Source: a virus. Taken from it: a stretch of DNA of 64,000 bases. Shown here one piece after another: positions 1-64,000 of this stretch. The stretch lies in IMG/VR virus record IMGVR_UViG_3300021141_000001; one strand, written 5' to 3'. The position numbers were made by a program, and so were the translations under genes. How positions within the stretch are numbered: position 1 is the first letter of the stretch; the number at the start of each line of letters is the position of its first letter. The notes below the pieces were generated by a model. That model had not been told where the DNA came from. It saw only the letters and a program-made list of their open reading frames with translations, and searched no databases.

Positions 1-1
1 G

Positions 2-79
2 AAAGAAGGTAAAGAAATTTATCTGAAGGAATTAGAAAGAATTAATGAAGGTCATATCTTTCATACAAGAAGAAATTAA
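2..79 (+). CDS. 3' end of an upstream hypothetical gene (partial)
   Basis: Open frame KEGKEIYLKELERINEGHIFHTRRN* ending at TAA 77-79, 6 nt before the next ATG. Confidence 0.55.
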   Translation, partial: KEGKEIYLKELERINEGHIFHTRRN

Positions 80-85
80 TAAGAA

Positions 86-2041
86 ATGAAATTATTTAAG
101 TATAACCAATTTTTAGGTGATAAACCGTTAAACGAAAATCTTGATAAGGCTAAAAAGTTCTTAAAAGATACATATCTATTAACACAAGCCGCTACTAATT
201 TAGGATTTATTGAAGGTGAATTAAAAGCTCAATTAGACCATAAAGAAAAAAGAAGTTTAGTTTTAGGTGATTTTACACCAGAACAACAAGCTGAAATCAG
301 ATTAAAGTTAAGAGAACTTAGATTAAAAGATGATGAAGTTAGAACTATTGAAAGAAATTCAGACTTCTTAAAAATTAGAGAGTTACTTGGACAACAATAT
401 ATTGGTTGGACTTATCCTTTTACTTATTTTTATTTTGCTGAAATGGTTTCTTTAGAAGAGTTATTCACAAATGAAGGAAGTTTATTAAATAAATTAATTG
501 AATATAAAGGTTTATTGGATAAATTGCCTAAGAAATTTGATCAAAACTTTATTGATGTAAATATTCCAAATAATGCTGAGATTCTTATTGATGGATTAGA
601 TTCATTAGAAGATTATAGAAAGATTAAGAAAGTAATTGATAAATTAACTAATGTTCTAAAGAAAGATTACAATGATTCACCTGAAGTTATTAAAGGACAA
701 TTTGCTGAAGTAGCAAGAGGGTTTGAACAATTAGGTGGTACTGATGAGGTCAAGAAAGAAAAACTTTGGAAGTCATTCTTTGGTGAAGTTAGAACTATTG
801 AAAATGACCAAGTTATTCACGGTAAAGCTTATAAGAAAGGTGATAAAAGATATTTTGGACCACTTAGTAGATATACTAACATTAGAGAGTTTATTAAGGC
901 GGCTCAGAATTATTTGAAATCATCAGAGAATGAAACAATCATTGCTTTCTATGATAAGATTAATACTTGTAATGAAAAATATGGTTTTCTAGGAGCTGAT
1001 ACAGTTTATGAAGAAAATGGTATCTTAATTATTGAAGTTAAGTCATTCCAAGCTAACCAATTCTTAAATGGTCACACAAGACACTGTATTAAAGATTATT
1101 CTTCTCAGTGGGAAAACTATGTGTCTTCACATAATAACAAACAATATTATATTTATAACTTTAATATTCCTCAATATGATAACTTCTCAACAATAGGTAT
1201 TACAATTGAACCAGGACAAAAAATTAGAGCTTGTCACGCTAAAGATGATGCTGGTATATCTGGTTCAATCAAAGGTATTCTTAAAAAATGGGAAGGTGAG
1301 TATGATATTAAAGATGATCTTTTTGCTGAACTTAAACCTATGACTGACGAAGAAATTAGAAGAAGAGAAAGAGCTAAGATTGCTGAAAGAGAAATCATTA
1401 AGAAGGGTCTTACAATTGATCTAATTAAACAATATGTTAAAGAAGATGGTGCTAATATCAATAAGGATAATTGTGTAGCTCTTTTACATGCTGTTGAAGA
1501 AAACAATCACGAAAAAGCTAAAGTTATTTTAGAATTAGGTGGTTCACCAAACTTGAGAAGTAAGGCAGATGCTATTATTAACAAAGCACAAGATTTAGAT
1601 ATGATTAAATTATTAGTATCTAATGGTTCTGAATTAACAGGTGAGGTATTTAATAACATTTGTAATGATCTTGAAGCGGTTGAATATTGTTTGAAACAAG
1701 GATTAGATCCTAACTTTGATAACTCACTTCCTATTAGAAGATGTTGTAAAGGTGGATGGAAATCTAAAGACGATATTGGAGAGGGTTACTATGATGTATT
1801 CCAATTACTTGTTAAGTATGGTGCTAAACTAGCTGATGAAGGTGGTAGAAATATGGCTATCAAATGGGCGGCTGAATATGGTAGATTAAACTTTATTGAT
1901 TATATGCTTGAGAAAGGTGTTAAAACTGGATTCAAAGCGGCTTTAAGTTGGTTGAAACATAGTAGAAAAATTCCAGACGATAAGAAAGCAATTACAATTG
2001 CTTATCTTGAAAATAAGATTAAAGAATACGGAGACGTATAA
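86..2041 (+). CDS. Ankyrin-repeat protein with capsid-targeting-like N-terminus (putative internal virion protein)
   Basis: C-terminal ankyrin-like units (ALLHAVEENNHEKAKVILELGGSPN; AIKWAAEYGRLNFIDYMLEKG); N-terminus MKLFKYNQFL..LNE. Confidence 0.75.
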   Translation: MKLFKYNQFLGDKPLNENLDKAKKFLKDTYLLTQAATNLGFIEGELKAQLDHKEKRSLVLGDFTPEQQAEIRLKLRELRLKDDEVRTIERNSDFLKIRELLGQQYIGWTYPFTYFYFAEMVSLEELFTNEGSLLNKLIEYKGLLDKLPKKFDQNFIDVNIPNNAEILIDGLDSLEDYRKIKKVIDKLTNVLKKDYNDSPEVIKGQFAEVARGFEQLGGTDEVKKEKLWKSFFGEVRTIENDQVIHGKAYKKGDKRYFGPLSRYTNIREFIKAAQNYLKSSENETIIAFYDKINTCNEKYGFLGADTVYEENGILIIEVKSFQANQFLNGHTRHCIKDYSSQWENYVSSHNNKQYYIYNFNIPQYDNFSTIGITIEPGQKIRACHAKDDAGISGSIKGILKKWEGEYDIKDDLFAELKPMTDEEIRRRERAKIAEREIIKKGLTIDLIKQYVKEDGANINKDNCVALLHAVEENNHEKAKVILELGGSPNLRSKADAIINKAQDLDMIKLLVSNGSELTGEVFNNICNDLEAVEYCLKQGLDPNFDNSLPIRRCCKGGWKSKDDIGEGYYDVFQLLVKYGAKLADEGGRNMAIKWAAEYGRLNFIDYMLEKGVKTGFKAALSWLKHSRKIPDDKKAITIAYLENKIKEYGDV

Positions 2042-2042
2042 C

Positions 2043-2070
2043 AAAAAACCCACTTAATTGAGTGGGTTTT
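2043..2070. terminator. Bidirectional intrinsic terminator
   Basis: AAAAAACCCACTTAATTGAGTGGGTTTT hairpin flanked by A/T tracts between convergent genes. Confidence 0.8.
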
Positions 2071-2779
2071 GTTTTTCTAATACTTTATAGATTAAATAAG
2101 CGTCATTAACATCTTCATAAGGTTTTGGTATAACTGAGATAGATAAAACATCTGATTGTGATAATTTACAATGTTTTGCCCAGAAATCATTTAAGTCATT
2201 ATTCTCAATAATAGCTCTAAACATTTCAGGTTTTTGAAATTTTCCGCCAGATATACCCATTGTATTTCTCCAAATAAATTCTTGTCTTGGTTTTTTACCA
2301 CCAATCTCTTTAATAATAGGAGGATAAGTTAATTTACAAGATTCTAATTTAAGTGTTGATGGTGAAAGAACTGTTATATCTTCTGATATCTTATCAAATA
2401 GTTTCTTTCTTAAAAGTGTTGAGAATGTAACTAAGTCAATAATATCGCCAGCTGTTGATGAGAATGAATAACCTTCAATTCCAACTTTTGTTGGTTTAGT
2501 AGGATTAATATTATCTAAAATATCTTTAATAATATCGTCAGTAATTTTATCATAATCTTTAAGTTTAGTAAGTTCTCCTTCAGAGTAATCTTCAAATTCT
2601 CTGTATTCAATAAACTTATAAGTTACATATTGTTCAGCCATTTTGAACCATTTTTTGATTCCGGTTTTACCAAATGCTGATGATTCTCTACAATAGTTAA
2701 ACATCTTGAAAGTGTCGCCAGAAGTGACTACAAGAGCTGTAGAGATAAGTGATGGATCAATTGCGACAATATTATACAT
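2054..2779 (-). CDS. RuvC-like Holliday junction resolvase
   Basis: RNase H-fold catalytic motifs IVAIDPS, VGIEGYS and C-terminal DVNDAY; likely start MYNIVAID at 2779. Confidence 0.75.
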   Translation of the reverse strand: MYNIVAIDPSLISTALVVTSGDTFKMFNYCRESSAFGKTGIKKWFKMAEQYVTYKFIEYREFEDYSEGELTKLKDYDKITDDIIKDILDNINPTKPTKVGIEGYSFSSTAGDIIDLVTFSTLLRKKLFDKISEDITVLSPSTLKLESCKLTYPPIIKEIGGKKPRQEFIWRNTMGISGGKFQKPEMFRAIIENNDLNDFWAKHCKLSQSDVLSISVIPKPYEDVNDAYLIYKVLEKQNPLN

Positions 2780-2818
2780 AAATCTATATAGTAACAATTC
2801 ATGTTTACCATCTTTTTA

Positions 2819-2849
2819 TTTGACAATTGAAATATATTCCTTATATTTG
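2819..2849 (+). promoter_or_regulatory. Bacteroidota-type primary sigma promoter (-33 TTTG / -7 TAnnTTTG)
   Basis: TTTG 2819-2822, 19-nt spacer, TATATTTG 2842-2849. Confidence 0.75.
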
Positions 2850-2880
2850 TATTATAAATAAATCATTAAATCACTACAAA

Positions 2881-3333
2881 ATGAACGGAAGAAAACTTAA
2901 AAACTCAGATGCTCTTAAATTTATCTTTGCTGGTAAATCAATTGTTACATTCTTAAACACTAAGACTGGTAATCGTTTTACCTTTAAGACTAAAGCCGCT
3001 AAAGACTCTAATATGTTTTTTGTTAGTGTTTTGAATGGTCCTGAGAACTGGGCTTATATTGGAACTTGTATTGAAGGTAAATTCAGACATGGTAGAAAAT
3101 CTAATATTTCTCAAGATGCTCAGTCTGTAAAAGTATTTGATTTTGTTTTGGCTAAACTTGTGGCTGGTACTTTACCAGAGTTTGTTGAAGTTTGGCACGA
3201 GGGATGCTGTGGTAAATGTGGTAAGAGATTAACAGTTCCTTCTTCTATTGAGAATGGTCTTGGCCCAGAGTGTATTAAAACTCTTACTAAAATGGAAAAG
3301 AGAGATAAATTCTTACAATTAATTTTAGGATAA
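2881..3333 (+). CDS. DUF6011-like zinc-finger protein with C-terminal RxxK-type tag variant
   Basis: CGKCGKRLTVPSSIENGLGPEC signature; ATG at 2881 downstream of the promoter; ends KRDKFLQLILG. Confidence 0.7.
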   Translation: MNGRKLKNSDALKFIFAGKSIVTFLNTKTGNRFTFKTKAAKDSNMFFVSVLNGPENWAYIGTCIEGKFRHGRKSNISQDAQSVKVFDFVLAKLVAGTLPEFVEVWHEGCCGKCGKRLTVPSSIENGLGPECIKTLTKMEKRDKFLQLILG

Positions 3334-3334
3334 T

Positions 3335-3799
3335 ATGTCAATTATATTTTCGTTAATACCATTTATTTTCATAATCTATTATACGATTATGGTTAAGAAT
3401 ACTAAGTATGTTACTATGGATCTAAGAAATGGTGAAATGTGTTACTGTTGTAAGGGTAAGATTGAAATGGATAGAAATGATGTCTTGTACAATATATTAA
3501 ACAATGTAACAAACTATCGTATTTGTAAAGCTTGCCAACGTGATGAAAAATTAGATGAAATTGTAAATCACAGTAAATTATCTAAAATAAACAAATTCAA
3601 GTTTTTTTTAATTTCTGAAAAATATGATAAGTTTGCCAGATACTTACTTTTTTCTTTAGTCATTTTAGTATTTTTAGACATTACGTTAAAAATAGTATTT
3701 GATATTAAGTGGTTCAGTCCTATTTACAATTTATATTTAGTCTGTTATTGGTTATTATTAATCTATCGACACAAACTTATATCCACAAAAAAACCCTAA
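3335..3799 (+). CDS. Membrane protein with CxxC pairs and internal RxxK tag
   Basis: Three hydrophobic segments, CYCC/CKAC, QRDEKLDEIV. Confidence 0.6.
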   Translation: MSIIFSLIPFIFIIYYTIMVKNTKYVTMDLRNGEMCYCCKGKIEMDRNDVLYNILNNVTNYRICKACQRDEKLDEIVNHSKLSKINKFKFFLISEKYDKFARYLLFSLVILVFLDITLKIVFDIKWFSPIYNLYLVCYWLLLIYRHKLISTKKP

Positions 3800-3819
3800 G
3801 ATTTCTCTTAGGGTTTTTT
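3787..3819. terminator. Bidirectional intrinsic terminator
   Basis: AAAAAAACCCTAAGATTTCTCTTAGGGTTTTTT. Confidence 0.8.
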
Positions 3820-3863
3820 CATTAAGGGCCGATCGGATTCGAAACCGTTCAGATTCCACCACC

Positions 3864-4082
3864 TTATTTTTCTAAACAAGGAAACTTATTTCTCTCGATA
3901 TAATTAATTATACCTCGGATAAATAACTCTTTTATTACAGACTCACAAGTAAATGTTTTATCTGAATAAAATTCAATGTTATTTCTAACATTATCCATTC
4001 CAACTTTATATAGGATATCGTCAGAAAAGTTTTTATTTTCCACATTTCTTTCTAATAAAAGAGAGTTAATCATATGTTTCAT
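3864..4082 (-). CDS. Hypothetical protein
   Basis: 72-aa ORF following the Hc1-like gene on the same strand. Confidence 0.45.
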   Translation of the reverse strand: MKHMINSLLLERNVENKNFSDDILYKVGMDNVRNNIEFYSDKTFTCESVIKELFIRGIINYIERNKFPCLEK

Positions 4083-4103
4083 TGGAATGGATTGTTATTT
4101 TTT

Positions 4104-4274
4104 TTACTTTGCTTTACCTTCTTCAGTAGAAGCCGCTCTATAAGCTGTAACTAATTTCTTAATTTCACCTAAAGCTTTTCTTGCTCTTGAGTCTGATACT
4201 TTACTTGTAGCATTGTGATTAGCTTCAAATTCAACCCAAAGTTTTGTCAATTGTTCGAAAATTTCTTGTTTCAT
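4104..4274 (-). CDS. Histone H1-like (Hc1 family) small DNA-binding protein; not in ORF track
   Basis: Manual translation MKQEIFEQLTKLWVEFEANHNATSKVSDSRARKALGEIKKLVTAYRAASTEEGKAK (56 aa); RARKA...KK....R..S matches the Bacteroidota Hc1-like pattern. Confidence 0.75.
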   Translation of the reverse strand: MKQEIFEQLTKLWVEFEANHNATSKVSDSRARKALGEIKKLVTAYRAASTEEGKAK

Positions 4275-4326
4275 TTTATTTCATTTATTTTTGTAATCCC
4301 TTAATATTAAAGGGATTTAGTTTTTA

Positions 4327-5565
4327 TTATCCAAAGATATCATCTGCGTCAGCCGCATCTGTAAATCCGTTTGTATCTTCATCATCTTCATCATCTCCGA
4401 TTACACTATTAAATTGCTTCTCAACATCTTCAATTTCATCCAATGATCTAAATCTGAAATAATCATTTACAATTGGTGCCATTTTTTCAAGAACTTCTTG
4501 AGTAAATACCTCAGATGAGAATAATTGTTTTGTTGTAACTGATTTATTTAGATGATTTATATACCATCTGAGACCACCCGGAATGAAAGTCATTTCTCCT
4601 GTTTTCTTATCAACCTCCATTTTACCTTTGGCGATACCAATTTTTTCAAAATATTCTGGACGACAAAAAGCATCTAAACCAGTATAAGGATTTAATCCAT
4701 TTAGAAAAGAGATATCAAATCTAATTTTCTTAGGTTTGGCTAAACGGTTCTTTTGAGTTTTGAATAAGACTGAAATACCTGATTGACCTAAATCCATATC
4801 ATCTTCTTCACCAGTTTTTAATTTAGATTTAGATAGAAAACCTAAAACTGAAGCTGAATAAACTAGACCCATACCACCCTTACTGATTTCGCGTGGAAAA
4901 AGATCTTGTGTTAAGTATGTGTGATTACAACAAACCATTGGGATATCTAAGTATCCAAGATCAGAACTAATACTTCTAAAAAGAGCATTTAATTGTTTAG
5001 CTCTAGTCATATCTTGCTTCATATCACCTTTTAGTAAGTCTGCTTTTTCTTTGTTAGAAGACATCATACCAATAGAATCTAATACTATTAAAATCTTTGG
5101 AATTTCATATCCTGACATTTTTTGATTTTTTAATTCATCTAGTAATTGTGTTAATGTGATATTTATATCTTCAACTTTATTAGATCTAATTAATCTGAAT
5201 TTTTCCGGTGAGTTATCAATTCCCATTTTAGCTATACCCTCAATATCTATTGAGTTCTCAGTATCAATGTATATCACACTATAATCTTGTTTTCTTTGAG
5301 CTGATTTACATATAGAGTAAGCGATAAATGACTTACCTGCTCCAGATTCTCCTAGAAGTCCAAATATCCTACCTCCTAAAATACCACCACCTACTAATTT
5401 TGCGGAAAGTGCCGCATCTAAAAGATAATTTCCAGTTGATATATAATTTCTTTCCTTTAGTTCCTTCTCGATTAGAATTGGAGTTGATTTTGCTATATTA
5501 TCTAATATAGTTCCTACCTTACTAAATTCAAATCTTTTTACTTCTTTTTTCTCTTGCTTTGCCAT
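4327..5565 (-). CDS. uvsX: UvsX/RecA-like recombinase
   Basis: Walker A GESGAGKS, YIDTE, Walker B IVLDSIG, DMTRAK and GG.GL.Y.AS motifs; acidic tail. Confidence 0.9.
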   Translation of the reverse strand: MAKQEKKEVKRFEFSKVGTILDNIAKSTPILIEKELKERNYISTGNYLLDAALSAKLVGGGILGGRIFGLLGESGAGKSFIAYSICKSAQRKQDYSVIYIDTENSIDIEGIAKMGIDNSPEKFRLIRSNKVEDINITLTQLLDELKNQKMSGYEIPKILIVLDSIGMMSSNKEKADLLKGDMKQDMTRAKQLNALFRSISSDLGYLDIPMVCCNHTYLTQDLFPREISKGGMGLVYSASVLGFLSKSKLKTGEEDDMDLGQSGISVLFKTQKNRLAKPKKIRFDISFLNGLNPYTGLDAFCRPEYFEKIGIAKGKMEVDKKTGEMTFIPGGLRWYINHLNKSVTTKQLFSSEVFTQEVLEKMAPIVNDYFRFRSLDEIEDVEKQFNSVIGDDEDDEDTNGFTDAADADDIFG

Positions 5566-5683
5566 TTTTTTAATTAATTTTTATACTTTATATATTAATA
5601 TTACATTTCCCCCTTTTGTTATTTTTCAATAATTTTTACATTATTATTCTAAAAGGGGGAAATAATTATTTTATATATAACAT

Positions 5684-6754
5684 ATGACTAAAAAAGAATT
5701 TTTGAATAGAGCAAGAGATATTCATGGTTATAAATATCAATATCCAAACTTATCTGACAAGGTATTATCAAATGATGATATTGATATTATCTATAACGGT
5801 GTTCTATATAGACAGAAGGTGGTTAAACATATTCTACTTGGTAGATGTCCGGAAAAGAATACACCAACTAAAACAACTGAACAATTTATATCAGAAGCTA
5901 AAGAAGTATGGGGTGATAAATATGACTATTCATTATCTGAATATAGTGGAGCTTTAAATAAAGTTAAAATTATATATGATGGTATTATATTTGAACAAGT
6001 AGCTATTTCACATTTGAAAAAAATGGCACCTGAAGATAATTCAAATCAAGAGTTTTTTATTAAAAAATCAAAAGATAAGTGGGGAGATAAATATGACTAT
6101 TCACTTGTTGATTATGTGAATTGTAAAACCAAGGTTAAGATAATATACAATGGAGATATATATGAGCAAACTCCAAATGGTCACTTATCTAACGCACCTG
6201 AAAAGATAAAATATTCTATTAGAAAAACTACAGAACAATTTATAAAAGAATCAAACATTATACATGATAATAAATTTATTTATGATAAAACAAATTATGT
6301 CAAAAATCAAATAAAAGTTACTATTACTTGTCCTATACATGGTGATTTTACACAAAGACCACTTTCGCACTTACAAGGAAATGGATGTTCTAACTGTAAT
6401 GAATCAAGAGGTGAAAAAGAAATTTCAAAATTTCTTAATAAACATGATATAAATTATAATAGACAACATAAATTTTCAGACTGTAAAAATATATTCCAAC
6501 TACCTTTCGACTTTTATATTCCTTCTATTAGGACGTGTATAGAGTTTGATGGAGAGCAACATTTTTTACCTTTATCTTTTTTTGGTGGTCAAGAAGCTCT
6601 TGATAAATTAAAGATTAATGATAAAATTAAATCTGATTATTGCGAGGATAATTATATTAGTCTAATTAGGATTAGGTATGACCAAATTGATGATATTTGG
6701 AGAATACTTTGGGATAATTTGAAGACACATATTAAAACAAAAAAGACCATTTAA
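5684..6754 (+). CDS. Putative free-standing homing endonuclease (repeated HG/WG-DKYDYS DNA-binding units plus C-terminal PD-(D/E)xK/Vsr-like domain)
   Basis: Four repeats of the F...A/S...(H/W)GDKYDYS type, CPIHG..CSNC zinc site, LPFDFYIP..IEFDGEQHF nuclease motif; lies opposite to the flanking genes. Confidence 0.75.
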   Translation: MTKKEFLNRARDIHGYKYQYPNLSDKVLSNDDIDIIYNGVLYRQKVVKHILLGRCPEKNTPTKTTEQFISEAKEVWGDKYDYSLSEYSGALNKVKIIYDGIIFEQVAISHLKKMAPEDNSNQEFFIKKSKDKWGDKYDYSLVDYVNCKTKVKIIYNGDIYEQTPNGHLSNAPEKIKYSIRKTTEQFIKESNIIHDNKFIYDKTNYVKNQIKVTITCPIHGDFTQRPLSHLQGNGCSNCNESRGEKEISKFLNKHDINYNRQHKFSDCKNIFQLPFDFYIPSIRTCIEFDGEQHFLPLSFFGGQEALDKLKINDKIKSDYCEDNYISLIRIRYDQIDDIWRILWDNLKTHIKTKKTI

Positions 6755-6767
6755 ACTGGTCTTTTTT
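6740..6767. terminator. Bidirectional intrinsic terminator
   Basis: AAAAAGACCATTTAAACTGGTCTTTTTT. Confidence 0.75.
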
Positions 6768-6787
6768 GTTATTAAATTTTTTTATAA

Positions 6788-7411
6788 TTAAAGAACGTAA
6801 TAGTTATCAACAATAAAACTAACTAAAGTATCACAGAACTTTTGAATACCTGCTTTCATATCATCTGTTATTTCAAATGATTCTTTAAGATATTGTGATA
6901 AGAATTTAACTTTACCAAAATCTCTAACATCTAAGGCTTGATCAATAAGATTATTTATTTCAGACTTAGACATATCTTCATAACCAACTTCTTTAGCTTG
7001 TCTCCATTCTTCACCTTCAGAATCTTGAGCCTTTTTCATAGCATCTAAGAATTCAATTAAGAAGTTAATTGATTTATCAACACCATCTTTGAATGACTTT
7101 TCAATAAAAATACTTCTTGCTGATTTTAAAGCTTTATCAAATTCACTAAGAATCACATCTCTAAATTCTTCATCTAAGTCTTCATTTCTATTTACAGAAT
7201 CTACAAACATATTAAATAAAATTTCAATTAATTTATCAGTACCATATTCTAGTTCTTCTGTGTTGCCAGAAATTCTAATTATTTTTTCCATATTGAATAT
7301 AGGATTAAACATAGCATATAATGCTTTTTTTAGTACATCAACATTTTGTCTGAAGTCTTCGTTATCATTAAGACTTTCTAAAAATAGTTTATAGTTTTTA
7401 ATTCTTTTCAT
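6788..7411 (-). CDS. Putative internal head protein with IDEAL-like helical motif
   Basis: N-terminus MKRIKNYKLFLES; EINNLIDQALDVRDF resembles an IDEAL/UVR-like motif. Confidence 0.6.
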   Translation of the reverse strand: MKRIKNYKLFLESLNDNEDFRQNVDVLKKALYAMFNPIFNMEKIIRISGNTEELEYGTDKLIEILFNMFVDSVNRNEDLDEEFRDVILSEFDKALKSARSIFIEKSFKDGVDKSINFLIEFLDAMKKAQDSEGEEWRQAKEVGYEDMSKSEINNLIDQALDVRDFGKVKFLSQYLKESFEITDDMKAGIQKFCDTLVSFIVDNYYVL

Positions 7412-7419
7412 ATTTTTAA

Positions 7420-8139
7420 TTATTTTAATGATTCCGGAGTTAATGACTCTTTTATATTTTCAAAGTTTTTAGTTAATTCATCTTTCCATTGAGATTGACC
7501 TAATAGATAATTTAAGAATTTTTTAGATTTTTCAACATCTGGTATAGTAGCCATAACATCTTCACTTGTTGAAGAATTATTCAAAACAAATTTATCACCT
7601 TTTAATTTCACTGTTAAAAAAGCATCAGAGTTATCTTTTACTTTAGAGAATGTAAATTGAATAGAAGAACTACCACTAAATAATTTAGACATAAATCCTT
7701 TTTTAGGTTCAACTTTTTCAAATTCTACATTTTTAAGTTTATAGTTATAGTTAGCAAACTTTTTATATAAAGGATTAGTACAGATATAAAGTGAAAACTC
7801 ATCTGCTTTATCAGAAGGTTCTTCACCTGAAGCAACACCCATATTTCTTGTAGCTGAATGAACAGCACCCATATGACCCGCTAGAGCTTCATTGAATGAT
7901 TTGAAATCTCCAACTTTTTCTTCTACTTTACCAGCAATTTCTAAATATTGGTCCAATACTTCTTTAGTTTGAATATCAGATTCATCATATTTAACTTCAT
8001 CATCAAATAAACTAACTTTCTTATCTGCTACAAGTTTTTGTAAAAGTGGTTCACTAGTAAATAAACTTACATCTACAGAGCTAAGTTTTACAGTTTTTGA
8101 GTGTGATTCCTTAATGAAATCTTCGTACTTCTTTATCAT
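7420..8139 (-). CDS. Putative internal head protein
   Basis: N-terminus MIKKYEDFIKES; internal FKSFNEA. Confidence 0.6.
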   Translation of the reverse strand: MIKKYEDFIKESHSKTVKLSSVDVSLFTSEPLLQKLVADKKVSLFDDEVKYDESDIQTKEVLDQYLEIAGKVEEKVGDFKSFNEALAGHMGAVHSATRNMGVASGEEPSDKADEFSLYICTNPLYKKFANYNYKLKNVEFEKVEPKKGFMSKLFSGSSSIQFTFSKVKDNSDAFLTVKLKGDKFVLNNSSTSEDVMATIPDVEKSKKFLNYLLGQSQWKDELTKNFENIKESLTPESLK

Positions 8140-8809
8140 AATCTGTTGTATTTTTTGGATTGATTTTAAAATATAATATAACTCCCAATATTAAGATATT
8201 AGTAGCGTAGTTTAATAATAATGGTAAGTCTAATTTATCATAAACATATGCTAAAGCAAAGATTTCACCGAATGCCCAAAGAAGAACAAATCCCCAAGAA
8301 ATTCCGTGAGAGTGTTTATCTTTGAATGATTGCCAAGCTTGTGGAATGCCACATATCGCTAAACAAATAGAACCTAACCAACCAAGTATTTCAAATATTG
8401 ACATTCCTTTAGTTTGTTCTGCTATACCTGCTGATGATAATTCATCTAAGTTTTTTGGTTCAATCTTATAACCGTATTTAGTTTCAACATGAGATGATAA
8501 CTTATCAAATAACTCTTTATATTCTTCTTGATTGCCTGATTCTAACTTACTTTGTATTTCAGATAAAATGTTGTTTAATTGGTCATCTTTTGGATTTAAA
8601 TCAGTTTTTCTAATATTAGAAAGTCCCTCAACTTGTTCTACTGCGTCATTAATACCGTCTTTTGATGTAGGGTTAGTAAGAGCTGGTTTAACTAAACTTT
8701 GAGCAGTTACAGTTGGTGAATTAGCAAATAAAGAAGCCGCTAAACCAGCACCAAGTACGGCTGATCTAAGACCTTCATTATGTTGTTCATATGTTTGTAA
8801 ATATCTCAT
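8111..8809 (-). CDS. PQ-loop (SemiSWEET-like) membrane protein with capsid-targeting-like leader
   Basis: C-terminal three-helix unit ILGWLGSICLAICGIPQAWQSFKDKHSHGISWG...LLLNY; N-terminus MRYLQTYEQHNEG. Confidence 0.75.
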   Translation of the reverse strand: MRYLQTYEQHNEGLRSAVLGAGLAASLFANSPTVTAQSLVKPALTNPTSKDGINDAVEQVEGLSNIRKTDLNPKDDQLNNILSEIQSKLESGNQEEYKELFDKLSSHVETKYGYKIEPKNLDELSSAGIAEQTKGMSIFEILGWLGSICLAICGIPQAWQSFKDKHSHGISWGFVLLWAFGEIFALAYVYDKLDLPLLLNYATNILILGVILYFKINPKNTTDYDKEVRRFH

Positions 8810-8813
8810 TAGT

Positions 8814-8822
8814 TATATATTA
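8814..8822 (-). promoter_or_regulatory. Putative phage late promoter TAATATATA
   Basis: Motif ends 4 nt before the ATG at 8809; recurs before many structural/CTS genes. Confidence 0.65.
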
Positions 8823-9620
8823 AAATTTATGAGGAAAAATATGTCTCCATTCATGACCTTGAGGAACATCGGAGGCTTTCACACCAAATATCTTTTTCTC
8901 TGGGCAAGTATCTTTACCATCCATTAAGAAGTTGTTATTACAAGCCCAAACTTCTACATTTCTTTGTAGTAATTGACCTACTGAGAAAGGAAATCTAATT
9001 CCTGTTTCGTTTTCAATACCAGTAATTCTACCATCTGGTGATTTAGTTACAACTATTTCTAATCTTGGGTTTCTTTTATTAGTGAATTTAACTTCTCTTT
9101 CGTGTATAGATTCGTCAATTAAATCAGCCGCTGGATTGATTTCAGTTTGAATTCTATCAAATCTTTTTCTTTCTTTATCTTCTTTATAGATTTTATCTAT
9201 TAGATGAAATAGTTTTATACGATAAGATTCTTTAGATCTAATTCTTTCACATAAACCTGTATTATTACCAATAAATAGTTTCCACTTATTTTTACACTTT
9301 TCCTCACCTGCTGGTAGTCCAGTATTATTGTATATTAGGTTATGTCTATCATTTGATATAAGGATATCAACATCATCAAATCTAACAACATAGATTACAC
9401 TGTAATATTCTGACCGAGCGCCATTTTCAGCAGTATCTGCTGCTTTAGACATCCAAGCAGGTAACCTCATATCTTCTTTCATTATATCATGAATTTCATA
9501 TGGATTACTATCTTTAACTTTTTCAAGACGATGTATCATATCCAATGTGATTTTATCATCATTGGTGTCTTTCTTAAAGTAATCTAAGAACCCTTCATTA
9601 TAAGATTTTAAGTGTTTCAT
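8820..9620 (-). CDS. Putative internal head protein
   Basis: Likely start MKHLKSYNEG at 9620, just downstream of TAATATATA (9626-9634). Confidence 0.6.
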   Translation of the reverse strand: MKHLKSYNEGFLDYFKKDTNDDKITLDMIHRLEKVKDSNPYEIHDIMKEDMRLPAWMSKAADTAENGARSEYYSVIYVVRFDDVDILISNDRHNLIYNNTGLPAGEEKCKNKWKLFIGNNTGLCERIRSKESYRIKLFHLIDKIYKEDKERKRFDRIQTEINPAADLIDESIHEREVKFTNKRNPRLEIVVTKSPDGRITGIENETGIRFPFSVGQLLQRNVEVWACNNNFLMDGKDTCPEKKIFGVKASDVPQGHEWRHIFPHKF

Positions 9621-9637
9621 TACACTATATATTATTT

Positions 9638-10510
9638 TTAGAAACAAGAAAGATATCTTTCTCCTCTATCACATAATATAGTAATGATGTTACCCTCCAT
9701 ATCTGGGTATTTTTCTAACAATCTTTCTGATGCTAAAATATTAGCACCTGAACTAATACCAACAAATAAACCTTGTTCTTTAGATAATCTTTTAGCTCTT
9801 TCTTTAGCTTCTTCAGTTGATATTATAATAATATCATCTACTTCTTTTAGGTTAACCATGAATTTAGAACCATCACCAATTCCTTGAATACCGTGAAGTC
9901 CTGGTTCACCACCTGACATAACTGGTGATTCTGCTGGTTCAACAGCCACAACTTTCATAAAAGGATGATACATTTTTAAAAGACGAGTTGTACCCATAAG
10001 AGTACCTCCAGTTCCTGTTCCATCTACAAAAGCCGCAATTTGATTTTCGTGTTGGTGTAGGATCTCAACACCCGTTCCCTCATAGTGAGCTTGTATATTT
10101 AGTGGATTGTGAAATTGATTAGGATTAAAGTAACCATTCTCTAAAGCCATTTTATCTCTTAAAGCAATTGCGTCATCAAATTTACCATCTGGTACTTCAA
10201 TAAGTTCAGCGCCATAAAGTCTTAACATTTGTTTTCTTTCTTCACTCATATTAGCTGGCATAATGATTATACATTTATAACCTCTTTCTGCTGCTAAGAA
10301 AGCAAAAGCAATTCCTGAGTTTCCAGATGTTGCCTCAATAATAGTATCACCTTTTTTAATAAGATTATTTGATTCAGCATGATTTATAATATAGGAAGCC
10401 ATTCTATCTTTTATTGAACCACTTGGATTTTGACCTTCAAACTTTGCGAAGATTCTTTCTGAGATTTTAATTAATGGTGTTTGACCAACGGTTTTAGATA
10501 GATTTGACAT
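9638..10510 (-). CDS. cysK: Cysteine synthase (O-acetylserine sulfhydrylase, CysK/CysM family)
   Basis: PLP-lysine motif NPSGSIKDR, EATSGNSG, GTGTGGT, IQGIG, GISSG. Confidence 0.92.
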   Translation of the reverse strand: MSNLSKTVGQTPLIKISERIFAKFEGQNPSGSIKDRMASYIINHAESNNLIKKGDTIIEATSGNSGIAFAFLAAERGYKCIIIMPANMSEERKQMLRLYGAELIEVPDGKFDDAIALRDKMALENGYFNPNQFHNPLNIQAHYEGTGVEILHQHENQIAAFVDGTGTGGTLMGTTRLLKMYHPFMKVVAVEPAESPVMSGGEPGLHGIQGIGDGSKFMVNLKEVDDIIIISTEEAKERAKRLSKEQGLFVGISSGANILASERLLEKYPDMEGNIITILCDRGERYLSCF

Positions 10511-10593
10511 TTAGAATAGTTATTTTTATGTTTTATATATTAGTAACATGTAAGTTTATTTGAAATAAATCACGATTTTTAAAAAAGATTTCA

Positions 10594-10601
10594 TATATTT
10601 G
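10594..10601 (+). promoter_or_regulatory. Bacteroidota -7 promoter element
   Basis: TATATTTG 8 nt before the ATG at the head of a long + strand cluster. Confidence 0.65.
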
Positions 10602-10608
10602 TATAATT

Positions 10609-11217
10609 ATGAGACATGAAAAACAAAACATATTCTTTATAAGTGACTTACACGTTGGTCATAAAAACGTCCTCAAGTTTGATGGACGACCTTTTGCTGA
10701 TGTTGATGAGATGCATGTAGAATTAATAAAAAACTGGAACTCAGTAGTAGGTCCAGAAGATACAGTTTATTTCTTAGGTGATTTATCATTTTCTCGTGAT
10801 GAATTGACAAAGTGGTTTATTTATTCACTACAAGGTAAGATTCACTTTATTTTGGGTAACCACGATAAAATGAGTCATATTCAGAAGTTTGGTAGATGGG
10901 AAAGTGTACACGAATCTTATACTGAGATTGGTATTTTAGATCCAGAGTCTCTTGAATCAAGAGGTTCACAAGGTTATCAAAAGATAATCTTATCACACTA
11001 TCCAATTTTAAGTTGGAACAAAGCACATCACGGTTCTTGGCACTTACACGGTCACTGTCACGGTTCATTGATTAAAAGTCAACAAGAGTATTACAAAAGA
11101 AAAGTAATGGATGTTGGTTGTAACGTGATTGATTATACACCTATCTCCTATGAAAAAGTTAAAGGTATAATGGTTAAAAAAAATATATCTGCCGTAGACC
11201 ATCATGGAGAAGATTAA
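10609..11217 (+). CDS. Calcineurin-like metallophosphoesterase
   Basis: SDLHVGH, LGD, GNHD, HYP, HGHCH motifs. Confidence 0.9.
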   Translation: MRHEKQNIFFISDLHVGHKNVLKFDGRPFADVDEMHVELIKNWNSVVGPEDTVYFLGDLSFSRDELTKWFIYSLQGKIHFILGNHDKMSHIQKFGRWESVHESYTEIGILDPESLESRGSQGYQKIILSHYPILSWNKAHHGSWHLHGHCHGSLIKSQQEYYKRKVMDVGCNVIDYTPISYEKVKGIMVKKNISAVDHHGED

Positions 11218-11392
11218 GATGAAAGAATTGGAAACTAAATTAGCTCATTACAAGATGATTGTTAACTCTAATTATGGTGAAAACTCAAGACTAGTAACAG
11301 ATGTTTACTCTGAAGTTTTTAAGTTGAGAGATAAGATTCGTACTGTAAAAATTAGAAAAAGTAAAATAAAAAACTTATTCAATGGAAGATAG
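11204..11392 (+). CDS. Small RxxK-tagged protein carrying a family-B DNA polymerase motif-B-like peptide
   Basis: YKMIVNSNYG (KxxxNSxYG) followed by IRKSKIKNLF. Confidence 0.6.
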   Translation: MEKIKMKELETKLAHYKMIVNSNYGENSRLVTDVYSEVFKLRDKIRTVKIRKSKIKNLFNGR

Positions 11393-11711
11393 ATGGGATT
11401 GTATGAAAGTTGTTTGTATTAAAGAATACAAAACTATTAAAGTTGGTAGTCATTACTCTATCAAAGGTAGAGGTGATTTATCATGTAATGCTGATCCAGA
11501 AGTTGAAGAAAGAAAAGGATATGGTTTCTGTATTGAAGATGATATTTATGGATCCTACTCTGGTAGAAAAGATTGGTGGAATTTATCACATAATGAAAGA
11601 ATTAAATGGTATTATTTTACTGAACAAGAAATGTCAGAATACTTTATCACAGAAGATGAAGATTATAAAGCTTATCGTAGAAACGAAATAATAAAACAAG
11701 TATTAAACTAA
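11382..11711 (+). CDS. Hypothetical protein with C-terminal RxxK-type tag
   Basis: Ends RRNEIIKQVLN. Confidence 0.6.
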   Translation: MEDRWDCMKVVCIKEYKTIKVGSHYSIKGRGDLSCNADPEVEERKGYGFCIEDDIYGSYSGRKDWWNLSHNERIKWYYFTEQEMSEYFITEDEDYKAYRRNEIIKQVLN

Positions 11712-11713
11712 AT

Positions 11714-12583
11714 ATGAAAGACGTAAAAGGATTTTGTAAATTGATGGATATAAGTGTGCCGGATTACGCACATTTTGATTATTATATTAATCAATTCTCA
11801 AAATTAGAAAGATGGAAAAACATCAAAGACTTAATTAAACTTTATGAAGAAGCCGAAGAAAAGTATGGTGAACTTTATGAATATAGATTAAAGAAGTCAA
11901 ATGAAATTATTGATTACTTGAAGAAAACAAGAGCTTACAATGAACTTCAAGATGATAATTTATTGCCTGACCTACCGACAACTAAGAATTTTGAATATTC
12001 AGAAGATAAGAAATATATCTCAATTGATATTAATAAAGCCAATTGGGTAGTTCTTAAAAATTATGACCCTGAATTTGCGCCTGAACTTGGTGATTCTTAT
12101 GATGATTTTATTGCTAAGTTTGATGTTCCTGAAATATTCAATCACTCAAAACAATTGAGACAATATATTTTTGGTAATATCAATCCAAAAAGACAAGGTA
12201 AAGCTCAAAGAGTTATAACTGAAAGATTATTAAATAGATATAAGCATCTAAATTTAGAAATTGCTTGTGTTAAAAACGATGAGGTTATTTATTCTTTTGA
12301 TAGTTTTGACCAAATTAACGAAATACTGACTACTGTTGATAAAAGTTTATTTAAAACTAAACTTTTCACTGTAAAAAGAATAGAAGATTTCCGAATCAAT
12401 ACATATTTATCTGAGACTGGTAAAGGGCTATACAAAGAAATGGTAGGGTGTAATGGTAATCTATTTTTCTTATATCTAAAGAAATATGTTTTGAATGAAA
12501 CACTTGACATAAGAGATTTATATTTCAAAATGGATGGTAATCTTGCTATCTGGAATGTTGAAGGATTAAAAGTAAGTTTATAA
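11714..12583 (+). CDS. Hypothetical protein
   Basis: 289-aa ORF in operon; no recognised motif. Confidence 0.6.
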   Translation: MKDVKGFCKLMDISVPDYAHFDYYINQFSKLERWKNIKDLIKLYEEAEEKYGELYEYRLKKSNEIIDYLKKTRAYNELQDDNLLPDLPTTKNFEYSEDKKYISIDINKANWVVLKNYDPEFAPELGDSYDDFIAKFDVPEIFNHSKQLRQYIFGNINPKRQGKAQRVITERLLNRYKHLNLEIACVKNDEVIYSFDSFDQINEILTTVDKSLFKTKLFTVKRIEDFRINTYLSETGKGLYKEMVGCNGNLFFLYLKKYVLNETLDIRDLYFKMDGNLAIWNVEGLKVSL

Positions 12584-12586
12584 TCT

Positions 12587-12853
12587 ATGTCACAGAGCAG
12601 TACATCCGTTAACATTTACTATGGAAAAGACAAAAAATTAATGGAGTCTTTCCCTATTGAAATTGGAAGAAAAATATCGTCAATAGATGATGCTAGATTT
12701 TTGATAATAAATCATTTAGATAGTTTTTACGTTGATGTTAAATATAAGATTAATGTCTTTTCTACATTTGATGGTGAAACAACTATCAATTTGTTTTTTG
12801 AAGAAGATATTTCTTTGAACAGAGAGCTTTTATTAAGAAAAATATTAGAATAA
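12587..12853 (+). CDS. Hypothetical protein with C-terminal RxxK-type tag variant
   Basis: Ends NRELLLRKILE. Confidence 0.55.
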   Translation: MSQSSTSVNIYYGKDKKLMESFPIEIGRKISSIDDARFLIINHLDSFYVDVKYKINVFSTFDGETTINLFFEEDISLNRELLLRKILE

Positions 12854-13473
12854 TGATAGATATATTTGATAAAAAACCCATTGATTTGACAAAAGTAGTT
12901 TGTCACTCTGGTGGCGCACCTGGTGCTGATACTGTTTGGGAAAACGATGGTGATCCATATGGTGTCCAAACTAGAGCTTACTCTTATAAAACACCTAAGC
13001 ACATATCACCTAACAAGGTTGAAATTTCAGATGATGATTACAAAGAAGGTGTAGTGGAAGTTAACAAGGCTAATAAGTGGCTTAATCGTTACGGAATTCA
13101 TAAGTATATGAATCTCTTGGCTCGCAACTGGGCTCAAGTGAAATACTCTGAACAGATTTTTGCTATTGGAACTATTATTAAACCTGGTGATAAAAGCACT
13201 AGGGGTTACTACAATAAAGGTAAGTATGATATGGTTGATGGTGGTACAGGATATGCTGTGATGATGGGTATTAATAACAATAGAGAAGTTTTTGTTTTTG
13301 ATCAAATTAGAGATAAGTGGTTTAGGTGGTCTTACTCAACACTTCAATTTGTTGAAATGAAAGAAGTTCCTACTATTGATGTTCAAAACTTTGCTGGTAT
13401 TGGAACAAGAGAAATTCAACCAAATGGTGTAAAAGCCATTAAAGATGTATATGAAAAAACATTTAAAAAATAA
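12853..13473 (+). CDS. SLOG/DprA-YspA-like nucleotide-binding protein
   Basis: HSGGAPGAD, LARN and GGTGYAV motifs. Confidence 0.6.
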   Translation: MIDIFDKKPIDLTKVVCHSGGAPGADTVWENDGDPYGVQTRAYSYKTPKHISPNKVEISDDDYKEGVVEVNKANKWLNRYGIHKYMNLLARNWAQVKYSEQIFAIGTIIKPGDKSTRGYYNKGKYDMVDGGTGYAVMMGINNNREVFVFDQIRDKWFRWSYSTLQFVEMKEVPTIDVQNFAGIGTREIQPNGVKAIKDVYEKTFKK

Positions 13474-13482
13474 AAACTTAAA

Positions 13483-13950
13483 ATGAAAACTATCTTAACA
13501 AAAGAAGGAAAAATAAAACTTCAAGAAGAATTAAATTTCCTATTGACAGTTGAAAAAAATCGAGTGATAAATGAGCTATCAGAAGCTCGTGAAAGTGGTA
13601 CATTAGAAGAAAATACACAATACTTAATTGCTAAAGAAGAGTATGAGAAGGTTCAAAAGAAAATTGAAAAGCTACAATCTTTCTTAGCAAATTCAACTGT
13701 TGTTGATGTGGCTGATATTAAAACTGACAAAGTTGCCATTTTTACAACAGTAAAAGTTTTAAATACTACTAATAGTAAAGAAATGATATTTAAGATTGTT
13801 CCAGAGAATGAAATTGATATCAAAGTAAGTAAAATATCAACAAGTAGTCCAATTGGTGCTGGTTTACTTGGAAAATCTCTAAACGAGGTTTGTGAGGTTA
13901 AAACACCAGCTGGTACATTCAGTTTTAAAATTTTAGAAATAAGTATATGA
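13483..13950 (+). CDS. greA: Transcription elongation factor GreA/GreB family
   Basis: LTKEG..KL..EL, AR.SG.L.EN..Y..AK, IS..SPIGAGLLGK, TPAG; first acidic tip residue is T. Confidence 0.9.
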   Translation: MKTILTKEGKIKLQEELNFLLTVEKNRVINELSEARESGTLEENTQYLIAKEEYEKVQKKIEKLQSFLANSTVVDVADIKTDKVAIFTTVKVLNTTNSKEMIFKIVPENEIDIKVSKISTSSPIGAGLLGKSLNEVCEVKTPAGTFSFKILEISI

Positions 13951-14348
13951 GAATAAGTTTTGATTTTGATGGAACATTAGTAGACGAGTTTGGTGGTCAT
14001 CCTTCAAATAGTCAAAAAGACGAAATTCAAGGACTGGCTAAGAAATATCTTAGTGAAGGACATGAAGTAATTATTATTACTAAACGATTTGGACCTGAGA
14101 ACTCTGATAAAGGTATTAAGAATGAACACTTAGAAGTTCAACATTTGGCTAAAAAATTAGGCATTGAAAAGATTTACTTTACTAATCGTGAAATGAAGTT
14201 TTCATATATTATCAATTTAGGTGTTGATAGACATTTTGAAAATGACGACTATGAAGTTCAATTGATTAATCAAGTTTGTAAAGAAAAAGGTCATAACTGT
14301 TTGGTTGTGCCTGTAGAAGATGCTTACTGGAGAGATTTAGTTTATTAA
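13947..14348 (+). CDS. HAD-superfamily phosphatase
   Basis: ISFDFDGTL motif I, IITKR motif II, HFEND motif IV. Confidence 0.75.
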   Translation: MRISFDFDGTLVDEFGGHPSNSQKDEIQGLAKKYLSEGHEVIIITKRFGPENSDKGIKNEHLEVQHLAKKLGIEKIYFTNREMKFSYIINLGVDRHFENDDYEVQLINQVCKEKGHNCLVVPVEDAYWRDLVY

Positions 14349-14359
14349 AGAATATTATT

Positions 14360-14752
14360 ATGATACAATTACCTACTAAAATATATGTTGATAATTCACC
14401 TGTTCATGGGTTGGGTGTATTTGCTAAAGAAAAAATTAACGAAGGTGAGCTAATTGAAGAATGTACAATATTAACTTTACCTATCCAGAAAGGTGAGGAT
14501 TCTAATCTATTTATAGATTACAGATTTAACTTTCCATCTGGTTTGGAATGGGAAGAACAAGTTTTGGTAATGGGTTGTGGTGGTATTTACAATCACTCTA
14601 ACACACCAAATGCTCATTGGTATTCTAATAATGAAAAAAGAACTTTTTGCTTTGTTGCTTTAAGAGATATTGAAGTTGGTGAAGAAATATTTACCTTCTA
14701 TGGTGATGAGTCCTACTGGAATGATGGTAGAACATACATTGATGTTAAATGA
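14360..14752 (+). CDS. SET-domain methyltransferase
   Basis: SPVHGLGVFA, YNHSNTPNA, ALRDIEVGEEIFTFYG. Confidence 0.9.
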   Translation: MIQLPTKIYVDNSPVHGLGVFAKEKINEGELIEECTILTLPIQKGEDSNLFIDYRFNFPSGLEWEEQVLVMGCGGIYNHSNTPNAHWYSNNEKRTFCFVALRDIEVGEEIFTFYGDESYWNDGRTYIDVK

Positions 14753-15141
14753 CAAAAGAAGAATTCATACTATTTATTGAAGATTTAGGATTTACTCAGA
14801 CTTGGATGTCTAAATCAAATGGATATTCTTTAGCAACTGATTCCGCTGATCCAGCGTATAAAGTTATTGGTAATCCTAATCAAAATTTGATGGCTTTTGC
14901 TGACCAATTAAAAATCACATTAGATGATGAAAGAGGAATTGCTCAACTTTCATTATCACAAATGAGTACTCATATGATGGCTGGTAAGAATTTTGGAAAT
15001 TTTCAATTATCAACATTTGGTAATGATGGTGATTTTCAATTAGAGATATTTATGAGTTTTGTAAAAGGTGCTTTTAAGAAACCACCTAATAATATTATTC
15101 AATATATGAGAGATAAAAAAATTAGGGATATATTAAAATAA
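14749..15141 (+). CDS. Hypothetical protein with C-terminal RxxK tag
   Basis: Ends MRDKKIRDILK. Confidence 0.6.
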   Translation: MTKEEFILFIEDLGFTQTWMSKSNGYSLATDSADPAYKVIGNPNQNLMAFADQLKITLDDERGIAQLSLSQMSTHMMAGKNFGNFQLSTFGNDGDFQLEIFMSFVKGAFKKPPNNIIQYMRDKKIRDILK

Positions 15142-15145
15142 TTTT

Positions 15146-15162
15146 TATATTTGTAATATATA
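15146..15162 (+). promoter_or_regulatory. Tandem host-type (-7 TATATTTG) and late-type (TAATATATA) promoter elements
   Basis: TATATTTG 15146-15153 abutting TAATATATA 15154-15162. Confidence 0.55.
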
Positions 15163-15167
15163 GATTA

Positions 15168-15650
15168 ATGATTAAATTTAGTGAAATGATTAATGAGGAA
15201 GTGAGTAGCGGTGTTTTTAAGCTAGGTTTAGATATACACGGAGTTGTAGATGCGATGCCTGAGTTCTTTTCATTTCTAACAGATTCATTTGTTAAAAATG
15301 GCGGAGAAGTTCATTTAATTACAGGTGGTCATTGGGATGAGAATTTTGAAAAACAATTAAATGAATTTGGTGTTAAATGGACACACAAGTTTTCTGTTTA
15401 TGACCACTTAATTGAAACTGGTGCTGGTATAACTGGTGAGATTCAGTTTCCAGATGGTACAATTCAAAAGAAATTTGAAGATGGACTTTGGGATCATGTT
15501 AAAGCAGACTATTGTAAACAAAATAACATTTCATTACATATTGATGATACTTTAATCTACAATGATTTTTTTCAAACACCATTTGCCAGATTGTGGTCAC
15601 ACAACCAAAAACCTAAGGCATCACATAAAGATGTCAGACACTTAGACTAA
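15168..15650 (+). CDS. HAD-like protein with capsid-targeting-like leader
   Basis: LGLDIHGVVD, LITG, HIDD; N-terminus MIKFSEMINEE. Confidence 0.65.
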   Translation: MIKFSEMINEEVSSGVFKLGLDIHGVVDAMPEFFSFLTDSFVKNGGEVHLITGGHWDENFEKQLNEFGVKWTHKFSVYDHLIETGAGITGEIQFPDGTIQKKFEDGLWDHVKADYCKQNNISLHIDDTLIYNDFFQTPFARLWSHNQKPKASHKDVRHLD

Positions 15651-16132
15651 TGATAAACAAGATTAATAAATTTTTTGAATTTGAACCCTTTGAAAGTAAG
15701 ATGAAAAAGTCGGCTGGTGTTATTATTATTTTAAATAATGAAAAAATATTACTTTGTCATCCATCAAATAATGATAAATGGTTTGGTTCTTACTCTTTTC
15801 CAAAAGGCGGTATTGATGAAGGTGAAACTATTAAACAAGCTGCTTTAAGAGAGTTGTTTGAAGAGACATCTGTGAAAATTAATGATAGTATGCTTTCTGG
15901 AGAGCCACTAGTTCTTGATTATATGAACTATAAAAAGAAAGGTGTTGTTTATAAAAGAATATATTTATTTACTTTATACATTACTGACATTTCTGAAATT
16001 GGATTAGACTCAGAAGTTATTCCAAGTGATAAACTTCCTTTTGGTGAAATAGATTGGGCTGGCTTTATACCTAAAGAAGAAGCCAAGTTAAGATTGTTTC
16101 ACAGAAGTGTTCCTATGTTAGATAAGATATAA
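15650..16132 (+). CDS. NUDIX hydrolase
   Basis: Nudix box GGIDEGETIKQAALRELFEETS. Confidence 0.88.
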   Translation: MINKINKFFEFEPFESKMKKSAGVIIILNNEKILLCHPSNNDKWFGSYSFPKGGIDEGETIKQAALRELFEETSVKINDSMLSGEPLVLDYMNYKKKGVVYKRIYLFTLYITDISEIGLDSEVIPSDKLPFGEIDWAGFIPKEEAKLRLFHRSVPMLDKI

Positions 16133-16176
16133 ACAAATCTTGTCTTTTTGGTATAAATAAAAAATAAACTTTATTT

Positions 16177-16608
16177 ATGCCTTTACCGTTTTTTACTAAT
16201 CCAAATAATAGTCCACTATCATCAGCTCTTAATAGTAATATTCCTATTGCTATGAATTATCAACTTGAAGAAAAGATTGAGTTGGATTTGAATAATCCTA
16301 TATTTGTGGCTTATGTTAATACAAGTAATCTAACAAGACAAGCCGCAGAAGAACATCTTTATAGAACTAAAAAAATATTTGATGTTTATAAAAATATCAC
16401 TATTTGGGTAATTGCTTCGAATGAAACTAAAATAGAGTGTGTTTATGATGGTCAATGTAGAACTCGTGATATAGAAATAAGTGACTTAATAAAGGAGATA
16501 AATACAAGGATAGATATAATGGCTAACTCACATTCTTTTGATGATTTCAAAATTAACATCAGAGATTGGAGATTAAGCGAAATAATAAATGGCACTGAGG
16601 AAAAATAA
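16177..16608 (+). CDS. RxxK-tagged protein with a T4-type portal-like peptide
   Basis: IFVAYVNTSNLTRQAAEEHL; ends IRDWRLSEIING. Confidence 0.55.
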   Translation: MPLPFFTNPNNSPLSSALNSNIPIAMNYQLEEKIELDLNNPIFVAYVNTSNLTRQAAEEHLYRTKKIFDVYKNITIWVIASNETKIECVYDGQCRTRDIEISDLIKEINTRIDIMANSHSFDDFKINIRDWRLSEIINGTEEK

Positions 16609-16966
16609 AATAGAAATACTTGATAGAATAATTACTAAGGCTGAACTTGGTGATGATTACTATTGGAGTTATTGGTATGATGATGAGTGGGATGATTATC
16701 ACGATGGTTACTGTGATTGTTATATGTGTATGCCTGTTGATTATGATTATCTACCAGAAGAATTTCAACCTAAAGCAGTAACACATATAAGCAAAAGAGG
16801 TATAAGAATAACACAACATACTCATTCTCCTGGTAAATTAATAGATATGACTTCTATTTACTCTAAAGAAGTTCTTAGACAAAAAAGAATCAACCATATT
16901 TTAGGGATAGAGTCAATAGAACATTCTCGTCCAACTTTAGGAGATATTTTGAATATTAAAAAATAA
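16589..16966 (+). CDS. Hypothetical acidic/aromatic protein with RxxK tag
   Basis: DDYYWSYWYDDEWDDY, CDCYMC, LRQKRINHILG. Confidence 0.6.
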   Translation: MALRKNKIEILDRIITKAELGDDYYWSYWYDDEWDDYHDGYCDCYMCMPVDYDYLPEEFQPKAVTHISKRGIRITQHTHSPGKLIDMTSIYSKEVLRQKRINHILGIESIEHSRPTLGDILNIKK

Positions 16967-16978
16967 TCCTTATCTTTG
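16948..16978 (+). promoter_or_regulatory. Bacteroidota-type primary sigma promoter
   Basis: TTTG 16948-16951, 19-nt spacer, TATCTTTG 16971-16978. Confidence 0.75.
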
Positions 16979-16996
16979 TATAACAAATTAAAAAAT

Positions 16997-17137
16997 ATGG
17001 ATATAACAGCAGTAGTTTCAGATGTTCTTGATAACCAAGATTTAAATGTTAGTAATGTTAGTGACTTTCTTCAGATGGCTGAGGAATATAAGTATCAACT
17101 TTTAATGGAAGAGTTGAATCAAGAGTTAAACTCTTAA
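16997..17137 (+). CDS. Small acidic protein (46 aa); not in ORF track
   Basis: MDITAVVSDVLDNQDLNVSNVSDFLQMAEEYKYQLLMEELNQELNS; directly behind a full host-type promoter and fills the gap before the tRNA. Confidence 0.6.
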   Translation: MDITAVVSDVLDNQDLNVSNVSDFLQMAEEYKYQLLMEELNQELNS

Positions 17138-17143
17138 AAATAA

Positions 17144-17214
17144 GGTCGGGTGACCGAGTGTTTAGGTGAAGGTTCGCAAAACCTTTTACGGTGGTTAAAA
17201 TCCATCCCCGACCT
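17144..17214 (+). tRNA. tRNA-Cys(GCA), atypical; CCA not encoded
   Basis: Acceptor GGTCGGG/CCCGACC, anticodon stem AAGGT/ACCTT with loop TCGCAAA, T stem GGTGG/CCATC, discriminator U73. Confidence 0.85.
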
Positions 17215-17234
17215 CTAAAAATTAAAAATGTATA

Positions 17235-17834
17235 ATGGCAAATAAATTTGTATCCAGTACTCTATCCTTAGATGATTTAAGGATGGAGTTTAGAAATTTT
17301 AAATTAAAATCAATCAATAATGAAATTGAGTTCAAGATTTCAGACTCAATGATTGATGAAAATAAAGAGTTGTTAACTTTTATAACTGATACTTTTCCAA
17401 ATGATATCATTACAGGTTCACTTGCTCTTAAACTATTTGGTTTAATTAGTAGAAAAAGTAACGATGTTGATATCTTAATTAAAGATAAAAATCGTTATGA
17501 TAAATATATTCTTGATGGTTATGATGATGAATTTACAACTCCTAATCGTTTAGGTTACAAACCATTTAAATATAAAAAAGGAATTTTTTCAAAAGAAGTA
17601 GAATATAATGTTGATTTCTTTGAGGATAAAAATGTTTCTTTTCTTGAGTTTACTATTGATATTAGTACAACATTTCATTCTAATATTAAAAAAATTAAAA
17701 TTCATAACCCTTTAGAGATTATGGATTATAAATTAGGTATTTTTGCTAATCCTAAAGTTGGTAGAACAACAGGTAGAAAACACAACGAAGATTTGACTCA
17801 AATTTTTAGTCAAGCTCCTTGGCAAGTTAAATAG
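17235..17834 (+). CDS. Pol-beta-superfamily nucleotidyltransferase-like protein
   Basis: IITGSLAL....RKSNDVDILI (GS...DxD) and later VDFF. Confidence 0.65.
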   Translation: MANKFVSSTLSLDDLRMEFRNFKLKSINNEIEFKISDSMIDENKELLTFITDTFPNDIITGSLALKLFGLISRKSNDVDILIKDKNRYDKYILDGYDDEFTTPNRLGYKPFKYKKGIFSKEVEYNVDFFEDKNVSFLEFTIDISTTFHSNIKKIKIHNPLEIMDYKLGIFANPKVGRTTGRKHNEDLTQIFSQAPWQVK

Positions 17835-17841
17835 TTTTCCT

Positions 17842-17849
17842 TATCTTTG
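17842..17849 (+). promoter_or_regulatory. Bacteroidota -7 promoter element
   Basis: TATCTTTG just before the ATG at 17854. Confidence 0.55.
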
Positions 17850-17853
17850 TGTT

Positions 17854-18489
17854 ATGGCAAAGTACCTCAATTATCGTTATATCTTTCCTCCACGTCCAAA
17901 GAATGCTATTCCTGATACGGAATTAGAATTCTGGGATAATGGTTCTTTAATTGCTCAGCCAAAACTCAATGGTTCAAATTGCGTTATCTTTACAAATGGT
18001 GTTAAGACCATTGTAATGAATCGTCATAATCAAAGACTTACTAACTTTAATATCTCTGATAATGAAATCAAAGATATTTATCGTGGTGAAGGTTGGATGA
18101 TTTTGAATGGTGAGTATATGAATAAGTCTAAATCAGACGAAAACAATCAAGTATTTAATCATAAGTTTGTAATCTTTGATATTCTTGGATATAATGGTGA
18201 TTATCTTGTTGGTAAAACATTTGAAGAAAGAATTATATTACTTGATGAATTATATGGTCAGATTGATTCTGATAAAGAATATCTTTTCAAAGTAACAGAA
18301 AATGTTTATCGAGTGAAATCTTATTTAGTAGATTTCAAAGGTATTTTTGATAAATTGAGTCCAATTGATATGATTGAGGGTTTAGTGATGAAACGTAAGA
18401 ATGCTCGCTTAGAATTGGGTACTTCTGAGAATAATAATACCAAGAGTCAATTGAAATGTCGAAAAGCAACAAAAAATTATAAATATTAA
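17854..18489 (+). CDS. ATP-dependent ligase adenylation-domain protein (RNA/DNA ligase-like, no OB domain)
   Basis: Motif I QPKLNG, motif III LNGEY, motif IIIa FVIFDIL, motif IV EGLVMK, terminal K.R. Confidence 0.75.
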   Translation: MAKYLNYRYIFPPRPKNAIPDTELEFWDNGSLIAQPKLNGSNCVIFTNGVKTIVMNRHNQRLTNFNISDNEIKDIYRGEGWMILNGEYMNKSKSDENNQVFNHKFVIFDILGYNGDYLVGKTFEERIILLDELYGQIDSDKEYLFKVTENVYRVKSYLVDFKGIFDKLSPIDMIEGLVMKRKNARLELGTSENNNTKSQLKCRKATKNYKY

Positions 18490-18526
18490 TTTTTTGATAA
18501 TATTAGCTAAAACCTTACTGGGTAAA

Positions 18527-18564
18527 GAAACCCTCTAAATTTTAATAAATTTAGAGGGTTTTTT
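18527..18564 (+). terminator. Intrinsic terminator
   Basis: AAACCCTCTAAATTTTAATAAATTTAGAGGGTTTTTT. Confidence 0.8.
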
Positions 18565-18607
18565 CATTTTTTTATACTGATATATAATAAAAAACAAACT
18601 ACAAAAT

Positions 18608-19210
18608 ATGGCAAATGACATCGCATCACAATTCTCTGGTTTACCGATTGAAGACTTAATTGTCTCTCCTTTGGTTGGTATGGCTAAGGGTCAAGCACAA
18701 TTAAATGACGTAACTTGGAGATATATCTCTGAAGTAGCGTTCACTAAAGATAAAAATGGTAATACTACCGCAAGATCTTTGGATGTTGAAATGAACAGAG
18801 TTGTAACAGACGGAGCAACTGGTGAGCAAACTTTACAAAAGCTTTACTCAAAAGTACCTATGTTACCATTAGTTCCAATTCCATCACTTGCTATCACATC
18901 TGCTGATATCGAGTTTACAATGGAAATTAAAACTTCAGAAGTTGATAAATCAAGTACTGATACTGAAGCTTCTTTTCAAGCTTCTGCTTCTGGTGGATTC
19001 TGGGGTATGAAATACTCAGTTTCTATGGCTGGTAAAGTTGCTACTCACAAAGAAAACACTCGTAGCACTGATAACTCAGCTAAATACAATGTAAAAGTAC
19101 ACGCTGAACAATTACCTCCAACTGAAGGTATGTTGAAATTATCTGATTATCTAACACAAATGTTAGAACCATCTTTAATTCCACTTACTGAAGATCCTCA
19201 AAGTAAATAA
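18608..19210 (+). CDS. DUF2589-family protein
   Basis: QFSGLPIEDLIVSPL....AKGQ..L; VPML.LVPIPSL.I....I.F.MEI; RSTDNSAKY.V.V.A. Confidence 0.8.
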   Translation: MANDIASQFSGLPIEDLIVSPLVGMAKGQAQLNDVTWRYISEVAFTKDKNGNTTARSLDVEMNRVVTDGATGEQTLQKLYSKVPMLPLVPIPSLAITSADIEFTMEIKTSEVDKSSTDTEASFQASASGGFWGMKYSVSMAGKVATHKENTRSTDNSAKYNVKVHAEQLPPTEGMLKLSDYLTQMLEPSLIPLTEDPQSK

Positions 19211-19231
19211 TCAGCAAAGGATAAAAATTAG

Positions 19232-19262
19232 AAAAGAGACTAAGAAATTGGTCTCTTTTTTT
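19232..19262 (+). terminator. Intrinsic terminator
   Basis: AAAAGAGACTAAGAAATTGGTCTCTTTTTT. Confidence 0.75.
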
Positions 19263-19313
19263 ATTAAACTTTATTTATTTATTTCATTATAAGATAAAAC
19301 ACACATTTAAATA

Positions 19314-19805
19314 ATGGCAAGATTAAACATCGAAGAGTTGGTAAGTGGCTTACTTGAAGCAGGTATGGTTGCGCAAAGTATTACCGAAAAACAACACATA
19401 AGTAATCTTGTGAATTATTTTAATGCTGATGGTTCACCTAAAGTTCAAAAGTTCAAAATTGGTGAAAAAGAAATGGAGGTACCTCTTTATATTTTAGCCG
19501 ATCACTCATCTATTGGTTTAGATGAATTAGATGTTGAGTTTGAAGCAAGATTAGTTATTGGTGATAATCAAGCATCGGATCTTAAAAGAAGCCTATTAGG
19601 TATTTTTAAAAATAAAAAAGACGGAAAAATTAGTCAAGATGCTAATCATAATATTAAATCAATTGAAGTTGATTCTGGTAAAAATGAAGACGGTTCTGGT
19701 ATGGCTAAAATTAAAGTTAAATTTAAGTCTGATACTAAGCCTGAAATGATATCAAGACTAATTGATGCTTATATTCAAAAAATGGACGATTCGGGAACAA
19801 AATAA
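19314..19805 (+). CDS. Second DUF2589-family protein
   Basis: L...GL..A...AQ; YF..DG.P; VPL..L....SIGLDEL.VEFEARL; final beta-strand KIKVKFK..PE...RL. Confidence 0.7.
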   Translation: MARLNIEELVSGLLEAGMVAQSITEKQHISNLVNYFNADGSPKVQKFKIGEKEMEVPLYILADHSSIGLDELDVEFEARLVIGDNQASDLKRSLLGIFKNKKDGKISQDANHNIKSIEVDSGKNEDGSGMAKIKVKFKSDTKPEMISRLIDAYIQKMDDSGTK

Positions 19806-19822
19806 AATTACTATATAGAATC

Positions 19823-20104
19823 ATGGAAAAGAAAGATTCAAATAGTAGTGGATTTGCCGAAATATTTTTTAGTAAACTAAAAGAACAATCATTTACAATT
19901 ATTTTAATGGTTGGTATGTTAATATACCAAAACAAAGTATTTAATGAACAAGTCATAAGATATGAAAAACTTGTTAATGAAAAACAACAATACATTGATA
20001 AGTTAATTGAAGACCAAAGACAGAGAGCTATTTTAAGAGAACAGTATTTGTTACAACAAAGAGATTCCTATGTTGATGATTTAATAAAAAATAATCATAA
20101 GTAA
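19823..20104 (+). CDS. Single-TM coiled-coil protein (holin/haemolysin-XhlA-like architecture)
   Basis: One hydrophobic helix FTIILMVGMLIY followed by a coiled coil. Confidence 0.5.
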   Translation: MEKKDSNSSGFAEIFFSKLKEQSFTIILMVGMLIYQNKVFNEQVIRYEKLVNEKQQYIDKLIEDQRQRAILREQYLLQQRDSYVDDLIKNNHK

Positions 20105-20310
20105 TGGCTTTACCTTGTCCAGCTTGTAAAACACCTCTTAGTATTGATTTACATTTTATAATTGTAAATCCTGTTTCTGTTTGCCCAGGTTGTGGTATAA
20201 TATTAGACTTTAGTGTTAATGAAGAAATTAAAGGCAAATTCAAAGAAGCTATGGGTCAAATAGAAAGCATTAAAAGTCAATATAAAAATATTGCCAAATT
20301 TGGAAAATAA
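20104..20310 (+). CDS. Small zinc-ribbon protein
   Basis: CPAC...CPGC followed by a helix. Confidence 0.65.
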   Translation: MALPCPACKTPLSIDLHFIIVNPVSVCPGCGIILDFSVNEEIKGKFKEAMGQIESIKSQYKNIAKFGK

Positions 20311-20336
20311 TATATACTACAAATATTAATCTATTG

Positions 20337-20900
20337 ATGGAAAAGTTCTCAAAATTAAAACCAAAAAACGAATTTGAAGATAAAGATAAAGTTCTTTATC
20401 AAGATAATCATTTTCAAGTAGTTCAATTTGAAGATTGGTCTATTCTAAAAGAAAGAGACTGTGTTGTTTGTATTCCTTTCTTAATTGAAACAAATCAAAT
20501 AGTTTTAAGATATGAATATATTCCCACATTCAAATATGTTGATGGTCAAGAATATCATGTTACCCTAGTATGTGGTGGTATTGAAAACGGTGAAACTGTT
20601 GAAAAAGCTTTAAGAAGAGAACTTGAAGAAGAGGCTGGTATTGTTATCAGAGACGATTTTCAATTTGAAGATATGAAACCTCTTTACATTAGTAAAGCAA
20701 TATCTAATAGATATCATCCTTTCTTAATTCCTTTGAATGAAAAAGATTATCACGAGGTAGTCGCTAAAGGAGACGGATCTAAAGAAGAAGAAATGAGTAA
20801 ATCAGTAAAAGTGGATGTTAAGTATATTAACTCTCTAAATCCATCTGATTTAATTACTGACTATATGTTAATGAAAATTAAAGATTATCTTAAACCATAA
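20337..20900 (+). CDS. NUDIX hydrolase
   Basis: Nudix box GGIENGETVEKALRRELEEEAG. Confidence 0.88.
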   Translation: MEKFSKLKPKNEFEDKDKVLYQDNHFQVVQFEDWSILKERDCVVCIPFLIETNQIVLRYEYIPTFKYVDGQEYHVTLVCGGIENGETVEKALRRELEEEAGIVIRDDFQFEDMKPLYISKAISNRYHPFLIPLNEKDYHEVVAKGDGSKEEEMSKSVKVDVKYINSLNPSDLITDYMLMKIKDYLKP

Positions 20901-20906
20901 TTTAGT

Positions 20907-21101
20907 ATGAAAGAACTTAATCTTTCTGATGATATAAGTAAATTAGAGTTAATTAAAAAAGTTCGTAGATTTATTTATAATAATCAACATTCACTGCCAG
21001 TTTCTATAAATAGTAATAATCACACGGGTGTTATTATGGTTTTAGAAGAAGGTGATTTTAAATTTGTAATTAAAGATAATTTGATTTTAGTTACAGAGTA
21101 A
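20907..21101 (+). CDS. Hypothetical protein
   Basis: 64-aa ORF in operon. Confidence 0.5.
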   Translation: MKELNLSDDISKLELIKKVRRFIYNNQHSLPVSINSNNHTGVIMVLEEGDFKFVIKDNLILVTE

Positions 21102-21102
21102 A

Positions 21103-22458
21103 TTACTTATTTAAGTATCTTTCTAAATCTGATTTCAAATCATTATTGAGAGATTTTGAATCAACATGACCGTAGTCAGAGAAATTTGGTTTCATTTCAT
21201 AAGTGAAATATTGTTCACCACACCAGTCTTTGAATATGTCAAATAAACTATTACCTTTTAATCTATCAGCATCTTCGTTATCTATCCAATCATTACTATA
21301 GGGAATAGTATAAAATGTATCAAGCTCTTGATATTCTCTTCTTGTTTGATTTCCTTCAGCGTCTTTTGATGTATAGTATTTAGTAACCTCTCTTTTTTCT
21401 TTTGTAAATGTAAATTCACTTTCAACTACTTCATCAAATTCATCAAGAATTGATTGATAGTTTGAATCAACGTGAGCATTCATTTCCCAGTCTCCTATTG
21501 TACTTCTAATTTCTTGACAGATTTCAGAATTTTTACATAATTGTTTTAGAGTTTCATAGAATCTTTCTTTTAGTAAGAATTGAATAACTTCTTCTTCTGA
21601 TTTTCCTTTAACACTTTCATATGCTTCATCAGAACATTCATCACCAATATGATTAATCATATCTTCTAATCCACCAACTTCTTTAATCATAGCTTTAATC
21701 AATAATTGATTATTTTCTTTAGTTAATGTATATTGAAACATTGAAGGTATATCCGGTTGATAATCTGAACCATAGTAATTATCATACATATCTTCTTCGC
21801 CTTTTACTAAAATGTCTTTATAGCTAGAACTTCTAGACAACATAATATCAGACATATCTTCTAAATTAACCTCAACATAAATATTACCATCTTTAATAAT
21901 GGCATCTGACCAGTCATAATATTTTACAAGGTCTTCTTCTGTGAATTCAACAGTATCTTTTGACTTAACAAAAATAGCAATATAATCATTAGCTTCTAAT
22001 GACTCAGGTTCACCTGAATTCCAGTTATCTGTAAAGAATAATCCACCTTTAATTTCTACACCATCTATATCACCAATATTGCCATCTTTATCGTGTATTG
22101 ATATTTCAGCATTTGCTTCTTCTTCTATAATTGAACAAGTAAATTGAAATGTAGAAGTAACATCATCATTTTTAAGTCTTTGTCCTTTTATTATTTGAAT
22201 CCAATAAGCAGGTCTAACTTTATCACCTGATTTTACCTTATCAGTATAAACATCTTTATCTTTTACCTCTTTAGTAGACCAATTTTTTTCTTGTATAGTT
22301 TCACAAAATCCAAAATCTACACTAACTATATAACCAGCATCTGTTATTTCTAACATATAATCAGTGATATCATCTTCGGTTAGTTTCCAAAGAGTTTTCT
22401 CTTCTATTTGTTCTTTAATAGATTCGGAAATAAAGTGAATATATCTTTTAAGTTTCAT
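21103..22458 (-). CDS. Acidic putative internal head protein
   Basis: N-terminus MKLKRYIHFISES; late-type promoter. Confidence 0.6.
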   Translation of the reverse strand: MKLKRYIHFISESIKEQIEEKTLWKLTEDDITDYMLEITDAGYIVSVDFGFCETIQEKNWSTKEVKDKDVYTDKVKSGDKVRPAYWIQIIKGQRLKNDDVTSTFQFTCSIIEEEANAEISIHDKDGNIGDIDGVEIKGGLFFTDNWNSGEPESLEANDYIAIFVKSKDTVEFTEEDLVKYYDWSDAIIKDGNIYVEVNLEDMSDIMLSRSSSYKDILVKGEEDMYDNYYGSDYQPDIPSMFQYTLTKENNQLLIKAMIKEVGGLEDMINHIGDECSDEAYESVKGKSEEEVIQFLLKERFYETLKQLCKNSEICQEIRSTIGDWEMNAHVDSNYQSILDEFDEVVESEFTFTKEKREVTKYYTSKDAEGNQTRREYQELDTFYTIPYSNDWIDNEDADRLKGNSLFDIFKDWCGEQYFTYEMKPNFSDYGHVDSKSLNNDLKSDLERYLNK

Positions 22459-22460
22459 TA

Positions 22461-22476
22461 TTTAATATATATTAAA
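22461..22476. promoter_or_regulatory. Palindromic bidirectional late-type promoter
   Basis: Perfect 16-bp palindrome TTTAATATATATTAAA giving TAATATATA on both strands, between divergent CTS-bearing genes. Confidence 0.65.
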
Positions 22477-22492
22477 AATTTCATTACATTTT

Positions 22493-23332
22493 ATGAGATA
22501 CATAAAGTTATACGAACAATTTAGAATATTTGAGGCAGAAGATATTAAAGATATTCCAGCACCATCAAAACAAGTACTTTTAGATGGAACATCTAGTTCT
22601 GGTAAAAGTGCCGCACTTAAAGGCTTATCAGATGATTGGTGTGTTTTAGCGGTAGATTCATTTTATAATTTAATGTATGAAGAGGCAGGAAATGAAGATT
22701 TTGGAAATAAAGATAAACCAAAAATATCTGAAGTATATCCTGATTGTCCTTATAAAACAAGTCGTGGTACCGAGGATTTTGAAAAAGCTGCTAGATGGTT
22801 TATGACACAAGAAGCAAAATATGGAAAAATATCAAAATTAGGATTAAAGGATAAAAATGGTACATTTGGAAGATCTGAACAAAGTAAAAATGTAATATAT
22901 GATGATGTTCAAGGAACCATATTAGAGTCTGCTGTTAAATCTGGTCTTTCTAAGCCAAAATGGATTTTAGTTCATGCTCCAATCGACCATTTAATTTTGA
23001 ATATAGAAAGAAGAAAAGGAACTGACGGTAGAGACCCCAAAAATGTTTTTATTGGTGCTTATTGTTTTAAGTATGAGGCAAAATCTGAAAAGGGCGGTGT
23101 TGATCCTGAAAAATCTTGGACTAAATCTTCTGTGAAAGAGTTATTTAAAAATCAATCTTGGGTTGATGAATTCTTAAATAAACTAGGTATCAAAGAAGAT
23201 GAAAAAGAATATTGGATATACACTAAAAGTATGCCAGAAGGAAAATATGATGTAATTGTTAATACAAGAAATAAATCTGGTAATCAGATGACAATTGATG
23301 AGGTTTCATCAGAAGTTAAGAAAAATTTCTAA
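22493..23332 (+). CDS. P-loop kinase (chloramphenicol-phosphotransferase/nucleotide-kinase-like) with capsid-targeting-like leader
   Basis: LLDGTSSSGKS, LAVDSF, YDDV, lid R.ER; N-terminus MRYIKLYEQFRIFEA. Confidence 0.7.
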   Translation: MRYIKLYEQFRIFEAEDIKDIPAPSKQVLLDGTSSSGKSAALKGLSDDWCVLAVDSFYNLMYEEAGNEDFGNKDKPKISEVYPDCPYKTSRGTEDFEKAARWFMTQEAKYGKISKLGLKDKNGTFGRSEQSKNVIYDDVQGTILESAVKSGLSKPKWILVHAPIDHLILNIERRKGTDGRDPKNVFIGAYCFKYEAKSEKGGVDPEKSWTKSSVKELFKNQSWVDEFLNKLGIKEDEKEYWIYTKSMPEGKYDVIVNTRNKSGNQMTIDEVSSEVKKNF

Positions 23333-23333
23333 T

Positions 23334-23362
23334 AAAAAAGAGAGACTTAAAGTCTCTCTTTT
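23334..23362. terminator. Bidirectional intrinsic terminator
   Basis: AAAAAAGAGAGACTTAAAGTCTCTCTTTT. Confidence 0.8.
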
Positions 23363-23388
23363 CATTTATAGCTGTTCGTTTATTTGTT

Positions 23389-24318
23389 TTAGATTTTACT
23401 TAGTAATTCTGATTTCTTTTCAGAGAACTCTTCATCTGTTAAGATTCCGGCTGAGTGTAAATCGGCTAATTTTTTGATTAGTTCAATTACTTCATCAGAT
23501 TCTTTTTTCACATTTATTTCTCCTGTTTTCTTATTAAAAATATCCTTTGTTTCAACTGGCTTTCTACTTTCTGGTAAGATTTGAATAATAGTTGAAGAAA
23601 TATAATGTTTCTCAAAGTCCATATCTACCTCAGTGAATTTTTGTTTAGACTTTTCACCTTTTTCAACTCTACCGGTTTCTAAACTATTAGTGAATAGATT
23701 ATTAACTGTAGTTCCACCATATGGTACATTAACATCAGATGTATAACTACAATTTATCATATTATTACTTGAGTAAGTATTTGTAGTTGTTGTTCCTATA
23801 ATACCATTAGATAGATTTGTAGTTACACAAGTACCATTAATAGTAGGACTTGTACCATACCAAACTGTATATGGATTACGCCAAGGATAAGGATTGTATG
23901 GATAATACTTTTCAACAATGATTCTATCAAACTTTCTTTGCCAGTTATCTAAAGTGATAACATCTTCTTTATAGAAAAAAACTTCTAAAAGACCATTGTT
24001 CTGAGTTGCGTCTAATGCTTCTCCAGAATTTTCAATTTCATAAGTTGAAAATTTGAATTTCTTTTTATCGTCAATAAAACAATCGAGATAAACCCTTTGT
24101 CCTGGTTTTACTACTAATCCTGTTTTTGATATTGATTGACCGTTTAATTTAATATCAGCGAGAACTGAAACGGTTAGTGGGTTGAATAATTCAATTTCGA
24201 ATTCTTCTTTATCTTCTAAGAAAACTTTTCCACTTTTAATTGATTTTCTCCCTTTGTCGTTAGGAGTTACGATCCAAGCACTTGGTTTCGTGCTGGTTTG
24301 AGCAATTTGTTTTGCCAT
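23389..24318 (-). CDS. Hypothetical beta-rich protein with C-terminal SHOCT domain
   Basis: Ends ELIKKLADLHSAGILTDEEFSEKKSELLSKI. Confidence 0.7.
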   Translation of the reverse strand: MAKQIAQTSTKPSAWIVTPNDKGRKSIKSGKVFLEDKEEFEIELFNPLTVSVLADIKLNGQSISKTGLVVKPGQRVYLDCFIDDKKKFKFSTYEIENSGEALDATQNNGLLEVFFYKEDVITLDNWQRKFDRIIVEKYYPYNPYPWRNPYTVWYGTSPTINGTCVTTNLSNGIIGTTTTNTYSSNNMINCSYTSDVNVPYGGTTVNNLFTNSLETGRVEKGEKSKQKFTEVDMDFEKHYISSTIIQILPESRKPVETKDIFNKKTGEINVKKESDEVIELIKKLADLHSAGILTDEEFSEKKSELLSKI

Positions 24319-24431
24319 AGTTATTCTTTTTTATTTTATCCTATATCTTTGATTCATTTCTAAATCTCAAAGGCATCCTTTTGATACCTGACATAAGTGT
24401 AGCGAACAGCTAAATTATATATTGAAAAAGT

Positions 24432-24989
24432 TTATGCTTGTTGTAAATTTGTACCACAACCTGGACAAAATTTATAATTATTGTTTTCTAAGCCACAGTT
24501 GTAGCAAAATTTAATATTTGATACATTTATTGGTGTTTTATTAGTTTCTATAGATTTTACTTGTTCTATAACATTTGTTTTTTTAATGTGTATAAAATTT
24601 GTATTTGGATAAATTTGGTCTCTTTTACCTGTTATTATTATTTCAGGATTTGACTCTATGTTAAATATCCAAGGACTTTTTATCCATCTAGTGAATATTT
24701 TTGTTTTTTGGTCAATTTCTTCTCTACTTTTACCATCTATAAAAACAACAATTTCATTTACATTATTTCTTTCTATTAATCCTCCAGGTTCTAATAAAAC
24801 ATCTTGTAACACACTCATTGTTTTAAAAACTTCTTTTTGATCCGGAACTCCTTCAATTAGTTTAAAATTAAAAGTCCAGAGTTTTGAACCGGGTGCTGTT
24901 TCTAATAATTGAACACCATATTTAGTTCCGTTATCAGAACTAAAAACTATAGTGTTATTCCAAGAAATGGATCTATCTATTGTGTACAT
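24432..24989 (-). CDS. Hypothetical protein with C-terminal double zinc ribbon
   Basis: KFCYNCG...KFCPGCGT. Confidence 0.65.
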   Translation of the reverse strand: MYTIDRSISWNNTIVFSSDNGTKYGVQLLETAPGSKLWTFNFKLIEGVPDQKEVFKTMSVLQDVLLEPGGLIERNNVNEIVVFIDGKSREEIDQKTKIFTRWIKSPWIFNIESNPEIIITGKRDQIYPNTNFIHIKKTNVIEQVKSIETNKTPINVSNIKFCYNCGLENNNYKFCPGCGTNLQQA

Positions 24990-25032
24990 AAAATTATATA
25001 TCAAAAAACTTGTTTTTTCTTAACTAATGTTG

Positions 25033-25040
25033 TATATTTG
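25033..25040 (+). promoter_or_regulatory. Bacteroidota -7 promoter element
   Basis: TATATTTG upstream of the peptidase gene. Confidence 0.6.
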
Positions 25041-25063
25041 TATAATTAATAAATTAGCTCGAC

Positions 25064-26287
25064 GTGAATAAAAACAACTTAATTTTAGAAACATTCCTAC
25101 GGTTGACGAGCCGCACTTATCCACATGGTACTGAAGATGAATTGGTAGAATCAATGATTGAACAAGGTATATTTCCAGTGGATTTACAAAAAGACGTACA
25201 TGGTAACTACTTCTATAAAATAGGAGAGTCACGAACTATATTTGCTTCTCACTTAGATACTGTTAGTAAAGAATCTACCACCGTAACACATACATTTGAT
25301 GATTATATGATTGGTACTGATGGTAAGACTACTTTAGGTGCTGATGATAAAGCAGGTGTGACTGTTATGTTACATTTAATGAAAAATAACATTCCTGGTC
25401 TTTACTACTTCTTCATCGGTGAAGAAGTTGGTTGTATTGGTTCAGGATTGGCATCATCAATGTCTATAAAAGACTTCAAAGGTAAATACGATAGAATTAT
25501 CTCTTTTGATAGAAGAGGCACTGACTCTGTTATTACCTATCAATCTTCTACAAGATGTTGTTCAGATGATTTTGCCGATGCTTTGGCAAGACAATTGAAC
25601 TTATCTGGTATGAAATATAAAAAAGACGAAGGTGGAGTTTATACTGACTCGGCTGAGTTTACTGATATCATCCCAGAGTGTACAAATATATCTGTTGGTT
25701 ATTACAAAGAACATACTGTTAATGAGACTCAAGATATTCAACACCTTGAAGATTTATCAATGGCTTGTTTATTAGTTGATTGGGAGAATCTTCCAACTCA
25801 ACGAGATATGACTAAGAAAGAGTACAAATCTTATGGTTATACTAACTATGGCACTGGTTATAAATCAACTACTTATAAACCCAAATCTAACGATTGGAGA
25901 AGAAGAGATTATGGTTATCACGATGATTGGTATGACCAAAGTCCTCAAGATGATGCGCCTATTGATAATAGTGTTGATGATGTTGATTGGGAAATCGAAT
26001 ATGGTAAATTTAAGAAAAGCCGTAGAAGTAATAAAAAAGGAAAATCTTACATTGATAATGGATCCGGTTTAGAACCATATAGCGATAGAACTAATATTTC
26101 ATATAAAAGTTCTACATTATCAAATGTAGGGAATGATAGAAATTACTATGATAATTTGATTGATAAAATTGTTAAAGATGATTTATCAAAAGAAGATTTA
26201 GAAGTTATTAAAGACCAATATCTTGATATGACTACTGAAAATGATAGAACTTTTTATCAATATCTTTTAGGAAACATTATCGACTAA
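25064..26287 (+). CDS. M28/M20-family zinc peptidase-like protein with low-complexity C-terminal extension
   Basis: SHLDTV, LGADDKAG, GEEVGCIGS, FDR, YYKEHT. Confidence 0.85.
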   Translation: MNKNNLILETFLRLTSRTYPHGTEDELVESMIEQGIFPVDLQKDVHGNYFYKIGESRTIFASHLDTVSKESTTVTHTFDDYMIGTDGKTTLGADDKAGVTVMLHLMKNNIPGLYYFFIGEEVGCIGSGLASSMSIKDFKGKYDRIISFDRRGTDSVITYQSSTRCCSDDFADALARQLNLSGMKYKKDEGGVYTDSAEFTDIIPECTNISVGYYKEHTVNETQDIQHLEDLSMACLLVDWENLPTQRDMTKKEYKSYGYTNYGTGYKSTTYKPKSNDWRRRDYGYHDDWYDQSPQDDAPIDNSVDDVDWEIEYGKFKKSRRSNKKGKSYIDNGSGLEPYSDRTNISYKSSTLSNVGNDRNYYDNLIDKIVKDDLSKEDLEVIKDQYLDMTTENDRTFYQYLLGNIID

Positions 26288-26489
26288 AATCAATAATATC
26301 AGAAGACTTAATAATTTCATCAGGAGCATTAGGAATTTTAGAATTAGGAACATTATGACTAACTTTATAAGAAACTTTAGACAATTTCTCAAGTATTTTA
26401 ACAGGAGTAACCATGTCATTATACCAATATTCTATAAGAACATTGTCACCCTCTTTTAAAAACGATTTAAACTCTAACAAAAACTTCAT
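26277..26489 (-). CDS. Small putative internal head protein (Tudor/SH3-like barrel)
   Basis: N-terminus MKFLLEFKSFLKEG; TAATATATA at 26494-26502 (-). Confidence 0.55.
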   Translation of the reverse strand: MKFLLEFKSFLKEGDNVLIEYWYNDMVTPVKILEKLSKVSYKVSHNVPNSKIPNAPDEIIKSSDIIDFSR

Positions 26490-26504
26490 ATACTATATAT
26501 TAAT

Positions 26505-27470
26505 ATGTCAATGCTTATTTTTAACGACGAAATGTACAGCTTTCTACAATTTGCCCAGAGAGAGTCTATTATTGCGGCATTATTTTTACAAGGTGATTCA
26601 TCACATATCAATGATGAAGGTAATTATGTCAAAAGAGTTGAAGATGAAATAGATGTTGTTTCATTTTTACCAAAATCTAAATATGAAAAAGTTGAAAATG
26701 AATGGGAAAGTGGTCGTATTAAAATTAAAATTGGAAGATTTATTAGAAAATTTCTAACAGATTTTTCAATTCAAAATTTTAACATTAATGACCAAATGAT
26801 TGAAAAATTTGTAAATCTCTATAAATCTTATTTCTCTAGAGATATATCTAAATTAAAGATTGTAGAGGGTGAGGAAATTCTAAAATATTATTTAGAAGAT
26901 AATTATCATAGTCTTAATGGAAATAGAGCTGGTTCTCTTTGGAATTCTTGTATGAGACAAAGAGAACGAAATAAGTTTATGAAACTTTATGCTAAAAACT
27001 CTGATAAAGTCAAAATGTTAGTTTTCTTTTCAGATGATGATAAGGTAAGAGCTAGAGCATTGATATGGGAAGGTGTTAAAGACCATAAAGATTCTACCAA
27101 AGAGTATAAGTTTATGGATAGAATTTACTATTACTACGACCATGATATTAATTTTTTCAAGGATTGGGCAAAAGAAAGCGGATATCTTTGTAAATGGGAA
27201 CAAAGTGCTAAAACTGAAATGTTATTTGATGATGGTACTGGTTCTCCAGTTATAAAACAATTATATGTTATGTTAGACGAATATAATTTGCCTTACTATC
27301 CTTACTTAGACACTTTTAAGTTCTTTAATTTTGATAAAGGTAGATTCTCTAACTCTGACTCATATAACTTTGATTATATTTTAGTCCAAAGTTCTGGTGC
27401 TATGGAACGCGAAGAGCGTGAGCCAGATGAAGATGAAATGTTATACTTTGATGAAGATGATAATAATTAA
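26505..27470 (+). CDS. Conserved phage protein; paralogue of 50974-52512
   Basis: Shared blocks IKIGR, L.NSCM, RAL.W, DRIY, PYLDT.K. Confidence 0.7.
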   Translation: MSMLIFNDEMYSFLQFAQRESIIAALFLQGDSSHINDEGNYVKRVEDEIDVVSFLPKSKYEKVENEWESGRIKIKIGRFIRKFLTDFSIQNFNINDQMIEKFVNLYKSYFSRDISKLKIVEGEEILKYYLEDNYHSLNGNRAGSLWNSCMRQRERNKFMKLYAKNSDKVKMLVFFSDDDKVRARALIWEGVKDHKDSTKEYKFMDRIYYYYDHDINFFKDWAKESGYLCKWEQSAKTEMLFDDGTGSPVIKQLYVMLDEYNLPYYPYLDTFKFFNFDKGRFSNSDSYNFDYILVQSSGAMEREEREPDEDEMLYFDEDDNN

Positions 27471-27472
27471 AC

Positions 27473-27501
27473 AAAAAACCCACCAATTAGGTGGGTTTTT
27501 T
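27473..27501. terminator. Bidirectional intrinsic terminator
   Basis: AAAAAACCCACCAATTAGGTGGGTTTTTT. Confidence 0.8.
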
Positions 27502-27502
27502 G

Positions 27503-28258
27503 TTAAAACTCTTTTTGTTCTGAACGATACTTATCATATCTATCAGCAATTTGTATTAAGAATTTATTTCTAACGATATCTGTGTTATTGAACTCAAACA
27601 TACAAAGCTCTTCCATTCCATTCACCATTCCAATAAAGTCATTATAACCTGAGTCTTTTTTTCTAACATCATACTGTGATGTATCTCCCATCATAACAGC
27701 TTTTGAGTCTTTACCTAAACGAGTAACCCATAACATTAGTTGTTTAATAGAAGCGTTCTGACACTCATCTAATAACATAATACAGTTATCATAAGTAGAA
27801 CCTCTCATATAAGCTAATGGCTCAAATACGATTTCTTCTGTAGCAAATAACATATCAACTGTTGCTCTGCCTAAAATCTTACAGAATGTTGTGTAATAAG
27901 ATTGTTTATATGGATGTAATTTATCTTCCATACTTCCTGGTAAGAAGCCTAAGTTTTCGCCTGATTCTTGAATAGGTTTTGTAATAATTATTCTTTCAAT
28001 TTTTTTATCAGCTAAAAGTGCTAATGCGGCATAACAAGTAGTATATGTTTTAGATGTACCGGCTGGACCGTGTACAACTGTAAGTGTGTTATTTCTTATA
28101 CCTTTATACAAATCTTGTTGTTTTTCACTAAGATGAACATTTGATTTTTGAAACTCTTCTTTAGTAAGTGAGTTCTTTTTTCGAAGGTTCTTTTTATATT
28201 CAAAGTCTTGAATTCCTTCTTGAATCTGGCTGTTTACTTCACTTCTGTTTTTACTCAT
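27503..28258 (-). CDS. phoH: PhoH-family ATPase
   Basis: GPAGTSKT, LGFLPG, PLAYMRG, LLDECQN, TRLG, GD..Q.D. Confidence 0.93.
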   Translation of the reverse strand: MSKNRSEVNSQIQEGIQDFEYKKNLRKKNSLTKEEFQKSNVHLSEKQQDLYKGIRNNTLTVVHGPAGTSKTYTTCYAALALLADKKIERIIITKPIQESGENLGFLPGSMEDKLHPYKQSYYTTFCKILGRATVDMLFATEEIVFEPLAYMRGSTYDNCIMLLDECQNASIKQLMLWVTRLGKDSKAVMMGDTSQYDVRKKDSGYNDFIGMVNGMEELCMFEFNNTDIVRNKFLIQIADRYDKYRSEQKEF

Positions 28259-28363
28259 TTAGAATGATTTATTTTCTTTATATATTGATATTTTTTATTT
28301 ACCCTTCTCTTTATAAGAGATATCAACTTTTAATATATAATACAAACATTACTCTCAGAGAAA

Positions 28364-28579
28364 GTGAAAAAAGAGGATGACTTAATATATGACTTGATTT
28401 TTTCGGAAAAAGAATCTTTTAAAATTGATATATCCGAGTATATTTCAGATATATATCAGTATGAAGATTTTATTGATAAAATTAAAAAGATTTTAAAAAA
28501 ATCTAAAGTTAAAATAATTATAAGTGAAACTCTGATGAGTAGTAAAACAGTAATCTGGGAATTAAAAGTTAAAAAATAA
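28364..28579 (+). CDS. Hypothetical protein
   Basis: 71-aa ORF between a late-type promoter and the giant structural gene. Confidence 0.5.
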   Translation: MKKEDDLIYDLIFSEKESFKIDISEYISDIYQYEDFIDKIKKILKKSKVKIIISETLMSSKTVIWELKVKK

Positions 28580-28581
28580 AT

Positions 28582-31500
28582 ATGTGGACATACAATACTG
28601 ATTATAGCAAATGGTACGCTAATGATGACTCAATCTCAAAGAATGATTTTGATTTTTTAAAACAAGAGTTAAAATCTACTAGGTTTTATTCAAGATGTTT
28701 AAGTGGTGCTACATATTTACCTGTAAATAGTCTTACTAATATTTATGATATACTAGGAAGTTATCAACAAAGAACATGGTATATTAGTACATTGGGTTCA
28801 CAATATAGTGTTACATCTATTCCTTCTCAACATGCTTCACCTATAGATTCAAATACTTCAAATGATTATTATACAAAGTATTTATCTGAATATGGCTTAA
28901 CATTAAAAAACTTATTTACGCCTTATAGATTAATAAAAGACGCTTCAAAGAACTTTTACTATGTTGATGTTGCTACAACTGAACAGATTGATTTAACAAC
29001 AGTAACAAAAGACTATTATATAGATGGTGTTAAATTATTAAATGGTCATAGAGTTTTAATTAAGGATCAAAAATTAAGTATTGTTTTACTAAACACTGCT
29101 GATCCTAATACTTATTTTACAGGACAATATAGCATTATACAAGATTTAGGTGGAACAATTGAGTACCAATATTACAGTGAGGAAAATGGTATTTATATTT
29201 ATAATGATGGTATTTTAGTTAGAGATTCTGATTTAGATGATTATAGTAGATGTGTGAGATATAGTGTCTCTGTTAAACTGGGTAATACTAATACTGATAA
29301 ACAATTTCATTTATCTAGACTACTAAGCGGTTATTTTCCTACAGTTTCATTAGCACAGCCTATTGAGTTTAAAGAAAAACATAACTGGATTTTAAGAAAT
29401 CGAGTTGATTATAATAATTTATTTGAGATAAACTACTATGATATAATTAAACATGGTACACAATCATATAATTATGAAGGTATTACTTATAGTGTTCCTG
29501 AAAGAACTTTATCTGTTGGTGAATTTGGTATTATTTTAAATACACAAGAAACTAAATCAAATATTATTAAAAATAAATATAAAGTTAATCTAAGAAGTAT
29601 TACAGAGACCTCAAATTTTTATTGGATATGTGGTGATGAAAATACACTTTTAAGAGTTAGAAAACATGATTTTTACATTGATAGAATTTTACTTGAAAAT
29701 ATTCCAACAACTTTACCAAATTTAATAAAAACTAATCTTTCTTCTGTTTCATTTTTTAATGATTTAGTAGGTGTTGTTGTTGGTGAATTGAATACTATAC
29801 TTTACACCAAAAATGGTGGTTACAAATGGGAAAGAATTGAAGTTGCTGATTTTAGTGAATATAACTATAATAAAGCTTTGTATTCTACAGGTTCTAGTTT
29901 TTTTGTAGCTGGTGATAATGGTGTTTTATTAGAATTTATTAATAGTATCGCCGGTTGGACAGCTTATAAAAGAAGAGTTTCTCAAATTGAAGATTCGGTT
30001 GATGAGTACATATTAGTTGAAAATATTAATGATTTATACAAAACTACAATTTCTAGTTGGAATGTTAGTTATAACTATTATACACAATCTATACCAACAA
30101 GTAAAGAATTACTTTTCTTAGTTACGAATAATAGTAAAATTATAGCTTATGATGTTAATAACTCATTCTCTCAAATAGGTACAGATTTTATTTACTTTGA
30201 CTTTGGAAAAGAGTATAGTGATATTAGAAATATTACACAAAGACAAGGTACTAATAAATTTTATTTTACAGGTACTGATCCAGTTAGTGGTGATGATGGT
30301 ATATTCTCATTTGATATAAGTAGTTTTAGTACATTAGGTACTGGTAGTTCTTATTCAAATACAACAGTTGGTGTTAATGCTACTTATGAATATGCTGCTT
30401 ATCCAAATGAAATATTTGATTATAATGGTACAAATTTATTAATATGTGGTAATACTTCATTATTAGGAACTTCCACATATTCAGTGTTAAATTTTAACTC
30501 ATTAGATTCTACATTTGAAGATAATTTAAAATCTAAGTTATTAGTTATTGATTATGATATTGCTTCTAAACTAAATTTCTTTACAGATGCTGGTGAATAT
30601 AGATTACCAAATTCAGTTACTTTTAGCAATACTACTTTGAATACTATAAATTCAAAAATTGGATTTAAGCCAATTCAACATCCATTAACGTCTACTAATA
30701 ATGGTACTTATTCAGAAACAAACTGGATTACATATTGGACAGATGCTGAAAAAACATTTGAGTATTATAATTTTACTCCAATGGATGAGTCAACTAAAGT
30801 TTTAATATCAACAACTTTTTCATATGATACTAATTCTACCTCTATATCATATAACAATACTCAAATTACAGCTTCTGCTTCATTAGTTTCTTTGTTAGCA
30901 CCGGCTATTACAATGTTCAATTTAGTAAAAAGTGTATCAATTAAAAGTGCTGGTACTGGTTATTCAACCGCTTCAAATGTTGCCACAACTGGTGGTTCTG
31001 GCACAGGATTAAAATTAAATATAACAGCTTCTGGTGGTTTGATAACATCAGTTAAAGTAGCTGTTAAAGGTGAGGGCTATAACGTTGGTGATGTTGTTAC
31101 TGTTACTGGTGGTACACTTGGTAAAATAAAAATTGACTCAATTGAGAATCATTCTCAAAGTAGATTTAATGGATATGGAATGCCTTCTATAACTGCTGTT
31201 CCTACTACTGGTGTTGCTGGTGCTTATAGAATATTTATTTATGATTATTTAATGATTTATAAAGTTGGATTAAGTTATCCAATTTCTGTTGGTGATATAA
31301 TGAAATTTGAAAGTGGTATTGTTGATACACAATTTATTGTAAATAAAGTTATAACAATCGGTTCTTGGAAATTTATTTATATGTACACTGAATTTAATCA
31401 AAATATGATAACTGATTTATTGAATACATTAAGTAATGTTACACTTACGAATTTAAATAAATACACAAATGTTGCTGAGTTAAAAGGTAGATTTAATGAA

Positions 31501-34500
31501 CACCCTATTTCAAATGCTTATAAATTAGATTATTTAGATTCCTATGGTGATGTAACAACTGCTACATCAAGTGTTTTTCAATTAAGTGCTAGATTTAATA
31601 ATCTAACTTCTTATTATAATTTACAAACATCAGTTAATGTTGGTACTAATACTCAAATAGTGCCTTATGTTTCAAACTATCAGTTTTCAGGTGGTGTTTC
31701 TTACTCAATCTCAACTACTGGTACAACTTACAGTTTTGCTAATGGTGTTTCTGCTAGTAATACTCTTACGCCGGTTGCTGGTCTCCTTGGACTTCCTGGT
31801 TTTGGAGGTGATGGTTCACCTGCTATCTCTGCTAAATTACAACTTCCAATTGGTATAAATTATGATAATGTTGGAAATTTATATATTGCGGACAGTTCAA
31901 ATAGAAGAATCAGAAAGGTTAGTGCTGGTGTTGGTGGAATAATAACTACAATTGCTGGTATTAATAATCCATTAGGTAATTATAGTGGTGATACTTCTCC
32001 GGCTATTGCTGCTGAACTTGAATCGGTTATTGATGTTGTTGTAGATAATATGTACAATGTTTATATAGTTGGTAATGCTGCGTCTAGTATTCATAATGTT
32101 ATTCGTAAAATTGATTTTGGAACAGGTAAAATAGATGTTTTTTCCGGAGGAGGAGGTGCTGGATATAACGGTGATGGTGGTCCTTGTTCTGACCCAAGTG
32201 TTCAGTTTAATAATCCAAAAGGATTACATATCTCAAATTTTGGATTTGGAACCGCTAATCCAGTTTTATATGTTGCTGATTATGATAATCATGCTATAAG
32301 ACAAATAGATTTAGTTACCAATATAATTACAACAGTTGCTGGTGATGGAACTTCAGGTTGGAGTGGTGATGGTGGCTTAGCAACTTCTGCTCAATTAAAA
32401 AAACCTACTTCAATAACAACTGATTCTTTTGGTAATCTATATATAGCCGATACTGAAAATTATAGAGTTAGAAAAGTAGATATAGTAACAGGTGAGATAT
32501 CAACTTTTGCTGGTAATGGTACTAGTGGTAATACAGGTGATGGTGGTTTAGCAAATATTGCTAGATTAGGTAGTGTTTCTGGAGTTACTGTTGATAATCT
32601 TAATAATCTTTATATAACATCTAATTCCGGTTCATCATATAGAATTCGTAGAGTTGATACAGCCGGTATAATATCAACATTTACAATAGGAACATCTGCT
32701 ATATCTAAAGTAGTAGTATCTCCATTGGGTGATATTGTATTTTCGGTTCCAGGTAGTAGTATTGTTCAAAAACAAGCACCACCAGAAACCAAAGCAATTG
32801 TTTCTAGTATTCTAACATTTTTACCTAATGAAAATGATACGGTTTTATTAAAACTAAATGGTATTTCTACTACATTTACATTTAAAACGAGTCCTTCGGC
32901 AGGAACAGATGTACTAATCGGTTCGAGTATAAATGATTGTTTGAATAATCTTAAAACTAAGATACAGTCAATTGTCATATATTCAACATATCTTTCTGAT
33001 GTTAGTGTTACTAGTAGTAATATAACTTTAACAATGGCAGATAATTATGGTTCTATACCTAATAATAATTCTAATTGGAATATATCTTTCTTTGACACTA
33101 TAATAACTAATGAAGTTAATGCTATTTTATCTGGATCAATGTCTGTTCCACCAATTAATGGCAATACTGCTGTAATATCTATTAATTCTATTAATACAAC
33201 ATATACATTTAAAAATATTGTTATTAATCCAACAACTGATATTCAAATAGCTGGTACATTAACCGGCACATTAACAAATCTATTACTTGGTATAACTTCT
33301 TCATATCCAACTTATATATCACCAACTTCTTCTATTATTGGTGGTGATACAATTAATCTTGTGGTTAAACCAAATTATGGTTCTATTCCAAATATAAATT
33401 CTAATTGGGGATTAACTTATAGCCTAACAGGTGGTGGTAACTATCAAACTAACTCATATAATATGGTTTACACCAATAGTTTCTTAAAATTTGGTTACTC
33501 TCCTACATATAATTTGTTAGATTATCTAACAAACATAAATAATATCAATGATGTTAATCCTAAATTTTATGCTACTAAAGAGTATTTAGCTATGCCTCAT
33601 TATGAAGGATTGCCTTTAGGTAGTTTAACATTCTCTACTGTTTATATTGATTATAATGGCATGACTGCTTCACTCGACTTAAATTCACAAGGTAATAAAA
33701 TTACATTTGGTTCAGATTTAAAATTAGAATGGGAGAGTATATTTATTAATACTTTTGTTGATGTTATTATTCATGGTACATCTGATTATACAACTGAAAG
33801 ACTGCTTGTAATGGACAAGTATTATGACTCATTAAATGATTTTTATATAATTGAGTTTCATAAAAGATTAAACTTTAATTTGGGTGACTCTGTAATTGGC
33901 AATGGTGGTACTTTAGATATTATTTCCAGAAGACATTTATTTCAAATAAGCGATGATTTACAAGAATTAAATAATATACAAAGAACTAAAGGTAAATCAA
34001 ACTCTTGGAAAGACCAAGGTCAGTATACATATGATACATATGAAAATGAATTGAATTTTAAAATTCCTACAGATTCGTATGCTAAGATATTACTTTCAGA
34101 CACAGACACAATTCAGTCTTTATCTTCAATAATTTATATTGATTATAAAAATGAATTGGCTATGAATATAACAAAATTGGCTAAAGAATATAATATAGCT
34201 ATAACAAATACCTTAAATTATACAAACAAACTTTATATCTCATGTGCTGAAAAACATGACTTAATAACTGGCGAAGGTGTTGTTTTGGAATTTACAGGTG
34301 GTGTTGGATCGTCACAGGAATTAAATCCTCAATACTCTGGTTATCATGTTATTACAAAAATAAATGAATATGATTTTATTACTGATATTGATTATGGTCA
34401 ATATCCAACTGTTGGTATTGATAGTGGTTATGTTAAATATACTAAACAAGATCCATTCTTAAATTATGAACCAGTTGATTTAATTGATTTAGGTGTTGAT

Positions 34501-35784
34501 GGTAAAGGTAAAATGGCTTTAGAGTTATCAACTGAAAGCGTAAAGATATCAAATAGTGTTTATAGTTTAATTGATGTTGATTTTGAAAAATATAGATTTA
34601 GATTAATTGATGGTTTGAATATAGAAACTGTTAATTTACAATATTCTTGGTTATTAGAAGCTGAGTTATCTGGTGCTCTTATAGGATTAGACACAAATGG
34701 ATTAGTTTGGTACAAAGGTACTTGGATATTTGGTAGATGGTTTGGTGGTACTTGGCAGTCAGGTGTTTGGATGTCAGGTGACTGGTATGATGGTACTTGG
34801 AACTCTAATATAGTTACTGATAAAAAATTAACAGCAGAGGTTGATACCAAAAGTGTTGATTTTGAACAATCATTCTGGTATACTGGTAGATGGTATGATG
34901 GTACTTGGAATGCGGGTATTTGGAATGGTGGTAGATGGTATGGCGGTACTTGGAATAATGGTATGTGGCATAAAGGTACTTGGAATGATGGTACTTGGAA
35001 CAATGGTAATTTCGAGGGTGGTATTTGGGTATTAGGTACTTGGAATAGAGGAGTATTTAATTGTGATAATGAGCCAGCTTATTGGTTAGATGGTAAATGG
35101 TATGGTGGTGACTTTGAAAATGGTATGTGGTATAACGGATATTGGGAACAAAAAAATACATCATCTAGATTTGGTACAAAGTCATTTAACAGTAGAACAG
35201 CCAACTGGCAGGCAGGTACTTGGGTGAGTGGTTCTTTCTTCTCATTTATAAATACTAATGATCAAGGAGTATTAGATGTAAGTGATGTACATAAATATTC
35301 TATTTGGAAAACAGGTCAGTGGTTATCAGGTGAATGGTATGGTGGTATTGCTTATAACATGGACTTTAAAATAGGTACCTGGTATGGTGGTATATTAGAA
35401 GATATTGAAGTTATTGCTATTGATATAATTAAAAATACATTTACATTAAATGGTATATTTAAATTTAATATTGGTGATACTATAAATATCATTGATAATC
35501 AAATTGATAATGCTAATTCAGTTTATGGTTCTAATTTGAATCCAGGTGTTTATAGAGTTTTATATCAAACAGAAGACACTACAAATAAGAGAACTATTCT
35601 TTATGTAGATTCTAATCTAAATGGACCAGCAGTCACATCAGTAACCGATACAGGACTAAGAGTCGTTTCTAAATTTAAGAACTTAAATTGGAAGTCGGGT
35701 ATTTGGACTAATGGTATTTATGAAACAGGTCTTTGGGAAGGTGGTATTTGGTATAATGGTGTGTTCAGTGGAACATGGTCATAA
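28582..35784 (+). CDS. Giant putative virion structural protein (tail/baseplate) with beta-propeller, NHL-repeat insert and W-x-x-G pentapeptide repeats
   Basis: IDGVKL..G.RVLIKDQ...ENGIY phage tail motif; T.NGG..W repeat; NHL units GDGGLATSAQL..P..I..D..GNLYIAD; C-terminal GTWNNG repeats. Confidence 0.75.
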   Translation: MWTYNTDYSKWYANDDSISKNDFDFLKQELKSTRFYSRCLSGATYLPVNSLTNIYDILGSYQQRTWYISTLGSQYSVTSIPSQHASPIDSNTSNDYYTKYLSEYGLTLKNLFTPYRLIKDASKNFYYVDVATTEQIDLTTVTKDYYIDGVKLLNGHRVLIKDQKLSIVLLNTADPNTYFTGQYSIIQDLGGTIEYQYYSEENGIYIYNDGILVRDSDLDDYSRCVRYSVSVKLGNTNTDKQFHLSRLLSGYFPTVSLAQPIEFKEKHNWILRNRVDYNNLFEINYYDIIKHGTQSYNYEGITYSVPERTLSVGEFGIILNTQETKSNIIKNKYKVNLRSITETSNFYWICGDENTLLRVRKHDFYIDRILLENIPTTLPNLIKTNLSSVSFFNDLVGVVVGELNTILYTKNGGYKWERIEVADFSEYNYNKALYSTGSSFFVAGDNGVLLEFINSIAGWTAYKRRVSQIEDSVDEYILVENINDLYKTTISSWNVSYNYYTQSIPTSKELLFLVTNNSKIIAYDVNNSFSQIGTDFIYFDFGKEYSDIRNITQRQGTNKFYFTGTDPVSGDDGIFSFDISSFSTLGTGSSYSNTTVGVNATYEYAAYPNEIFDYNGTNLLICGNTSLLGTSTYSVLNFNSLDSTFEDNLKSKLLVIDYDIASKLNFFTDAGEYRLPNSVTFSNTTLNTINSKIGFKPIQHPLTSTNNGTYSETNWITYWTDAEKTFEYYNFTPMDESTKVLISTTFSYDTNSTSISYNNTQITASASLVSLLAPAITMFNLVKSVSIKSAGTGYSTASNVATTGGSGTGLKLNITASGGLITSVKVAVKGEGYNVGDVVTVTGGTLGKIKIDSIENHSQSRFNGYGMPSITAVPTTGVAGAYRIFIYDYLMIYKVGLSYPISVGDIMKFESGIVDTQFIVNKVITIGSWKFIYMYTEFNQNMITDLLNTLSNVTLTNLNKYTNVAELKGRFNEHPISNAYKLDYLDSYGDVTTATSSVFQLSARFNNLTSYYNLQTSVNVGTNTQIVPYVSNYQFSGGVSYSISTTGTTYSFANGVSASNTLTPVAGLLGLPGFGGDGSPAISAKLQLPIGINYDNVGNLYIADSSNRRIRKVSAGVGGIITTIAGINNPLGNYSGDTSPAIAAELESVIDVVVDNMYNVYIVGNAASSIHNVIRKIDFGTGKIDVFSGGGGAGYNGDGGPCSDPSVQFNNPKGLHISNFGFGTANPVLYVADYDNHAIRQIDLVTNIITTVAGDGTSGWSGDGGLATSAQLKKPTSITTDSFGNLYIADTENYRVRKVDIVTGEISTFAGNGTSGNTGDGGLANIARLGSVSGVTVDNLNNLYITSNSGSSYRIRRVDTAGIISTFTIGTSAISKVVVSPLGDIVFSVPGSSIVQKQAPPETKAIVSSILTFLPNENDTVLLKLNGISTTFTFKTSPSAGTDVLIGSSINDCLNNLKTKIQSIVIYSTYLSDVSVTSSNITLTMADNYGSIPNNNSNWNISFFDTIITNEVNAILSGSMSVPPINGNTAVISINSINTTYTFKNIVINPTTDIQIAGTLTGTLTNLLLGITSSYPTYISPTSSIIGGDTINLVVKPNYGSIPNINSNWGLTYSLTGGGNYQTNSYNMVYTNSFLKFGYSPTYNLLDYLTNINNINDVNPKFYATKEYLAMPHYEGLPLGSLTFSTVYIDYNGMTASLDLNSQGNKITFGSDLKLEWESIFINTFVDVIIHGTSDYTTERLLVMDKYYDSLNDFYIIEFHKRLNFNLGDSVIGNGGTLDIISRRHLFQISDDLQELNNIQRTKGKSNSWKDQGQYTYDTYENELNFKIPTDSYAKILLSDTDTIQSLSSIIYIDYKNELAMNITKLAKEYNIAITNTLNYTNKLYISCAEKHDLITGEGVVLEFTGGVGSSQELNPQYSGYHVITKINEYDFITDIDYGQYPTVGIDSGYVKYTKQDPFLNYEPVDLIDLGVDGKGKMALELSTESVKISNSVYSLIDVDFEKYRFRLIDGLNIETVNLQYSWLLEAELSGALIGLDTNGLVWYKGTWIFGRWFGGTWQSGVWMSGDWYDGTWNSNIVTDKKLTAEVDTKSVDFEQSFWYTGRWYDGTWNAGIWNGGRWYGGTWNNGMWHKGTWNDGTWNNGNFEGGIWVLGTWNRGVFNCDNEPAYWLDGKWYGGDFENGMWYNGYWEQKNTSSRFGTKSFNSRTANWQAGTWVSGSFFSFINTNDQGVLDVSDVHKYSIWKTGQWLSGEWYGGIAYNMDFKIGTWYGGILEDIEVIAIDIIKNTFTLNGIFKFNIGDTINIIDNQIDNANSVYGSNLNPGVYRVLYQTEDTTNKRTILYVDSNLNGPAVTSVTDTGLRVVSKFKNLNWKSGIWTNGIYETGLWEGGIWYNGVFSGTWS

Positions 35785-35799
35785 ATTATAAATTAAATT

Positions 35800-35808
35800 T
35801 AATATATA
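35800..35808 (+). promoter_or_regulatory. Putative late promoter TAATATATA
   Basis: Motif ends 4 nt before the ATG at 35813. Confidence 0.65.
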
Positions 35809-35812
35809 CACT

Positions 35813-36202
35813 ATGATTAAGAAATATCTACAATTTATAAATGAAGCTGACGAAACAACTACTGAATCACCAGTTGAAAAATCACAAGATAGTGGTAAAT
35901 ATACTGAGTTGAAAGATGAAGTTAAATCAATGATTGAAAAAACTATCGAAAAAAGTGGTGGTGAATTCAAATCATTTGTAGATAAATTTATCAAATCTCC
36001 TGAAGATGTTAAAATTGAAGGATTTATAAATGATTCGGATATCTATGAATTTTATTTAAAATTCAGAAATGATATTGATGAATTATTAAATAATATTAAA
36101 TATTTTAATGAGGTACCAAGTGAATCTAACACTTTTGGTTTATATGATTATATTATAAATGGTACTGAAAAAGCAGTCTCTGAGATAGTTAAAGAGTTAT
36201 AA
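35813..36202 (+). CDS. Putative internal head protein
   Basis: N-terminus MIKKYLQFINEA. Confidence 0.6.
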   Translation: MIKKYLQFINEADETTTESPVEKSQDSGKYTELKDEVKSMIEKTIEKSGGEFKSFVDKFIKSPEDVKIEGFINDSDIYEFYLKFRNDIDELLNNIKYFNEVPSESNTFGLYDYIINGTEKAVSEIVKEL

Positions 36203-36638
36203 CCTTTTTCTTTTTTGACTCTATAAATTTAATTCTAGGTAGTTTTTTAATTTTATCACTCATCTCAAAATGATGAAGAGTATTAACTACTACAATTAAT
36301 TCAAATTTATTATATTCTTTTTCAAGTCTTATTAAATCTATTAATAATTCAGCTAAACCTTTTTTATTATTATCAACTAAAAAGTTTATTGGATCAATAA
36401 CAACATAAGATAGTTTATTACCATAAAGACCTCCGTGATTTAATATTTCAAATTCTAAATCTATTAAAAATGAACTTCTATGATAAGCTGTTACTTGAAT
36501 ATTCTTATTTAATAATTCTAATTTTTTTATATTCTTATCAAAATCTAAAGCAAAGTACAACGACTTCTTAGATGGGTCTAAGAGTTTAATTGCTTTTGTT
36601 GACTTACCTGAGTTAGATTCACCGTAGATAACTACCAT
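36189..36638 (-). CDS. Minimal RecA-fold P-loop ATPase-like protein
   Basis: Walker A GESNSGKS, Walker B YVVIDP; only 149 aa. Confidence 0.6.
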   Translation of the reverse strand: MVVIYGESNSGKSTKAIKLLDPSKKSLYFALDFDKNIKKLELLNKNIQVTAYHRSSFLIDLEFEILNHGGLYGNKLSYVVIDPINFLVDNNKKGLAELLIDLIRLEKEYNKFELIVVVNTLHHFEMSDKIKKLPRIKFIESKKKKVITL

Positions 36639-37075
36639 TTGATATAATGTTTAACGATACTATAAGTATTTTGATGTAAATAAAAGTGATTTACTATCAA
36701 ATACAAATATAAACATAATCTTGTTAATAAGAAAGTAATTGAGGTTAATTTATGTAATATTGTAAATTTTATAGGTTTTAAAATAATATTTAGAATATAG
36801 GATAGTAGTAAAATTATTCCAAATATGTACCAACTTGAAGTAAAGAATCCGCCTATTATCCAAATAAGTTCAAAAACGCCTAATATGTTTGATGATTCAG
36901 AAAGAGAATATTCTTTTTTACTTCTAAAATCTCTTTTACTTGGTTTTCTACCAACTATTTTCTCATACTTTTCTTTCCATTCTTTAAGTGAGTAAAGCTT
37001 TCCAAATTTTAGAATAGTTGATATAGTAGATAAGACTACTAAAACACCAATTAAATAATATATATTACCTATCAT
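36632..37075 (-). CDS. Multi-pass membrane protein
   Basis: About four hydrophobic helices. Confidence 0.65.
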   Translation of the reverse strand: MIGNIYYLIGVLVVLSTISTILKFGKLYSLKEWKEKYEKIVGRKPSKRDFRSKKEYSLSESSNILGVFELIWIIGGFFTSSWYIFGIILLLSYILNIILKPIKFTILHKLTSITFLLTRLCLYLYLIVNHFYLHQNTYSIVKHYIKW

Positions 37076-37172
37076 GATTATTATATTTATTAAATACTCT
37101 TAGTTTCCTATTTTCAAACAAACAGAAGATGTAAATAATTATATATAGATAATAAAATTAATTGACAATTAA

Positions 37173-39884
37173 ATGGCATCTACACCTCTTTATAAGTTTT
37201 TAAAATCGAATGGAACTTCATTTTATGCTTTCCCAGGTGCGGCTGAAGACATATCAGCGGCTTACCAGAATTCAAACTACAAGATGTATTTCTCTAAGTT
37301 TGTATTATTAAATTTCCCTAAACAAAATTTAACAGCTGGTACAATGTCAAATCCTATTGTATTTGATTTTGATAATTCATTTCAAAAGTCAGTTAATGCT
37401 ACTCCTCCTAGTAACTTCAACGACCAATTAATTGAATCTTTAAGAAACTATATAGCTAACCAAGAAGTTGTTATCAGAGAGTCTAGGTTAAACAATACTA
37501 AATATTATTATGATACAAATGCTTTGGAGACTCCAACAGAAAAAGTATTTTTCAAATGGGCTAAAAAATTAAATCTTATTGACTTTGAACCGGCTATTCC
37601 AGATGATGAATATTTTAGTAATTTAAATGAATTTCAAAGAAATAATATTAATGATGATCAATATTTTCCTGAATATTTATGGAAAGAAAGAGAAGTTCTT
37701 TCTTGGGATGCTATTTCATTCTATGAAAGTGGTGTTTCTGGATTTGGTGGTAAATTAGAAGTTGAATTTGCTGGTACTACTAATTTTAGAGTTGGTGATA
37801 AAGTAAAAATTTATGATGTTAGTAACTCTACAATATATAACGATGCTAATTTAATTGGTTCTGATACTTTTGATGGTGTTAAAACAGATATTATTTATAT
37901 AACACCAGCTGGTGCCACACAAGGTCAAAAAATTATTATGGACATTGATACAACAATGTCACAAGAATTCGAAACAACTGGACAAGTTGAATTAGTTTAT
38001 AATAGATTTGTACAATATATTGGTGAGGTTAGTGGTATTTCTAATGTTCAAGAAGCAAATAGAAATTATACTGAGGTTTATGCTCATATTCCTGATCATA
38101 CTGGACAAACTCCAGATATTTTATTTAGAACTACATATGATGTTAATTACAAACCAAATTTAACATTCCCTATTTTACCAAGTCAGTATCAACCAGAAGT
38201 TTTAGGAGCTGAGTTATTTAACTCGCCTATTGTTAGTTATCCTCAAAATTATCCAGGTTCATATTTTGCTCAATTTGATACACCTGATTTTACTTATGAA
38301 ACAGCTACGGGTGATACTTTAAGAAGAAGTGGTTCATATTTTGGTGTTTCTGGTGATATTAATAATCCTATTGTTAATGGTAAATCTATTGATGGTGTTG
38401 GAGTTGATTTTAATACTAGTCACTATGTTAAAATGAATATTTTTAATAAAGTTTTGACTAATTTTGATCAGTTTAATGCTTTAGAAGTTAATAATACACC
38501 ACCTGAAGATTTTGAATTTAATTCTATTTTATGGTATTATACAGTTCAAAAAGTAGATTTAACTGGTGTTATTACAACTAAGACAAATTTATATGGTATT
38601 TCATTCTTAGATAATCCGGATAATAATCCTGTTCAGGAAGAAATTGGAGTTAGATTTCCAATCTTCAAAAAAATGGTTTCAAATGGTAAACATGATGGTA
38701 CTTCATATGCTTTTAGTTTGAATTTAAATTTTAATATCTTAAATGATAATCCACAACAATCTTATAATCCTGAAGCTATTAACTCATTATTTAGTATGAA
38801 TTTATTTAATCAAGCTATGTCTAGATTATCTTCTACTAATGATAGTTTCTTAAATGTTTTATCAGAACAAGGTTTATTGAGAGATCAAATTGATGCTTTA
38901 AAACAATTACTTTATACACAAACTGATATCTCTACTATTAATACTAAAATATCAAATCTTGAAAATCTTTTAAGATTATACTCAACTAATCAGATAATTA
39001 ATAGTGATAGTATTACAGCCGTTACAAATCCTGGAACACCAGCCTCTATATCTTTATATAATAAAGAAACATCATATACTTCAATTAATAATATTAAAAC
39101 TACTGATTTATATACTGCTACAGGTATAATTCCATTAAATTTAACAGTACCTGAAAATAAAAATTTCTTATTAAATATTGTAAATAATGATGAGGTGAAT
39201 TTAACACTACCTAATAATGATAGATTAACTATTATTTTAGATAGAGATTTATCTTATAAACAAAGTGTTGATATTATTATAACTGGTAGCCAAATGGCAT
39301 CTCAAAATAAAAAATTAGATATTTATATTAATACAACAATTCCTTCTACAACATCCGGACTAACAACAACTGAAGCACTTTTAATTGGTGATATTGATTT
39401 ACCAGTTTATTTTAATACAATAAATTCACTTCCTAATTCTTCTTATTTATGGTCAGATTTTAATTTTAATATTGACTTTAGTCAAACTATTCAATATACA
39501 TTGGGTAATATTCTTGAAGTTCCTTTATCAGGTAATCAATTAATTATTAACAATTCTATTAAAGCTGGTGACACCTTCAAATTAAATAATTTCTTTGTTG
39601 GTACTGCCTCTATATTTGACTTCTCTGGTCAATATACTGTTGATTCTGTTGGTGGTGCTACAAGTTCTTATATTTATTTAAATGCTGATAGTAATCCTGA
39701 TTTAGTTGCTTATGGTGCTTCTGCTTCATTACCTCTATATTTTCATGGTACTGCTTCTACACTTTTATCAAATAGTCCTTATTTCATATTAAATAAAGGT
39801 AAAAAGATAAAATTAACTAGAGTAGATTCATCTGATGTTTCTATTTCTGAAAAATATCAAATAGATATACAAGATATAAAATAA
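37173..39884 (+). CDS. Putative virion structural protein (baseplate/tail)
   Basis: 903 aa, N/T/S-rich, one coiled-coil stretch, late-type promoter, in a structural cluster. Confidence 0.6.
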   Translation: MASTPLYKFLKSNGTSFYAFPGAAEDISAAYQNSNYKMYFSKFVLLNFPKQNLTAGTMSNPIVFDFDNSFQKSVNATPPSNFNDQLIESLRNYIANQEVVIRESRLNNTKYYYDTNALETPTEKVFFKWAKKLNLIDFEPAIPDDEYFSNLNEFQRNNINDDQYFPEYLWKEREVLSWDAISFYESGVSGFGGKLEVEFAGTTNFRVGDKVKIYDVSNSTIYNDANLIGSDTFDGVKTDIIYITPAGATQGQKIIMDIDTTMSQEFETTGQVELVYNRFVQYIGEVSGISNVQEANRNYTEVYAHIPDHTGQTPDILFRTTYDVNYKPNLTFPILPSQYQPEVLGAELFNSPIVSYPQNYPGSYFAQFDTPDFTYETATGDTLRRSGSYFGVSGDINNPIVNGKSIDGVGVDFNTSHYVKMNIFNKVLTNFDQFNALEVNNTPPEDFEFNSILWYYTVQKVDLTGVITTKTNLYGISFLDNPDNNPVQEEIGVRFPIFKKMVSNGKHDGTSYAFSLNLNFNILNDNPQQSYNPEAINSLFSMNLFNQAMSRLSSTNDSFLNVLSEQGLLRDQIDALKQLLYTQTDISTINTKISNLENLLRLYSTNQIINSDSITAVTNPGTPASISLYNKETSYTSINNIKTTDLYTATGIIPLNLTVPENKNFLLNIVNNDEVNLTLPNNDRLTIILDRDLSYKQSVDIIITGSQMASQNKKLDIYINTTIPSTTSGLTTTEALLIGDIDLPVYFNTINSLPNSSYLWSDFNFNIDFSQTIQYTLGNILEVPLSGNQLIINNSIKAGDTFKLNNFFVGTASIFDFSGQYTVDSVGGATSSYIYLNADSNPDLVAYGASASLPLYFHGTASTLLSNSPYFILNKGKKIKLTRVDSSDVSISEKYQIDIQDIK

Positions 39885-39931
39885 AGTGTCTTTCAATTTT
39901 AATATATATGTTAAAATAAAAAAGATACATT

Positions 39932-41080
39932 ATGTCAGTTGGATGTTCAGGCAATTTATTTGGTAACAGAAGTCAGTTTATTAAAACCAATGGTGGTGAT
40001 TTCATAGCTGTTGAAGCTTCAAATACTAGAGAAAGACTTATTCTATCGGATTTAAGAATACCTTATAAGCAAATACTTAAAAGTAGAGTTATACTTAAAA
40101 CCGGTCAAACAAATTATTTACTTAATCACCTAGGTCTTGGTGATAATGCTACATTCCTTTGTATAAAAGCTGTATATGATAGTAAAGCTGTTATAGAGGC
40201 TGATAGATATGTTAATTGGAGTTATTATGATGATTTAACTAGAATTAATTCTTTTGCTGATATGATGGTTTTAACTGGCAATTCAACTAATAGAGTACCT
40301 CAACTATATCTTACAAATCCAAGTACAAAATATCCTGTTTATTTAGATGTGATGGTTGGTATTATTGATGATAATTATTCAATATTTAATGACGTATTTA
40401 ATCAAAGTGGTACATCATTTACAGGATTAGAATACACAGATATTCATAGTCATATTATTGGTGAGTCATTAGTTATAAATGATAAGAGTTTACCAGTAGC
40501 AAAACCTTTAATTTATTTTATATTAAATAATATAAACTCAATTGAAATAAGTGGTCAAATTTTAATTATTGATGACTCTGGTAGAGGAACTATATTTTTA
40601 CAGTTTTTAACTGAAGGCGATGCTTTTCAAGCACATTCTTTAATTAATTATGTTCTTGAAAATCCAAACATTGATATTGATGCTTTAAATCCTGTATCTG
40701 ATAGTTTAGACCCTATTCTTTATTTCTATGATACTGCTGGTAATAGTGGAGATTATATAGCATTTAATGGTGCTACATATGGTGTTCCTTATGATACAAC
40801 TGATGGATTTACTTTCTCTACATCAATATCTTTAAGCTCTTTTGGTACAGCTAGTGGTTATATTGACAAATCACAACTTATTTACTTATTAGTTGATTAT
40901 ATTGAAGATAATAGAGATGGATATATGTATATGATGCCTTCTAACCTAATAATATCTGCTACATCTGGAACAGTTGATAAAATACTTACAACAGGTACTT
41001 ATTCATTAACATTTGACTTCTCTGATATAGCTCATAACTACTTAGATGGTGTTATAGTAAATTTAGACATAACAGCTTAA
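39932..41080 (+). CDS. Putative virion structural protein
   Basis: TAATATATA at 39900-39908; beta-rich, in a structural cluster. Confidence 0.55.
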   Translation: MSVGCSGNLFGNRSQFIKTNGGDFIAVEASNTRERLILSDLRIPYKQILKSRVILKTGQTNYLLNHLGLGDNATFLCIKAVYDSKAVIEADRYVNWSYYDDLTRINSFADMMVLTGNSTNRVPQLYLTNPSTKYPVYLDVMVGIIDDNYSIFNDVFNQSGTSFTGLEYTDIHSHIIGESLVINDKSLPVAKPLIYFILNNINSIEISGQILIIDDSGRGTIFLQFLTEGDAFQAHSLINYVLENPNIDIDALNPVSDSLDPILYFYDTAGNSGDYIAFNGATYGVPYDTTDGFTFSTSISLSSFGTASGYIDKSQLIYLLVDYIEDNRDGYMYMMPSNLIISATSGTVDKILTTGTYSLTFDFSDIAHNYLDGVIVNLDITA

Positions 41081-41096
41081 AAAATTAAAATTAAAA

Positions 41097-43142
41097 ATGA
41101 GTTTCAGTTACAATAAATTTTTAAGACCTTTAACAACAACAGATACAAATGTTAAAATTTTAGATGACAATGGTGTTATCAAATTTACTATTAATCCATT
41201 TTCAGTTGTTAATGTTATGGTGTCAAATAATCTTTTGAAAATTAATTCAAAAGGTGGTAAAGTTATCACTATATCTTTTTCAACTATAAATGAGGCTAAA
41301 TTGGCTTTAGAAAAAATACAAATTCAATTTGATATTCTTAAAGAAAAAGTTCCTGGTTTAATTGATAAACAAATTGAAAATTATGTAAATTATATATTAG
41401 GTCCAAATGGTACTTCTGGATCAAGTGGTACATCCGGGACATCCGGATCAAGTGGGACATCCGGATCAAGTGGGACATCCGGATCAAGTGGGACATCAGG
41501 ATCAAGTGGGACATCAGGATCAAGTGGATCATCAGGATCTAGTGGATCATCAGGATCTAGTGGATCATCAGGATCTAGTGGATCATCAGGATCTAGTGGA
41601 TCATCAGGATCTAGTGGATCATCAGGATCAAGTGGGACATCAGGATCAAGTGGAACAAGTGGATCATCAGGATCAAGTGGAATAAATGGAGTTTCTGGTG
41701 GTGCTATTTATTATTTAAATACAAGTCAGTCACAGTCACCTTATTATGAGTTGGGGAATTTTGGCACTAATTTACCTCAAATATCTACATCATCTGTTGT
41801 CGCTGTTAACTCTACAGTAACGATGGCATCTTATTTAATGCCTTCAGGTTATCCTAATACTACTACAATTCCTGCTGGTATTTGGTCAACATATTTACAT
41901 ATGTATAGATTGAATTCAAATCCTAATACTCTTGAGGCTTTTGCTGATTTTTATTCGAGAGATACATCAGGAAATGAAACTTTCTTATTTGGAACTGATC
42001 CTGTATCTATTTCAAATATCACAACACCAATAATGATTAATACAGATACTTATCAACCAGGTACTTACTCTCTTAGTACAACTGATAGAATATTAATGAA
42101 AGTAAAAGTTAGAAATCTTAGTTTTTCGCTACCAAATACTGCTTATTTATTATCTGAGGGAACAGAACATTATTCATTTGTTCAAACTACATTAGGTATT
42201 TTAAGCTCATCGTCTGGTACAAGTGGTGTTTCTGGTTCAAGTGGATCAACAGGATCATCTGGTACATCCGGATCAAGTGGTTCTTCCGGTGTTAATGGTA
42301 TATCATCAAATGGTCCTCAAAATTATATTCAAGTTTTAGGTAGTCAAATTGGTAGTATTTCTACTATTGGTTCTACTATTATTAGTGGAACTATATCTAC
42401 TACTGGCGGGCCGGTTAAGATAATGGCTACTGGAGATGCAAACCCACAATCTGTGACGGGTTGGGTGAGACTTCAAATTTATAGAGATAATACTCCAATA
42501 GGAAATATAATTCAAGCAGAAACTTCGGGAAATAATGTTAATGTTCCATATTGTTTAGATTATATAGATAATCCATCTACAGGAACATATGTTTACAGTA
42601 TGAGAACTGTTAGTGGTATATCAGGAACCTTCCAATTTGGAGAGGTTAATGGACCAACTTTAACAATTGTTGAATTAACTGGGTCGGGTACTTCCGGTAC
42701 ATCAGGTATAGCTCCTACAAGTTTATCTTTATCAGAAACACTTACTGTTTCTGGCACATCTTCATTTAGTGGATTAACAGTTTTACAAGAAGTGACTGAA
42801 GTTATTAACTCAACACCGGGTGCTACGGCATCAACTGTTGTTTATGATTTTACAACGGGTTCTAATTGGTATCATTCATCTATTAATACTAATTATACTG
42901 CTAATTTCACAAATATTCCAACAACAAATAATAGAGCTATAACAGCTACAATTGTTATGAGTCAAAGTTCAACGGCTTATATGCCAACTGCTGTTCAAAT
43001 AAATGGATCTGGTCAACAAATTAGATGGGCTGGTGGTACTGCTTCTGGAACACCAAATCAAGTTGATATAGTTGGATTTACATTTATTAGAAGTGGTAAT
43101 GTCTGGGCTCAAGTCTTAGGACAAATAAACACTTTTGATTAA
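41097..43142 (+). CDS. Putative tail fibre with G-S-S/G-T-S triplet (collagen-like) segments
   Basis: Long (GSS/GTS)n run, second shorter run, beta-rich C-terminal domains. Confidence 0.7.
   Translation: MSFSYNKFLRPLTTTDTNVKILDDNGVIKFTINPFSVVNVMVSNNLLKINSKGGKVITISFSTINEAKLALEKIQIQFDILKEKVPGLIDKQIENYVNYILGPNGTSGSSGTSGTSGSSGTSGSSGTSGSSGTSGSSGTSGSSGSSGSSGSSGSSGSSGSSGSSGSSGSSGSSGSSGSSGTSGSSGTSGSSGSSGINGVSGGAIYYLNTSQSQSPYYELGNFGTNLPQISTSSVVAVNSTVTMASYLMPSGYPNTTTIPAGIWSTYLHMYRLNSNPNTLEAFADFYSRDTSGNETFLFGTDPVSISNITTPIMINTDTYQPGTYSLSTTDRILMKVKVRNLSFSLPNTAYLLSEGTEHYSFVQTTLGILSSSSGTSGVSGSSGSTGSSGTSGSSGSSGVNGISSNGPQNYIQVLGSQIGSISTIGSTIISGTISTTGGPVKIMATGDANPQSVTGWVRLQIYRDNTPIGNIIQAETSGNNVNVPYCLDYIDNPSTGTYVYSMRTVSGISGTFQFGEVNGPTLTIVELTGSGTSGTSGIAPTSLSLSETLTVSGTSSFSGLTVLQEVTEVINSTPGATASTVVYDFTTGSNWYHSSINTNYTANFTNIPTTNNRAITATIVMSQSSTAYMPTAVQINGSGQQIRWAGGTASGTPNQVDIVGFTFIRSGNVWAQVLGQINTFD
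41409..41681 (+). repeat. Coding tandem repeat, 9/18-nt period (GGATCAAGTGGGACATCC / GGATCTAGTGGATCATCA)
   Basis: About 30 consecutive G-x-S triplets with blocks of identical 18-nt units. Confidence 0.95.
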
Positions 43143-43143
43143 T

Positions 43144-45222
43144 ATGCTAAGTAGATTATCATCATTCTCAGGGCCTTTATCACCATTATTTAGAATACCA
43201 GTTGGTGGATTTACAGCAGATGGTTTAATTTTAAGATATGAAATATCTGATAGAGATTCATATTCAGGCACATCTTCAGTTATTGACTTAGTATCTAATA
43301 GTAATTCTACATTATATAATGGACCAACATATTCTATAAATGGTTACATAAATTTTGATGGTATTAATGACTATCTATCAACAAATACATCACTTAATTC
43401 TAAATTATCACCAGTTAATACATCAACTATTATTTCACATTTTACTTGGGCGTATCCAACAGATAATGGTGTTATTGTTTCTGAGATTGGTCAGACTACA
43501 CCAAATATATTGTGGCATGACTCACAGATTGAAATAGTTAGTGGAAATTTAAAATTTGGTTTATGGACTGGAATTGGTGGTGTATCAAGTTTAAATTCTT
43601 CAATTTCAACACCTTTTTATAATTGGTACTATGTTGGTCTTACTTATGATGGTACTACAATGAGAGGTTATGTTAATGGTCAATTAGCAGGTACTAAAAA
43701 TCTTATAAGAGATACTCCTTATAATCTAGGTAGCACCGGATTACACTATGCTATAGGAGCGTCTGATTCAACAAGTTTAGGTGATGGTAGTCCAGCTAAA
43801 ATGAAGTTAGGTGCTTTTCATGTTTATAATACAGCTCTTAGTCAACAACAAATATTAAATAATTATGATTTTACTAAATCTGATTATATTTATACGGGTA
43901 GTATGTCTATTTGGATTGATGCTAATGATCCAGCAAGTTTCTCAGGTGGTTCAGTTAATGATTTAAGTGGTAATAATTATACACATACTTTAACAGCAGG
44001 TGCTACTTCATCTACTATATTTGGTTTTAAATCTTTTGATTGTTCGACTGGTAATGAAAGAGTTGAAGTTAATGGTACAGGTCCTACATTACCAACAACT
44101 GGATATACATATGTTTCTTGGGCAAGACTTATCAGTGCTACCTCATCATATAGAACTTTACTTTATACAAATATATCAGGTGATAAATATACACCAATTA
44201 CTATTCCCAATGGAACAAATACATTAGGATGGTGGGATAGAAATCCTCCTGCTCAGTTCAGAACTTCTGGCTATGGTCTAACATCTTCTGTTGATGTTTG
44301 GGTTCAATATGCTGTTGTTGGAGATAATTCATCACATACATACTATATAAATGATGCTCAAGTAGGAAACTCAGTTCCTTACGGTATTAGTGGAACAACT
44401 ACACATTGGGGATTGGGTAATAATGCTCTAGCTGGTCAACCTTTTGGTTATGTTGGGAATATGATGTTCTATAATAAAAAATTAACACTAGCTGAAATTA
44501 AACAAAACTATGATGCTCTAAAACATGTATATGCTAATGGAAATTTTGTAATTGATAATATAAAAACATCTTTACTGCCTTATAATGCTAATAATAATAC
44601 TACTTGGTCTACATCAACCGGTACTTTTAGTGCTACAATGACAGGTTCACCATCATACAATTCTCTTGGATATACATTTAACGGTACTAGTCAATATGGT
44701 AGAATTCCTAGTTCTGCTGGTATTACAGATTTTACAAACGCTGATACTTATACAATAGAAGTTTGGTTCAATCCATCTTCAAGTCAGCCAACTCCAGTAA
44801 CAACTGTTTTAGAAAAATGGAATCTGGGTAATATATCAAGATATCCTTATACATTAAGATTTAATGAGGGTATAAGTAATGCTTATTTTGCTTGTTATGA
44901 TGGAACTAATTTCCCTTCAGCTAGCTTAACAGGAATTTCAGTAGGTAACTGGTGTCAAGTGGTTGGCGTTTTTAATTTTACAACAGATGTTTTAAGTGTT
45001 TATAAGAATGGTGTAATTAGTGGTAGCGCAAGTTTAGTTGGAGTCGGACAAGTAAGTAACACAAGTCCTGTGGGAATTGCTCATAGAATTAGTGTTGATG
45101 GACTATCCGCTGAATTTATGTTCAAGGGTTCAATAGGTATAATAAGAATGTATAGTTCTGCTTTAAGTGCTTCTGATGTTTCTAAAAACTTTGAAGCTAA
45201 CAGAGGTATTTATGAAATTTAA
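43144..45222 (+). CDS. Triple LamG/concanavalin-like domain protein (putative receptor-binding)
   Basis: Three units with FDG.NDY / W..V..TYDG...YVNG / YN.AL...I..NY patterns. Confidence 0.8.
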   Translation: MLSRLSSFSGPLSPLFRIPVGGFTADGLILRYEISDRDSYSGTSSVIDLVSNSNSTLYNGPTYSINGYINFDGINDYLSTNTSLNSKLSPVNTSTIISHFTWAYPTDNGVIVSEIGQTTPNILWHDSQIEIVSGNLKFGLWTGIGGVSSLNSSISTPFYNWYYVGLTYDGTTMRGYVNGQLAGTKNLIRDTPYNLGSTGLHYAIGASDSTSLGDGSPAKMKLGAFHVYNTALSQQQILNNYDFTKSDYIYTGSMSIWIDANDPASFSGGSVNDLSGNNYTHTLTAGATSSTIFGFKSFDCSTGNERVEVNGTGPTLPTTGYTYVSWARLISATSSYRTLLYTNISGDKYTPITIPNGTNTLGWWDRNPPAQFRTSGYGLTSSVDVWVQYAVVGDNSSHTYYINDAQVGNSVPYGISGTTTHWGLGNNALAGQPFGYVGNMMFYNKKLTLAEIKQNYDALKHVYANGNFVIDNIKTSLLPYNANNNTTWSTSTGTFSATMTGSPSYNSLGYTFNGTSQYGRIPSSAGITDFTNADTYTIEVWFNPSSSQPTPVTTVLEKWNLGNISRYPYTLRFNEGISNAYFACYDGTNFPSASLTGISVGNWCQVVGVFNFTTDVLSVYKNGVISGSASLVGVGQVSNTSPVGIAHRISVDGLSAEFMFKGSIGIIRMYSSALSASDVSKNFEANRGIYEI

Positions 45223-45240
45223 TAATTTAATATATAACAT

Positions 45241-46200
45241 ATGATTAAAAGATATTTAGAGTTTATAAAAGAAAGTCAAATTAATGGATTCAATTCACTA
45301 GGTGAGTGGGTTGAATCTTTAATATCTGATGATTATGTTAGAAACATAGTAGCTCGTTATACAAAAGATTCTGATGCTTCTATTGATTTATCAAATGCTA
45401 TTAATATCTTAGATGATAATACTAAAGATGAAATTAAATATCAAATTGATAATTATTTACAAAATGGTATTGAAGAAAAAGAACCTGAGTTCTTAGTTTC
45501 AACTGATTTAGAAGAATTAACTGAATCTGAGATTACAGTTGCTGGTAAAGGTATATTTATTTCTTTCTTAAAATCTTTAACCAGTTTAGGTCAAAAAGAA
45601 GTGGGTCCAAATTGGTCTAAATCTTCAGATGACTTTTTATTATACTATTACTATCCTAATTTACAATCAGAACATGTAAAACAAGTATTTTCAAGATTCA
45701 AATCTTTAAGTAGATACTTAGACCATGTTGATTATCAAAAAAATGAAGTTGATTTATACTTTGGTATCAAATGTGATGGTAATTTTGAATATGGTTTACA
45801 TTATGATGTACCAACACCAATTGGTCAATTTAAGTTGAATCAATCTGTTATTAAATGGATTTGTCAAATTGAATCTAAGTCTGCTCATTCATTAAAGAAA
45901 GAATTAGTTAATTTAACTTTAGCAGATGTAATTACATTAGGTAAAATTAAATTAGATATGAAAGAATTCAATCCGGGATATCACGAATCAAAAGATGTTG
46001 TGAAAATTCAAGATAAGATTATTTCATTTGGATATAAAGGTTTAGGTAAATGGGACAACGGTAAATTTGATGAAGGTGAGTTTATGAATATTAAAAATAA
46101 CTTCACTACTTGGGTAATGACTAAGAGATGGGGTGGTAAAGTTTTAATAAGTGTTAAACCAACATCATATTATGTTTACATACATATAAAATTAAAGTAA
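45241..46200 (+). CDS. Putative internal head protein
   Basis: N-terminus MIKRYLEFIKES; TAATATATA 45228-45236. Confidence 0.6.
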   Translation: MIKRYLEFIKESQINGFNSLGEWVESLISDDYVRNIVARYTKDSDASIDLSNAINILDDNTKDEIKYQIDNYLQNGIEEKEPEFLVSTDLEELTESEITVAGKGIFISFLKSLTSLGQKEVGPNWSKSSDDFLLYYYYPNLQSEHVKQVFSRFKSLSRYLDHVDYQKNEVDLYFGIKCDGNFEYGLHYDVPTPIGQFKLNQSVIKWICQIESKSAHSLKKELVNLTLADVITLGKIKLDMKEFNPGYHESKDVVKIQDKIISFGYKGLGKWDNGKFDEGEFMNIKNNFTTWVMTKRWGGKVLISVKPTSYYVYIHIKLK

Positions 46201-46202
46201 TC

Positions 46203-46946
46203 ATGAAAATTAAAAACTATAAACTATTTTTAGAGTCAAATAATTTTGACTTTGATTTTTTAGCAAACATTGGTAAAATGAAACAAGCTATTATTAAAAT
46301 AGTTCAACTTCATGAGAAAAAGTGTTATGGTGATATTAAACTATCATCTTATGAAAGATTTAAAGCTTCATTAAATGATTTAATTGATAGTGCTGTTAAA
46401 GGTGAATATACAATTACTGAAGATTACTTATCTGTAATTAATTTATTTGAAAAAGAAGTTTATGGAAAAGATTTACTTTCTTCTTATGAAGAATCTATTT
46501 TTAGTCATTTAGATGATTTGATATCTTGTTTTAATAGTTTATTAGATAATGAGGAAAAAGACGAAGAAGATATTATGAGATTAGGAAAAGATGCTGACCA
46601 TATCTTAAATAAGATGGATGAGACTTGGATTTATACTTCTGATGAATCTAATGTTAGTATTTCTGATATTGATATAAGTGATATTGATGATGCTATTGCT
46701 GGTTTAGACGATAGATTGTCAAAAGAAACAGATGACATGTGGACTTCTGAAGAAGAATTTGAAAAGGATATTGAATCATATATTGGAAAGAAAATGGATG
46801 ATTTTGATTACTCGGATAAACTACAAGCTTATCAATATATTGAGAACAAAGAATGGGTGAAAAATATACTTGAAGGTGGTTCAGAAAAAGATAAAGACTT
46901 TGTTACTAACTTTCTTTCTCAAATGAAAGATATGTTTGGCATATAA
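46203..46946 (+). CDS. Acidic putative internal head protein
   Basis: N-terminus MKIKNYKLFLES. Confidence 0.6.
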   Translation: MKIKNYKLFLESNNFDFDFLANIGKMKQAIIKIVQLHEKKCYGDIKLSSYERFKASLNDLIDSAVKGEYTITEDYLSVINLFEKEVYGKDLLSSYEESIFSHLDDLISCFNSLLDNEEKDEEDIMRLGKDADHILNKMDETWIYTSDESNVSISDIDISDIDDAIAGLDDRLSKETDDMWTSEEEFEKDIESYIGKKMDDFDYSDKLQAYQYIENKEWVKNILEGGSEKDKDFVTNFLSQMKDMFGI

Positions 46947-46961
46947 ATTAATATATACATT

Positions 46962-47273
46962 ATGAAATACTTAAAGAAATATAACGAAAATCAAGAACAA
47001 CAAGATCCTGAGTTTGCTATTGCTAAAATTAAGGGAAGATATCCTGAGGATATGGTTCAAGATATGTTAAATGATGAGATTAATCAGTGGAAGCCAGATG
47101 AAGAAGATCCAGAATTCTATTCAAGAACTGGAAACGGAGAAGCAGAAGATGTTATCATCAATCAAATGATTGGTTGGTTTGATAAAAAGTATTATGCTTT
47201 ATCTGATGAAAACTTTGAGAAAGTTAAACAATTAATACTAAAAGAGTATGAGTTCTTAAACTTTAACTACTAA
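46962..47273 (+). CDS. Small acidic putative internal head protein
   Basis: N-terminus MKYLKKYNE; TAATATATA 46949-46957. Confidence 0.6.
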   Translation: MKYLKKYNENQEQQDPEFAIAKIKGRYPEDMVQDMLNDEINQWKPDEEDPEFYSRTGNGEAEDVIINQMIGWFDKKYYALSDENFEKVKQLILKEYEFLNFNY

Positions 47274-47318
47274 ACAAAAAATGAAAACTTTTCTATAACA
47301 AGAAAAGTTTTTTGTTTT

Positions 47319-47651
47319 ATGAAAACACCAAATTTATTTCCCGTAGCTATGAAAATTGCTGCTCAAACTATTGGACAAGATTTAGTCAGTGTTCAACCAA
47401 TGGCTGGACCAGGTGGAATGACTAAAGAAGAAAGAGAAAGAATTGAAGCCGAGATTAAACAAAAGAATCGTGATGGTAAAATCGATTCATTAATTGAAGG
47501 ATCAGAATATAAAGAAGAAAAATTAGAAGAACATCCTGATTATAAACCAGGTAGTGGTTGTCAATTATTTTATATGGATTATACTTACAATTCTCCAACT
47601 CACAAAAAAACAAGAAGAAGTAAAAAGAAAAAGAAAGATGGGAGTATTTAA
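47319..47651 (+). CDS. Small protein containing a gp23-type major capsid protein fragment interrupted by an RxxK-tag helix
   Basis: LFPVAMKIAAQTIGQDLVSVQPMAGPGG ... NRDGKIDSLI ... GCQLFYMDYTY. Confidence 0.7.
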   Translation: MKTPNLFPVAMKIAAQTIGQDLVSVQPMAGPGGMTKEERERIEAEIKQKNRDGKIDSLIEGSEYKEEKLEEHPDYKPGSGCQLFYMDYTYNSPTHKKTRRSKKKKKDGSI

Positions 47652-47823
47652 GAGTCCAGGAGTTTTTGTTAAAGAAGTAGATATATCTATTGTTAGACCA
47701 ACTTTTTCCAAAAGATATTCAAGAAGAATAAAAATAGGTAAAATATTTGATATAGATGTTCCTAATATTATTATAACTTCTACTCCAAAAGGAGGACCCT
47801 CAAACTTTCCACAAATCTGGTGA
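47638..47823 (+). CDS. 61-aa mosaic protein: tail-sheath N-terminal peptide, RxxK tag, terminase coupling-motif peptide
   Basis: ATG at 47638; MGVFKSPGVFVKEVDIS / SRRIKIGKIF / IIITSTPKGGPSNFPQIW. Confidence 0.65.
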   Translation: MGVFKSPGVFVKEVDISIVRPTFSKRYSRRIKIGKIFDIDVPNIIITSTPKGGPSNFPQIW

Positions 47824-47853
47824 TGAAAACATGTTAGAGTAATATATACTCTA

Positions 47854-48189
47854 ATGATAAATGTTTATTTGATATGTGCCGAATTTGAAGGAAGAAGATT
47901 GTATAAGATTGGTTATACAAGAAGAGATGTCTCTAAAAGAATTAAAGAGTTGAAGACTGGTAACGGTTCTGAAATGTATGTTATAGATTCTTTTAAGTCA
48001 AAATGGGGAACTAAAATTGAATCACAGTTACACAGAACATTTAAAAGTAAAAAGATAAATGGTGAGTGGTTTGATTTAACTGATGAAGAAGTAAAATCAT
48101 TTATGGAAAAATGTAAATCTTCACATGATGTGATGGAACTAATTACCACCAACAATACTTACTACTTAGAAACTGGTAAACTATATTAA
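47854..48189 (+). CDS. GIY-YIG (T5orf172/MUG113-like) nuclease-domain protein
   Basis: VYLI...YKIGYT....KRIKEL.TGN...E..LH..F......GEWF. Confidence 0.85.
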   Translation: MINVYLICAEFEGRRLYKIGYTRRDVSKRIKELKTGNGSEMYVIDSFKSKWGTKIESQLHRTFKSKKINGEWFDLTDEEVKSFMEKCKSSHDVMELITTNNTYYLETGKLY

Positions 48190-48224
48190 TAAATATAATA
48201 TAAATAAAAAATAAACTTTCGAAT

Positions 48225-48491
48225 ATGAGCTCAATGAAAGAAATAGCAATTAGAGATTATGTCTCTAAGATTGATTTTAAAAATGATGATTGGAAACTAC
48301 CAAAAATCAAAGAAGACATGCGTAAATTTTTAGGTGAAGAACCTGGAATTGAAGTTGTTTACAAAAAAGATGTAATGGTAAATGAATTTACTGGTGAGTC
48401 TAAAGAATTTGTAGATGTTGATAAAATTCAAATCATTTTTACTGATACAGATGATAGATTTAAAAAATTAGAATTCACTTTAGGTGTTTAA
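48225..48491 (+). CDS. Hypothetical protein
   Basis: 88-aa ORF with A-rich leader. Confidence 0.55.
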   Translation: MSSMKEIAIRDYVSKIDFKNDDWKLPKIKEDMRKFLGEEPGIEVVYKKDVMVNEFTGESKEFVDVDKIQIIFTDTDDRFKKLEFTLGV

Positions 48492-48493
48492 TA

Positions 48494-48853
48494 ATGGATA
48501 ATGAAATTAAAATAACAGCAGATATAGTAGACTATCTTGGTAAATACGAAGATGGTGTGATAGTTCTGTTGTCTATTGGATATAAAGAAGAGTACACAGA
48601 AGGCACTCTTTATTATTCTGATAAAATGTTAGCTTTAACAGTTGACGAATCTATAGAAAATGACTTAGGTAGTCCTATAGAACTTTGGTCTGGTTATAAA
48701 GACCTTCTTATTTCAATTCTTAAAAGAGTTGTTCCTTATACTGAGATTATCAATAGATTAGATGATGTCAATTTTACACAATATTTTGGCGATGTTAAAA
48801 TAGAATCAACAGAAGCTGAAGATATAGATGAAGATGATATAACAACTGAGTAA
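48494..48853 (+). CDS. Hypothetical acidic protein
   Basis: 119-aa ORF in operon. Confidence 0.55.
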   Translation: MDNEIKITADIVDYLGKYEDGVIVLLSIGYKEEYTEGTLYYSDKMLALTVDESIENDLGSPIELWSGYKDLLISILKRVVPYTEIINRLDDVNFTQYFGDVKIESTEAEDIDEDDITTE

Positions 48854-48901
48854 ACTAATTTTGATTATTTTGATATAAATAAAAAATAGTCAAAAGTATT
48901 A

Positions 48902-50650
48902 ATGCTTATTAGTGAATTAGGAATTAGAGGATTCAAAAGTTATGGTAATAACGAACAAGTCTTAAAATTAAATACGGAAAAAGGAGAATTGATTCTTCTT
49001 GTTGGAAATAACGGAGCAGGTAAATCATCTTTGTTAGATTCCTTCGATTACACACTTTATGGTAAAGTTAGAGGTCGTAAAAAGAAATGGGCCACTTTAT
49101 CCACACTCCCAAACAGAATTAACGGTGAACTACTTAATAGAATTAAATTTAATTCTTTAGGTACTGACGTTGAAATAAAACGAGGTATATCACCTGGTGT
49201 GTTAGAACTTACAGAAAACGGTGTTGTCAATGAAAGAGCCGGTAAAGGTAATGTTGATGAAAAGATTGAAAAGTATATCGGTATGGATATTGAAACTTTC
49301 AAATCATTTATCTCAATGTCTATTAATGATTTCAAAAACTTTATCTCTTTATCAAATGAAGAAAAACAACTTCTTTTAGATAAGTTGTTCAACTTAGAAG
49401 TTATCAATATCTTAAATGGTATCTTAAAAGATATCGCTAAGAATAATAAAGTCAGAGCCGCTTCTTTTGATGGTGAAATTAGAACTTTAGATGACTCAAT
49501 TTCATCTATTCAAAAGTCTATTGATAAAGCTATTGAAAGGCAAAAAGAAGAAGCTAGACTAGCTTTAGAAAGAGAGAAAGAAGATATTCAAGCCGAGATT
49601 GATAGAATCACAGGTGAGATGAATTCTAGAAAAGATGATTATAAATCTTTGAAAGAAAAGATGGATAAAATCAAAGAAAAGGATTCAGAATTATCTGATG
49701 AGATGGACAAAGAAAAAAGACAACTTATCAATTGTCAAAATGATATTAAGAATGTTCAAAGAGAATTAGACTTATATGATTCTGGTAAATGTCCTACTTG
49801 TAAAACAGATTTTGATTCGGTTCACTTTGCTAATTTAAGAACGGCTTTAGAAGAAAAGAAATTAGGTTTTGAAAATATCAAATCTGAAATTGAAGCTAAT
49901 GTTACTAAGATAAGAGAAAGACAAGTTAAGTTAAAAGGTTTATCTGAAACAACTACAACAACTTTTAATGATTTAAGTTATCTATTGAAAAACTATAAAT
50001 CAGAGATTGATAAATTAGTTCAAAAGAAAGCTTCTCAAACTGTTCCGGTTAATACTACTCCTTCTATTAATATTCAAGAGTTTCAAAATACAATTGAAGA
50101 ACTTGAAGAAAAGAAAGTAGTTAGTTCTGATAACATCACAGTTTGTAAAGAGAAAGACCTTTATTATAAAGAGTTGAATCGTATCTTTGGTGAAGATGGT
50201 GTTAAGAAGTCTATAATCTCTGGCATTATTAAACCAATCAATCACTTTATTGCTGAGAATATTAAAAAGATGAGTTTGCCATTTGAAGTAAGATTAGATG
50301 AAACTTTTACAGCTGAGATTAAACAATTAGGTTCTCAAATTGAACACGATTCTTTATCAACTGGTGAAACTAAAAAAGTTAATATTAGTATCTTAATTGC
50401 TTACTTGAAGTTAATTAGAACTAAGCGTCATATCAATATACTCTTCTTGGATGAGGTCTTCTCTTCTATTGATATCGAAGGTATAGATTCTATTTTGGCT
50501 CTCTTAAAATCGTTCGCAAACGATTATAACATCAATATCTTTGTTGTCCATCATGCTATTTTGAACCAAGAGATGTTTGATAGAATACTGAAGATTAATA
50601 AAGAAGTGTTTTCTTCGATAGAAGAGGTTGATCTGAGTTATGGAAGTTGA
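48902..50650 (+). CDS. gp46/SbcC/Rad50-like recombination ATPase
   Basis: FKSYGN, Walker A GNNGAGKS, zinc hook CPTC, signature LSTGE, Walker B LFLDE, coiled coils. Confidence 0.92.
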   Translation: MLISELGIRGFKSYGNNEQVLKLNTEKGELILLVGNNGAGKSSLLDSFDYTLYGKVRGRKKKWATLSTLPNRINGELLNRIKFNSLGTDVEIKRGISPGVLELTENGVVNERAGKGNVDEKIEKYIGMDIETFKSFISMSINDFKNFISLSNEEKQLLLDKLFNLEVINILNGILKDIAKNNKVRAASFDGEIRTLDDSISSIQKSIDKAIERQKEEARLALEREKEDIQAEIDRITGEMNSRKDDYKSLKEKMDKIKEKDSELSDEMDKEKRQLINCQNDIKNVQRELDLYDSGKCPTCKTDFDSVHFANLRTALEEKKLGFENIKSEIEANVTKIRERQVKLKGLSETTTTTFNDLSYLLKNYKSEIDKLVQKKASQTVPVNTTPSINIQEFQNTIEELEEKKVVSSDNITVCKEKDLYYKELNRIFGEDGVKKSIISGIIKPINHFIAENIKKMSLPFEVRLDETFTAEIKQLGSQIEHDSLSTGETKKVNISILIAYLKLIRTKRHINILFLDEVFSSIDIEGIDSILALLKSFANDYNINIFVVHHAILNQEMFDRILKINKEVFSSIEEVDLSYGS

Positions 50651-50930
50651 TAATTTGTTAGAATTATATCTTAACGCTAAGAAAGATAAGAAAGAAGCTA
50701 TTAGTCTTCAAAAATATGAGAAAGCGGCTATGGCTAGAGATACAGAACGCAAACATTCAGTTGATTTGTATGAGTTATTGAGTGGTGATAAAGTTGAAGC
50801 TTTTGATTATAATAAATTTGATAAACTTATTGATGATTACTGTATGAGTAAGTATGAAGTAAGTATTTATGATACACACTCATTAAAACAAATTATTAGA
50901 CAGAAAAGACTAAAAGATTTAGGAATATAA
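50640..50930 (+). CDS. UVR-domain (ClpC M-domain-like) small protein with C-terminal RxxK tag
   Basis: KKEAISLQKYEKAAMARDTE; ends IRQKRLKDLGI. Confidence 0.65.
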   Translation: MEVDNLLELYLNAKKDKKEAISLQKYEKAAMARDTERKHSVDLYELLSGDKVEAFDYNKFDKLIDDYCMSKYEVSIYDTHSLKQIIRQKRLKDLGI

Positions 50931-50963
50931 AAAAAGCCTCTGATTTCTCAGAGGCTTTTTTTT
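50929..50963. terminator. Bidirectional intrinsic terminator
   Basis: AAAAAAGCCTCTGATTTCTCAGAGGCTTTTTTT. Confidence 0.8.
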
Positions 50964-50973
50964 AAATATATTT

Positions 50974-52512
50974 TTAACAATCGTAACAATCTACTTGTCC
51001 TCGACCATAACAATTACCACATTCTACTGTTTCATCTCCATCACATTCACGACATGTTCTTTTACCATCTCCATCACAATCTGAACAATTCACTTTACCA
51101 GATCCATCACAATCTGAACATTCTTCCTCTTCGCCATCAGAGCCTTCAACATTACCAGATCCATCACAATTTGAACAATCTTCTTTACCATCACCATCAC
51201 AACTATTACACTCAATAGTTCCTTCACCATCACAATTACCACAAGAAACTGTACCTTCACCGTCACAGTCATAACATTCAGTTCTACCAGAACCATTACA
51301 AGTATCACAAGGTCTAACATAGTCACCACCTGTATCTTCTAAGAAGTAACAACCACCAGTATCCTCATTTGAAATAGTTTTTGTTCTTGAGTTAAAATAT
51401 TTAAGTGTATCTAAATAAGGAAAATTATCCATACTAGCATCAGTTAAATTAACAGTTAAATCTAAATTAACTCTACTTCCATCTGGAGCTATAGCTTGAC
51501 CACTATCTGAACTATTATTATGTTCTTTATAGTACCAACCATTTTCTTTAGCATAATCTCTGAATAGTTCAACATCAGAAGGATTTACTGTATAGATTCT
51601 ATCTAAATATTCTTTACCATCTTTTAATTTCCAAAGTAATGCTCTACCGATAATTTTTTCAGTATCATCCATTGATTTGTAAATAACTAAACCAACTTCT
51701 GGATTAGCAGTATAAACTTCTAACCAACTATCTGGAGCACCAGCCATACAAGACGAACCTAAAGTACCATTTCTTTCAAAGTAGTTTTCATTATGATACC
51801 AATGAGCAATATCGGAACCTCTAGCAACTTCAATATAAGAGAATTTATCATTCATCTTATCAATAGTAGCTTTATATAAATTCACAAATTGTTCAAAATC
51901 TTTATCAGTAAATTCAGCACCAGCCGCTTTTAAAAGCGCTCTCATTGCTCTACCTACTTTAATCTCTTGTCTACTTGATGACCAAACTTTTTTAAGTTTT
52001 TCATCAACAGATCTTAATTTCTCAACATTATAAACGCCTTGACCAGCATCATTTCCAGATAAATCTTTAAATTTAACCCAAGCATAAGATTTACCACTTG
52101 TTTCAGATGTTACTTTAGCAACAACTTCACCTAAATCTCTTGAATTAGGTTTATAAGGTTCAGAACCTTCTTCAAATGTATAACCTAGTTTTTCAAATAA
52201 GCCATTATTAGACTCTTTGTGTTTTAACCAACCTCCACCAGAACCTGTAAATCTAACCACTTCTTTAGTATCACCTAAAATCTCTTGTGCTTTTCTATCA
52301 GGAGTAAAAGAAATTGTATCATTTTTAGAAAATTCTATATCAAGATAATTAGCTTGAACAGTTAAGTCATTATTTTCAACACCTAAAATGGCTTTAGCCA
52401 TTGGATGGTCAATTTTAGCCATTGCCTTTCTGAAGTTATCAGAGAAAACGACATTTGATTCTAGTATAAACTCTAGATTTTCTTTTATAAAGTCTGAATA
52501 TTTTTTAATCAT
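50974..52512 (-). CDS. Putative internal head protein with ten DnaJ-type CxxCxGxG repeats
   Basis: N-terminus MIKKYSDFIKE; core shared with 26505-27470; ten CxxC units at the C-terminus. Confidence 0.75.
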   Translation of the reverse strand: MIKKYSDFIKENLEFILESNVVFSDNFRKAMAKIDHPMAKAILGVENNDLTVQANYLDIEFSKNDTISFTPDRKAQEILGDTKEVVRFTGSGGGWLKHKESNNGLFEKLGYTFEEGSEPYKPNSRDLGEVVAKVTSETSGKSYAWVKFKDLSGNDAGQGVYNVEKLRSVDEKLKKVWSSSRQEIKVGRAMRALLKAAGAEFTDKDFEQFVNLYKATIDKMNDKFSYIEVARGSDIAHWYHNENYFERNGTLGSSCMAGAPDSWLEVYTANPEVGLVIYKSMDDTEKIIGRALLWKLKDGKEYLDRIYTVNPSDVELFRDYAKENGWYYKEHNNSSDSGQAIAPDGSRVNLDLTVNLTDASMDNFPYLDTLKYFNSRTKTISNEDTGGCYFLEDTGGDYVRPCDTCNGSGRTECYDCDGEGTVSCGNCDGEGTIECNSCDGDGKEDCSNCDGSGNVEGSDGEEEECSDCDGSGKVNCSDCDGDGKRTCRECDGDETVECGNCYGRGQVDCYDC

Positions 52513-52585
52513 TTTCAACTATGTTATGTTTTATAGATATAAGTATATATTAAATATATAATGTACAAAAATTAATTTATTACAT

Positions 52586-52777
52586 ATGTTGATCGTAGAG
52601 GTTGAAGGAAAACTAACAATTGAAAAAGCTCTTAAAATTCTTAAAAGAAAATGGGACAAAACTAAAGCTATGAAAGAGCTTAGAGGAAGAAAAGAATTTA
52701 CTAAAAAGTCTGTAAAAAGAAGAGCTGAAGTAACAAGAGCCGCTTATATTCAGAAGAAATACAGAAGTAATGATTAA
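52586..52777 (+). CDS. rpsU: Ribosomal protein bS21
   Basis: MLIV.V.....IEKALK.LKRK......KELR.RKEFTK.SVKRR. Confidence 0.88.
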   Translation: MLIVEVEGKLTIEKALKILKRKWDKTKAMKELRGRKEFTKKSVKRRAEVTRAAYIQKKYRSND

Positions 52778-53069
52778 GAAGTTACTTAGTTTATTTCCCA
52801 ATCAAAATAATAAAACTTATGATTTAGGAAAATTACAAAAGTCTGGATTTATATCATCTTTACCTGATATGTCTGGTTGTCCTAATTGTAAAAGTAAAAA
52901 TATATCTTGGAAGTTCTTTATACCAACAGATGGTTCTAAACCAACTATTCCATCACAAAGTGTTTGTAATGATTGTGGATATAAAGATGAAAAAGGTCAG
53001 TTTGAAATGACAAATAAATCGTTACTTAGAGAGAAAAAAATTAATCAAATATTAGATGAGTTTCAATAA
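52770..53069 (+). CDS. Zinc-ribbon protein with C-terminal RxxK tag
   Basis: CPNC...CNDC; LREKKINQIL. Confidence 0.6.
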   Translation: MIKKLLSLFPNQNNKTYDLGKLQKSGFISSLPDMSGCPNCKSKNISWKFFIPTDGSKPTIPSQSVCNDCGYKDEKGQFEMTNKSLLREKKINQILDEFQ

Positions 53070-53271
53070 AAGATTTATCAGTAAAAATAGTTTATTATCA
53101 GCCGCTTCTAATGGCTTAGATTACTTAATAGGTTATGTAACAAAACCAGATGCTCTTATTATAGAGTCGGATGGTATATCTCACCAAGTTTGTGATATTG
53201 TTGGCTTAACAAAAGATAAACAAGAGATGAAACAAAAATTAAAAGAAATAGGATTCTATGAATTTGAATAA
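53056..53271 (+). CDS. Hypothetical protein
   Basis: 71-aa ORF overlapping both neighbours. Confidence 0.5.
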   Translation: MSFNKRFISKNSLLSAASNGLDYLIGYVTKPDALIIESDGISHQVCDIVGLTKDKQEMKQKLKEIGFYEFE

Positions 53272-53965
53272 AAACTATTACTCAATTCTTGGAGTTGATA
53301 ATAACTCTGATGAAAAGGTAATAAAAAAAACTTATTATAAATTATCATTTACGCATCACCCTGATAAAGGCGGTAATCCTATTATCTTTGGTGAAATGAC
53401 TGAGGCATATGATGTTCTTTGTAGTGAACAAAGAAAAGATTATGATGTTAAAAGTAAATTTGGTAATAATTATAATGAGTATTTTGAGCTATTTGATATT
53501 AATTTAGAATTTGATTATAATAAAGAAAAATCAAATTATGAAAAATTCAAAAAGAATGAAGTTTTAGATATCTATATGAATATAGATGAAACATTTAATG
53601 GTACGTTAGAATATGAAAGATGGGTTAAGTGTAAAACTTGTGATGGTACAGGTAAAGACCTTTCAGCTAAAATTGTTATTAAAGACAATGATGGTAATAT
53701 TTTAAGAACATTTGATGCTGATGATGGATGCGATTTCTGTGAAGGATCTGGTAAAGACTACAAAGGAGATGCTTGTAACTTTTGTAATGGTAAAGGTAAA
53801 GTAGGTTTAACACCTTGTAAAAAGTGTAATGGTGAAAAACGAATTTTAGGAAAACAAAAACTATCAGGTATTAAATTAACCGGTGATGAAACTAAAATTG
53901 AATCAATGGGTAATTGCTCTAAAGATGTTGCTGGAATGGTTGGTTATCTTTTATTAAAAAAATAA
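53258..53965 (+). CDS. DnaJ-like co-chaperone (J domain plus four CxxCxGxG), shortened C-terminus
   Basis: NYYSILGV...IKK.Y.KL...HHPDK; four zinc-finger repeats. Confidence 0.85.
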   Translation: MNLNKNYYSILGVDNNSDEKVIKKTYYKLSFTHHPDKGGNPIIFGEMTEAYDVLCSEQRKDYDVKSKFGNNYNEYFELFDINLEFDYNKEKSNYEKFKKNEVLDIYMNIDETFNGTLEYERWVKCKTCDGTGKDLSAKIVIKDNDGNILRTFDADDGCDFCEGSGKDYKGDACNFCNGKGKVGLTPCKKCNGEKRILGKQKLSGIKLTGDETKIESMGNCSKDVAGMVGYLLLKK

Positions 53966-53966
53966 A

Positions 53967-56900
53967 TTATCCTAAAGCAGTACCAACTTTACCAGCTGTT
54001 GCCATTTCAACAAATATAACACCACCCGAAGATTGACCAACACCAGCACCAACACCACTAACAACTGTATTAGAGTTTTGAGTTTGAATACTATCTAAAC
54101 CAACTGATATATTATCTATAAAGCTAAAGTTAGAATTAGTATAATCAATAAAAGGTGATATTCCTTGATATGGAATTTGAATACCTTTATTAATATTATC
54201 TTCTGTAAAATATTGAAAGAATGGAATCATATCCACTTCATAAAAATGTAAATTATCAATTAAATATTCTACAGTTGTTAAAAATAAAGGACTATATCCA
54301 TAAAAATGCATGGCTAGATTTCTTTTATTATAAAAATATTCTGATTTTTTAGTTTTTGATGTTAGTAAATGATTTACATTATCATATACAGGTAAATATG
54401 TTGCGGTTGTTAATATTGATGATTCAATTCCACCACTAATAGTAAGTTTTCTATTAACAAAATTTAAGTTATTAAAGTGTATAGGTGGAACCTGTACATT
54501 ATTATTAGGTCCAAAATATTTATATGTATAAGGTGCGTGAGTAACTTTAGAACTTCCTTTCCAACTAAATTCGGTATAATCTGATATAATATTAGAAAAT
54601 GTTACTAAATCAAACTCAACTTTTGTATATCTGAATCTTTGAATCTCCTCATATGTTTTGTTTAAAATATCGTTTTCACTAAATGACGTTACATCTAATA
54701 TACCACCACTAGCAATTGCTTTTACTAACAATTCTTCTCCTGTTATTGAGTCAATACCTGTATATGTTGGTCTAGAAAATGTTAAAGATGAAACATCCCA
54801 TCTAGAAAATGTCCAACCATCTTTTATAAATTCATTTTCTCCAGGTATATTGATATATACTTCAGCACTTGCTGCTTGTGATGCCGTAGATGAAAGAAAA
54901 GATCCGCCAAATTCTGTTTCAAATTTACCAGCATCTCCTATAAAATCACTAAATATTTTATATTTTGTTCCTAGTTTATAACTTCTTATTGTTGTTGAAA
55001 AACTATCTCTAAAAGTTGAATCACTTTCTAATATATCATTTGTTGTATAACCATATAAGTTATTTTCTGAATAAGTTTTTCTTGATAAGGAATTTAATAA
55101 AGCTTGAGGTTTTCCTATGTTACTAGCATATGAATTATCAAATAATACATCCATCCATGAGTTATAAACAAATACCGCATCAGATTCTAATGAGTTATTT
55201 GATGTTATTTTAGATATATTGTTTGACTTGAATTTAACTTTTTGTAAAACACCTCTAGACATTTCAATTGTTACTGAACCACCTTCTAAAACAGAATCAG
55301 ATCCCCAATCAATGTCGGTTTTTATTTGGTAATTATTTACAACTTCCGTAACATAATGTTCACCATCATATTGAGGATTTATTGTTTTATCTGTTTTATC
55401 TATTGTTATTAAATCACCAACAGTAAGACCGTGTGGTTGTGAGAAAGTTAATCCAACACTACCAGCCTGAAATATCGTATCAACAAAATTAGGTATAGTG
55501 TATTCAGATGAACTAAAATGACCACCATCAAAAACACCATCAATCCAGTTTGTATCATACATTTCAGTAATCAATGGATATCCTTTAAATAAACCATAAT
55601 TCCAAATTCCCTTAAAATATCCATTTAAGAAACCACCAGATAACCAAACATTTTTTGTTACATAAATTCTGTGATGATCTGAGTCTTTTTTAACTCTTCT
55701 TATTGGGAAGTTATTATCAAATTCAACAATTATACTATTATCAGTTTTATTTATGATTGTATAATAACTTTTAAGTACTTTTCTATCCTCATTTATATCA
55801 ATTGCGATGATATTTCCAATTGAAACATTATCACCAATATTAAAATTAGAAACTGATGAAGTTGGACCTGTAATCTGTACTCTCCATCTTTTATTTCTAT
55901 TATATCCAAAGAACTGATTAACATTATGAAACTCATACATTCCTTCATCAACTCTCCAACCACTATTCCAAACTCCATTTTCCCAAATACCTGCTTTGAA
56001 TTTACCATTACCAATTTTTGAATAAATTTGACTAATTCCGGGATTTATAAGAGATGCCGTTGCGTTTACACTATTACCATTTCCAACAAGGGCCGTATAT
56101 GTTGCTCCTGTTAAACCAATAATAGGTGATGAGTATGTTAGACCAGTACTCATTATATATTGTCTATTGTTACCAGAGTAGTAACCACCATCAACTGTTA
56201 TATTTGATAAATATATAGATGAGTATGTTGTACCTGATGCTGATGCTCCAGCAAATCCACCAACAAAAATCAAATATTGATTTCCTCTAACTCCATAAAA
56301 TTGTTGAGAAATAGAAGATGTCAGTGATGTTGATCCAGATGGAGAAACACTTTGAGTTAATGTTGCTAGTAATACAGATCCACTCGGTGGTGTATAACTA
56401 TTAGACACTAAATTGGTCCAATCAGCAGGAGATTGAGATGGTGGAGAATATGATGTATATATCTTTAATGGAAAATCACTTTGATTTTGATAAGAAAATG
56501 AAAAGTTAAAATATGAATAAGGTACAAATTTAACTAAAGCATTATTTAATCTAAATCCAATATTTGATGTCTTACTGCCATTTGGACCACCAACTGGAAA
56601 ATATCCAGTATTTAACTGTGTTGCGTTAGATGCGGAACCTGTTACTCTATCATACCAATGATATTGATCAGAACTTTTATTATAATACCAACCAAGTGAA
56701 TTTGATACAATTGGTTGATTCTCACTAGCTGTTAGTCTATAATAAGAAAATCCTTGAATTTTAAAATCTATCTCATTTACGACAAAATCAGTTATGCCCT
56801 CATTTGCCACACCTTGACTACTAAATGTACCATTTGCTTTATAAACAACATGACTGGTTGATGTTATAGTTGATGTTGGTGTTGAGTAGTGAAAAAAACT

Positions 56901-57269
56901 TTGAGTAGCATTAAGTGTTGGTGCTACATTTGAAGCACTCATTCCACTATAGTATTTTAACTCATCTGATTGATTTGTCGGCCAAGGTGGAGATACTGAA
57001 AAAGATCCGTGTACCGCATATAAATTAACAGTGTGTGTTATAAATTGATAAGTTTTTTTAGATTCAAAAGTATATGGTGTTCCAACATGATTAAGTGTAT
57101 AAATATTATTAACAGCAGAAGATCCAATACCCACCACATTAATTTGTAGTCTACCAGGTGATGGTGCCGCATTATATATCCAATGTACAGTTGTACTAGG
57201 AGCAGTTGCTAGTGATACTGCGAGTGACATACCACTTGTCATTGATGAACCAAATTTACCTGATGGCAT
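53967..57269 (-). CDS. Large putative virion structural protein with G-x-W/F pentapeptide repeats
   Basis: GIWENGVWNSGW, WLSGGFLNGYFKGIWNYGLFKG; S/T/N-rich. Confidence 0.6.
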   Translation of the reverse strand: MPSGKFGSSMTSGMSLAVSLATAPSTTVHWIYNAAPSPGRLQINVVGIGSSAVNNIYTLNHVGTPYTFESKKTYQFITHTVNLYAVHGSFSVSPPWPTNQSDELKYYSGMSASNVAPTLNATQSFFHYSTPTSTITSTSHVVYKANGTFSSQGVANEGITDFVVNEIDFKIQGFSYYRLTASENQPIVSNSLGWYYNKSSDQYHWYDRVTGSASNATQLNTGYFPVGGPNGSKTSNIGFRLNNALVKFVPYSYFNFSFSYQNQSDFPLKIYTSYSPPSQSPADWTNLVSNSYTPPSGSVLLATLTQSVSPSGSTSLTSSISQQFYGVRGNQYLIFVGGFAGASASGTTYSSIYLSNITVDGGYYSGNNRQYIMSTGLTYSSPIIGLTGATYTALVGNGNSVNATASLINPGISQIYSKIGNGKFKAGIWENGVWNSGWRVDEGMYEFHNVNQFFGYNRNKRWRVQITGPTSSVSNFNIGDNVSIGNIIAIDINEDRKVLKSYYTIINKTDNSIIVEFDNNFPIRRVKKDSDHHRIYVTKNVWLSGGFLNGYFKGIWNYGLFKGYPLITEMYDTNWIDGVFDGGHFSSSEYTIPNFVDTIFQAGSVGLTFSQPHGLTVGDLITIDKTDKTINPQYDGEHYVTEVVNNYQIKTDIDWGSDSVLEGGSVTIEMSRGVLQKVKFKSNNISKITSNNSLESDAVFVYNSWMDVLFDNSYASNIGKPQALLNSLSRKTYSENNLYGYTTNDILESDSTFRDSFSTTIRSYKLGTKYKIFSDFIGDAGKFETEFGGSFLSSTASQAASAEVYINIPGENEFIKDGWTFSRWDVSSLTFSRPTYTGIDSITGEELLVKAIASGGILDVTSFSENDILNKTYEEIQRFRYTKVEFDLVTFSNIISDYTEFSWKGSSKVTHAPYTYKYFGPNNNVQVPPIHFNNLNFVNRKLTISGGIESSILTTATYLPVYDNVNHLLTSKTKKSEYFYNKRNLAMHFYGYSPLFLTTVEYLIDNLHFYEVDMIPFFQYFTEDNINKGIQIPYQGISPFIDYTNSNFSFIDNISVGLDSIQTQNSNTVVSGVGAGVGQSSGGVIFVEMATAGKVGTALG

Positions 57270-57318
57270 TTTTTATTTTATTTTATTTTTATATATTTAT
57301 TTTAATCATTTATGTATA

Positions 57319-60300
57319 TTATGGTGTAAGAACAATCCCGACCTTGCCAGCAACAGCAAATGGATCAGTTACACTTGAATACCAACCGTTTGTTGATATT
57401 GTAGATGCTGTTGCTGACACAATAGTTCTTTCTTGGTCGGTATTTTGTAAAAATATATTCCATATGTGACAAGAAGATGTTCCGCTCCAAGACATACCTC
57501 TGTTTAATATTTGTAAAGTATAATCATCTGTCACATAACCATTAAATTCAAATGATGAACCATACCAGTTACCATTTCTCCAAAGACCATTTTCCCAGAA
57601 AACATTAAAAGCATTCATATATTGAGATGTTCCATTTTCCCATATCATACCAGTAGCTGTTCCTATAATAAAGTTTCCATTTTTCCAGTGTGAGATATAA
57701 AAATCACTTCCATCTAAATCACCATTTTCCCAATAACAAGTATTATCATTAAAATTAAAAGATGCTGTTGCTGATCCATTTCTTTTTACATAAGGATTGA
57801 ATGAACTATTTTTAAATTTACCTCTCTCAAATACTCCGTTTAACCAAACAGAACTACTCATCTCGCCGCTAGAATGACTAAAAGTTCCGGATACCCAAAG
57901 ACCATTTTTAAATTTAGCACTTCTAGGTGGTTTATTTACACCTTCTAAACTCATAGCCATTACTTGTTTTGTGAAAAACTTTTGGTCTTTAACAAATTTA
58001 TCTTTAATATTTGTAAAAATACCATCTCTCCATTTACCCCAATATGATTGACTATAAGAATCAACAAATATATTAGCGTTTCCACTTGTTAATCCTGAAA
58101 CTGGATTTCCACCACTTCCTTGAAACTCACCATATAAAAATACACCATTATTCCATACTCTACCTTTAAATACACCACCATTAAATTCACCTGTGTACCA
58201 AGTTGAATTCGTTAAACCATTAGCATTTCCAAATTCACCACCATTAAATGTTCCTTTTTCCCAACCATAATCTAATTGTGATGTACTTTCACTTTGTGTC
58301 CAGCCATAAGCTGATGTAAACTTACCACCATTAAATGTTCCGTTTTTCCATTTACCATTAGTTATGAATTGACCACCATTAAATATACCTTTTTGCCATG
58401 TTGCTGAGTGTGTAGCGTTTTGTAATATATCAGAGCCAAAAACACCATTAACAAAAATACCATTTAACCAGTTTAAGTTTTGATTTAAATTTTGATAATA
58501 ACTTGTATCAATAGAATATAATGTAGCATTTTCAACAATAGCATAACTCACAGTACCATTATATAAATGTGTATCTAAAGTAGAAACTTGATTACTACCG
58601 ATAATACCTTTGTTAAAGACACCATCATACCATTTTGAGTAGTTAAAATTACCATTAGAGAATGTACCAGACTCCCAATCACTCTTATAAAAATCACCAT
58701 CAATGAAATTACCACTTTGCCAAGAGTTTCTATTATTTGGCAAAGTTCCTTTTCTATAATAGGAATTTATATTTTCAGAATAATAATAAGGACTCACAAC
58801 ACTTGATGTTCCATTAAATGTTCTTGAGTTATAAAACCAACCATTTAAGAAATCTCCTTCAATCCATCTTGAGTCTCTGACAACACCATTACTAAATGTA
58901 CCACCATTCCATATTGAGTTTTGTATAATTCCTGAATTCCATACATCATCACCTTGAACAAAGAATGAGTTAATATATGTAGCATTTGATAAAATATTTG
59001 AGTTGTTAGAAAATATAGCGTCGGAAATAACTAAATTTCTAGCTTTTGCTAAATTTGTAAGATCTTTATCTAAATAGTTATATTCTAAATTTTGAATTAA
59101 TGAACCAGATAAATAAGTTCTTCTCATTAATCCTGATTTAATATTTGATTTACTTATTTTAAGTTTTTTTAAATGACCATATCTATTCTCCGCCTTATTA
59201 GTGTAGTAATAACCATTTGATGCTGATAAACTAATTATTTGACTAGCAGTTCCAATTTCTCGTAGTTTATAAACACCATTTGTATTTGAAATAACTTTAT
59301 AAGCATCAGGAATTCTAGAAACAGTTCCCCAGTTAAAATCCACAGAGTCTAAAAATACAACATCTCCAACATTTATTAATTTAGATTCGGGGTAATTAGA
59401 ATCATAAGATGTAGTTGCTGTAATATAATTTGAAGAATCAATTGATAAGTTATAATTTTCACCTAATAATGTTTGTACAGTTATATTATTATCATTATTT
59501 GATTCAATATGAGAGCCACTATTCCAATCAGAGTTTTCAATTAAACCACTATCAAAATCAGCATCTACTATATAAGCACTTGATACATCTATAATATTAT
59601 TTAATGGAGTAAGACTTGAAGAGTTATAGTTAAAATCTAAATTTTCTGTTGTTAAAGATCCTGTTTTATCATATCTACTTGACCATATATCAATAGAATA
59701 ATATTTACTATTAGGATTTGTACCAGCAATCTCGGTATAATATTTTGGTCCAGTGTATGGAGGAAATATAGCAGTAGATGTGTAATACTTATAAGAGTTA
59801 TCAGCAGGTGTTGATAAGAAAGCAGAATATTCATATCCTTTTTTACCAACTGTTGTTACTCCAAAGTTTTCTTCTGTGTATTCTGTCCAAGAACCTATCT
59901 TGAATTTTTTATCAAAAAAGTTTATAATATCTTTAGATAGATTATTAATACCTAAACCTTTAATATAAAATTTATCACCTGTTCTTAATCTATCATATCC
60001 ACTTTTATCAATATAAAACTTATAAACTTTCTGAACAACGTCATTAATAGAACTGAATGTAACAGAAGTTATAGCAGAAAACTCAGATGCTGCTAATTCA
60101 TCATAGGCATATATTTTAATAATATTATCACTATTATAAAATGAATCTTTCAATACTGAATTATTAAAATATGAGTTTATAGATTTACTTTTTTCAAACT
60201 TTGAATTATTTGCCTTTGTGTTTTTTAATTCAGAATTTTCTAAATATGAATTATTGAACTCACAATCATTAAAAAATGCTTGTTTAATTTCATTTGTATA

Positions 60301-61629
60301 AGGTGATTCAATTCCTAATATCTCATCTTCGACTATTGAATAAGTAGCACTTGATTGAGTACCAAATGTAGTTGTATAAAATGAACCATTTGTTATAGTT
60401 GATGTTTCTATTATAGAGTTAGCAACAAAATTATAACCTCTACCTGCGTTATTAGGTGAGTTAATTTTTTGATAAGGCAATCCATAATTATCAAATGAAG
60501 AAAAATAACTTTCACTTGAAGTGTATAATGAATTCATTGTTCCTTTTTTCCAAATAGTATTAATTAAGGTTCCAACATTCCAAACTGACTTATCACCATG
60601 CCATTTAATTCTTTTATCATATTGACCATATAGACCACAGTTCCATTCACCTCTGAAGTTACCATCTCTAAAGTTATTTTTAGTTAAATATGGTTTAAAG
60701 TAAGTAACATCAACTTCCCAAGAAGATTGTGTTGGACCAACTACCCATTTATAAACATATCCTTCTTTGAATTCTCTTCCATTATAAGTGAAATCAGCAT
60801 TCATTATTTTTACTCTATTTACATTTGAATATGTAGGAGAAAGAGCATATGAATAAGAACCACTATTAATAAAGTTTGTTGTTATATTAGTCCAACTAGC
60901 TGTAGAACTTCTTACATAAAATCCAGGCGCACCTGAAACACCATTATTCAATCCCCAGTTTTGAGTAGTTGAATAATTACTATCAATAAATGCTATATTA
61001 TTTTGATACCATTCAAATTTATGATTTATTTTACCTTCTCTTGTAGTAATCGCTCTATTGGCATGTAAAAATTCAGACGTATCTCTAATGTAATAAACTT
61101 TTATTAATTGGTCATCTGTAGCTGTTGAATATGGTGTAACTCCTGTATAGTCTATATCTAAAACAACTTGGCATTTATCTATGTGTAGAATTTTATAACC
61201 GTCTCTACCTTTTTTATATTTATTTTTTTCAATTAATAAATCACTATCATAAGCACCATTTATTATAAATACTCTATCTCCAGCTTTTAATTCAGAATTA
61301 ACTTCAGTATAAAAAAGAGTTTTTATAGAACCTTTTATTTCATATGGCTCTACCCAATTTAATAACTTAGAACTAAATGTTTTATTTGAATTTGAAACAA
61401 GACCTATTAGTGGATCATATCCAACTAGTTTTATATCCTTTCCTAAGTTTTGTAACTCAGCTCTTGTTATAAGTTGAGGTTTTGTTGATATCGTATTAGC
61501 AACCGCCGAAATACTTGCGTTTGTTAAATTTGGCACACTACTAACCGGTTCTTTGTATTGAACCTCCATAATACTAGGAATCTTAAAGATTTTTTTTCTA
61601 ATATTTATATCAACTGAAAATGTCGCCAT
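57319..61629 (-). CDS. Large putative virion structural protein with extensive W/F-x-x-G pentapeptide repeats
   Basis: Repeated W..G.F.GG units over the C-terminal third; late-type promoter upstream. Confidence 0.65.
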   Translation of the reverse strand: MATFSVDINIRKKIFKIPSIMEVQYKEPVSSVPNLTNASISAVANTISTKPQLITRAELQNLGKDIKLVGYDPLIGLVSNSNKTFSSKLLNWVEPYEIKGSIKTLFYTEVNSELKAGDRVFIINGAYDSDLLIEKNKYKKGRDGYKILHIDKCQVVLDIDYTGVTPYSTATDDQLIKVYYIRDTSEFLHANRAITTREGKINHKFEWYQNNIAFIDSNYSTTQNWGLNNGVSGAPGFYVRSSTASWTNITTNFINSGSYSYALSPTYSNVNRVKIMNADFTYNGREFKEGYVYKWVVGPTQSSWEVDVTYFKPYLTKNNFRDGNFRGEWNCGLYGQYDKRIKWHGDKSVWNVGTLINTIWKKGTMNSLYTSSESYFSSFDNYGLPYQKINSPNNAGRGYNFVANSIIETSTITNGSFYTTTFGTQSSATYSIVEDEILGIESPYTNEIKQAFFNDCEFNNSYLENSELKNTKANNSKFEKSKSINSYFNNSVLKDSFYNSDNIIKIYAYDELAASEFSAITSVTFSSINDVVQKVYKFYIDKSGYDRLRTGDKFYIKGLGINNLSKDIINFFDKKFKIGSWTEYTEENFGVTTVGKKGYEYSAFLSTPADNSYKYYTSTAIFPPYTGPKYYTEIAGTNPNSKYYSIDIWSSRYDKTGSLTTENLDFNYNSSSLTPLNNIIDVSSAYIVDADFDSGLIENSDWNSGSHIESNNDNNITVQTLLGENYNLSIDSSNYITATTSYDSNYPESKLINVGDVVFLDSVDFNWGTVSRIPDAYKVISNTNGVYKLREIGTASQIISLSASNGYYYTNKAENRYGHLKKLKISKSNIKSGLMRRTYLSGSLIQNLEYNYLDKDLTNLAKARNLVISDAIFSNNSNILSNATYINSFFVQGDDVWNSGIIQNSIWNGGTFSNGVVRDSRWIEGDFLNGWFYNSRTFNGTSSVVSPYYYSENINSYYRKGTLPNNRNSWQSGNFIDGDFYKSDWESGTFSNGNFNYSKWYDGVFNKGIIGSNQVSTLDTHLYNGTVSYAIVENATLYSIDTSYYQNLNQNLNWLNGIFVNGVFGSDILQNATHSATWQKGIFNGGQFITNGKWKNGTFNGGKFTSAYGWTQSESTSQLDYGWEKGTFNGGEFGNANGLTNSTWYTGEFNGGVFKGRVWNNGVFLYGEFQGSGGNPVSGLTSGNANIFVDSYSQSYWGKWRDGIFTNIKDKFVKDQKFFTKQVMAMSLEGVNKPPRSAKFKNGLWVSGTFSHSSGEMSSSVWLNGVFERGKFKNSSFNPYVKRNGSATASFNFNDNTCYWENGDLDGSDFYISHWKNGNFIIGTATGMIWENGTSQYMNAFNVFWENGLWRNGNWYGSSFEFNGYVTDDYTLQILNRGMSWSGTSSCHIWNIFLQNTDQERTIVSATASTISTNGWYSSVTDPFAVAGKVGIVLTP

Positions 61630-61675
61630 CTATTACCAAAAGGATTTTATGTATATATTATTTATTAAGACTTTC

Positions 61676-61706
61676 TTTGTAATTAAACTTTATTTAATTA
61701 ACTTTG
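61676..61706 (+). promoter_or_regulatory. Bacteroidota-type primary sigma promoter
   Basis: TTTG 61676-61679, 19-nt spacer, TAACTTTG 61699-61706. Confidence 0.7.
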
Positions 61707-61715
61707 TAAAATAGT

Positions 61716-62450
61716 ATGAATAAGAAAAAAGTATTGATTTTTACTGGAGCAGGAGTTTCAGCTGAAAGTGGCGTTGCTACTTTTAGAACTGGTGATGATG
61801 GGCTTTGGTATAATCATAAAGTAGAAGATGTTGCCACACCTAGTGGGTGGCGTAGAGATAGAGAAAAAGTTCTTAATTTCTACAATATGCGTCGTGCTCA
61901 AATGAAAGATGTTGAGCCAAATTTGGCGCATAAAATAATTGCTGAATTAGAAAATGATTATGATGTTACTGTTGTAACTCAAAATGTTGATGATTTACAC
62001 GAAAGAGCAGGCTCAACTAATATTATTCATCTACATGGTGAGTTAACAAAAGCTAGAGGCTGTATGTATGATCATAAAACATCACCATTAGACACAGTTG
62101 TTGATGTGGGATATAATCCAATTAATATTGGAGATAAATGTCCAACAACTGGCTCTCAATTAAGACCTCATATTGTTTGGTTTGGTGAAGATTTAGATCC
62201 TGATTTTGTTGATATGGCTACTAAAGCGGCTAAAGAATGTGATGTATGTATTGTTGTTGGAACTTCAATGAAAGTTTCACCTGCTAATACAATTCCATTT
62301 TTGACTAGAGAAACTACTAAGATTTACTATGTAGATTTATCAGACCTTGATTTCTATGTACCAGAATACAGAAATGACTTATTTACTCATTACCAAGAAT
62401 TGGCATCAACTGGTATGGAAAAAGTTAAAAACGATTTAAAAAATATTTAA
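61716..62450 (+). CDS. cobB: Sir2-family NAD-dependent deacylase
   Basis: TGAGVSAESG..TFR, PN.AH, TQNVDDLHERAG, LHG, RPHIVWFGE, VGTS..V.PA. Confidence 0.92.
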   Translation: MNKKKVLIFTGAGVSAESGVATFRTGDDGLWYNHKVEDVATPSGWRRDREKVLNFYNMRRAQMKDVEPNLAHKIIAELENDYDVTVVTQNVDDLHERAGSTNIIHLHGELTKARGCMYDHKTSPLDTVVDVGYNPINIGDKCPTTGSQLRPHIVWFGEDLDPDFVDMATKAAKECDVCIVVGTSMKVSPANTIPFLTRETTKIYYVDLSDLDFYVPEYRNDLFTHYQELASTGMEKVKNDLKNI

Positions 62451-62451
62451 T

Positions 62452-62682
62452 ATGAAAGAAGAATATTACAAAGACATATTTGGTGGTAAAAAATATGGCG
62501 ACTATATGGTTTATGGTTTAGATAAATCTAAAGAATCTACATATAGTGATTACACTGATTTACTTGACCAAATGAACGCAACATCCTTCACTGAAGAATC
62601 TGAAGAACAAAAAGCTATTCGTGAAGCAAAAGAAAAGGCTGAGAAAAGAAATAATAAGATTGACCAACTTTTAGGAGAATAA
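62452..62682 (+). CDS. Small protein with C-terminal RxxK tag
   Basis: Ends KRNNKIDQLLGE. Confidence 0.6.
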   Translation: MKEEYYKDIFGGKKYGDYMVYGLDKSKESTYSDYTDLLDQMNATSFTEESEEQKAIREAKEKAEKRNNKIDQLLGE

Positions 62683-62683
62683 T

Positions 62684-63247
62684 ATGTCACAAATATCAAT
62701 TGTTGATTGGATTACGGCTTTATTAATAGTCGTGCCTTTATTTGCTTTACTTATATCAATTCCAAGTTTTATCTCTATGTATAAACTTGGATTCAAAGCT
62801 TATGTAGAACAATTGATACTTTTGAAAACAATGTTGAAAAAGATATCATCTGGATATAAAATTACTCAAAATCAAGTTTATAATTACAGCGGTGTTAGTT
62901 ATAATGGACCAAAATCAGTAACACAAGTTGAAACTAATCATTTCTTTCCAATAGTTATTAATAAAGATAATCTCTTAGTTCTTAATAAGAAAGAAGGTCC
63001 ATTTAATACTTTACATATTCAGTATTGTAAACATGAAAATGATAACTGGGATAATAATATGGTTGAGATAAAAACCAGCAATTGTTTATTTACTCAAATT
63101 CTAAATGACAGATTTCAAAAAAAAGTTGATAATCTTATGAAAGAGTCTGTTCAACTTGATGGAGTTGAAAATCTAAATGAACTATTAAATAGTGAAATAA
63201 CTTCTATTAAAAGAGAAGATAAACTTAATGCTTTATTAAATGATTAA
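62684..63247 (+). CDS. Membrane-anchored protein with C-terminal RxxK tag
   Basis: N-terminal TM helix; ends KREDKLNALLND. Confidence 0.6.
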   Translation: MSQISIVDWITALLIVVPLFALLISIPSFISMYKLGFKAYVEQLILLKTMLKKISSGYKITQNQVYNYSGVSYNGPKSVTQVETNHFFPIVINKDNLLVLNKKEGPFNTLHIQYCKHENDNWDNNMVEIKTSNCLFTQILNDRFQKKVDNLMKESVQLDGVENLNELLNSEITSIKREDKLNALLND

Positions 63248-63404
63248 AAGAGACATTGTAATAGTTGACCATATCAGTATGATAAGTGCTACTACGGTAG
63301 ACCCATCCATATTGGAAAAACTTAATATTCGTGTTAAGAATATTCGTAAGTATAGAGGTCGTATTGAAAAACGAAAAGAAAAAATAAAAAGAATTTATGA
63401 ATAA
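63240..63404 (+). CDS. 54-aa RxxK-tagged protein with SF4-helicase Walker-B-like peptide; not in ORF track
   Basis: MIKRDIVIVDHISMISATTVDPSILEKLNIRVKNIRKYRGRIEKRKEKIKRIYE; overlaps both neighbours by 8 nt. Confidence 0.6.
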   Translation: MIKRDIVIVDHISMISATTVDPSILEKLNIRVKNIRKYRGRIEKRKEKIKRIYE

Positions 63405-63585
63405 AGAAACTCTTGATATATTTGGTCAATATCTAAATGGTAATAAACAAATTATGATGTTGAAGGCTAGGCAAACTGGTAAGTCAAGTGCCACCGCTTC
63501 TTTAATGGCTTGGAAACATCTTCATAGTAAATATGAAAGAGCAAGAACGAGAAAAGAAACCATAAAACGGCTTTTTAATATATAA
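63397..63585 (+). CDS. 62-aa RxxK-tagged protein with terminase-large-subunit Walker-A-like peptide
   Basis: IMMLKARQTGKSS; ends TRKETIKRLFNI. Confidence 0.65.
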   Translation: MNKETLDIFGQYLNGNKQIMMLKARQTGKSSATASLMAWKHLHSKYERARTRKETIKRLFNI

Positions 63586-63609
63586 CTCAACAAAAAGAAA
63601 TAAAATTTT

Positions 63610-64000
63610 ATGAATTTACAAGAATTACTTAATAAATGGAATATCAAATGTGATGTTAATACATTACTTTCAATGTGGAATGAATCTCATAGATCTTATC
63701 ATACCTTAAATCACTTAAATGATGTGATTGACCAAATCAACGAAAGTAAGTCAAAATACTCTGATAAAGAATATGAGAAGTTGATGTTAACAGCTCTTTT
63801 TCACGATTGTGTTTATGACCCAATGAAAAGTGATAATGAAGAAAAGTCAGCTGACTTCTTTATGGAATGCTGTTCAGATAAATCTAATTCAGACGTTTTA
63901 GAAGTAAAACAAATGATTTTAGATACAAAGACTCACCAAGCTACAACAAACCTTTCAGAGTCTTTTAATTACTATGATATGAGTATTGTAGAAAGAGATT
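63610..64000 (+). CDS. HD-superfamily phosphohydrolase (partial, runs off window)
   Basis: Manual translation: HRSYHTLNHL...ALFHDCVYDP..SDNEEKSA. Confidence 0.8.
   Translation, partial: MNLQELLNKWNIKCDVNTLLSMWNESHRSYHTLNHLNDVIDQINESKSKYSDKEYEKLMLTALFHDCVYDPMKSDNEEKSADFFMECCSDKSNSDVLEVKQMILDTKTHQATTNLSESFNYYDMSIVERD

Follow-up and report, generated by a model that had tools for sequence, protein, structure and literature searches.

A recurrent basic C-terminal peptide on small orphan proteins of a huge phage and its relatives: a putative address tag

Why should many small and otherwise unrelated proteins of one phage end in nearly the same peptide? In the 64,000-nucleotide stretch of DNA analysed here (the window), a sequence-only reading had listed 17 peptides of the type R-x-x-K-[IL]-x-x-[IL]-[LF], mostly at or near the C-terminus. 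All 17 are present in the genes named, the coordinates given with them being gene starts and not motif positions. The C-terminal placement also holds: twelve peptides end 1 to 6 residues before the stop (genes 2827/2881, 11204, 11382, 12587, 14749, 16177, 50640, 52770, 62452, 62684, 63240 and 63397), that of gene 16589 ends 20 residues before it, and four are internal or N-terminal (genes 3335, 17235, 47319 and 47638). Tag-bearing genes, counted within 0 to 6 residues of the stop, are therefore 12 of the 74 in the window, where 0.28 would be expected (Table 1).

Table 1. Tag peptides and promoter-like motifs located in the window (residues between peptide and stop in brackets)
Feature	Position	Strand	Gene or context
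KRDKFLQLIL (+G)	3298..3327	+	end of gene 2881-3333, DUF6011 zinc-ribbon protein
IRKSKIKNLF (+NGR)	11351..11380	+	gene 11204-11392
RRNEIIKQVL (+N)	11676..11705	+	gene 11382-11711
NRELLLRKIL (+E)	12818..12847	+	gene 12587-12853
MRDKKIRDIL (+K)	15106..15135	+	gene 14749-15141
IRDWRLSEII (+NGTEEK)	16558..16587	+	gene 16177-16608
LRQKRINHIL, tag-like	16874..16903	+	candidate tag, 20 residues before end of gene 16589-16966
IRQKRLKDLGI-COOH, second subtype	50895..50924	+	gene 50640-50930
LREKKINQIL (+DEFQ)	53025..53054	+	gene 52770-53069, zinc-ribbon-like
KRNNKIDQLL (+GE)	62644..62673	+	gene 62452-62682
KREDKLNALL (+ND)	63209..63238	+	gene 62684-63247, N-terminal transmembrane segment
KRKEKIKRIY (+E)	63369..63398	+	gene 63240-63404
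TRKETIKRLF (+NI)	63547..63576	+	gene 63397-63585
QRDEKLDEIV, internal copy	3536..3565	+	gene 3335-3799, 77 residues from end
NRDGKIDSLI, internal copy	47466..47495	+	gene 47319-47651, fragment resembling major capsid protein gp23
TAnnTTTG promoter-like motif	10594..10601	+	heads unit 10609-15141 with four tagged genes
TAnnTTTG equivalent	48856		before SbcC and gene 50640
TAnnTTTG equivalent	61699		before Sir2 and four tagged genes

Occurrence of the tag across genomes

The motif was counted in a loose form, R-x3-[ILF]-x2-[ILV]-[ILFVY], and in the strict form of the sequence-only reading. Among the 74 genes of the window (20,441 aa) the loose form matches 24 times, and 11 of these matches lie no more than 8 residues from the C-terminus, where chance predicts 0.28 (Poisson 2e-14); the strict form matches five times, always C-terminally, against 0.005 expected. 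Out of sample, the strict motif gives 43 C-terminal matches in G001, 50 in LR756502 and 26 in LR756504 (0.06, 0.10 and 0.13 expected, respectively), and none in LR756501 or Lak-A1. From these counts it is evident that the frequency at C-termini is far above chance in the window, G001, LR756502 and LR756504. Inside proteins the loose motif occurs at chance frequency, whereas the strict one is somewhat commoner than expected (9 against 1.4 and 10 against 2.1). An enrichment scan of the last 12 residues, made blind to the motif, ranked R..K[IL]..[IL]L first in all three tag-bearing genomes.

Roughly one gene in six carries the tag in this phage and its close relatives (11-18% of genes): 118 of 667 in a 476-kb relative (97% complete) and 109-140 apiece in two 640-kb relatives. 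In LR756504 the final -LL or -LI of the tag is also the very end of the protein. The 735-kb relative has 39 proteins that end in DPYGEExW instead, and in 400 kb of Lak-A1 the tag is found in 0 of 454 genes, any other strong C-terminal motif being absent as well. The tag is thus a real feature, placed at the C-terminus and specific to a lineage. The clade has hundreds of metagenomic relatives, with Bacteroidota as the predicted host. We found no description in print of C-terminal tags of this kind in huge phages.

Constraint on the tag and the genes that carry it

The core consensus is ten residues, R-[DE]-x-K-[IL]-x-x-[IL]-L, which can be extended to 10-13 residues as [K/L/I/V]-x3-R-[D/E]-x-K-[I/L]-[N/K/D]-x-[I/L]-[L/F], with 0-8 free residues after it. 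In a second subtype the ending is ...K-L-x-x-L-G-I-COOH; besides gene 50640-50930 of the window, this subtype is found on 28 more G001 proteins. Position 7 is I in 64 of 90 tagged proteins and position 8 is L in 59, although it should be noted that the selecting expression itself demanded I/L at position 4 and I/L/V at position 7. The hydrophobic spacing h-x-x-h-h is present at the C-terminus, two thirds of the motifs having only 0-2 residues between them and the stop, and constraint falls on nearly every motif position, not on one helical face alone. As a helix the tag averages a hydrophobic moment of 0.25, a hydrophobicity of -0.31 and a net charge of +1.6. AlphaFold2 gives a confident body followed by a terminal helix of low confidence; in the product of gene 2881-3333 this helix spans residues 137-149, at low pLDDT. 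The homologues of the same gene in phiM9 and CcrColossus lack the tag and stop before it, and in one family the tag was acquired solely in this phage lineage, which agrees with the idea of a short module appended to the C-terminus.

Conservation had been proposed to lie in the protein and not in the DNA, and the codons bear this out. Information is concentrated in codon positions 1 and 2, the third being uninformative, and the tag arginine is written as AGA, CGT, CGA and AGG at genome frequencies. Between G001 and LR756502 the tag is kept in 29 of 35 orthologue pairs, and of the 35 tagged pairs 25 have a tail better conserved than the body, versus 71 of 173 untagged ones: orthologue bodies diverge, and the tag stays. 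Gene 2881-3333 has KRD[KN]FLx[LMI]IL in nearly all of its 120 best homologues, with single substitutions in about three and a free last residue. Orthologues of gene 11204-11392 (50-78% identity) keep RKEKIKRIF, and that of gene 11382-11711 has LRDEKLKQILN. For gene 14749-15141 (64-73% identity overall) the tag is identical in L004 and has one substitution in L005 (RDKKIKSIL); the tag of gene 16177-16608 is found in LR756502 too. The sequence RKETIKRLFNI of gene 63397-63585 is identical in orthologues of 56-84% overall identity, and in 28 homologues of gene 62452-62682 the last 25 residues are much better conserved than the body. As judged from codon positions and orthologues, the tag is under selection at the amino-acid level. 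In sum it behaves like a basic, mostly helical C-terminal peptide, an address tag acting at the protein level.

The carriers are small, fast-evolving orphans in tightly packed units and, as had been claimed, their bodies are mutually unrelated, 90 proteins falling into 89 clusters. Their genes are associated with one class of transcription unit. In G001, 71 of 207 genes in units headed by the TAnnTTTG motif are tagged, versus 11 of 227 in AATATATA units (p=7e-16); the difference persists among proteins of 50-200 aa alone (64 of 134 versus 10 of 107). The large structural genes are found in AATATATA units. Since TAnnTTTG is a promoter motif of the Bacteroidota type, that is of the host type, the carriers are probably early. 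A further claim, that no carrier has the N-terminal capsid-type leader, was supported in a relative genome: the leader marks 38 proteins there, mostly late, and none of the 38 is tagged.

Candidate readers of the tag

It is probable that one common partner reads the tag. As the most likely mechanism we tentatively propose that the tag serves the phage's own AAA+ protease, ClpC-ClpP, as a signal for recognition or degradation. The candidate reader would be a ClpC-type unfoldase without N-domain, with a UVR coiled-coil M-domain and the ClpP-docking VGF loop, together with ClpP; the tagged early proteins would have a short, programmed lifetime, and the C-terminal code would vary from one huge-phage lineage to another. 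Clp C-terminal degrons (ssrA, MuA-type C-motif 2) and Clp adaptor tails are likewise short terminal peptides on unrelated proteins read by one machine, and genes for a ClpC-like unfoldase and for ClpP are present in this phage. Unlike ssrA, the phage tag is gene-encoded rather than added post-translationally, is unrelated in sequence, has free last residues and is probably helical; moreover, the phage unfoldase is without the N-domain, the usual adaptor-binding part of Clp unfoldases.

Only 35 G001 genes are common to the two other tag-bearing genomes but not to the 735-kb phage, and ClpP is among them. Its gene lies in a TAnnTTTG unit within a long tagged array, and such co-transcription with tagged genes would imply continuous turnover and not a late switch. 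The phage ClpP scores E=2e-55, and its Ser/His/Asp motifs align with solved ClpP structures (1y7o), from which the catalytic triad is predicted to be intact. All three tag-bearing genomes encode ClpP and a ClpC-like ATPase with UVR M-domain and (G)VGF loop, whereas the 735-kb phage has an ATPase without either, no ClpP and no R-x-x-K tag. Since that phage has no ClpP at all, DPYGEExW must have another reader, or the unfoldase alone. Lak-A1 has two ClpP genes and a Clp ATPase without any tag, so that Clp genes are not sufficient for the tag, and the phyletic link between Clp and tag, resting on one clade, is effectively one evolutionary event. Concerning the tag itself, neither the free residues after the motif nor the constraint at nearly every position points specifically to recognition by unfoldase pore loops. 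In favour of Clp, the tagged protein 50640-50930 has at residues 14-43 a 30-residue counterpart of the phage ClpC's UVR coil (47% identity), and LR756504, where the tags stop right at the C-terminus in -LL or -LI, is the only genome with an additional ClpX-like ATPase. The MoxR AAA+ profile (PF07726) has no match in G001 or LR756502, the sole vWA match being one weak VWA_2, so that a vWA-MoxR-coupled peptide system is missing here. A more specific version of the protease reading, which we consider doubtful, is that the N-domain-less ClpC-ClpP reads a phage-specific code borne by roughly one in two small early proteins, as a timer clearing host-takeover and anti-defence proteins; sister lineages would then use other codes, either E-[YH]-R-K-x-I-I-x-D-L-L-COOH with the extra ClpX-like ATPase, or DPYGEExW.

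It is also possible, again tentatively, that the peptide is a docking helix tethering early proteins to another hub without degradation: the sliding clamp of phage or host, RNA polymerase, or the phage DnaK/GrpE. The tag is modelled as an exposed terminal helix, in favour of docking. In its clamp version the motif would be of the PIP-box or T4 gp43-tail type (...EEKASLDFLFG in gp43), and clamp tails do share with the tag the extreme C-terminus, a polar-x-x-h-x-x-h-h layout, with the polar residue three upstream of h-x-x-h-h, and basic flanks. However, the phage tag is aliphatic instead of aromatic, has an invariant Arg four residues upstream, and sits on more than 100 carriers, all orphans and not replication enzymes, which would be unusually many clients for a phage clamp. 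A clamp gene was not found, either with PF09116 and PF02916 or by BLAST with T4 gp45, and the polymerase-like genes that were found end without the tag; these include a gp43-like gene (84859-86385) and the neighbouring 555-aa gene, the polymerase C-terminus possibly being in another gene. DnaK is encoded in all five genomes and GrpE adjoins tagged genes in G001, but DnaK in the tag-less genomes too leaves the lineage specificity unexplained. Self-association, in which tags would bind each other and oligomerise single proteins or gather all tagged ones, appears unlikely. The tag would suit it in being a brief helix at the C-terminus whose hydrophobic residues I4, I7 and L8 form an a/d/e-like stripe beside charged ones, and SHOCT (PF09851), a proposed oligomeriser, is likewise a short helical C-terminal module on diverse proteins with a similar ...K-K-x-x-L-L ending, recognised on an untagged window protein (23389-24318, E=4e-7). 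The phage tag nevertheless is without the G-x-I-T-x-E-E-F half of SHOCT, none of about 33 scanned tagged proteins matches the profile (E<=0.01 or E<=0.001), the hydrophobic stretch covers only about 1.5 heptads with an invariant Arg inside, and more than 100 different proteins sharing one sticky tag would inevitably associate promiscuously with one another.

Packaging into prohead or virion, with the tag as a C-terminal equivalent to the T4 capsid-targeting sequence or to an encapsulin cargo-loading peptide, is quite unlikely. For capsid-like shells such targeting by terminal peptides is established, and this phage is a relative of T4 with a gp21-type protease in a 720-aa reading frame. Yet tagged genes are strongly under-represented in the AATATATA units, where the large structural genes lie, the capsid-type leader marks a separate, mostly late set, and no conserved L/I-x-E cleavage site lies upstream of the tag. 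Identity with the T4 capsid-targeting sequence was likewise rejected: it too is a terminal address peptide on unrelated proteins of a T4-type phage, but it is N-terminal, cleaved by gp21 and carried by late proteins, whereas the tag is C-terminal, has no such site and is borne by proteins depleted from structural units. We consider very improbable a signal at gene ends acting through the nucleic acid or through translation, be it a downstream initiation region or a nascent peptide modulating termination and re-initiation. The gap to the downstream gene has a median of -4 nt, 48 of 90 tagged genes overlapping it, and A-ending codons are somewhat over-used at positions 7-8 (ATA 39 versus 22 expected, TTA 42 versus 32). 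This overlap is, however, no commoner in tagged than in untagged genes of TAnnTTTG units when size-matched (p=0.28), in 12 of 90 cases no further gene of the run follows the tagged one, a terminator-like hairpin follows gene 50640-50930, the spacing from tag to stop varies from 0 to 8 codons, and both the signal in codon positions 1-2 and the four Arg codons of the best-conserved residue point to the protein. That the tag is an amphipathic helix targeting membranes, as in MinD or FtsA, is hardly credible: position and length are similar, and some tags, for example KRDKFLQLILG, resemble the MinD tail, but the low moment and negative hydrophobicity given above, with only three hydrophobic residues and a conserved Arg and Asp/Glu, are not those of such helices, and some carriers already have a transmembrane segment.

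Meaning of the tag and its non-C-terminal copies

Most genes of huge phages are orphans without a functional handle; the tag places more than 100 per genome in one functional class and offers, in a ten-residue peptide, a concrete biochemical hook. If the phage Clp is the reader, it would be a virus-encoded degron system timing the early programme; if another hub is, a central control point of infection would be identified. It may be that huge phages have protein-addressing codes of their own, and the differing tags of sister lineages suggest a general, previously undescribed, organising principle of their proteomes.

Copies away from the C-terminus show conservation as well. The peptide of gene 16589-16966 is unchanged in the G001 orthologue; gene 47319-47651 keeps the pattern in an orthologue of 37% identity, and gene 3335-3799 in one of 44% identity, as ERNQKLDDLV. 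Since genes 3335, 16589, 17235 and 47319 all keep the pattern in G001, some of these copies are probably genuine, and QRDEKLDEIV in gene 3335-3799 may be the relic of a former C-terminus.

A C-terminal peptide tag in the window and in related huge phages

The window has a G+C content of 29% and encodes a UvsX-like recombinase, an SbcC/gp46-like protein, PhoH, Sir2, tail-fibre-like proteins and many small orphans. At its C-terminus the recombinase has an extended acidic stretch (...DDEDDEDTNGFTDAADADDIFG) resembling the acidic tips at the C-termini of SSB and gp32. Among GenBank entries, two uncultured huge phages, LR756502 (642 kb) and LR745206 (635 kb), are closest to the window; LR756504 (636 kb), LR756501 (735 kb) and Lak phages of Prevotella are more remote. 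We used the whole of the IMG/VR genome IMGVR_UViG_3300032236_002285 (here G001; 476,236 bp, CheckV completeness 97%), whose proteins are 44-92% identical to those of the window. LR756504 and LR756501 were likewise taken in full, LR756502 over its first 620 kb (of 642 kb), and phage Lak-A1, translated with TAG as Gln, over 400 kb. Genes were called by taking the longest ORFs that do not overlap, with a minimum of 40 aa; these cover 92-96% of each genome.

A sequence-only reading had listed 17 peptides resembling R-x-x-K-[IL]-x-x-[IL]-[LF] (the strict pattern), mostly at or near the C-terminus of their proteins, giving for each the start of the carrier gene. All 17 are present in those genes; 12 end 1-6 residues before the stop, another is 20 residues away from it, and four are internal or N-terminal. 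Among the 74 genes of the window the strict pattern has five matches, all of them C-terminal, and a loose pattern, R-x3-[ILF]-x2-[ILV]-[ILFVY], has 24, with 11 within the last 17 residues against 0.28 expected. Because both patterns were derived from the window, counts in other genomes are the cleaner test, and in three of the five genomes compared the C-terminal frequency is again far above chance. A motif-blind search of the final 12 residues for over-represented gapped triplets also ranked R..K...I, R..K....L, RD.K and R..K[IL] at the top in all three tag-bearing genomes (G001, LR756502 and LR756504). The original observation is therefore confirmed and much extended.

Matches to the strict and loose patterns in five huge phage genomes
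Genome	Strict pattern, C-terminal matches	Strict pattern, expected	Loose-pattern tagged genes
G001	43	0.06	90/667 (13.5%)
LR756502	50	0.10	112/948 (11.8%)
LR756504	26	0.13	106/968 (11.0%)
LR756501	0	0.09	10/1067 (0.9%; chance expectation 4.4)
Lak-A1	0	0.04	

Of the G001 proteins between 60 and 150 aa long, one in four bears a tag of this first type. A second subtype, R-x-x-K-L-x-x-L-G-I-COOH, which is the form carried by window gene 50640, adds 28 genes in LR756502 and 28 in G001, bringing the latter to 118/667 (17.7%). Internal matches to the loose pattern are near chance, with a slight excess in G001 (89 vs 71) and LR756502 (137 vs 107), and strict internal copies are in modest excess (9 vs 1.4 and 10 vs 2.1 expected). 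Since, in addition, four of the non-C-terminal instances keep the pattern in orthologues of 37-77% identity, a few internal copies are probably genuine, perhaps as former C-termini. Window gene 19823-20104 ends in ...QQRDSYVDDLIKNNHK, which may be one more tag, with Val in position 4; it was counted neither in the original list nor by the loose pattern.

Coordinates of the features discussed
Feature	Sequence	Position	Strand	Remark
Ankyrin protein	window	86-2041		
DUF6011 zinc-ribbon carrier	window	2881-3333		tagged
UvsX-like recombinase	window	4327-5565	minus	
309-aa SHOCT protein	window	23389-24318	minus	untagged
M20/M28-like peptidase	window	25064-26287		
Protein with UVR-coil-like segment	window	50640-50930		tagged
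TAnnTTTG motifs	window	10594, 48856, 61699		heads of units with 9/12 tagged genes
AATATATA motifs	window	28331, 35800, 39900, 45228, 57297, 61660		
Leader proteins (examples)	G001	42281, 43658, 83944		
ClpC-like ATPase	G001	284643-286775		UVR M-domain and GVGF loop, no Clp_N
Acb1-like 2H phosphoesterase	G001	305731-306276		
RNase P protein component	G001	440376-440675		PF00825, E=3e-13
ClpP	G001	440754-441512	minus	TAnnTTTG unit, middle of a long tagged-gene array
Locus with variant tag (example)	LR756504.1	221-5305		
ClpX-like ATPase	LR756504.1	37587-38744		385 aa
Loci with DPYGEExW proteins (examples)	LR756501.1	500330-503452, 552409-555773		

Tag anatomy and the evolution of its carriers

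In a logo built from the 90 G001 tags, with Arg as position 0, position -4 is K, L, I or V, position 1 is D or E (62/90), position 3 is K (60/90), position 4 is I or L, position 5 is N, K or D, position 7 is I (64/90), position 8 is L (59/90) and position 9 is K, N, D, G or the end of the protein; in two thirds of the tags 0-2 residues separate the tag from the stop. An arrangement with all conserved residues on one helical face was not borne out: polar positions 1, 3, 5, 6 and 9 are constrained as well as the hydrophobic ones, indicating that the whole decapeptide matters. In an AlphaFold2 model of the DUF6011 carrier (38-row alignment) the body has pLDDT 85-95 and the terminal helix, residues 137-149, has 53-63, so that on this protein the tag is an appended, probably flexible helix.

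Every window tag is kept, often identically, in orthologues from three IMG/VR contigs whose bodies are 44-88% identical, and it is retained in 29 of the 35 orthologues that LR756502 has for tagged G001 proteins. The last 14 residues are better conserved than the body in 25/35 of these pairs vs 71/173 for untagged small proteins, and tagged bodies evolve fast (39% identity vs 54% in untagged proteins). A detectable orthologue exists for only about 30% of tagged proteins, yet there are more than 100 tagged genes per genome. Almost none of the roughly 33 tagged proteins scanned against Pfam and PHROGs had a match. The DUF6011 carrier has 516 homologues, and in nearly all of the best 120 the C-terminus reads KRD[KN]FLx[LMI]IL with a single free residue after it; the orthologues of LR756502 and LR745206 have diverged but valid tags, while the homologues of Sinorhizobium phage phiM9 and Caulobacter phage CcrColossus end immediately after the zinc ribbon. 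This family illustrates how the tag arrived.

Paralogy of the carriers was rejected: once stripped of their tags, the 90 carriers of G001 fall into 89 clusters by BLAST/phmmer, the 112 of LR756502 into 108 and the 106 of LR756504 into 86, in agreement with the earlier view that the carriers are mutually unrelated. A nucleic-acid signal, or translational coupling to the next gene, was also considered as the main cause. Tagged G001 genes often overlap the downstream gene (median gap -4 nt), and A-ending codons are mildly over-used at tag positions 7-8 only, as expected from overlap with the start of the next gene; within the same unit kind and size class, overlap is no more frequent in tagged than in untagged genes (p=0.28). 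Codon positions 1 and 2 hold most of the information, as the proposal of conservation at the protein level implied, and the Arg codons of the 90 tags (AGA 66, CGT 14, CGA 6, AGG 3, CGC 1) follow genome usage, as do those of D, K and the I at position 4. Moreover, 12 of the 90 tagged genes are the last of their run, and in the window a terminator-like hairpin lies 3' of gene 50640. The codon evidence and the run-ending genes thus led us to reject a DNA-level cause as the main one, and support a protein-level tag. Neither is the tag a SHOCT domain, whose profile matched none of the roughly 33 carriers scanned, nor a membrane-targeting helix, which its hydrophilic character and low hydrophobic moment do not fit (mean moment 0.25, mean hydrophobicity -0.31, net charge +1.6).

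Transcription units and lineage distribution

Two 8-mer families are enriched in the intergenic regions of G001, TA(TC/TA)TTTG and AATATATA(C). The former fits TAnnTTTG, the -7 element of Bacteroidetes promoters, and heads arrays of small genes; the latter lies upstream of most large structural-type genes. When each gene was assigned to the nearest upstream motif on its own strand run, tagged genes made up 71/207 of TAnnTTTG units and 11/227 of AATATATA units (Fisher p=7e-16), or 64/134 and 10/107 among proteins of 50-200 aa (p=3e-11). TAnnTTTG sites are probably early promoters and AATATATA(C) sites late ones, from which we infer that the tag marks early proteins made by transcription with host RNA polymerase. 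An N-terminal leader resembling the T4 capsid-targeting sequence, M-[KR]-x-[ILFV]-[KR]-x-[FY], occurs on 38 G001 proteins, 30 of them in AATATATA units, and none of the 38 is tagged, which extends to a whole genome the earlier remark that tagged proteins lack it. The tag itself does not fit a capsid-targeting sequence, being at the wrong terminus, in the wrong unit class and without a cleavage site.

The tag is lineage-specific and varies between lineages. That of LR756504 reads E-[YH]-R-K-x-[IK]-I-x-[DE]-L-[LI] and stands exactly at the C-terminus in 55/106 cases. LR756501 lacks the R-tag but has 39 proteins whose C-terminus reads DPYGEExW, followed by 0-4 residues; this is a second, unrelated C-terminal tag within the clade. 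Neither the tag nor any other strong C-terminal motif was found among the 454 genes of Lak-A1 (400 kb). Such variation is as expected if the tag co-evolves with a protein that recognizes it.

Candidate partners of the tag

A function as a C-terminal address would be shared with ssrA-type degrons, clamp-binding tails, the T4 capsid-targeting sequence and encapsulin cargo-loading peptides; searches of the huge-phage and Clp protease literature returned no description of such a tag. Clamp-binding tails have the same spacing as the tag, but neither Pfam nor a T4 gp45 search found a sliding clamp gene here. MoxR/vWA machinery was discarded as partner since the tag-bearing genomes have no MoxR, and the M20/M28-like peptidase and the ankyrin protein of the window were set aside, nothing beyond their domain names speaking for them. 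DnaK is encoded by all five genomes, tagged and tag-less alike, and therefore does not explain the lineage specificity.

Homologues in both LR756502 and LR756504 but none in LR756501 were seen for only 35 G001 proteins; those annotated include NrdB, nucleases, NUDIX, GrpE, a rhomboid, a small UVR-motif protein and ClpP. The catalytic triad of the G001 ClpP, aligned to solved ClpP structures through its AASMG, MIHQ and RD motifs, is intact. All three tag-bearing genomes encode a ClpC-type ATPase with D1, UVR M-domain, D2 and (G)VGF loop, the latter being the ClpP-docking motif, and without Clp_N. The LR756501 ATPase has Clp_N but neither M-domain nor VGF loop, and its genome has no ClpP. Among the genomes examined, LR756504 alone has an additional ClpX-like ATPase. 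ClpC, ClpP, DnaK and GrpE together form a phage proteostasis set. Over 30 residues (14-43), the tagged window protein 50640-50930 matches the UVR coil of the phage ClpC at 47% identity, and this protein may be a ClpC regulator or adaptor. According to PMC12583610, M-domains of resting-state ClpC pair mutually and the N-domain stabilizes that state, so the phage ClpC, having no N-domain, might be constitutively active. ClpP and ClpX have also been reported from phage G (PMC12484599).

The distribution of ClpP, its position in a tagged array, the features of ClpC and the UVR-coil copy make the phage ClpC-ClpP the best candidate for recognizing the tag, although the case is thin. Co-occurrence of tag and Clp amounts to a single clade, Lak-A1 is tag-less despite encoding ClpP and a Clp ATPase, and LR756501 has its DPYGEExW tag without ClpP. 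A complex prediction for ClpC residues 1-410 (10-row alignment) with a 76-aa tagged window protein scored 0.00, which speaks neither for nor against binding. A signal for Clp-dependent turnover is hence our leading, though tentative, interpretation of the tag.

Three further genes were recorded. The RNase P protein component gene of G001 adjoins ClpP, the Acb1-like 2H phosphoesterase of the same genome is a possible anti-CBASS protein, and the untagged 309-aa window protein has a terminal SHOCT domain (PF09851, E=4e-7).

Follow-up and report, generated by a model that had tools for sequence, protein, structure and literature searches.

Small proteins of huge lake-water phages share a C-terminal peptide that may serve as a docking signal, and some copy segments of core phage proteins

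Many small proteins encoded in the 64,000-nucleotide stretch of viral DNA analyzed here (the window) and in three related genomes end in a common short peptide, the tag, and several small proteins copy short segments of the phage's own core proteins. We favor a reading in which a clade-wide C-terminal docking or addressing peptide is accompanied by a small class of mimic micro-proteins, and we give this reading an even chance of being correct. The window is part of a huge (>600 kb) phage from lake water, which belongs to a group of huge Bacteroidota-type phages. Its relatives (LR756502, LR745206, and LR756504; working labels W01, W02, and W03) are about 70% identical in DNA, and their genes were taken from our own greedy ORF calls rather than from curated annotation, with some false genes among them. 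The phage is abundant in the lake-water metagenomes of many studies; hence, its biology is ecologically relevant.

The original prediction named seven ORFs of 54 to 143 aa, all of which are indeed present, most of them overlapping a neighboring gene by 8 to 20 nt, and ascribed to each the same motif, R-x-x-K-[IL]-x-x-[IL]-[LF]. In this strict form, the motif occurs in only two of the seven (at the C terminus of 11204 and internally in 47638; ORFs are named by their first position). A relaxed form fits all seven, being C-terminal in five (11204, 16177, 50640, 63240, and 63397) and internal in two (47319, as R-D-G-K-I-D-S-L-I, and 47638), where it is conserved in orthologues. The tag itself is real and reaches far beyond these ORFs. 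In the window, the strict form lies within 6 residues of the C terminus in five proteins (five also being the count for the last 15 residues) and internally at 1 in 19,240 positions. The corresponding C-terminal versus internal counts in the three relatives are 56 versus 15, 64 versus 17, and 24 versus 4, and the relaxed form is found on about 13% of the proteome. One might suppose that an AT-rich genome whose proteins are rich in K, I, N, and L would generate both the tag and short hallmark strings by composition, an explanation that we regard as extremely improbable overall. For the tag, it is refuted: composition-matched shuffled tails yield 0.02 to 0.37 matches where 5, 56, and 64 were observed, searches with the motif reversed return 1, 0, and 0 matches, and the N-terminal 15 residues contain none.

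The tag consensus can be written as hydrophobic-R-[D/E/N or K]-x-K-[I/L]-x-x-[I/L]-[L/F, or G-I], followed by 0 to 2 residues and the end of the chain. Positions left free by the pattern are conserved as well, with D, E, or N at +1 in 87% of 240 tags and biased flanks at -1, -3, -4, and +5. In half of the cases, exactly one residue follows the tag, with tails of 0 to 6 residues being tolerated. Codons at tag positions are used as in the genome at large, which indicates that selection acts on the peptide, and the motif was not seen in non-coding upstream regions. Most carriers are unrelated proteins of 50 to 200 aa within dense small-gene arrays; the frequency is 24 to 27% at 80 to 120 aa and 1% above 400 aa, and riboflavin kinase is among the carriers. 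Once stripped of the tag, 109 of 115 carriers show no detectable relationship to any other carrier, and orthologues at 28 to 56% overall identity retain it. What emerges is a terminal motif shared by unrelated proteins, beyond the effect of composition and selected at the level of the peptide.

This placement next to the stop codon could also reflect a role in translation, with the last 10 to 13 nascent residues slowing termination and promoting re-initiation at an overlapping next start in a host phylum without Shine-Dalgarno pairing. In keeping with such a role, distances from tag to stop codon vary little (mode, 1 residue), five of nine tags in the window end at the next start codon, and A-T-G-A overlaps follow 24% of tagged versus 9% of untagged genes. 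Downstream overlap of any kind is seen for 47% of tagged versus 25% of untagged small genes (odds ratio, 2.6; p 9e-10), a comparison confounded by the clustering of tags in dense small-gene arrays and by some false genes among the ORF calls. However, a tagged gene is followed by an opposite-strand gene in 17% of cases and by a gap of >15 nt in 20%, a terminator-like hairpin with a T-run lies 3' of 50640, the internal tags of 47319 and 47638 are conserved, and the tolerated tails vary in length. On balance, we consider it improbable that the tag acts during translation and not on the finished protein.

Table 1. Tagged proteins, segment-copying micro-proteins, and associated features in the window
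Feature	Coordinates	Strand	Evidence
62-aa micro-protein, PolB-motif-B-like nonapeptide, C-terminal tag R-K-S-K-I-K-N-L-F plus 3 residues	11204..11392	+	58-cluster family
Tagged protein, 130 aa, strict, additional to the original prediction	14749..15141	+	W02 orthologue 28% identical, tag kept
143-aa protein, relaxed C-terminal tag R-D-W-R-L-S-E-I-I plus 6 residues	16177..16608	+	Orthologues
Putative major capsid protein mimic (N-arm and first E-loop strand) containing a charged insert, 110 aa	47319..47651	+	Pfam, Smith-Waterman, orthologues
Internal tag copy R-D-G-K-I-D-S-L-I in the insert of 47319	47469..47495	+	Conserved in W01 and W02 orthologues and in the family
Putative mimic of tail-sheath residues 4-47, 61 aa	47638..47823	+	z 5.3 vs W01 and W02 sheaths
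Internal tag R-R-I-K-I-G-K-I-F interrupting the sheath mimic of 47638	47722-47748	+	Strict pattern
T5orf172/MUG113 (GIY-YIG-like) gene adjoining both structural mimics	47854..48189	+	Pfam E 3e-21
UVR-motif protein, 96 aa, L-G-I-variant C-terminal tag	50640..50930	+	z 4.5 vs ClpC-like ATPase UVR
Tagged protein, 99 aa, zinc-ribbon-like, strict, additional to the original prediction	52770..53069	+	Motif scan
Tagged protein, 76 aa, strict, additional to the original prediction	62452..62682	+	W02 positional orthologue keeps tag
Tagged protein, 187 aa, strict, additional to the original prediction	62684..63247	+	W02 orthologue 40% identical, tag kept
54-aa micro-protein, helicase Walker-B-like stretch, C-terminal tag R-K-E-K-I-K-R-I-Y plus 1 residue	63240..63404	+	Local matches
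62-aa micro-protein, terminase-like Walker A, C-terminal tag R-K-E-T-I-K-R-L-F plus 2 residues	63397..63585	+	171 clusters

Each of the seven ORFs had also been thought to display a hallmark peptide of a core phage protein (Table 1). Smith-Waterman alignment with shuffles against the relatives' own core proteins upheld this for three of them, with z scores of 4.5 to 12.4 that refute chance; as judged from these alignments, the capsid N-arm (47319), the sheath N terminus (47638), and the ClpC UVR motif (50640) can be considered secure copies. The match of 47319 to the major capsid protein of W01 and W02 reaches 78% identity over 27 aa (E 1e-8; z 12.4). Against the Pfam Gp23 profile (PF07068), it scores 20.7 bits (E 3e-4; cutoff, 24.4) over positions 5 to 44 of 376, whereas the true major capsid protein of the relatives scores 99.5 bits over positions 6 to 350. 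Given this partial match below the cutoff, assignment as a gp23-type capsid protein was rejected in favor of a fragment copy. Its orthologues occur in W01, W02, and W03, with dN/dS values of 0.22 to 0.38, and the W03 version has two tags, one internal and one C-terminal. In 47638, the first 19 aa match sheath residues 5 to 23 in both W01 and W02, and what had been read as a terminase coupling motif turned out to be the next segment of the sheath. This ORF was likewise rejected as a contractile sheath protein, with 61 aa against sheaths of 1283 to 1295 aa and only residues 4 to 47 aligned. It has no Pfam match, and its only orthologue, in W01, is under weak constraint (dN/dS 0.67).

The UVR motif of 50640 scores below the Pfam cutoff (PF02151; E 0.017; 15.3 bits, cutoff 21.5), and its W02 orthologue matches at E 9e-5 and keeps the tag. 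For the remaining ORFs, the hallmark assignment did not hold up: 16177 has no similarity to the portal or other core proteins (z -1.9), and the matches of 11204, 63397, and 63240 lie within the shuffle null, such that their motifs may be products of composition. The alignment of 11204 to the C-terminal piece of the relatives' PolB falls on motif B (z -0.3), and 63240 finds its top local matches at Walker B of the W01 and W02 DnaB-like helicases (z 1.1). That of 63397 to the relatives' TerL lands on Walker A (z 0.0), and it matches the PHROG large terminase at E 0.004. HMMs built from the families of 11204 and 63397 fail to detect the parent proteins. None of the three is a candidate for a TerL-, PolB-, or DnaB-type enzyme, each having 54 to 62 aa and one motif-like string; the actual TerL, a split PolB, and a DnaB-like helicase are located elsewhere in the relatives' genomes. 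Against a compositional origin of the PolB-like string, the pattern K-x-x-x-N-S-x-[YF]-G occurs three times, always in minis of 52 to 75 aa and never in large proteins, with about one occurrence expected across all sequence searched. Orthologues of 16177 are 52 to 56% identical and keep the tag (dN/dS 0.16 to 0.26), and 63397 has an orthologue in W02.

Immediately downstream of the capsid and sheath mimics is a T5orf172/MUG113 gene that is placed differently, relative to the mini-ORFs, in the three phages, and this arrangement raises the possibility that the fragments are debris, that is, copies of structural genes left by recombination or a homing endonuclease near a mobile gene and open by chance. 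The weak constraint on 47638 and the failure to find orthologues of 11204 and 63240 in W01 or W02 would agree with such an origin. Nevertheless, most other fragment minis are not beside a T5orf172-type gene, and the frames stay open across phages that differ in nearly a third of their DNA; syntenic orthologues of 47319, 16177, and 50640 show dN/dS values of about 0.16 to 0.38. Further, the metagenomic families of 47319, 11204, and 63397 comprise 420, 58, and 171 protein clusters, respectively; conservation in these families peaks at the hallmark residues and at the tag, reaching at least 95% for both Walker A and tag in the family of 63397. Fragment and parent show no DNA-level similarity (nucleotide identity, 43 to 69%), and identical residues are often encoded by different codons (3/16 in one example); the likeness has therefore been kept at the peptide level. 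The debris explanation is thus largely refuted and, in our estimate, very unlikely, and the claim that these ORFs are not decaying remnants is sustained. Sequence comparison points to the fragment minis being old, protein-level copies under purifying selection.

Similar tagged minis in the relatives copy the capsid C-terminal strands, the capsid spine helix, the scaffold, the portal, and PolB motif A. Segment homology combined with purifying selection, as in microProteins, was found for 47319, 47638 (with weak constraint), and 50640, as well as for 277261 and 501868 in W01 and 255010, 440173, 460435, and 83154 in W02. In W01, 5 of the 13 fragment-like minis have the capsid protein as their parent, although it represents 1 of 153 large proteins. 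The tag was originally expected to be specific to minis with core motifs, an expectation that failed: its frequency in fragment-like minis does not exceed that in the remaining small proteins (Fisher p 0.35 and 0.70). A post hoc association of fragment minis with a basic subtype of the tag did not replicate in the third genome, W03; hence, the pairing of fragment and tag may be a coincidence.

These observations bear directly on the function first suggested for the minis, namely, immune decoys or baits for host sensors or for the assembly of rivals, with the tag passing what they capture to a protease or another hub. Elaborated as a bait-and-tag library, this would have capsid, sheath, portal, scaffold, polymerase, and terminase peptides coupled by the tag to ClpC-ClpP or another hub, with host-sensor or competing-phage binders being captured and removed. 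Minis with the mimic-plus-tag layout exist for capsid, sheath, scaffold, portal, and PolB motif A, conservation within the parent proteins is highest in the segments that were copied, and the relatives encode ClpC-like and ClpP proteins. Moreover, the segment in 47319 lies at the start of the Gp23 profile, and a 29-residue Gol region lies in the first quarter of T4 gp23, of which it is the most conserved part (PMC3014915); the parallel with the Gol peptide and the Lit protease is one of profile position and of the description in that review (PMC3014915). However, the tag is also present on metabolic enzymes, fragment minis are not enriched in it, and Avs-type sensors reportedly recognize folded cores via extended interfaces, which pieces of 10 to 45 aa cannot offer, rather than short peptides (PMC13581612). 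We accordingly regard the decoy model as unlikely, and the library version appears no less doubtful.

Returning to the docking or addressing peptide that we favor, we propose that the tag most likely works on the finished protein, for one shared partner. The leading candidate for this partner would be the phage's own ClpC-ClpP, acting in timed turnover or delivery: the relatives encode a ClpC-like unfoldase/ATPase with a UVR motif and a V-G-F loop, along with two to three ClpP proteins, and there is no Clp gene within the window. The mini bodies, which copy short conserved segments of core proteins, most likely act as mimics that compete for the normal binder of that segment, and the tag would couple them to the common partner. 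The competition could be aimed at partners in the assembly or replication of the phage itself, at rival phages, or at host sensors. The Walker A and B and PolB A and B motifs present no obvious protein-binding surfaces and fit poorly with the mimic idea.

A parallel for such competition is offered by the microProteins of eukaryotes, which are small paralogues of a single interaction domain and titrate the partners of their parent. Like them, the minis are small and conserved and copy one segment of a larger protein of the same genome; they differ in that the segments have 10 to 45 aa instead of being folded domains, and some copy catalytic motifs. In the literature, we found no description of a microProtein-type dominant-negative effect in phages, nor of conserved phage micro-proteins that copy pieces of capsid, sheath, or other core proteins. 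Such mimics could reveal a new form of assembly control, of competition between related phages, or of evasion of host sensing.

For the tag, one parallel is furnished by the C-terminal degrons and docking tails of AAA+ proteases, such as the ssrA tag, the SspB tail for ClpX, the HslU tail for HslV, and the HbYX motif. These share with the tag a position fixed to the free C terminus and a hydrophobic pair with one variable residue after it, although the sequence of the tag differs from all of them; the ClpC-like ATPase and ClpP of the clade would provide a candidate for its recognition. Huge phages have hundreds of small genes of unknown function, and a ten-residue tag carried by roughly one protein in eight makes them directly accessible to experiment: naming the partner of the peptide could also show what becomes of more than 100 proteins in each genome. 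Should that partner prove to be the Clp protease of the phage itself, the virus would encode a degron or adaptor system of hitherto undescribed scale. The C-terminal cargo peptides of encapsulins and the encapsulation peptides of microcompartments are short helical tags that dock unrelated cargo on one shell protein; their sequences are unrelated to the tag, which resembles them in its terminal position on unrelated proteins.

A further parallel is the T4 capsid targeting sequence, an N-terminal leader of internal proteins (Alt, gp67, and gp68) that is cut by the prohead protease. As is proposed for the tag, a short terminal peptide on unrelated phage proteins is read as an address; however, the T4 signal is N-terminal and cleaved, whereas the tag is C-terminal, has another sequence, and occurs on about 13% of proteins. 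The phages studied here also bear a T4-like N-terminal leader, M-[KR]-x-hydrophobic-[KRN]-x-[FYW], on a separate, non-overlapping set of proteins. Tag and leader meet in 1 protein against about 12 expected (p 5e-5 and 7e-4) and, in W03, in 0 of 45, an avoidance that fits with two separate addressing signals.

The C-terminal tag, a peptide with the strict pattern R-x-x-K-[IL]-x-x-[IL]-[LF], had been predicted to be common to seven short ORFs of the window, which are named here by their start coordinates (11204, 16177, 47319, 47638, 50640, 63240 and 63397). The strict pattern matches only two of the seven; the tag itself is real, and the original prediction is partly confirmed and in one respect was an understatement, as the tag occurs proteome-wide. 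Across all window proteins, five strict matches lie in the last 15 residues versus one in 19,240 internal positions. To represent the genome beyond the window, we used three relatives (W01, W02 and W03), with ORFs called greedily in all of them; here, C-terminal versus internal matches number 56 versus 15, 64 versus 17 and 24 versus 4, respectively, and the C-terminal enrichment in W01 is about a hundred-fold per position. Controls with the reversed motif gave 1, 0 and 0 matches, the N-terminal control gave none, and shuffling each tail gave 0.02-0.37. A relaxed form of the pattern is found in 126 of the 962 W01 ORFs. In a logo of 240 tags, the positions left free by the pattern are also conserved (D, E or N at +1 in 87%, with biases at -4, -3, -1 and +5), a variant with a G-I ending is seen, and the commonest spacing from the motif to the end of the protein is exactly one residue. 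Codon use at the tag is that of the background, with only a mild excess of A-ending codons, and the non-coding upstream regions do not encode the tag in any frame. Hence, selection acts on the peptide, and on the same grounds we rejected, as the main cause, the idea that the tag is a by-product of the A-rich sequence in which the next gene starts.

The tag is a C-terminal motif shared at the peptide level by unrelated proteins: once it is removed, 109 of 115 carriers are singletons, and it is kept in orthologues with as little as 28% overall identity. It is found on 24-27% of proteins of 80-120 aa and on 1% of those longer than 400 aa; riboflavin kinase is among the carriers, which cluster in dense arrays close to the genome ends. 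In the window, four tagged genes in a row start immediately downstream of the Sir2-family gene. Almost mutually exclusive with the tag, protein by protein, is an N-terminal leader, M-[KR]-x-hydrophobic-[KRN]-x-[FYW], which starts about 99 proteins in W01, 72 in W02 and 45 in W03 and resembles the capsid-targeting sequence of phage T4. Small leader-bearing proteins also duplicate the capsid propeptide region.

All seven short ORFs are present as described and are closely packed against neighboring genes. They had been proposed to be decoys, each joining a hallmark fragment of a core protein to the tag, and we compared each, without its tag, to the relatives' capsid, portal, terminase, sheath, split PolB, scaffold and ClpC-like proteins. 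Three fragments match significantly, namely that of 47319, matching capsid residues 88-115 (z 12.4), that of 47638, matching sheath residues 4-47 (z 5.3), and that of 50640, matching the UVR region of the ClpC-like ATPase (z 4.5). The additional terminase coupling motif claimed for 47638 finds no support, since the entire protein aligns to the sheath N terminus around an inserted tag. For PolB motif B in 11204, the terminase Walker A in 63397 and the DnaB-like helicase Walker B in 63240, the best alignment falls exactly on the motif, but the score lies inside the shuffle null; family HMMs of 11204 and 63397 did not reach their PolB and TerL parents and matched other tagged small proteins through the tag region. 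The portal clip-like segment assigned to 16177 shows no portal similarity. Searches of solved structures with 47319, 47638 and the relatives' major capsid protein yielded no usable match and hence no mapping of residues onto T4 gp23 or Gol. The possibility that these ORFs are 5' exons of interrupted genes or are extended by readthrough of recoded stops was dropped, as the in-frame downstream ORFs (T5orf172, an HD-domain protein and an SbcC-like ATPase) are unrelated genes.

Several observations indicate how these genes evolve. Estimates of dN/dS, rough on account of saturated dS, are 0.16-0.38 for 47319, 16177 and 50640 and 0.67 for 47638. Metagenomic relatives form 420 clusters for 47319, 58 for 11204 and 171 for 63397, and the best-conserved alignment columns in these three families are the hallmark residues and the tag. 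Fragments and parents share 43-69% DNA identity, and identical residues are frequently encoded by different codons; therefore, the fragments are old or convergent copies whose likeness is maintained at the protein level and not fresh recombination debris, in line with the original argument against simple gene decay. The phenomenon of fragment-bearing small proteins is real and extends past the window. Micro-proteins copy capsid residues 421-451 and 513-546 in W01 and 494-539 in W02, and others in the relatives copy the capsid spine-helix region, a scaffold segment, portal residues 277-335 and PolB motif A (10 of 11 residues identical). The capsid protein is the parent of 5 of the 13 fragment-like proteins in W01, and a capsid N-arm version is found in all four phages, with two tags on the W03 copy.

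The pairing of fragment and tag, by contrast with what had been predicted, is unproven, and no link between them could be demonstrated. Small proteins that locally match a large protein at a significant level number 13 in W01 and 13 in W02; 3 and 2 of these, respectively, carry the tag, compared with base rates of 16-18% (p 0.35 and 0.70). Most fragment-bearing proteins have a basic residue after the tag arginine, and a subtype with a non-acidic +1 residue carried fragments in 6 of 26 cases versus 0 of 60 others in W01 and W02 combined. This enrichment vanished in W03 (2 of 25 versus 2 of 63, p 0.32), where nearly all tags are of this subtype, the general form there; hence, the basic versus acidic subtype was dropped as a fragment marker.

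With respect to function, the tag would dock its carriers onto one partner. AAA+ protease systems have docking tails, and the fixed distance of the tag from the free C terminus recalls these. The relatives encode a double AAA+ ClpC-like ATPase, which has a UVR motif and a V-G-F ClpP-docking loop and is devoid of the usual N domain, along with two strong and one weaker ClpP homologues, and the window encodes a DnaJ-like protein; a phage proteostasis machine is thus a reasonable candidate for the hub. Alternatively, the tag could work in the nascent chain by coupling translation to the next gene; overlap with a neighbor is twice as frequent for tagged genes, but about one-third of these lack a nearby gene downstream, and conserved copies of the tag also occur internally. 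As for the fragments, conserved mimic micro-proteins do exist in these phages, and the simplest reading is that they might compete for the partner of the parent segment, be it in self-regulation, in rivalry with other phages or as immune decoys, which sequence cannot tell apart. The decoy role originally proposed is a hypothesis with modest odds. Avs sensors are reported to recognize folded cores (PMC13581612), and this speaks against decoys made of short peptides for this class of sensor; Lit does respond to a short capsid peptide (PMC3014915). In the literature searched, we found neither this tag nor phage micro-proteins copying capsid fragments described.

Coordinates of features in the window, in the relatives and in two of the relatives' loci compared with the window (L001, L002)
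Feature	Genome or locus	Coordinates
GreA/GreB homologue	Window	13483-13950
tRNA-Cys gene	Window	17144-17215
Site listed with the N-terminal leader	Window	46962-47273
DnaJ-like co-chaperone	Window	53258-53965
Sir2-family protein	Window	61716-62450
T-A-A-T-A-T-A-T-A, example sites	Window	45228, 46949, 47840, 35800, 63576
T5orf172/MUG113 gene	Window	47854-48189
T5orf172/MUG113 gene	L001	4993-5433
T5orf172/MUG113 gene	L002	5039-5368
ClpC-like ATPase and ClpP homologues	W01	440544-442667, 58607-59281, 112095-112763, 364437-365003
Family B DNA polymerase, two genes	W01	253958-255391, 120483-121907
Family B DNA polymerase, two genes	W02	232803-234344, 130568-131992
1670-aa CHU_C-signal protein, and 116-aa protein with a copy of its signal domain	W01	514378-519390, 597508-597858
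Leader-bearing capsid propeptide duplicate	W01	80294-80539
Leader-bearing capsid propeptide duplicate	W02	93266-93520

The window (G+C, 26-33%) is matched at 70-72% nucleotide identity by the genomes of three uncultured phages, 635-642 kb in size (LR756502, LR745206 and LR756504), which served as the relatives W01-W03 and whose source study defined the "Mahaphage" clade and predicted all its genomes of >634 kb to replicate in Bacteroidetes (PMC7162821). In W01, a 1670-aa protein has 13 SprB repeats, a PKD domain and a CHU_C type IX secretion signal, and a 116-aa protein duplicates this signal domain; both fit a Bacteroidota host. Across many studies, 18 or more DNA runs from lake water contain at least 87% of the sampled words of the window region. 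Window genes assignable to families further include an ankyrin-repeat protein, a RecA-like ATPase, NUDIX proteins, a ligase-like protein and an SbcC-like ATPase. In the relatives, two genes separated by more than 100 kb appear to encode the parts of a split family B DNA polymerase, one with motif A and the other with motifs B and C. In both the window and W02, the T5orf172/MUG113 gene comes after the sheath mimic; in W01 it is flanked by the sheath mimic on one side and a portal-fragment protein on the other, a difference suggesting that it has moved.

Contigs from four metatranscriptomic runs cover most of 44-54 kb of the window and are uninformative on transcription or strand; capsid-gene transcripts cross-map to 47330-47368. 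At 47600-47640, 47319 ends in an A-rich stretch that overlaps the beginning of 47638, which is in the +1 frame; one low-depth RNA-library contig is missing a base at 47617, a change that would join both mimics into a single protein and may reflect an assembly error or slippage. The sequence T-A-A-T-A-T-A-T-A occurs at 21 window sites versus 6 expected and looks like a promoter or start-region signal, as most sites lie 5-30 nt 5' of a start codon; the copy at 63576 overlaps the final codons and stop of 63397.

Follow-up and report, generated by a model that had tools for sequence, protein, structure and literature searches.

How a protein of only 61 residues comes to resemble the tail sheath at one end and the large terminase (TerL) at the other, with a recurrent peptide between them, is the question raised by positions 47638-47823 (+) of the 64,000-nt stretch of IMG/VR virus record IMGVR_UViG_3300021141_000001 (hereafter the window). 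An earlier note, made from the sequence alone, had described this ORF as a chimera of two unrelated genes joined by a tag and had proposed a modular bait design. Translation of the interval, stop codon included, gave the 61-aa product (P0001) with the three segments in the order described, and the start lies 14 nt inside an upstream 110-aa ORF at 47319-47651 (+). The observation in the note was thus confirmed, whereas its interpretation was only partly supported, as set out below.

Conservation and genomic context

We first examined whether the ORF is a gene. In public metagenomes, 141 homologue clusters were found, 67-94% identical over the full length, 56-83 aa long (mostly 56-61 aa) and located on contigs of up to 630 kb. 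In a 43-sequence alignment, conservation runs from end to end, with Y27, R29, K32, I33, K35, F37, I39, I45, T47 and G53 invariant. An exhaustive profile search of 1.8 billion representatives returned 47 proteins at E <= 0.001, all of 32-104 aa, so that no fused long form exists. A chance ORF, or a longer product from a GTG start at 47554, was rejected because the homologues start at the Met that aligns with sheath start codons. Pfam and PHROGs scans of P0001 gave no hit, and look-alikes in the ESM Atlas scored 0.76-0.77, which is noise level.

The window has 29% G+C, and its closest records are two uncultured phage genomes of 635 and 642 kb, LR745206 and LR756502, at about 68-75% DNA identity; these relatives were used for genomic context. 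Gene order is the same in the window and at four loci of relatives (L016, L017, L001 and L002): a 319-aa gene, a ~103-aa gene, a mini major capsid protein (mini-MCP) gene, the P0001 gene, a T5orf172/MUG113 gene, two small genes and an SbcC-like gene. The start overlaps the upstream gene by 14, 11, 4 and 4 nt or follows it after a 1-nt gap, which fits translational coupling. Fusion to the mini-MCP by programmed frameshifting at the A-rich overlap is unlikely, because the relative frame is +1 in the window, L016 and L017 but -1 in L001 and L002. The dN/dS ratio was below 1 in five of six pairs (range 0.37-1.04), indicating constraint that is moderate and concentrated on particular residues. The ratio of 1.04 in one pair, together with the T5orf172/MUG113 gene directly downstream in all relatives, could suggest a functionless relic of a partial duplication of the 5′ end of the sheath gene, carried along beside a nuclease gene. 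We consider this very unlikely, since an intact frame of 56-61 aa is kept in over 140 clusters with invariant residues across the whole length, since coupling and synteny are conserved across genomes only about 70% identical in DNA, and since the same design recurs for MCP, portal and ClpC fragments (see below).

A terminator-like hairpin with a T-rich tail and the loop TATAACAA lies at 47283-47312 (+), ending 6 nt before the mini-MCP start codon (-11.9 kcal/mol, z -3.2), and is conserved, with sequence changes, in L016, L017, L001 and L002. Downstream, a perfect palindrome at 47833-47855 encloses the promoter-like TAATATATA and reaches into the start codon of the T5orf172 gene (-8.6 kcal/mol, z -3.7); L001 keeps the palindrome with different arm letters. 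A recurrent TAATATATA-like box lies 5-30 nt before many start codons of the window (for example 45241, 46962, 35813, 8111 and 21103) and before those of MCP, sheath and TerL in the relatives, while a second box, TATAAATAAAAAATA, precedes 16177, 48225 and 48902. These are probably two promoter classes.

The N-terminal segment resembles the sheath arm

Searching the two halves separately against sheath and TerL had been named in advance as the test of the chimera reading, and both halves gave positive results. The N-module (47638-47703, residues 1-22) carries the S-P-G-V..E.D.S motif of the tail-sheath N-terminal "handshake" arm. The relatives encode a sheath of 1283-1295 aa, the C-terminal part of which matches T4 gp18 residues 462-649. 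BLASTP aligned P0001 residues 1-19 with sheath residues 5-23 at a pairwise E of 5e-4, and this was also the best hit among the 215 large proteins of LR756502 (E 0.024). In addition, tblastn against phage genomes retrieved sheath N-termini of Rhizobium and Vibrio phages, although not significantly. The arm is closer to the general myovirus consensus (S-P-G-V) than to the sheath of the clade itself (R-P-G-I), which is unexpected if it must fit the phage's own sheath.

A peptide tag shared by many proteins

The tag region (47710-47760, residues 25-41) contains the core R29-x-x-K32-I33-x-x-I36-F37, which fits R-x-x-K-[IL]-x-x-[IL]-[LF]; within the family R29, K32, I33 and F37 are invariant and I36 is nearly so. 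A loose form of the motif, R-x-x-[KR]-[ILMV]-x-x-[ILMV]-[LFIYMV], occurs 12 times in the proteins of the window against 1.4 +/- 1.1 in shuffles, and 8 of the 12 lie within 6 residues of a C-terminus (examples are encoded at 14749-15141, 52770-53069, 62452-62682, 62684-63247 and 63240-63404). In the stitched 642-kb relative LR756502 (whole record, LR756502.1), it occurs 133 times against 21.7 +/- 5.6, and 94 of 1001 proteins end with it against 1.08 +/- 1.0 expected. The consensus there is R-[DEN]-x-K-[IL]-[ND]-x-[IL]-L followed by 0-8 residues. In P0001, by contrast, the tag does not lie near the C-terminus, because 24 residues follow it, and it is a basic variant (R-R-I-K-I-G-K-I-F) of the usual R-D-x-K-I-N-x-I-L. 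Of the 130 tagged proteins in the relative, 94 carry the tag at the C-terminus, and internal tags exist in 36 proteins besides P0001, among them the mini-MCP and the portal mini.

Codons for the same residues differ between copies, so that conservation is at the protein level and a by-product of a repeated DNA element or a promoter at gene ends was rejected. A Tat signal and a clamp-binding, FtsZ-tail or MinD-type membrane helix were also considered; none fits the consensus well, and none was tested. A Pfam scan of ten tag carriers of the window revealed no informative domain. The tag is the only element of P0001 that AF2 predicted with any confidence (helix 25-36, in a model with a mean pLDDT of 51, too low for a fold search, which was not run). 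Many proteins start with a leader of the kind M-K-x-x-K-K-Y-x-x-F-x-x-E, resembling the T4 capsid targeting sequence (window 45241, 46203, 46962 and 50974(-); 161 of 1001 genes in LR756502.1 by a loose pattern that was not compared with shuffles). This set hardly overlaps the C-terminally tagged set, with 5 shared against about 15 expected.

The C-terminal segment: TerL motif III or a sheath strand

The C-module (47761-47820, residues 42-61) is a strand plus turn in which residues 44-52 are 8 of 9 identical to motif III of the relatives' TerL. A profile of the family found T4 and RB49 gp17 as the three best PDB matches, all at motif III, with E 0.12-0.3, and only residues 42-59 aligned to gp17. 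An hmmsearch with a profile of residues 42-61 against all 1001 proteins of LR756502 singled out TerL at E 3e-4, the next hit being at 0.99; TerL, not sheath, is therefore the only significant match of the module in this proteome. All three likenesses are thus real and above chance.

However, the derivation from two unrelated genes was not supported as stated. Aligned with real sheaths, including those of Vibrio and Rhizobium phages, the protein is collinear with them throughout, the strand and turn lying where the first core strand of the sheath (h-h-h-G-V-S-K-K-G-P-x-N-x-P) lies. An hhalign comparison of the family with 23 clade sheaths (probability 88%, E 3e-6, 44 columns) aligned P0001 residues 1-59 with sheath residues 5-48, with a single 14-residue gap at the tag, whereas the comparison with TerL gave 36% and E 3.8e-4 over 17 columns. 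The post-tag halves of the wider family alone aligned to sheath residues 34-64 (probability 92%, E 5.6e-7) and to TerL at E 6.7e-5. Distant family members are decisive for descent: P0246, P0247, P0250, P0269, P0271 and P0274, all longer members, run on into the next sheath motif, G-P.N.P..I....D-F...F-G; P0271 begins with the clade-specific arm K-Y-K-R-P-G-I; and a graded series links the sheath strand, through P0274 and P0246, to the form in the window. We therefore read P0001 as a truncated sheath paralogue with an inserted tag, in which the TerL-like last strand is most simply a diverged sheath strand.

A true recombinant, with the C-module copied from the terminase gene by recombination between tagged mini-genes at the shared tag, is not excluded and is possible, though we regard it as less likely than not; as a claim about origin, it is compatible with any of the functions discussed below. 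It is favoured by the single outlier in the proteome-wide search, by the gp17 matches, and by P0251 and P0269, which resemble gp17 even more closely. Against it, the residues after the G (G-P.N.P) follow the sheath rather than TerL, the database-wide significance is marginal (E 0.12), and a nucleotide comparison of the C-module with the TerL and sheath genes of relatives was uninformative (24 of 30 against 19 of 30). With a motif III match and a sheath-strand position in the same segment, the data allow either drift towards TerL or a patch derived from it. Module swapping does occur in the family: homologues with other fragment combinations, which the earlier note had proposed to look for, are represented by P0283, a metagenomic protein of 84 aa composed of the sheath arm, the tag and portal residues 276-305 (BLASTP E 2e-5), and thus a true two-gene chimera.

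Tagged fragments of other core proteins

The upstream gene (47319-47651) applies the same design to the capsid protein. It encodes an MCP N-arm/hairpin segment (Pfam Gp23, E 3e-4) that is 78% identical over 27 aa to residues 89-115 of the relative's MCP (E 3.5e-9), and a ~45-residue insert carrying a canonical tag splits what is one continuous segment in the real MCP. In LR756502.1, small tagged proteins (277261-277446, 501868-502047, 315773-316270, 316849-317310, 320919-321134 and 381760-382026) copy MCP residues 513-546, 421-451 and 8-129, portal residues 277-335 (the portal was confirmed by Pfam at 1.3e-57) and the UVR motif of a ClpC-like ATPase. This relative encodes a ClpC/ClpB-like double AAA+ ATPase with a UVR motif (440544-442667) and three ClpP-like proteases (58622-59143, 112104-112634 and 364599-365000), which together are a candidate hub for the tag. 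Tagged genes are absent from the 160-200 kb block that holds the sheath gene. In the window, a 62-aa tagged protein (63397-63585) resembles the TerL segment around Walker A (11 of 35 identical, pairwise E 0.057), and a 54-aa tagged protein (63240-63404) weakly matches residues 313-328 of a 444-aa protein of the relative (E 0.06); both matches are suggestive only.

Possible functions

Taken together, the analysis shows a genuine, conserved micro-protein of a clade of ~0.6-Mb, T4-like, AT-rich phages, with its three likenesses, its enriched tag and the modularity of its family, whereas what the protein does is our inference. In the explanation that we favour, with no more than moderate confidence, P0001 arose as a truncated paralogue of the phage's own sheath gene that keeps the N-terminal arm, the strand that sheath subunits donate to neighbours in the handshake mesh, plus a remnant of the first core strand, with a basic amphipathic helix of 14-15 residues inserted between the two. 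The protein would be disordered on its own and probably works as a string of short linear motifs, a two-handed adaptor in which the arm would dock by strand addition on sheath subunits and the tag on the still unidentified partner shared by all tagged proteins, the phage's own ClpC-like/ClpP machinery being a candidate. This would couple sheath, and through the neighbouring genes capsid and portal proteins, to that partner for control of assembly or turnover. In phage P1, the sheath N-terminus pairs with the C-terminus of a neighbour and docks on the next ring, and the terminator completes the sheet at the top ring (PMC10304247).

Support for binding of the arm to sheath is weak. The predicted complex of P0001 with sheath residues 930-1293 scored 0.42, against 0.01 for the best of 3 controls. 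That mark was reached by 58 of 80 solved complexes and 2 of 110 mismatched pairs, but at 0.60 or under only 7 of the 80 reached it, as did both of the passing mismatches. The runs agreed in at least 26% of contacts, the pLDDT of the partner was 37-40, and, because sheath handshake complexes have been solved, the pass may reflect memory of them; whether the protein binds its parent is thus left undecided by this prediction, and no experimental or expression data exist. In addition, some family members lack the arm (P0253, P0255 and an 84-aa protein of L001), so that it is not essential to every member. The weakly supported arm-sheath contact could also suggest a minor virion part, in which the arm fills vacant handshake sites at one end of the sheath, next to the baseplate or the neck, and the tag helix anchors it to a neighbouring part. 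Strand donation by non-sheath proteins is established (PMC10304247), and the gene is coupled to a mini-MCP and sits beside genes with T4-like N-terminal leaders. We nevertheless consider this reading unlikely, given that the gene lies about 120 kb from the sheath and tail genes in the relatives, that the arm is lost in some members, and that a tag on about 9% of the proteome marks far too many proteins for one structural site.

The bait function proposed in the earlier note remains possible, but it gained no direct support and appears unlikely. In this view, the mini-proteins display the most conserved linear motifs of core virion proteins to host sensors that recognise such motifs, either soaking the sensors up or using the tag to hand them to the phage's Clp protease. 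The fragments do sample hallmark, highly conserved segments, namely MCP residues 89-115 (a region equated with the T4 Gol peptide, which was not checked here), 421-451 and 513-546, portal residues 277-335, the sheath arm and a TerL motif-III look-alike; the arm is nearer the pan-myovirus consensus than the phage's own sheath; tagged genes avoid the structural gene block, as early or takeover genes would; the phage encodes ClpC-like and ClpP-like genes; and sensors that read short MCP motifs exist (Lit and CapRel, as cited in PMC13581612). However, the same 2026 survey reports that most Avs protein sensors recognise whole folds rather than short motifs, and it names no sheath sensor, listing tail sheath only among possible, not yet identified targets (PMC13581612). 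A motif that triggers a sensor would be harmful to express unless binding is non-activating, a buried TerL strand is an unlikely epitope, and no known anti-defence family matched in Pfam or PHROGs; binding or blocking of a sensor was not assayed, the host and its defence set being unknown.

A broader reading, which is doubtful but not excluded, is that these giant phages run a modular "fragment plus tag" system, in which short copies of the interlocking or most conserved segments of core proteins (sheath arm, capsid hairpin and C-terminal strands, portal, terminase-like strand, the UVR coil of ClpC) serve as recognition heads, and the shared tag couples whatever the heads bind, be it the phage's own unassembled subunits, subunits of a rival phage or host sensors, to a common phage machine such as its ClpC/ClpP protease. 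New specificities would arise by swapping modules at the tag. If the tagged fragments are functional, they would be a new way for a virus to address its own or foreign multimeric proteins, with recognition heads copied from subunit interfaces and linked by a common tag to one machine. Literature searches on decoy fragments, capsid targeting in jumbo phages and microproteins revealed no description of tagged mini-fragments of core virion proteins, nor of this tag. A tag on about one protein in ten of a 642-kb phage is also a ready handle for finding an unknown sorting, degradation or assembly hub in the largest known phages, almost all of whose genes lack a function, and every piece is short enough for direct testing with synthetic peptides.

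Comparison with known systems

Compared with contractile tail sheath proteins (T4 gp18 type; Pfam Phage_sheath_1), P0001 carries the arm motif at the same distance from the start codon and is collinear with sheath residues 5-48, but it has only 61 residues, none of the sheath core or C-terminal domains, and a 14-residue tag inserted after the arm. Tail terminator and sheath initiator proteins such as P1 gp24 share the proposed mode of action, in which a non-sheath protein supplies strands to the four-stranded sheet of the sheath (PMC10304247); those are folded proteins encoded among the tail genes, whereas P0001 is a disordered peptide encoded far from them, with a proteome-wide tag. With respect to motif III of the large terminase (Terminase_6N; the T4 gp17 coupling motif), the nine-residue strand and turn is 8 of 9 identical to the relatives' TerL and the spacing G-x3-F-x2-I-W matches gp17, but Walker A, Walker B and the nuclease domain are absent, and the segment sits at the position of a sheath strand.

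MicroProteins of plants and animals are small truncated paralogues that bind and modulate their parent protein and, like P0001, keep only an interaction element of a large multimeric protein; as far as our searches show they have not been described for phages, and here the fragment is joined to a shared tag and modules are swapped between fragments. Finally, short targeting or degradation tags, such as the T4 N-terminal capsid targeting sequence, encapsulin cargo peptides, and ssrA and adaptor tethering tails, are likewise short peptides shared by many unrelated proteins, mostly at a terminus, and conserved at the protein level. The tag described here differs in its consensus, R-[DEN]-x-K-[IL]-x-x-[IL]-L, in having an unknown receptor, in being carried by about 9% of a phage proteome and, in P0001, in its internal position.

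Follow-up and report, generated by a model that had tools for sequence, protein, structure and literature searches.

The window analysed here is the whole stretch of 64,000 nt of the IMG/VR record IMGVR_UViG_3300021141_000001, which belongs to an uncultured freshwater lake megaphage with a genome of approximately 0.6 Mb. LR745206 and LR756502 are relatives of this phage, and proteome-wide tests were run on the whole 634.8-kb relative LR745206 (949 ORFs). Near the 3' end of the window lies a tight operon in which a sirtuin gene is followed by two tagged genes, a 54-aa gene, a 62-aa gene, and the gene of an HD-type hydrolase. The tag in question is found across the lineage, has the strict pattern R-x-x-K-[IL]-x-x-[IL]-[LFY], and ends a basic C-terminal helix. 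As the earlier note had reported, four consecutive genes carry it, namely those starting at 62452, 62684, and 63240 in the strict form and that starting at 63397 with T in place of K. The features of the operon are the following:

61676..61706, + strand: promoter-like pattern of the Bacteroidetes -33/-7 type (TTTG, 19-nt spacer, TAACTTTG), found by pattern search
61716..62450, + strand: CobB-type Sir2 NAD-dependent protein deacylase, first gene of the operon (Pfam SIR2, 2.8e-47)
62452..62682, + strand: 76-aa tagged small protein with a strict-tag tail
62684..63247, + strand: 187-aa tagged protein with a hydrophobic N-terminal segment and a strict-tag tail
63240..63404, + strand: 54-aa mini-protein consisting of a helicase Walker-B-like head, a basic helix, and the tag (87 homologous clusters)
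63243..63299, + strand: head of the 54-aa protein, residues 2-20, like the SF4 Walker B (H2) strand and loop in profile searches
63372..63398, + strand: tag of the 54-aa protein, residues 45-53, strict pattern, nearly invariant in the family
63397..63585, + strand: 62-aa mini-protein consisting of a terminase Walker-A-like head, a helix, and the tag (171 homologous clusters)
63403..63528, + strand: head of the 62-aa protein, residues 3-44, like terminase residues 95-132 (PHROG, hhalign, and reciprocal profile)
63550..63576, + strand: tag of the 62-aa protein, residues 52-60, with T for K, followed by an invariant N-I
63610..63999, + strand: start of an HD-type phosphohydrolase of 185-188 aa whose 3' end lies beyond the window, identified by homology

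The sirtuin also matched the NCBIfam NAD-dependent protein deacylase model (2.3e-62) and PHROG 2162. The run of tagged genes had been described as lying downstream of the sirtuin and of a host-sigma promoter, of which the sirtuin is confirmed; the promoter-like pattern is indeed present and ends 10 nt 5' of the sirtuin start, but the window contains 7 copies of it where 4.6 +/- 2.1 are expected, and because this count is not above chance, the pattern is at most consistent with transcription by the host polymerase. Two recurrent upstream motifs of the phage, known from before other genes, are absent at their usual distance here. The 76-aa protein had no family match in Pfam and PHROG searches, and with its tag removed it had no significant match in the LR745206 proteome, so that no larger phage parent was detected. 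The only match of the 187-aa protein in that proteome was its own orthologue (E 4e-40), and relatives of this protein occur in the related loci L008, L009, and L010. A full-length homologue of the HD gene (L008:4923-5480) matches PHROG 19425, a phosphohydrolase (1.4e-17), and the HD gene closes the locus in all relatives, being found downstream in L001, L002, L008, L010, and L205. No gene of the operon matched a defence or anti-defence family in PADLOC, and NCBIfam and PADLOC returned nothing for either mini-protein.

Conservation and selection of the two small genes

Both mini-ORFs are genuine, conserved genes under selection. The start of the 62-aa gene overlaps the stop of the 54-aa gene by 8 nt on the same strand, and the gene order of the locus is kept in L008, L010, and L203. 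With L008 as reference (the comparison with L010 was left out on account of indel misalignment), dN/dS was 0.19 for the 54-aa gene and 0.21 for the 62-aa gene, compared with 0.20 for the neighbouring Sir2 gene. The homologous clusters (87 for the 54-aa and 171 for the 62-aa protein) are nearly all 33-110 aa in length, and on this ground we rejected the possibility that the mini-ORFs are pieces of a split or frameshifted larger gene. The longer homologues of the 54-aa protein number only two, both of them chimeric, with 109 and 117 aa. Some database entries show longer N-terminal 'extensions', which appear to stem from start calls at upstream sites; in L008, such a call was seen directly to run through the tail of the preceding gene in the other frame. 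Among 1.84 billion proteins, the 62-aa family has 35 representatives (50% identity) with E <= 0.001, all of which are small proteins except four long repeat proteins; the long matches in this search, DUF4116 and propeller-type repeats among them, were taken as false positives.

Between the sirtuin and the HD gene, the content of the locus is exchanged among relatives. L205 carries the 62-aa gene without the 54-aa gene, which weakens the idea that the two form an obligate pair making up a split mini P-loop unit. The orthologue of the 54-aa gene in LR745206 has drifted far and has kept its tail.

Segments resembling the replicative helicase and the large terminase

The 54-aa ORF reads M-I-K-R and then DIVIVDHISMI at 63252-63284, just as the earlier note had read it on this strand between 63240 and 63404. 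When a profile of its head (tag removed) was searched against the LR745206 proteome, the DnaB-like helicase ranked first among the 949 ORFs, the match falling on residues 313-327 (E 0.0018, 12 bits; next match 6.6 bits), and hhalign placed the same helicase first of 874. Against the helicase family profile, the head gave a P of 5.7e-5, compared with 0.044 for the terminase control. In the reciprocal direction, a profile of the helicase segment recovered the 54-aa ORF with E 0.0018 and 14 bits (next match 4.4 bits), and a PDB profile search with the 54-aa family returned residues 419-451 of T7 gp4, the Walker B region, as its top five matches (E 0.12). The SF4 Walker B/H2 strand hhhhD[HY] is present at residues 5-15 of the 54-aa protein; D5, D10, and the tail are invariant in the family, and these two residues line up with the conserved Asp pair of the helicase strand. 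The protein matched no helicase PHROG and no Pfam family, DnaB_C included, and Walker A, the H3/H4 motifs, and the arginine finger are absent from it. A match of the family to a 'nicotinamide phosphoribosyl transferase' PHROG was set aside because it lies in the tail region and not in the head. The AF2 model contains a long C-terminal helix and a head of low confidence. On the strength of these sequence comparisons, the resemblance of the 54-aa head to the helicase Walker B is above what chance would give.

In the 62-aa ORF, the octet K-A-R-Q-T-G-K-S at 63463-63486 bears out the RQxGK[ST] Walker A-like motif that had been noticed there. The only match of its head among 38,880 PHROG families was phrog_2, the large terminase (E 0.004), and this match falls in the profile region where the relative's own terminase Walker A segment maps; 6 of the 21 family members scanned match phrog_2 and one more matches another terminase family (7/21). 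Alignment with the terminase family by hhalign gave a P of 0.0011 over 38 columns, compared with 0.59 for the helicase control. Terminase residues 95-132 run from the helix that follows the adenine-binding YQ through strand 1 and the P-loop to helix 1, and the alignment includes a K-E-x-L-D-x-F helix outside the motif first noticed. When a profile of the terminase Walker A segment was searched against 1,023 proteins, the 62-aa ORF and its LR745206 orthologue were the top two non-self matches, and among the 114 GK[ST] sites in the LR745206 proteome, RQ.GK[ST] is found only in the terminase and the 62-aa orthologue. In forward searches with the 62-aa head, the terminase ranked 9/949 with HMMER and 5/874 with hhalign against single sequences.

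The 62-aa protein had no Pfam match at E <= 1 (the Terminase_6N threshold was missed), no terminase appeared when its family profile was searched against the 1.84 billion proteins, and a PDB profile search with the family gave just an unrelated weak match. Walker B, the catalytic Glu, the coupling motif, and the RNase-H-like nuclease domain are absent, and a complete terminase ATPase domain is excluded because 62 aa leave no room for it. Across the 21 family members, the Walker lysine position 29 is occupied by K, R, A, M, S, or Y, whereas K23, R25, and G28 of the head are invariant and S30 and W39 are kept in at least 90%; the head motifs of both mini-proteins are kept down to 33-44% identity. 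The AF2 model of the 62-aa protein is a helical hairpin in which pLDDT exceeds 90 solely in the C-terminal helix. The resemblance of this head to the terminase Walker A probably exceeds chance.

The links to helicase and terminase are supported because searches that were not told their target converge and because the cross-controls are negative, and the reading of the two heads as copies of helicase and terminase motifs holds at the level of sequence. The earlier note had proposed profile alignment to TerL and SF4 helicases as a check and the lack of any match as grounds for abandoning its view; both heads match in unbiased searches, and those grounds fall away because the heads resemble SF4 Walker B and terminase Walker A segments. 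Neither mini-protein can be an enzyme or ATPase, since they lack all the other motifs and since the family tolerates replacement of the Walker lysine.

The C-terminal tag and possible roles of the mini-proteins

In LR745206, the strict tag lies within 6 residues of the C-terminus in 62 of 949 ORFs, compared with a mean of 0.33 tagged ORFs (maximum 3) after composition-preserving shuffles of the last 20 residues, by which we rejected a composition artefact of A-rich gene ends. Position for position, the tag is about 120-fold more frequent at the C-terminus than in protein interiors, and about a tenth of the small proteins of the phage carry it. In the tail of the 62-aa family, R52 and N61 are invariant and I56, F60, and I62 occur in at least 90% of members, and the tag helix is confident in the AF2 models of both mini-proteins. 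By a crude BLAST comparison, matches to larger proteins were found for 9 of 98 tagged and 44 of 640 untagged small ORFs; as such matches are no commoner among tagged small ORFs, the tag and the fragment may be independent features. Eight larger tagged proteins were scanned and all lack a Pfam domain, so that none is a recognisable replication enzyme, which leaves the idea that the tag is a sliding-clamp tail without support.

We tentatively suggest that the two ORFs may encode two-part, tagged, microProtein-like mimics, a prediction to which we give somewhat less than an even chance. Judged by sequence, the 54-aa head is a copy of the Walker B strand and loop of a DnaB/T7-gp4-type replicative helicase, and the 62-aa head is one of the stretch of a T4-type large terminase that begins with the helix ahead of the P-loop and continues through strand 1 and the deviant P-loop itself (x-[AS]-R-Q-x-G-K-[ST]) to helix 1. 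By offering such a segment of a motor protein, each head could bind whatever packs against or recognises that segment, candidate partners being the parent ATPase during folding or ring formation, or a chaperone, a protease, or a sensor, and the tag would couple the complex to one putative reader common to about a tenth of the small proteins. The relative shows a wider pattern in the same vein, as LR745206 also contains small ORFs in which parts of the Gp23 capsid protein are reproduced. Against the microProtein-like reading stand the shortness of the copies (16-40 residues, mostly strands that are buried in the parent P-loop fold) and the AF2 models, in which the heads are of low confidence and are modelled as helices. 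It is unlikely, in our judgement, that the lineage runs a genome-wide system of tagged mimic peptides, in which dozens of small proteins would join cut-outs of core machines (helicase, terminase, capsid, sheath, and others) to an address helix serving a single hub, and which could blind host sensors, control assembly of the phage's own machines, or sabotage that of rival phages; the neighbouring 54-aa and 62-aa mimics would then be two of its members.

If instead the heads are leftovers of partial duplications that became fused to a tag cassette, function would reside in the basic helix and the tag, and the head would be a generic hydrophobic or folding element with no tie to helicase or terminase function, the tag marking, for example, a cargo or ligand of the reader. 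We regard such exapted debris as doubtful yet worth keeping in view: conservation and modelling confidence are both highest in the tail, two neighbouring tagged genes lack a detectable parent, and likeness to fragments is no commoner in tagged than in untagged small ORFs; the far drift of the LR745206 orthologue of the 54-aa gene around a retained tail and the exchange of content in the sirtuin-HD slot point the same way. However, the head motif is among the most conserved parts of each family (D5 and D10 in one; K23, R25, G28, S30, and W39 in the other), and leftovers are not expected to retain exactly the conserved residues of the parent. That the likenesses arose by chance, two unrelated small tagged proteins having hydrophobic, strand-like N-termini that by accident look like Walker motifs to a reader primed for hallmarks, appears quite improbable. 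All E-values are marginal database-wide (0.12 against the PDB, 0.004 against PHROGs, and 0.002-0.05 against a database of 1,000 proteins), Pfam gave nothing, and the terminase was not top in forward single-sequence searches, but independent target-blind searches converge on the predicted protein and the predicted segment, the cross-controls are negative, and the terminase alignment extends past the motif that prompted the search.

The interpretation in the earlier note, which is partly supported overall, was that the peptides are decoys expressed early, ahead of the true triggers. On this model they would occupy host pattern-recognition sensors, Avs-type or motif-sensing, until the genuine terminase and helicase are made. 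Both of the latter include documented Avs triggers, namely large terminase and, in primase-helicases, the RecA-type ATPase domain (PMC13581612), the heads resemble these two trigger proteins, a host-type promoter-like pattern lies 5' of the operon, and systems reading short motifs exist, such as Lit and CapRel (cited in PMC13581612). Nevertheless, Avs1-4 and newer families, including the helicase/RecA-sensing Avs20, are reported to recognise whole folds by direct binding through extended interfaces, independently of catalytic residues (PMC13581612), for which 16-40 residues of mostly buried strands make a poor copy. Because Avs sensors read whole folds, the Avs-decoy role is weakly disfavoured, as is early expression of the mini-proteins; the freely varying Walker lysine of the terminase-like head also agrees poorly with a decoy of the active site, PADLOC gave no match to a defence or anti-defence family, and the promoter pattern is not above chance. 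Taken as a whole, the decoy explanation seems to us improbable to a considerable degree. Very improbable is a minimal peptide that binds phosphate or nucleic acid, with the 62-aa protein acting as an oligomer or together with the Walker-B strand of the 54-aa protein, as a natural counterpart of engineered beta-(P-loop)-alpha polypeptides. The layout of strand, P-loop, and helix, the very basic helix, the adjacency and translational coupling of the two genes, and the binding of nucleotides and ssDNA by the engineered polypeptides (10.1101/2020.07.30.228619, PMC10119929) would agree with it, but several members carry A, M, S, Y, or R in place of the Walker lysine, in L205 the 62-aa gene stands without its partner, the 62-aa family is twice as widespread, and the AF2 model lacks a strand-loop-helix unit.

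If the heads are functional mimics, we know of no earlier case of a phage in which pieces smaller than a domain, copied from its own ATPases of replication and packaging, form separate, selected genes with a common address tag. Such mimics might give the phage a new way of evading immunity, by acting as decoys for sensors of its core proteins, or might, alternatively, add a new layer of microProtein-type control after translation, or of competition between phages, among the largest phages known, and two peptides of 54 and 62 residues would be cheap bait for the tag reader. If the heads are debris, the locus would show how small genes of huge phages are born from core-gene fragments and a portable tail.

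Comparison with known systems

Terminases of the T4 gp17 type (PF03237, PHROG 2) share with the 62-aa protein a deviant Walker A, the hydrophobic strand before it, and the helix after it, and residues 95-132 of the lineage's terminase also align with the K-E-x-L-D-x-F helix; in contrast to these enzymes, the 62-aa protein has only about 40 such residues, fused to the tag helix, and the lysine is not conserved. Among SF4 helicases (T7 gp4; DnaB_C, PF03796), the pattern D-h-h-h-h-D-[HY]-[IF]-[ST]-h-h is common to T7 gp4 419-429 and the 54-aa protein and is also found in the lineage's own helicase (residues 313-327), whereas the 54-aa protein comprises no more than the strand plus the loop or helix start that follows and lacks the N-terminal domain.

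The mini-proteins agree with microProteins in that each is small and related in sequence to a segment of a larger protein encoded in the same genome (PMC5381583). The nearest working analogy may be plant miP1a/b, in which a fragment of a CONSTANS domain and a short C-terminal TOPLESS-recruiting motif bridge CONSTANS to TOPLESS (10.1101/258228, PMC8418433); the combination of a fragment with a short C-terminal motif is, judged by sequence, also what is seen here, and the phage tag would likewise recruit a common partner. However, such miPs copy a whole interaction domain and are eukaryotic, whereas the phage mini-proteins copy a sub-domain piece of an ATPase core, and segments of such a core are not known to serve as interaction domains. 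The engineered beta-(P-loop)-alpha prototypes (10.1101/2020.07.30.228619, PMC10119929) are similar in size (~40-60 residues) and in their strand, P-loop, and helix, but they are designed ancestral consensus peptides, whereas the natural 62-aa family tolerates loss of the Walker lysine.

As short viral proteins that may imitate part of a protein on which a host immune sensor acts, the mini-proteins are also comparable with K3L, from which they differ in copying the virus's own proteins and in being smaller than a domain. Vaccinia K3L, a mimic of eIF2-alpha, reproduces a host-protein domain that can fold and has been demonstrated to bind PKR. Docking tails at the C-terminus are likewise well known, such as the clamp-binding tails of T4 gp43, gp55, and gp33, PIP boxes, Clp degrons, and adaptor tails. 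Like these, the tag is a short, hydrophobic-patterned peptide at the C-terminus of many unrelated proteins, but its consensus is a different one, R-[DK]-x-K-[IL]-x-x-[IL]-[LF].

The sirtuin-HD operon and its mini-genes

The window has 29% G+C. Its region 61600-64000 shares about 74% DNA identity with LR745206 (634.8 kb) and LR756502 (642.4 kb), both uncultured megaphages. Their published description (PMC9723777) ranks them as the largest megaphages from freshwater and the subsurface and places them as sisters of the marine Mar_Mega_1. The 949 greedy ORFs of the complete LR745206 served as a stand-in proteome in proteome-wide tests. A tight plus-strand operon runs from 61716, from a Sir2 gene through an HD gene:

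61716-62450, +, CobB-type Sir2 deacylase, first gene of the operon
62452-62682, +, 76-aa protein carrying the C-terminal tag of the lineage
62684-63247, +, 187-aa tagged protein with a hydrophobic N-terminus
63240-63404, +, 54-aa mini-protein
63397-63585, +, 62-aa mini-protein
63610 onward, +, HD-type phosphohydrolase

From the first gene to the fifth, each stop codon abuts or overlaps the following start (by 8 nt in the last two pairs), a gap of 24 nt precedes the HD gene, and ORFs on the minus strand beneath both mini-genes reach just 22-41 aa. The gene order is kept in three IMG/VR contigs (L008, L010, and L203; 89-476 kb) and, in a diverged version, in LR745206. Different genes fill the sirtuin-HD slot in LR756502 (a 138-aa protein, L002:3759-4175) and in the related locus L205 (a 198-aa untagged protein, L205:1899-2495). 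Since its contents differ between relatives, the slot is variable and acts as a hot-spot for cassettes of small genes. A metagenomic 117-aa protein (P0244) consists of about 63 N-terminal residues from the 187-aa protein followed directly by the 54-aa mini-protein, which looks like a deletion between neighboring genes.

Both mini-ORFs are genes. At 90% identity, 171 homologous clusters were found for the 62-aa protein and 87 for the 54-aa protein, nearly all of 33-110 aa, and longer relatives of the latter are limited to two chimeric variants. Values of dN/dS against L008 are 0.19 (54-aa gene) and 0.21 (62-aa gene), with 0.20 for the sirtuin gene. The 62-aa family profile, searched against 1.84 billion representative proteins, retrieved 35 proteins at E <= 0.001, which were small except for four long repeat proteins taken as false positives; no terminase was among the matches.

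A Bacteroidetes-type -33/-7 pattern, whose occurrence in the window is not enriched, lies directly upstream of the sirtuin gene. Most other window genes preceded by a gap carry a AATATATA-like motif or a T4-late-like TATAAATA motif followed by an A-run, 20-35 nt before the start (e.g., upstream of 4327(-), 9638(-), 27503(-), 28364, 37173, 39932, 53967(-), and 57319(-); and of 16177, 48225, and 48902), and these motifs probably mark two phage promoter classes. Neither motif was found at the usual distance from the sirtuin operon. The neighboring large proteins of 1,100 and 1,436 aa (53967-57269(-) and 57319-61629(-)) are rich in N, S, G, and W/Y repeats, and show a weak pentapeptide-repeat match and similar A-G-K-V-G C-termini; they are likely paralogues serving as fibre or surface proteins.

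Similarity of the heads to helicase and terminase

The earlier note had described a helicase- and a terminase-like mini-protein within a run of four tagged genes, and our analyses bear this out. In the 54-aa family, conservation is concentrated in the tail and in the N-terminal head, where D5 and D10 never vary. A profile of the head (residues 1-36, without the tag) placed the helicase first among the 949 ORFs (Walker B, residues 313-327; E 0.0018; 12.0 bits vs 6.6 for the runner-up), and hhalign ranked it first of 874 single sequences (P 1.4e-4). Against a profile of 64 helicase family members P was 5.7e-5 (terminase control, 0.044). Reciprocally, helicase residues 308-350 searched against 1,023 proteins gave the 54-aa ORF as the best non-self match (E 0.0018; 14.0 bits vs 4.4), and the top five of 177,635 PDB sequences for the family profile were all T7 gp4 residues 419-451, including Walker B (E 0.12). 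Head and helicase have in common the pattern K-x-D-h-h-h-V-D-[HY]-I-[ST]-h-h. No helicase model in Pfam or PHROG was reached, as expected because the similarity spans about 16-20 residues. The relationship is very probably not due to chance. Across loci L157 and L160 (IMGVR_UViG_GVMAG-S-404869-56_000001) and L152-L156, the DnaB-like helicase of some relatives is matched as two segments, residues 1-206 and 201-443, separated by about 1.5 kb of the same contig; at several loci the match begins only at residue 206. This pattern suggests that an element (intein, intron, or homing gene) has inserted close to Walker A.

Large terminases of the relatives are of the T4 type (Terminase_6N). The sole match of the 62-aa protein at E <= 1 among 38,880 PHROG families was the large terminase phrog_2 (E 0.004; still the sole match, at E 0.015, without the tag), of which it covers positions 276-323, the Walker A segment of a relative's terminase covering 268-312; Pfam gave no match. 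Six of the 21 family members scanned (33-66% identity to the protein in the window) matched phrog_2 and one a second terminase family; every other family was matched at most once. Against 82 lineage terminases, hhalign paired residues 3-44 with terminase residues 95-132 (P 0.0011; 0.59 for the helicase control), and the aligned stretch takes in a K-E-x-L-D-x-F helix that precedes the motif first noticed. In the reciprocal direction, a profile of terminase residues 92-136 had as its two best non-self matches the window ORF (E 0.053) and then the orthologue in LR745206 (E 0.17). Forward single-sequence searches with the family gave a weaker outcome, placing the terminase 9th of 949 (HMMER) and 5th of 874 (hhalign). 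The LR745206 proteome has only two RQ.GK[ST] sites, one in the terminase and one in the 62-aa orthologue, compared with 114 GK[ST] and 19 canonical G-x4-GK[ST] sites. This relationship, too, is quite likely not fortuitous. Sequence comparison supports the reading of the heads as fragments, well for the helicase and moderately for the terminase. No parent protein was detectable for the 76-aa and 187-aa tagged genes.

The C-terminal tag and possible functions

All four small operon genes finish in R-x-x-[KT]-[IL]-x-x-[IL]-[LFY]. Of the 949 LR745206 ORFs, 62 have the strict form (R-x-x-K-[IL]-x-x-[IL]-[LFY]) within 6 residues of their C-terminus (shuffled tails: mean 0.33, maximum 3); per position, the strict form is ~120 times rarer inside proteins. 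Its carriers are mostly of 40-250 aa and their genes are clustered. AF2 predicted a long helix for both mini-protein tails (pLDDT above 90 in the 62-aa protein). One tagged protein (168 aa, window 2827-3333) matches DUF6011 (1e-9), the sole Pfam domain among those scanned. Tails of 54-aa family members P0196-P0204 (residues 16-59) weakly match positions 266-309 of 315, the C-terminal end, of PHROG 16547 (annotated as nicotinamide phosphoribosyl transferase); a member of this PHROG may have a comparable basic tail or tag.

Neither mini-protein has room for the remaining motifs of a complete ATPase. Members of the 62-aa family all share K23, R25, and G28, and at least 90% of them keep S30 and W39, whereas the Walker lysine (position 29) may be K, R, A, M, S, or Y, implying selection on shape or contacts of the segment rather than on catalysis. 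This variability, together with L205, where the 62-aa gene lacks its 54-aa neighbor, weakens the idea of a minimal P-loop binder, which appears improbable. The reading we tentatively prefer is that of microProtein-like adaptors, whose head would copy part of a larger protein and whose tail would recruit a common partner, much as Arabidopsis miP1a/b bridges CONSTANS and TOPLESS (10.1101/258228, PMC8418433). On a limited literature check, such an architecture appears undescribed for phages.

Exapted debris is a possible but less favored origin, and chance resemblance is unlikely. It is likewise unlikely that the mini-proteins are early-made decoys for Avs-type immune sensors, as the earlier note had proposed. 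Avs systems are indeed triggered by terminase and by the RecA-type ATPase of primase-helicases; however, the paper that documents this (PMC13581612) emphasizes that whole folds are recognized via extended interfaces, with no need for catalytic activity, whereas the heads are sub-domain pieces. No defence-database match was found either, and the decoy mechanism is somewhat disfavored. The heads also consist mostly of strands that lie buried in the parent P-loop fold.

A crude BLAST survey of LR745206 shows that it does encode small ORFs that copy portions of larger proteins, but at no higher frequency among tagged ORFs than among untagged ones. Several copy the Gp23 capsid protein, so mini-copies of core proteins are a wider habit of the lineage. 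The Gp23-type major capsid protein lies at 200752-202434 (Pfam Gp23, 1.8e-26), and differing pieces of it are matched by small tagged and untagged ORFs (loci L011-L042; BLAST E 1e-18 to 4e-5), e.g., at 291407-291880, 93266-93520, 255010-255237, 554784-555284, and 207176-207907.
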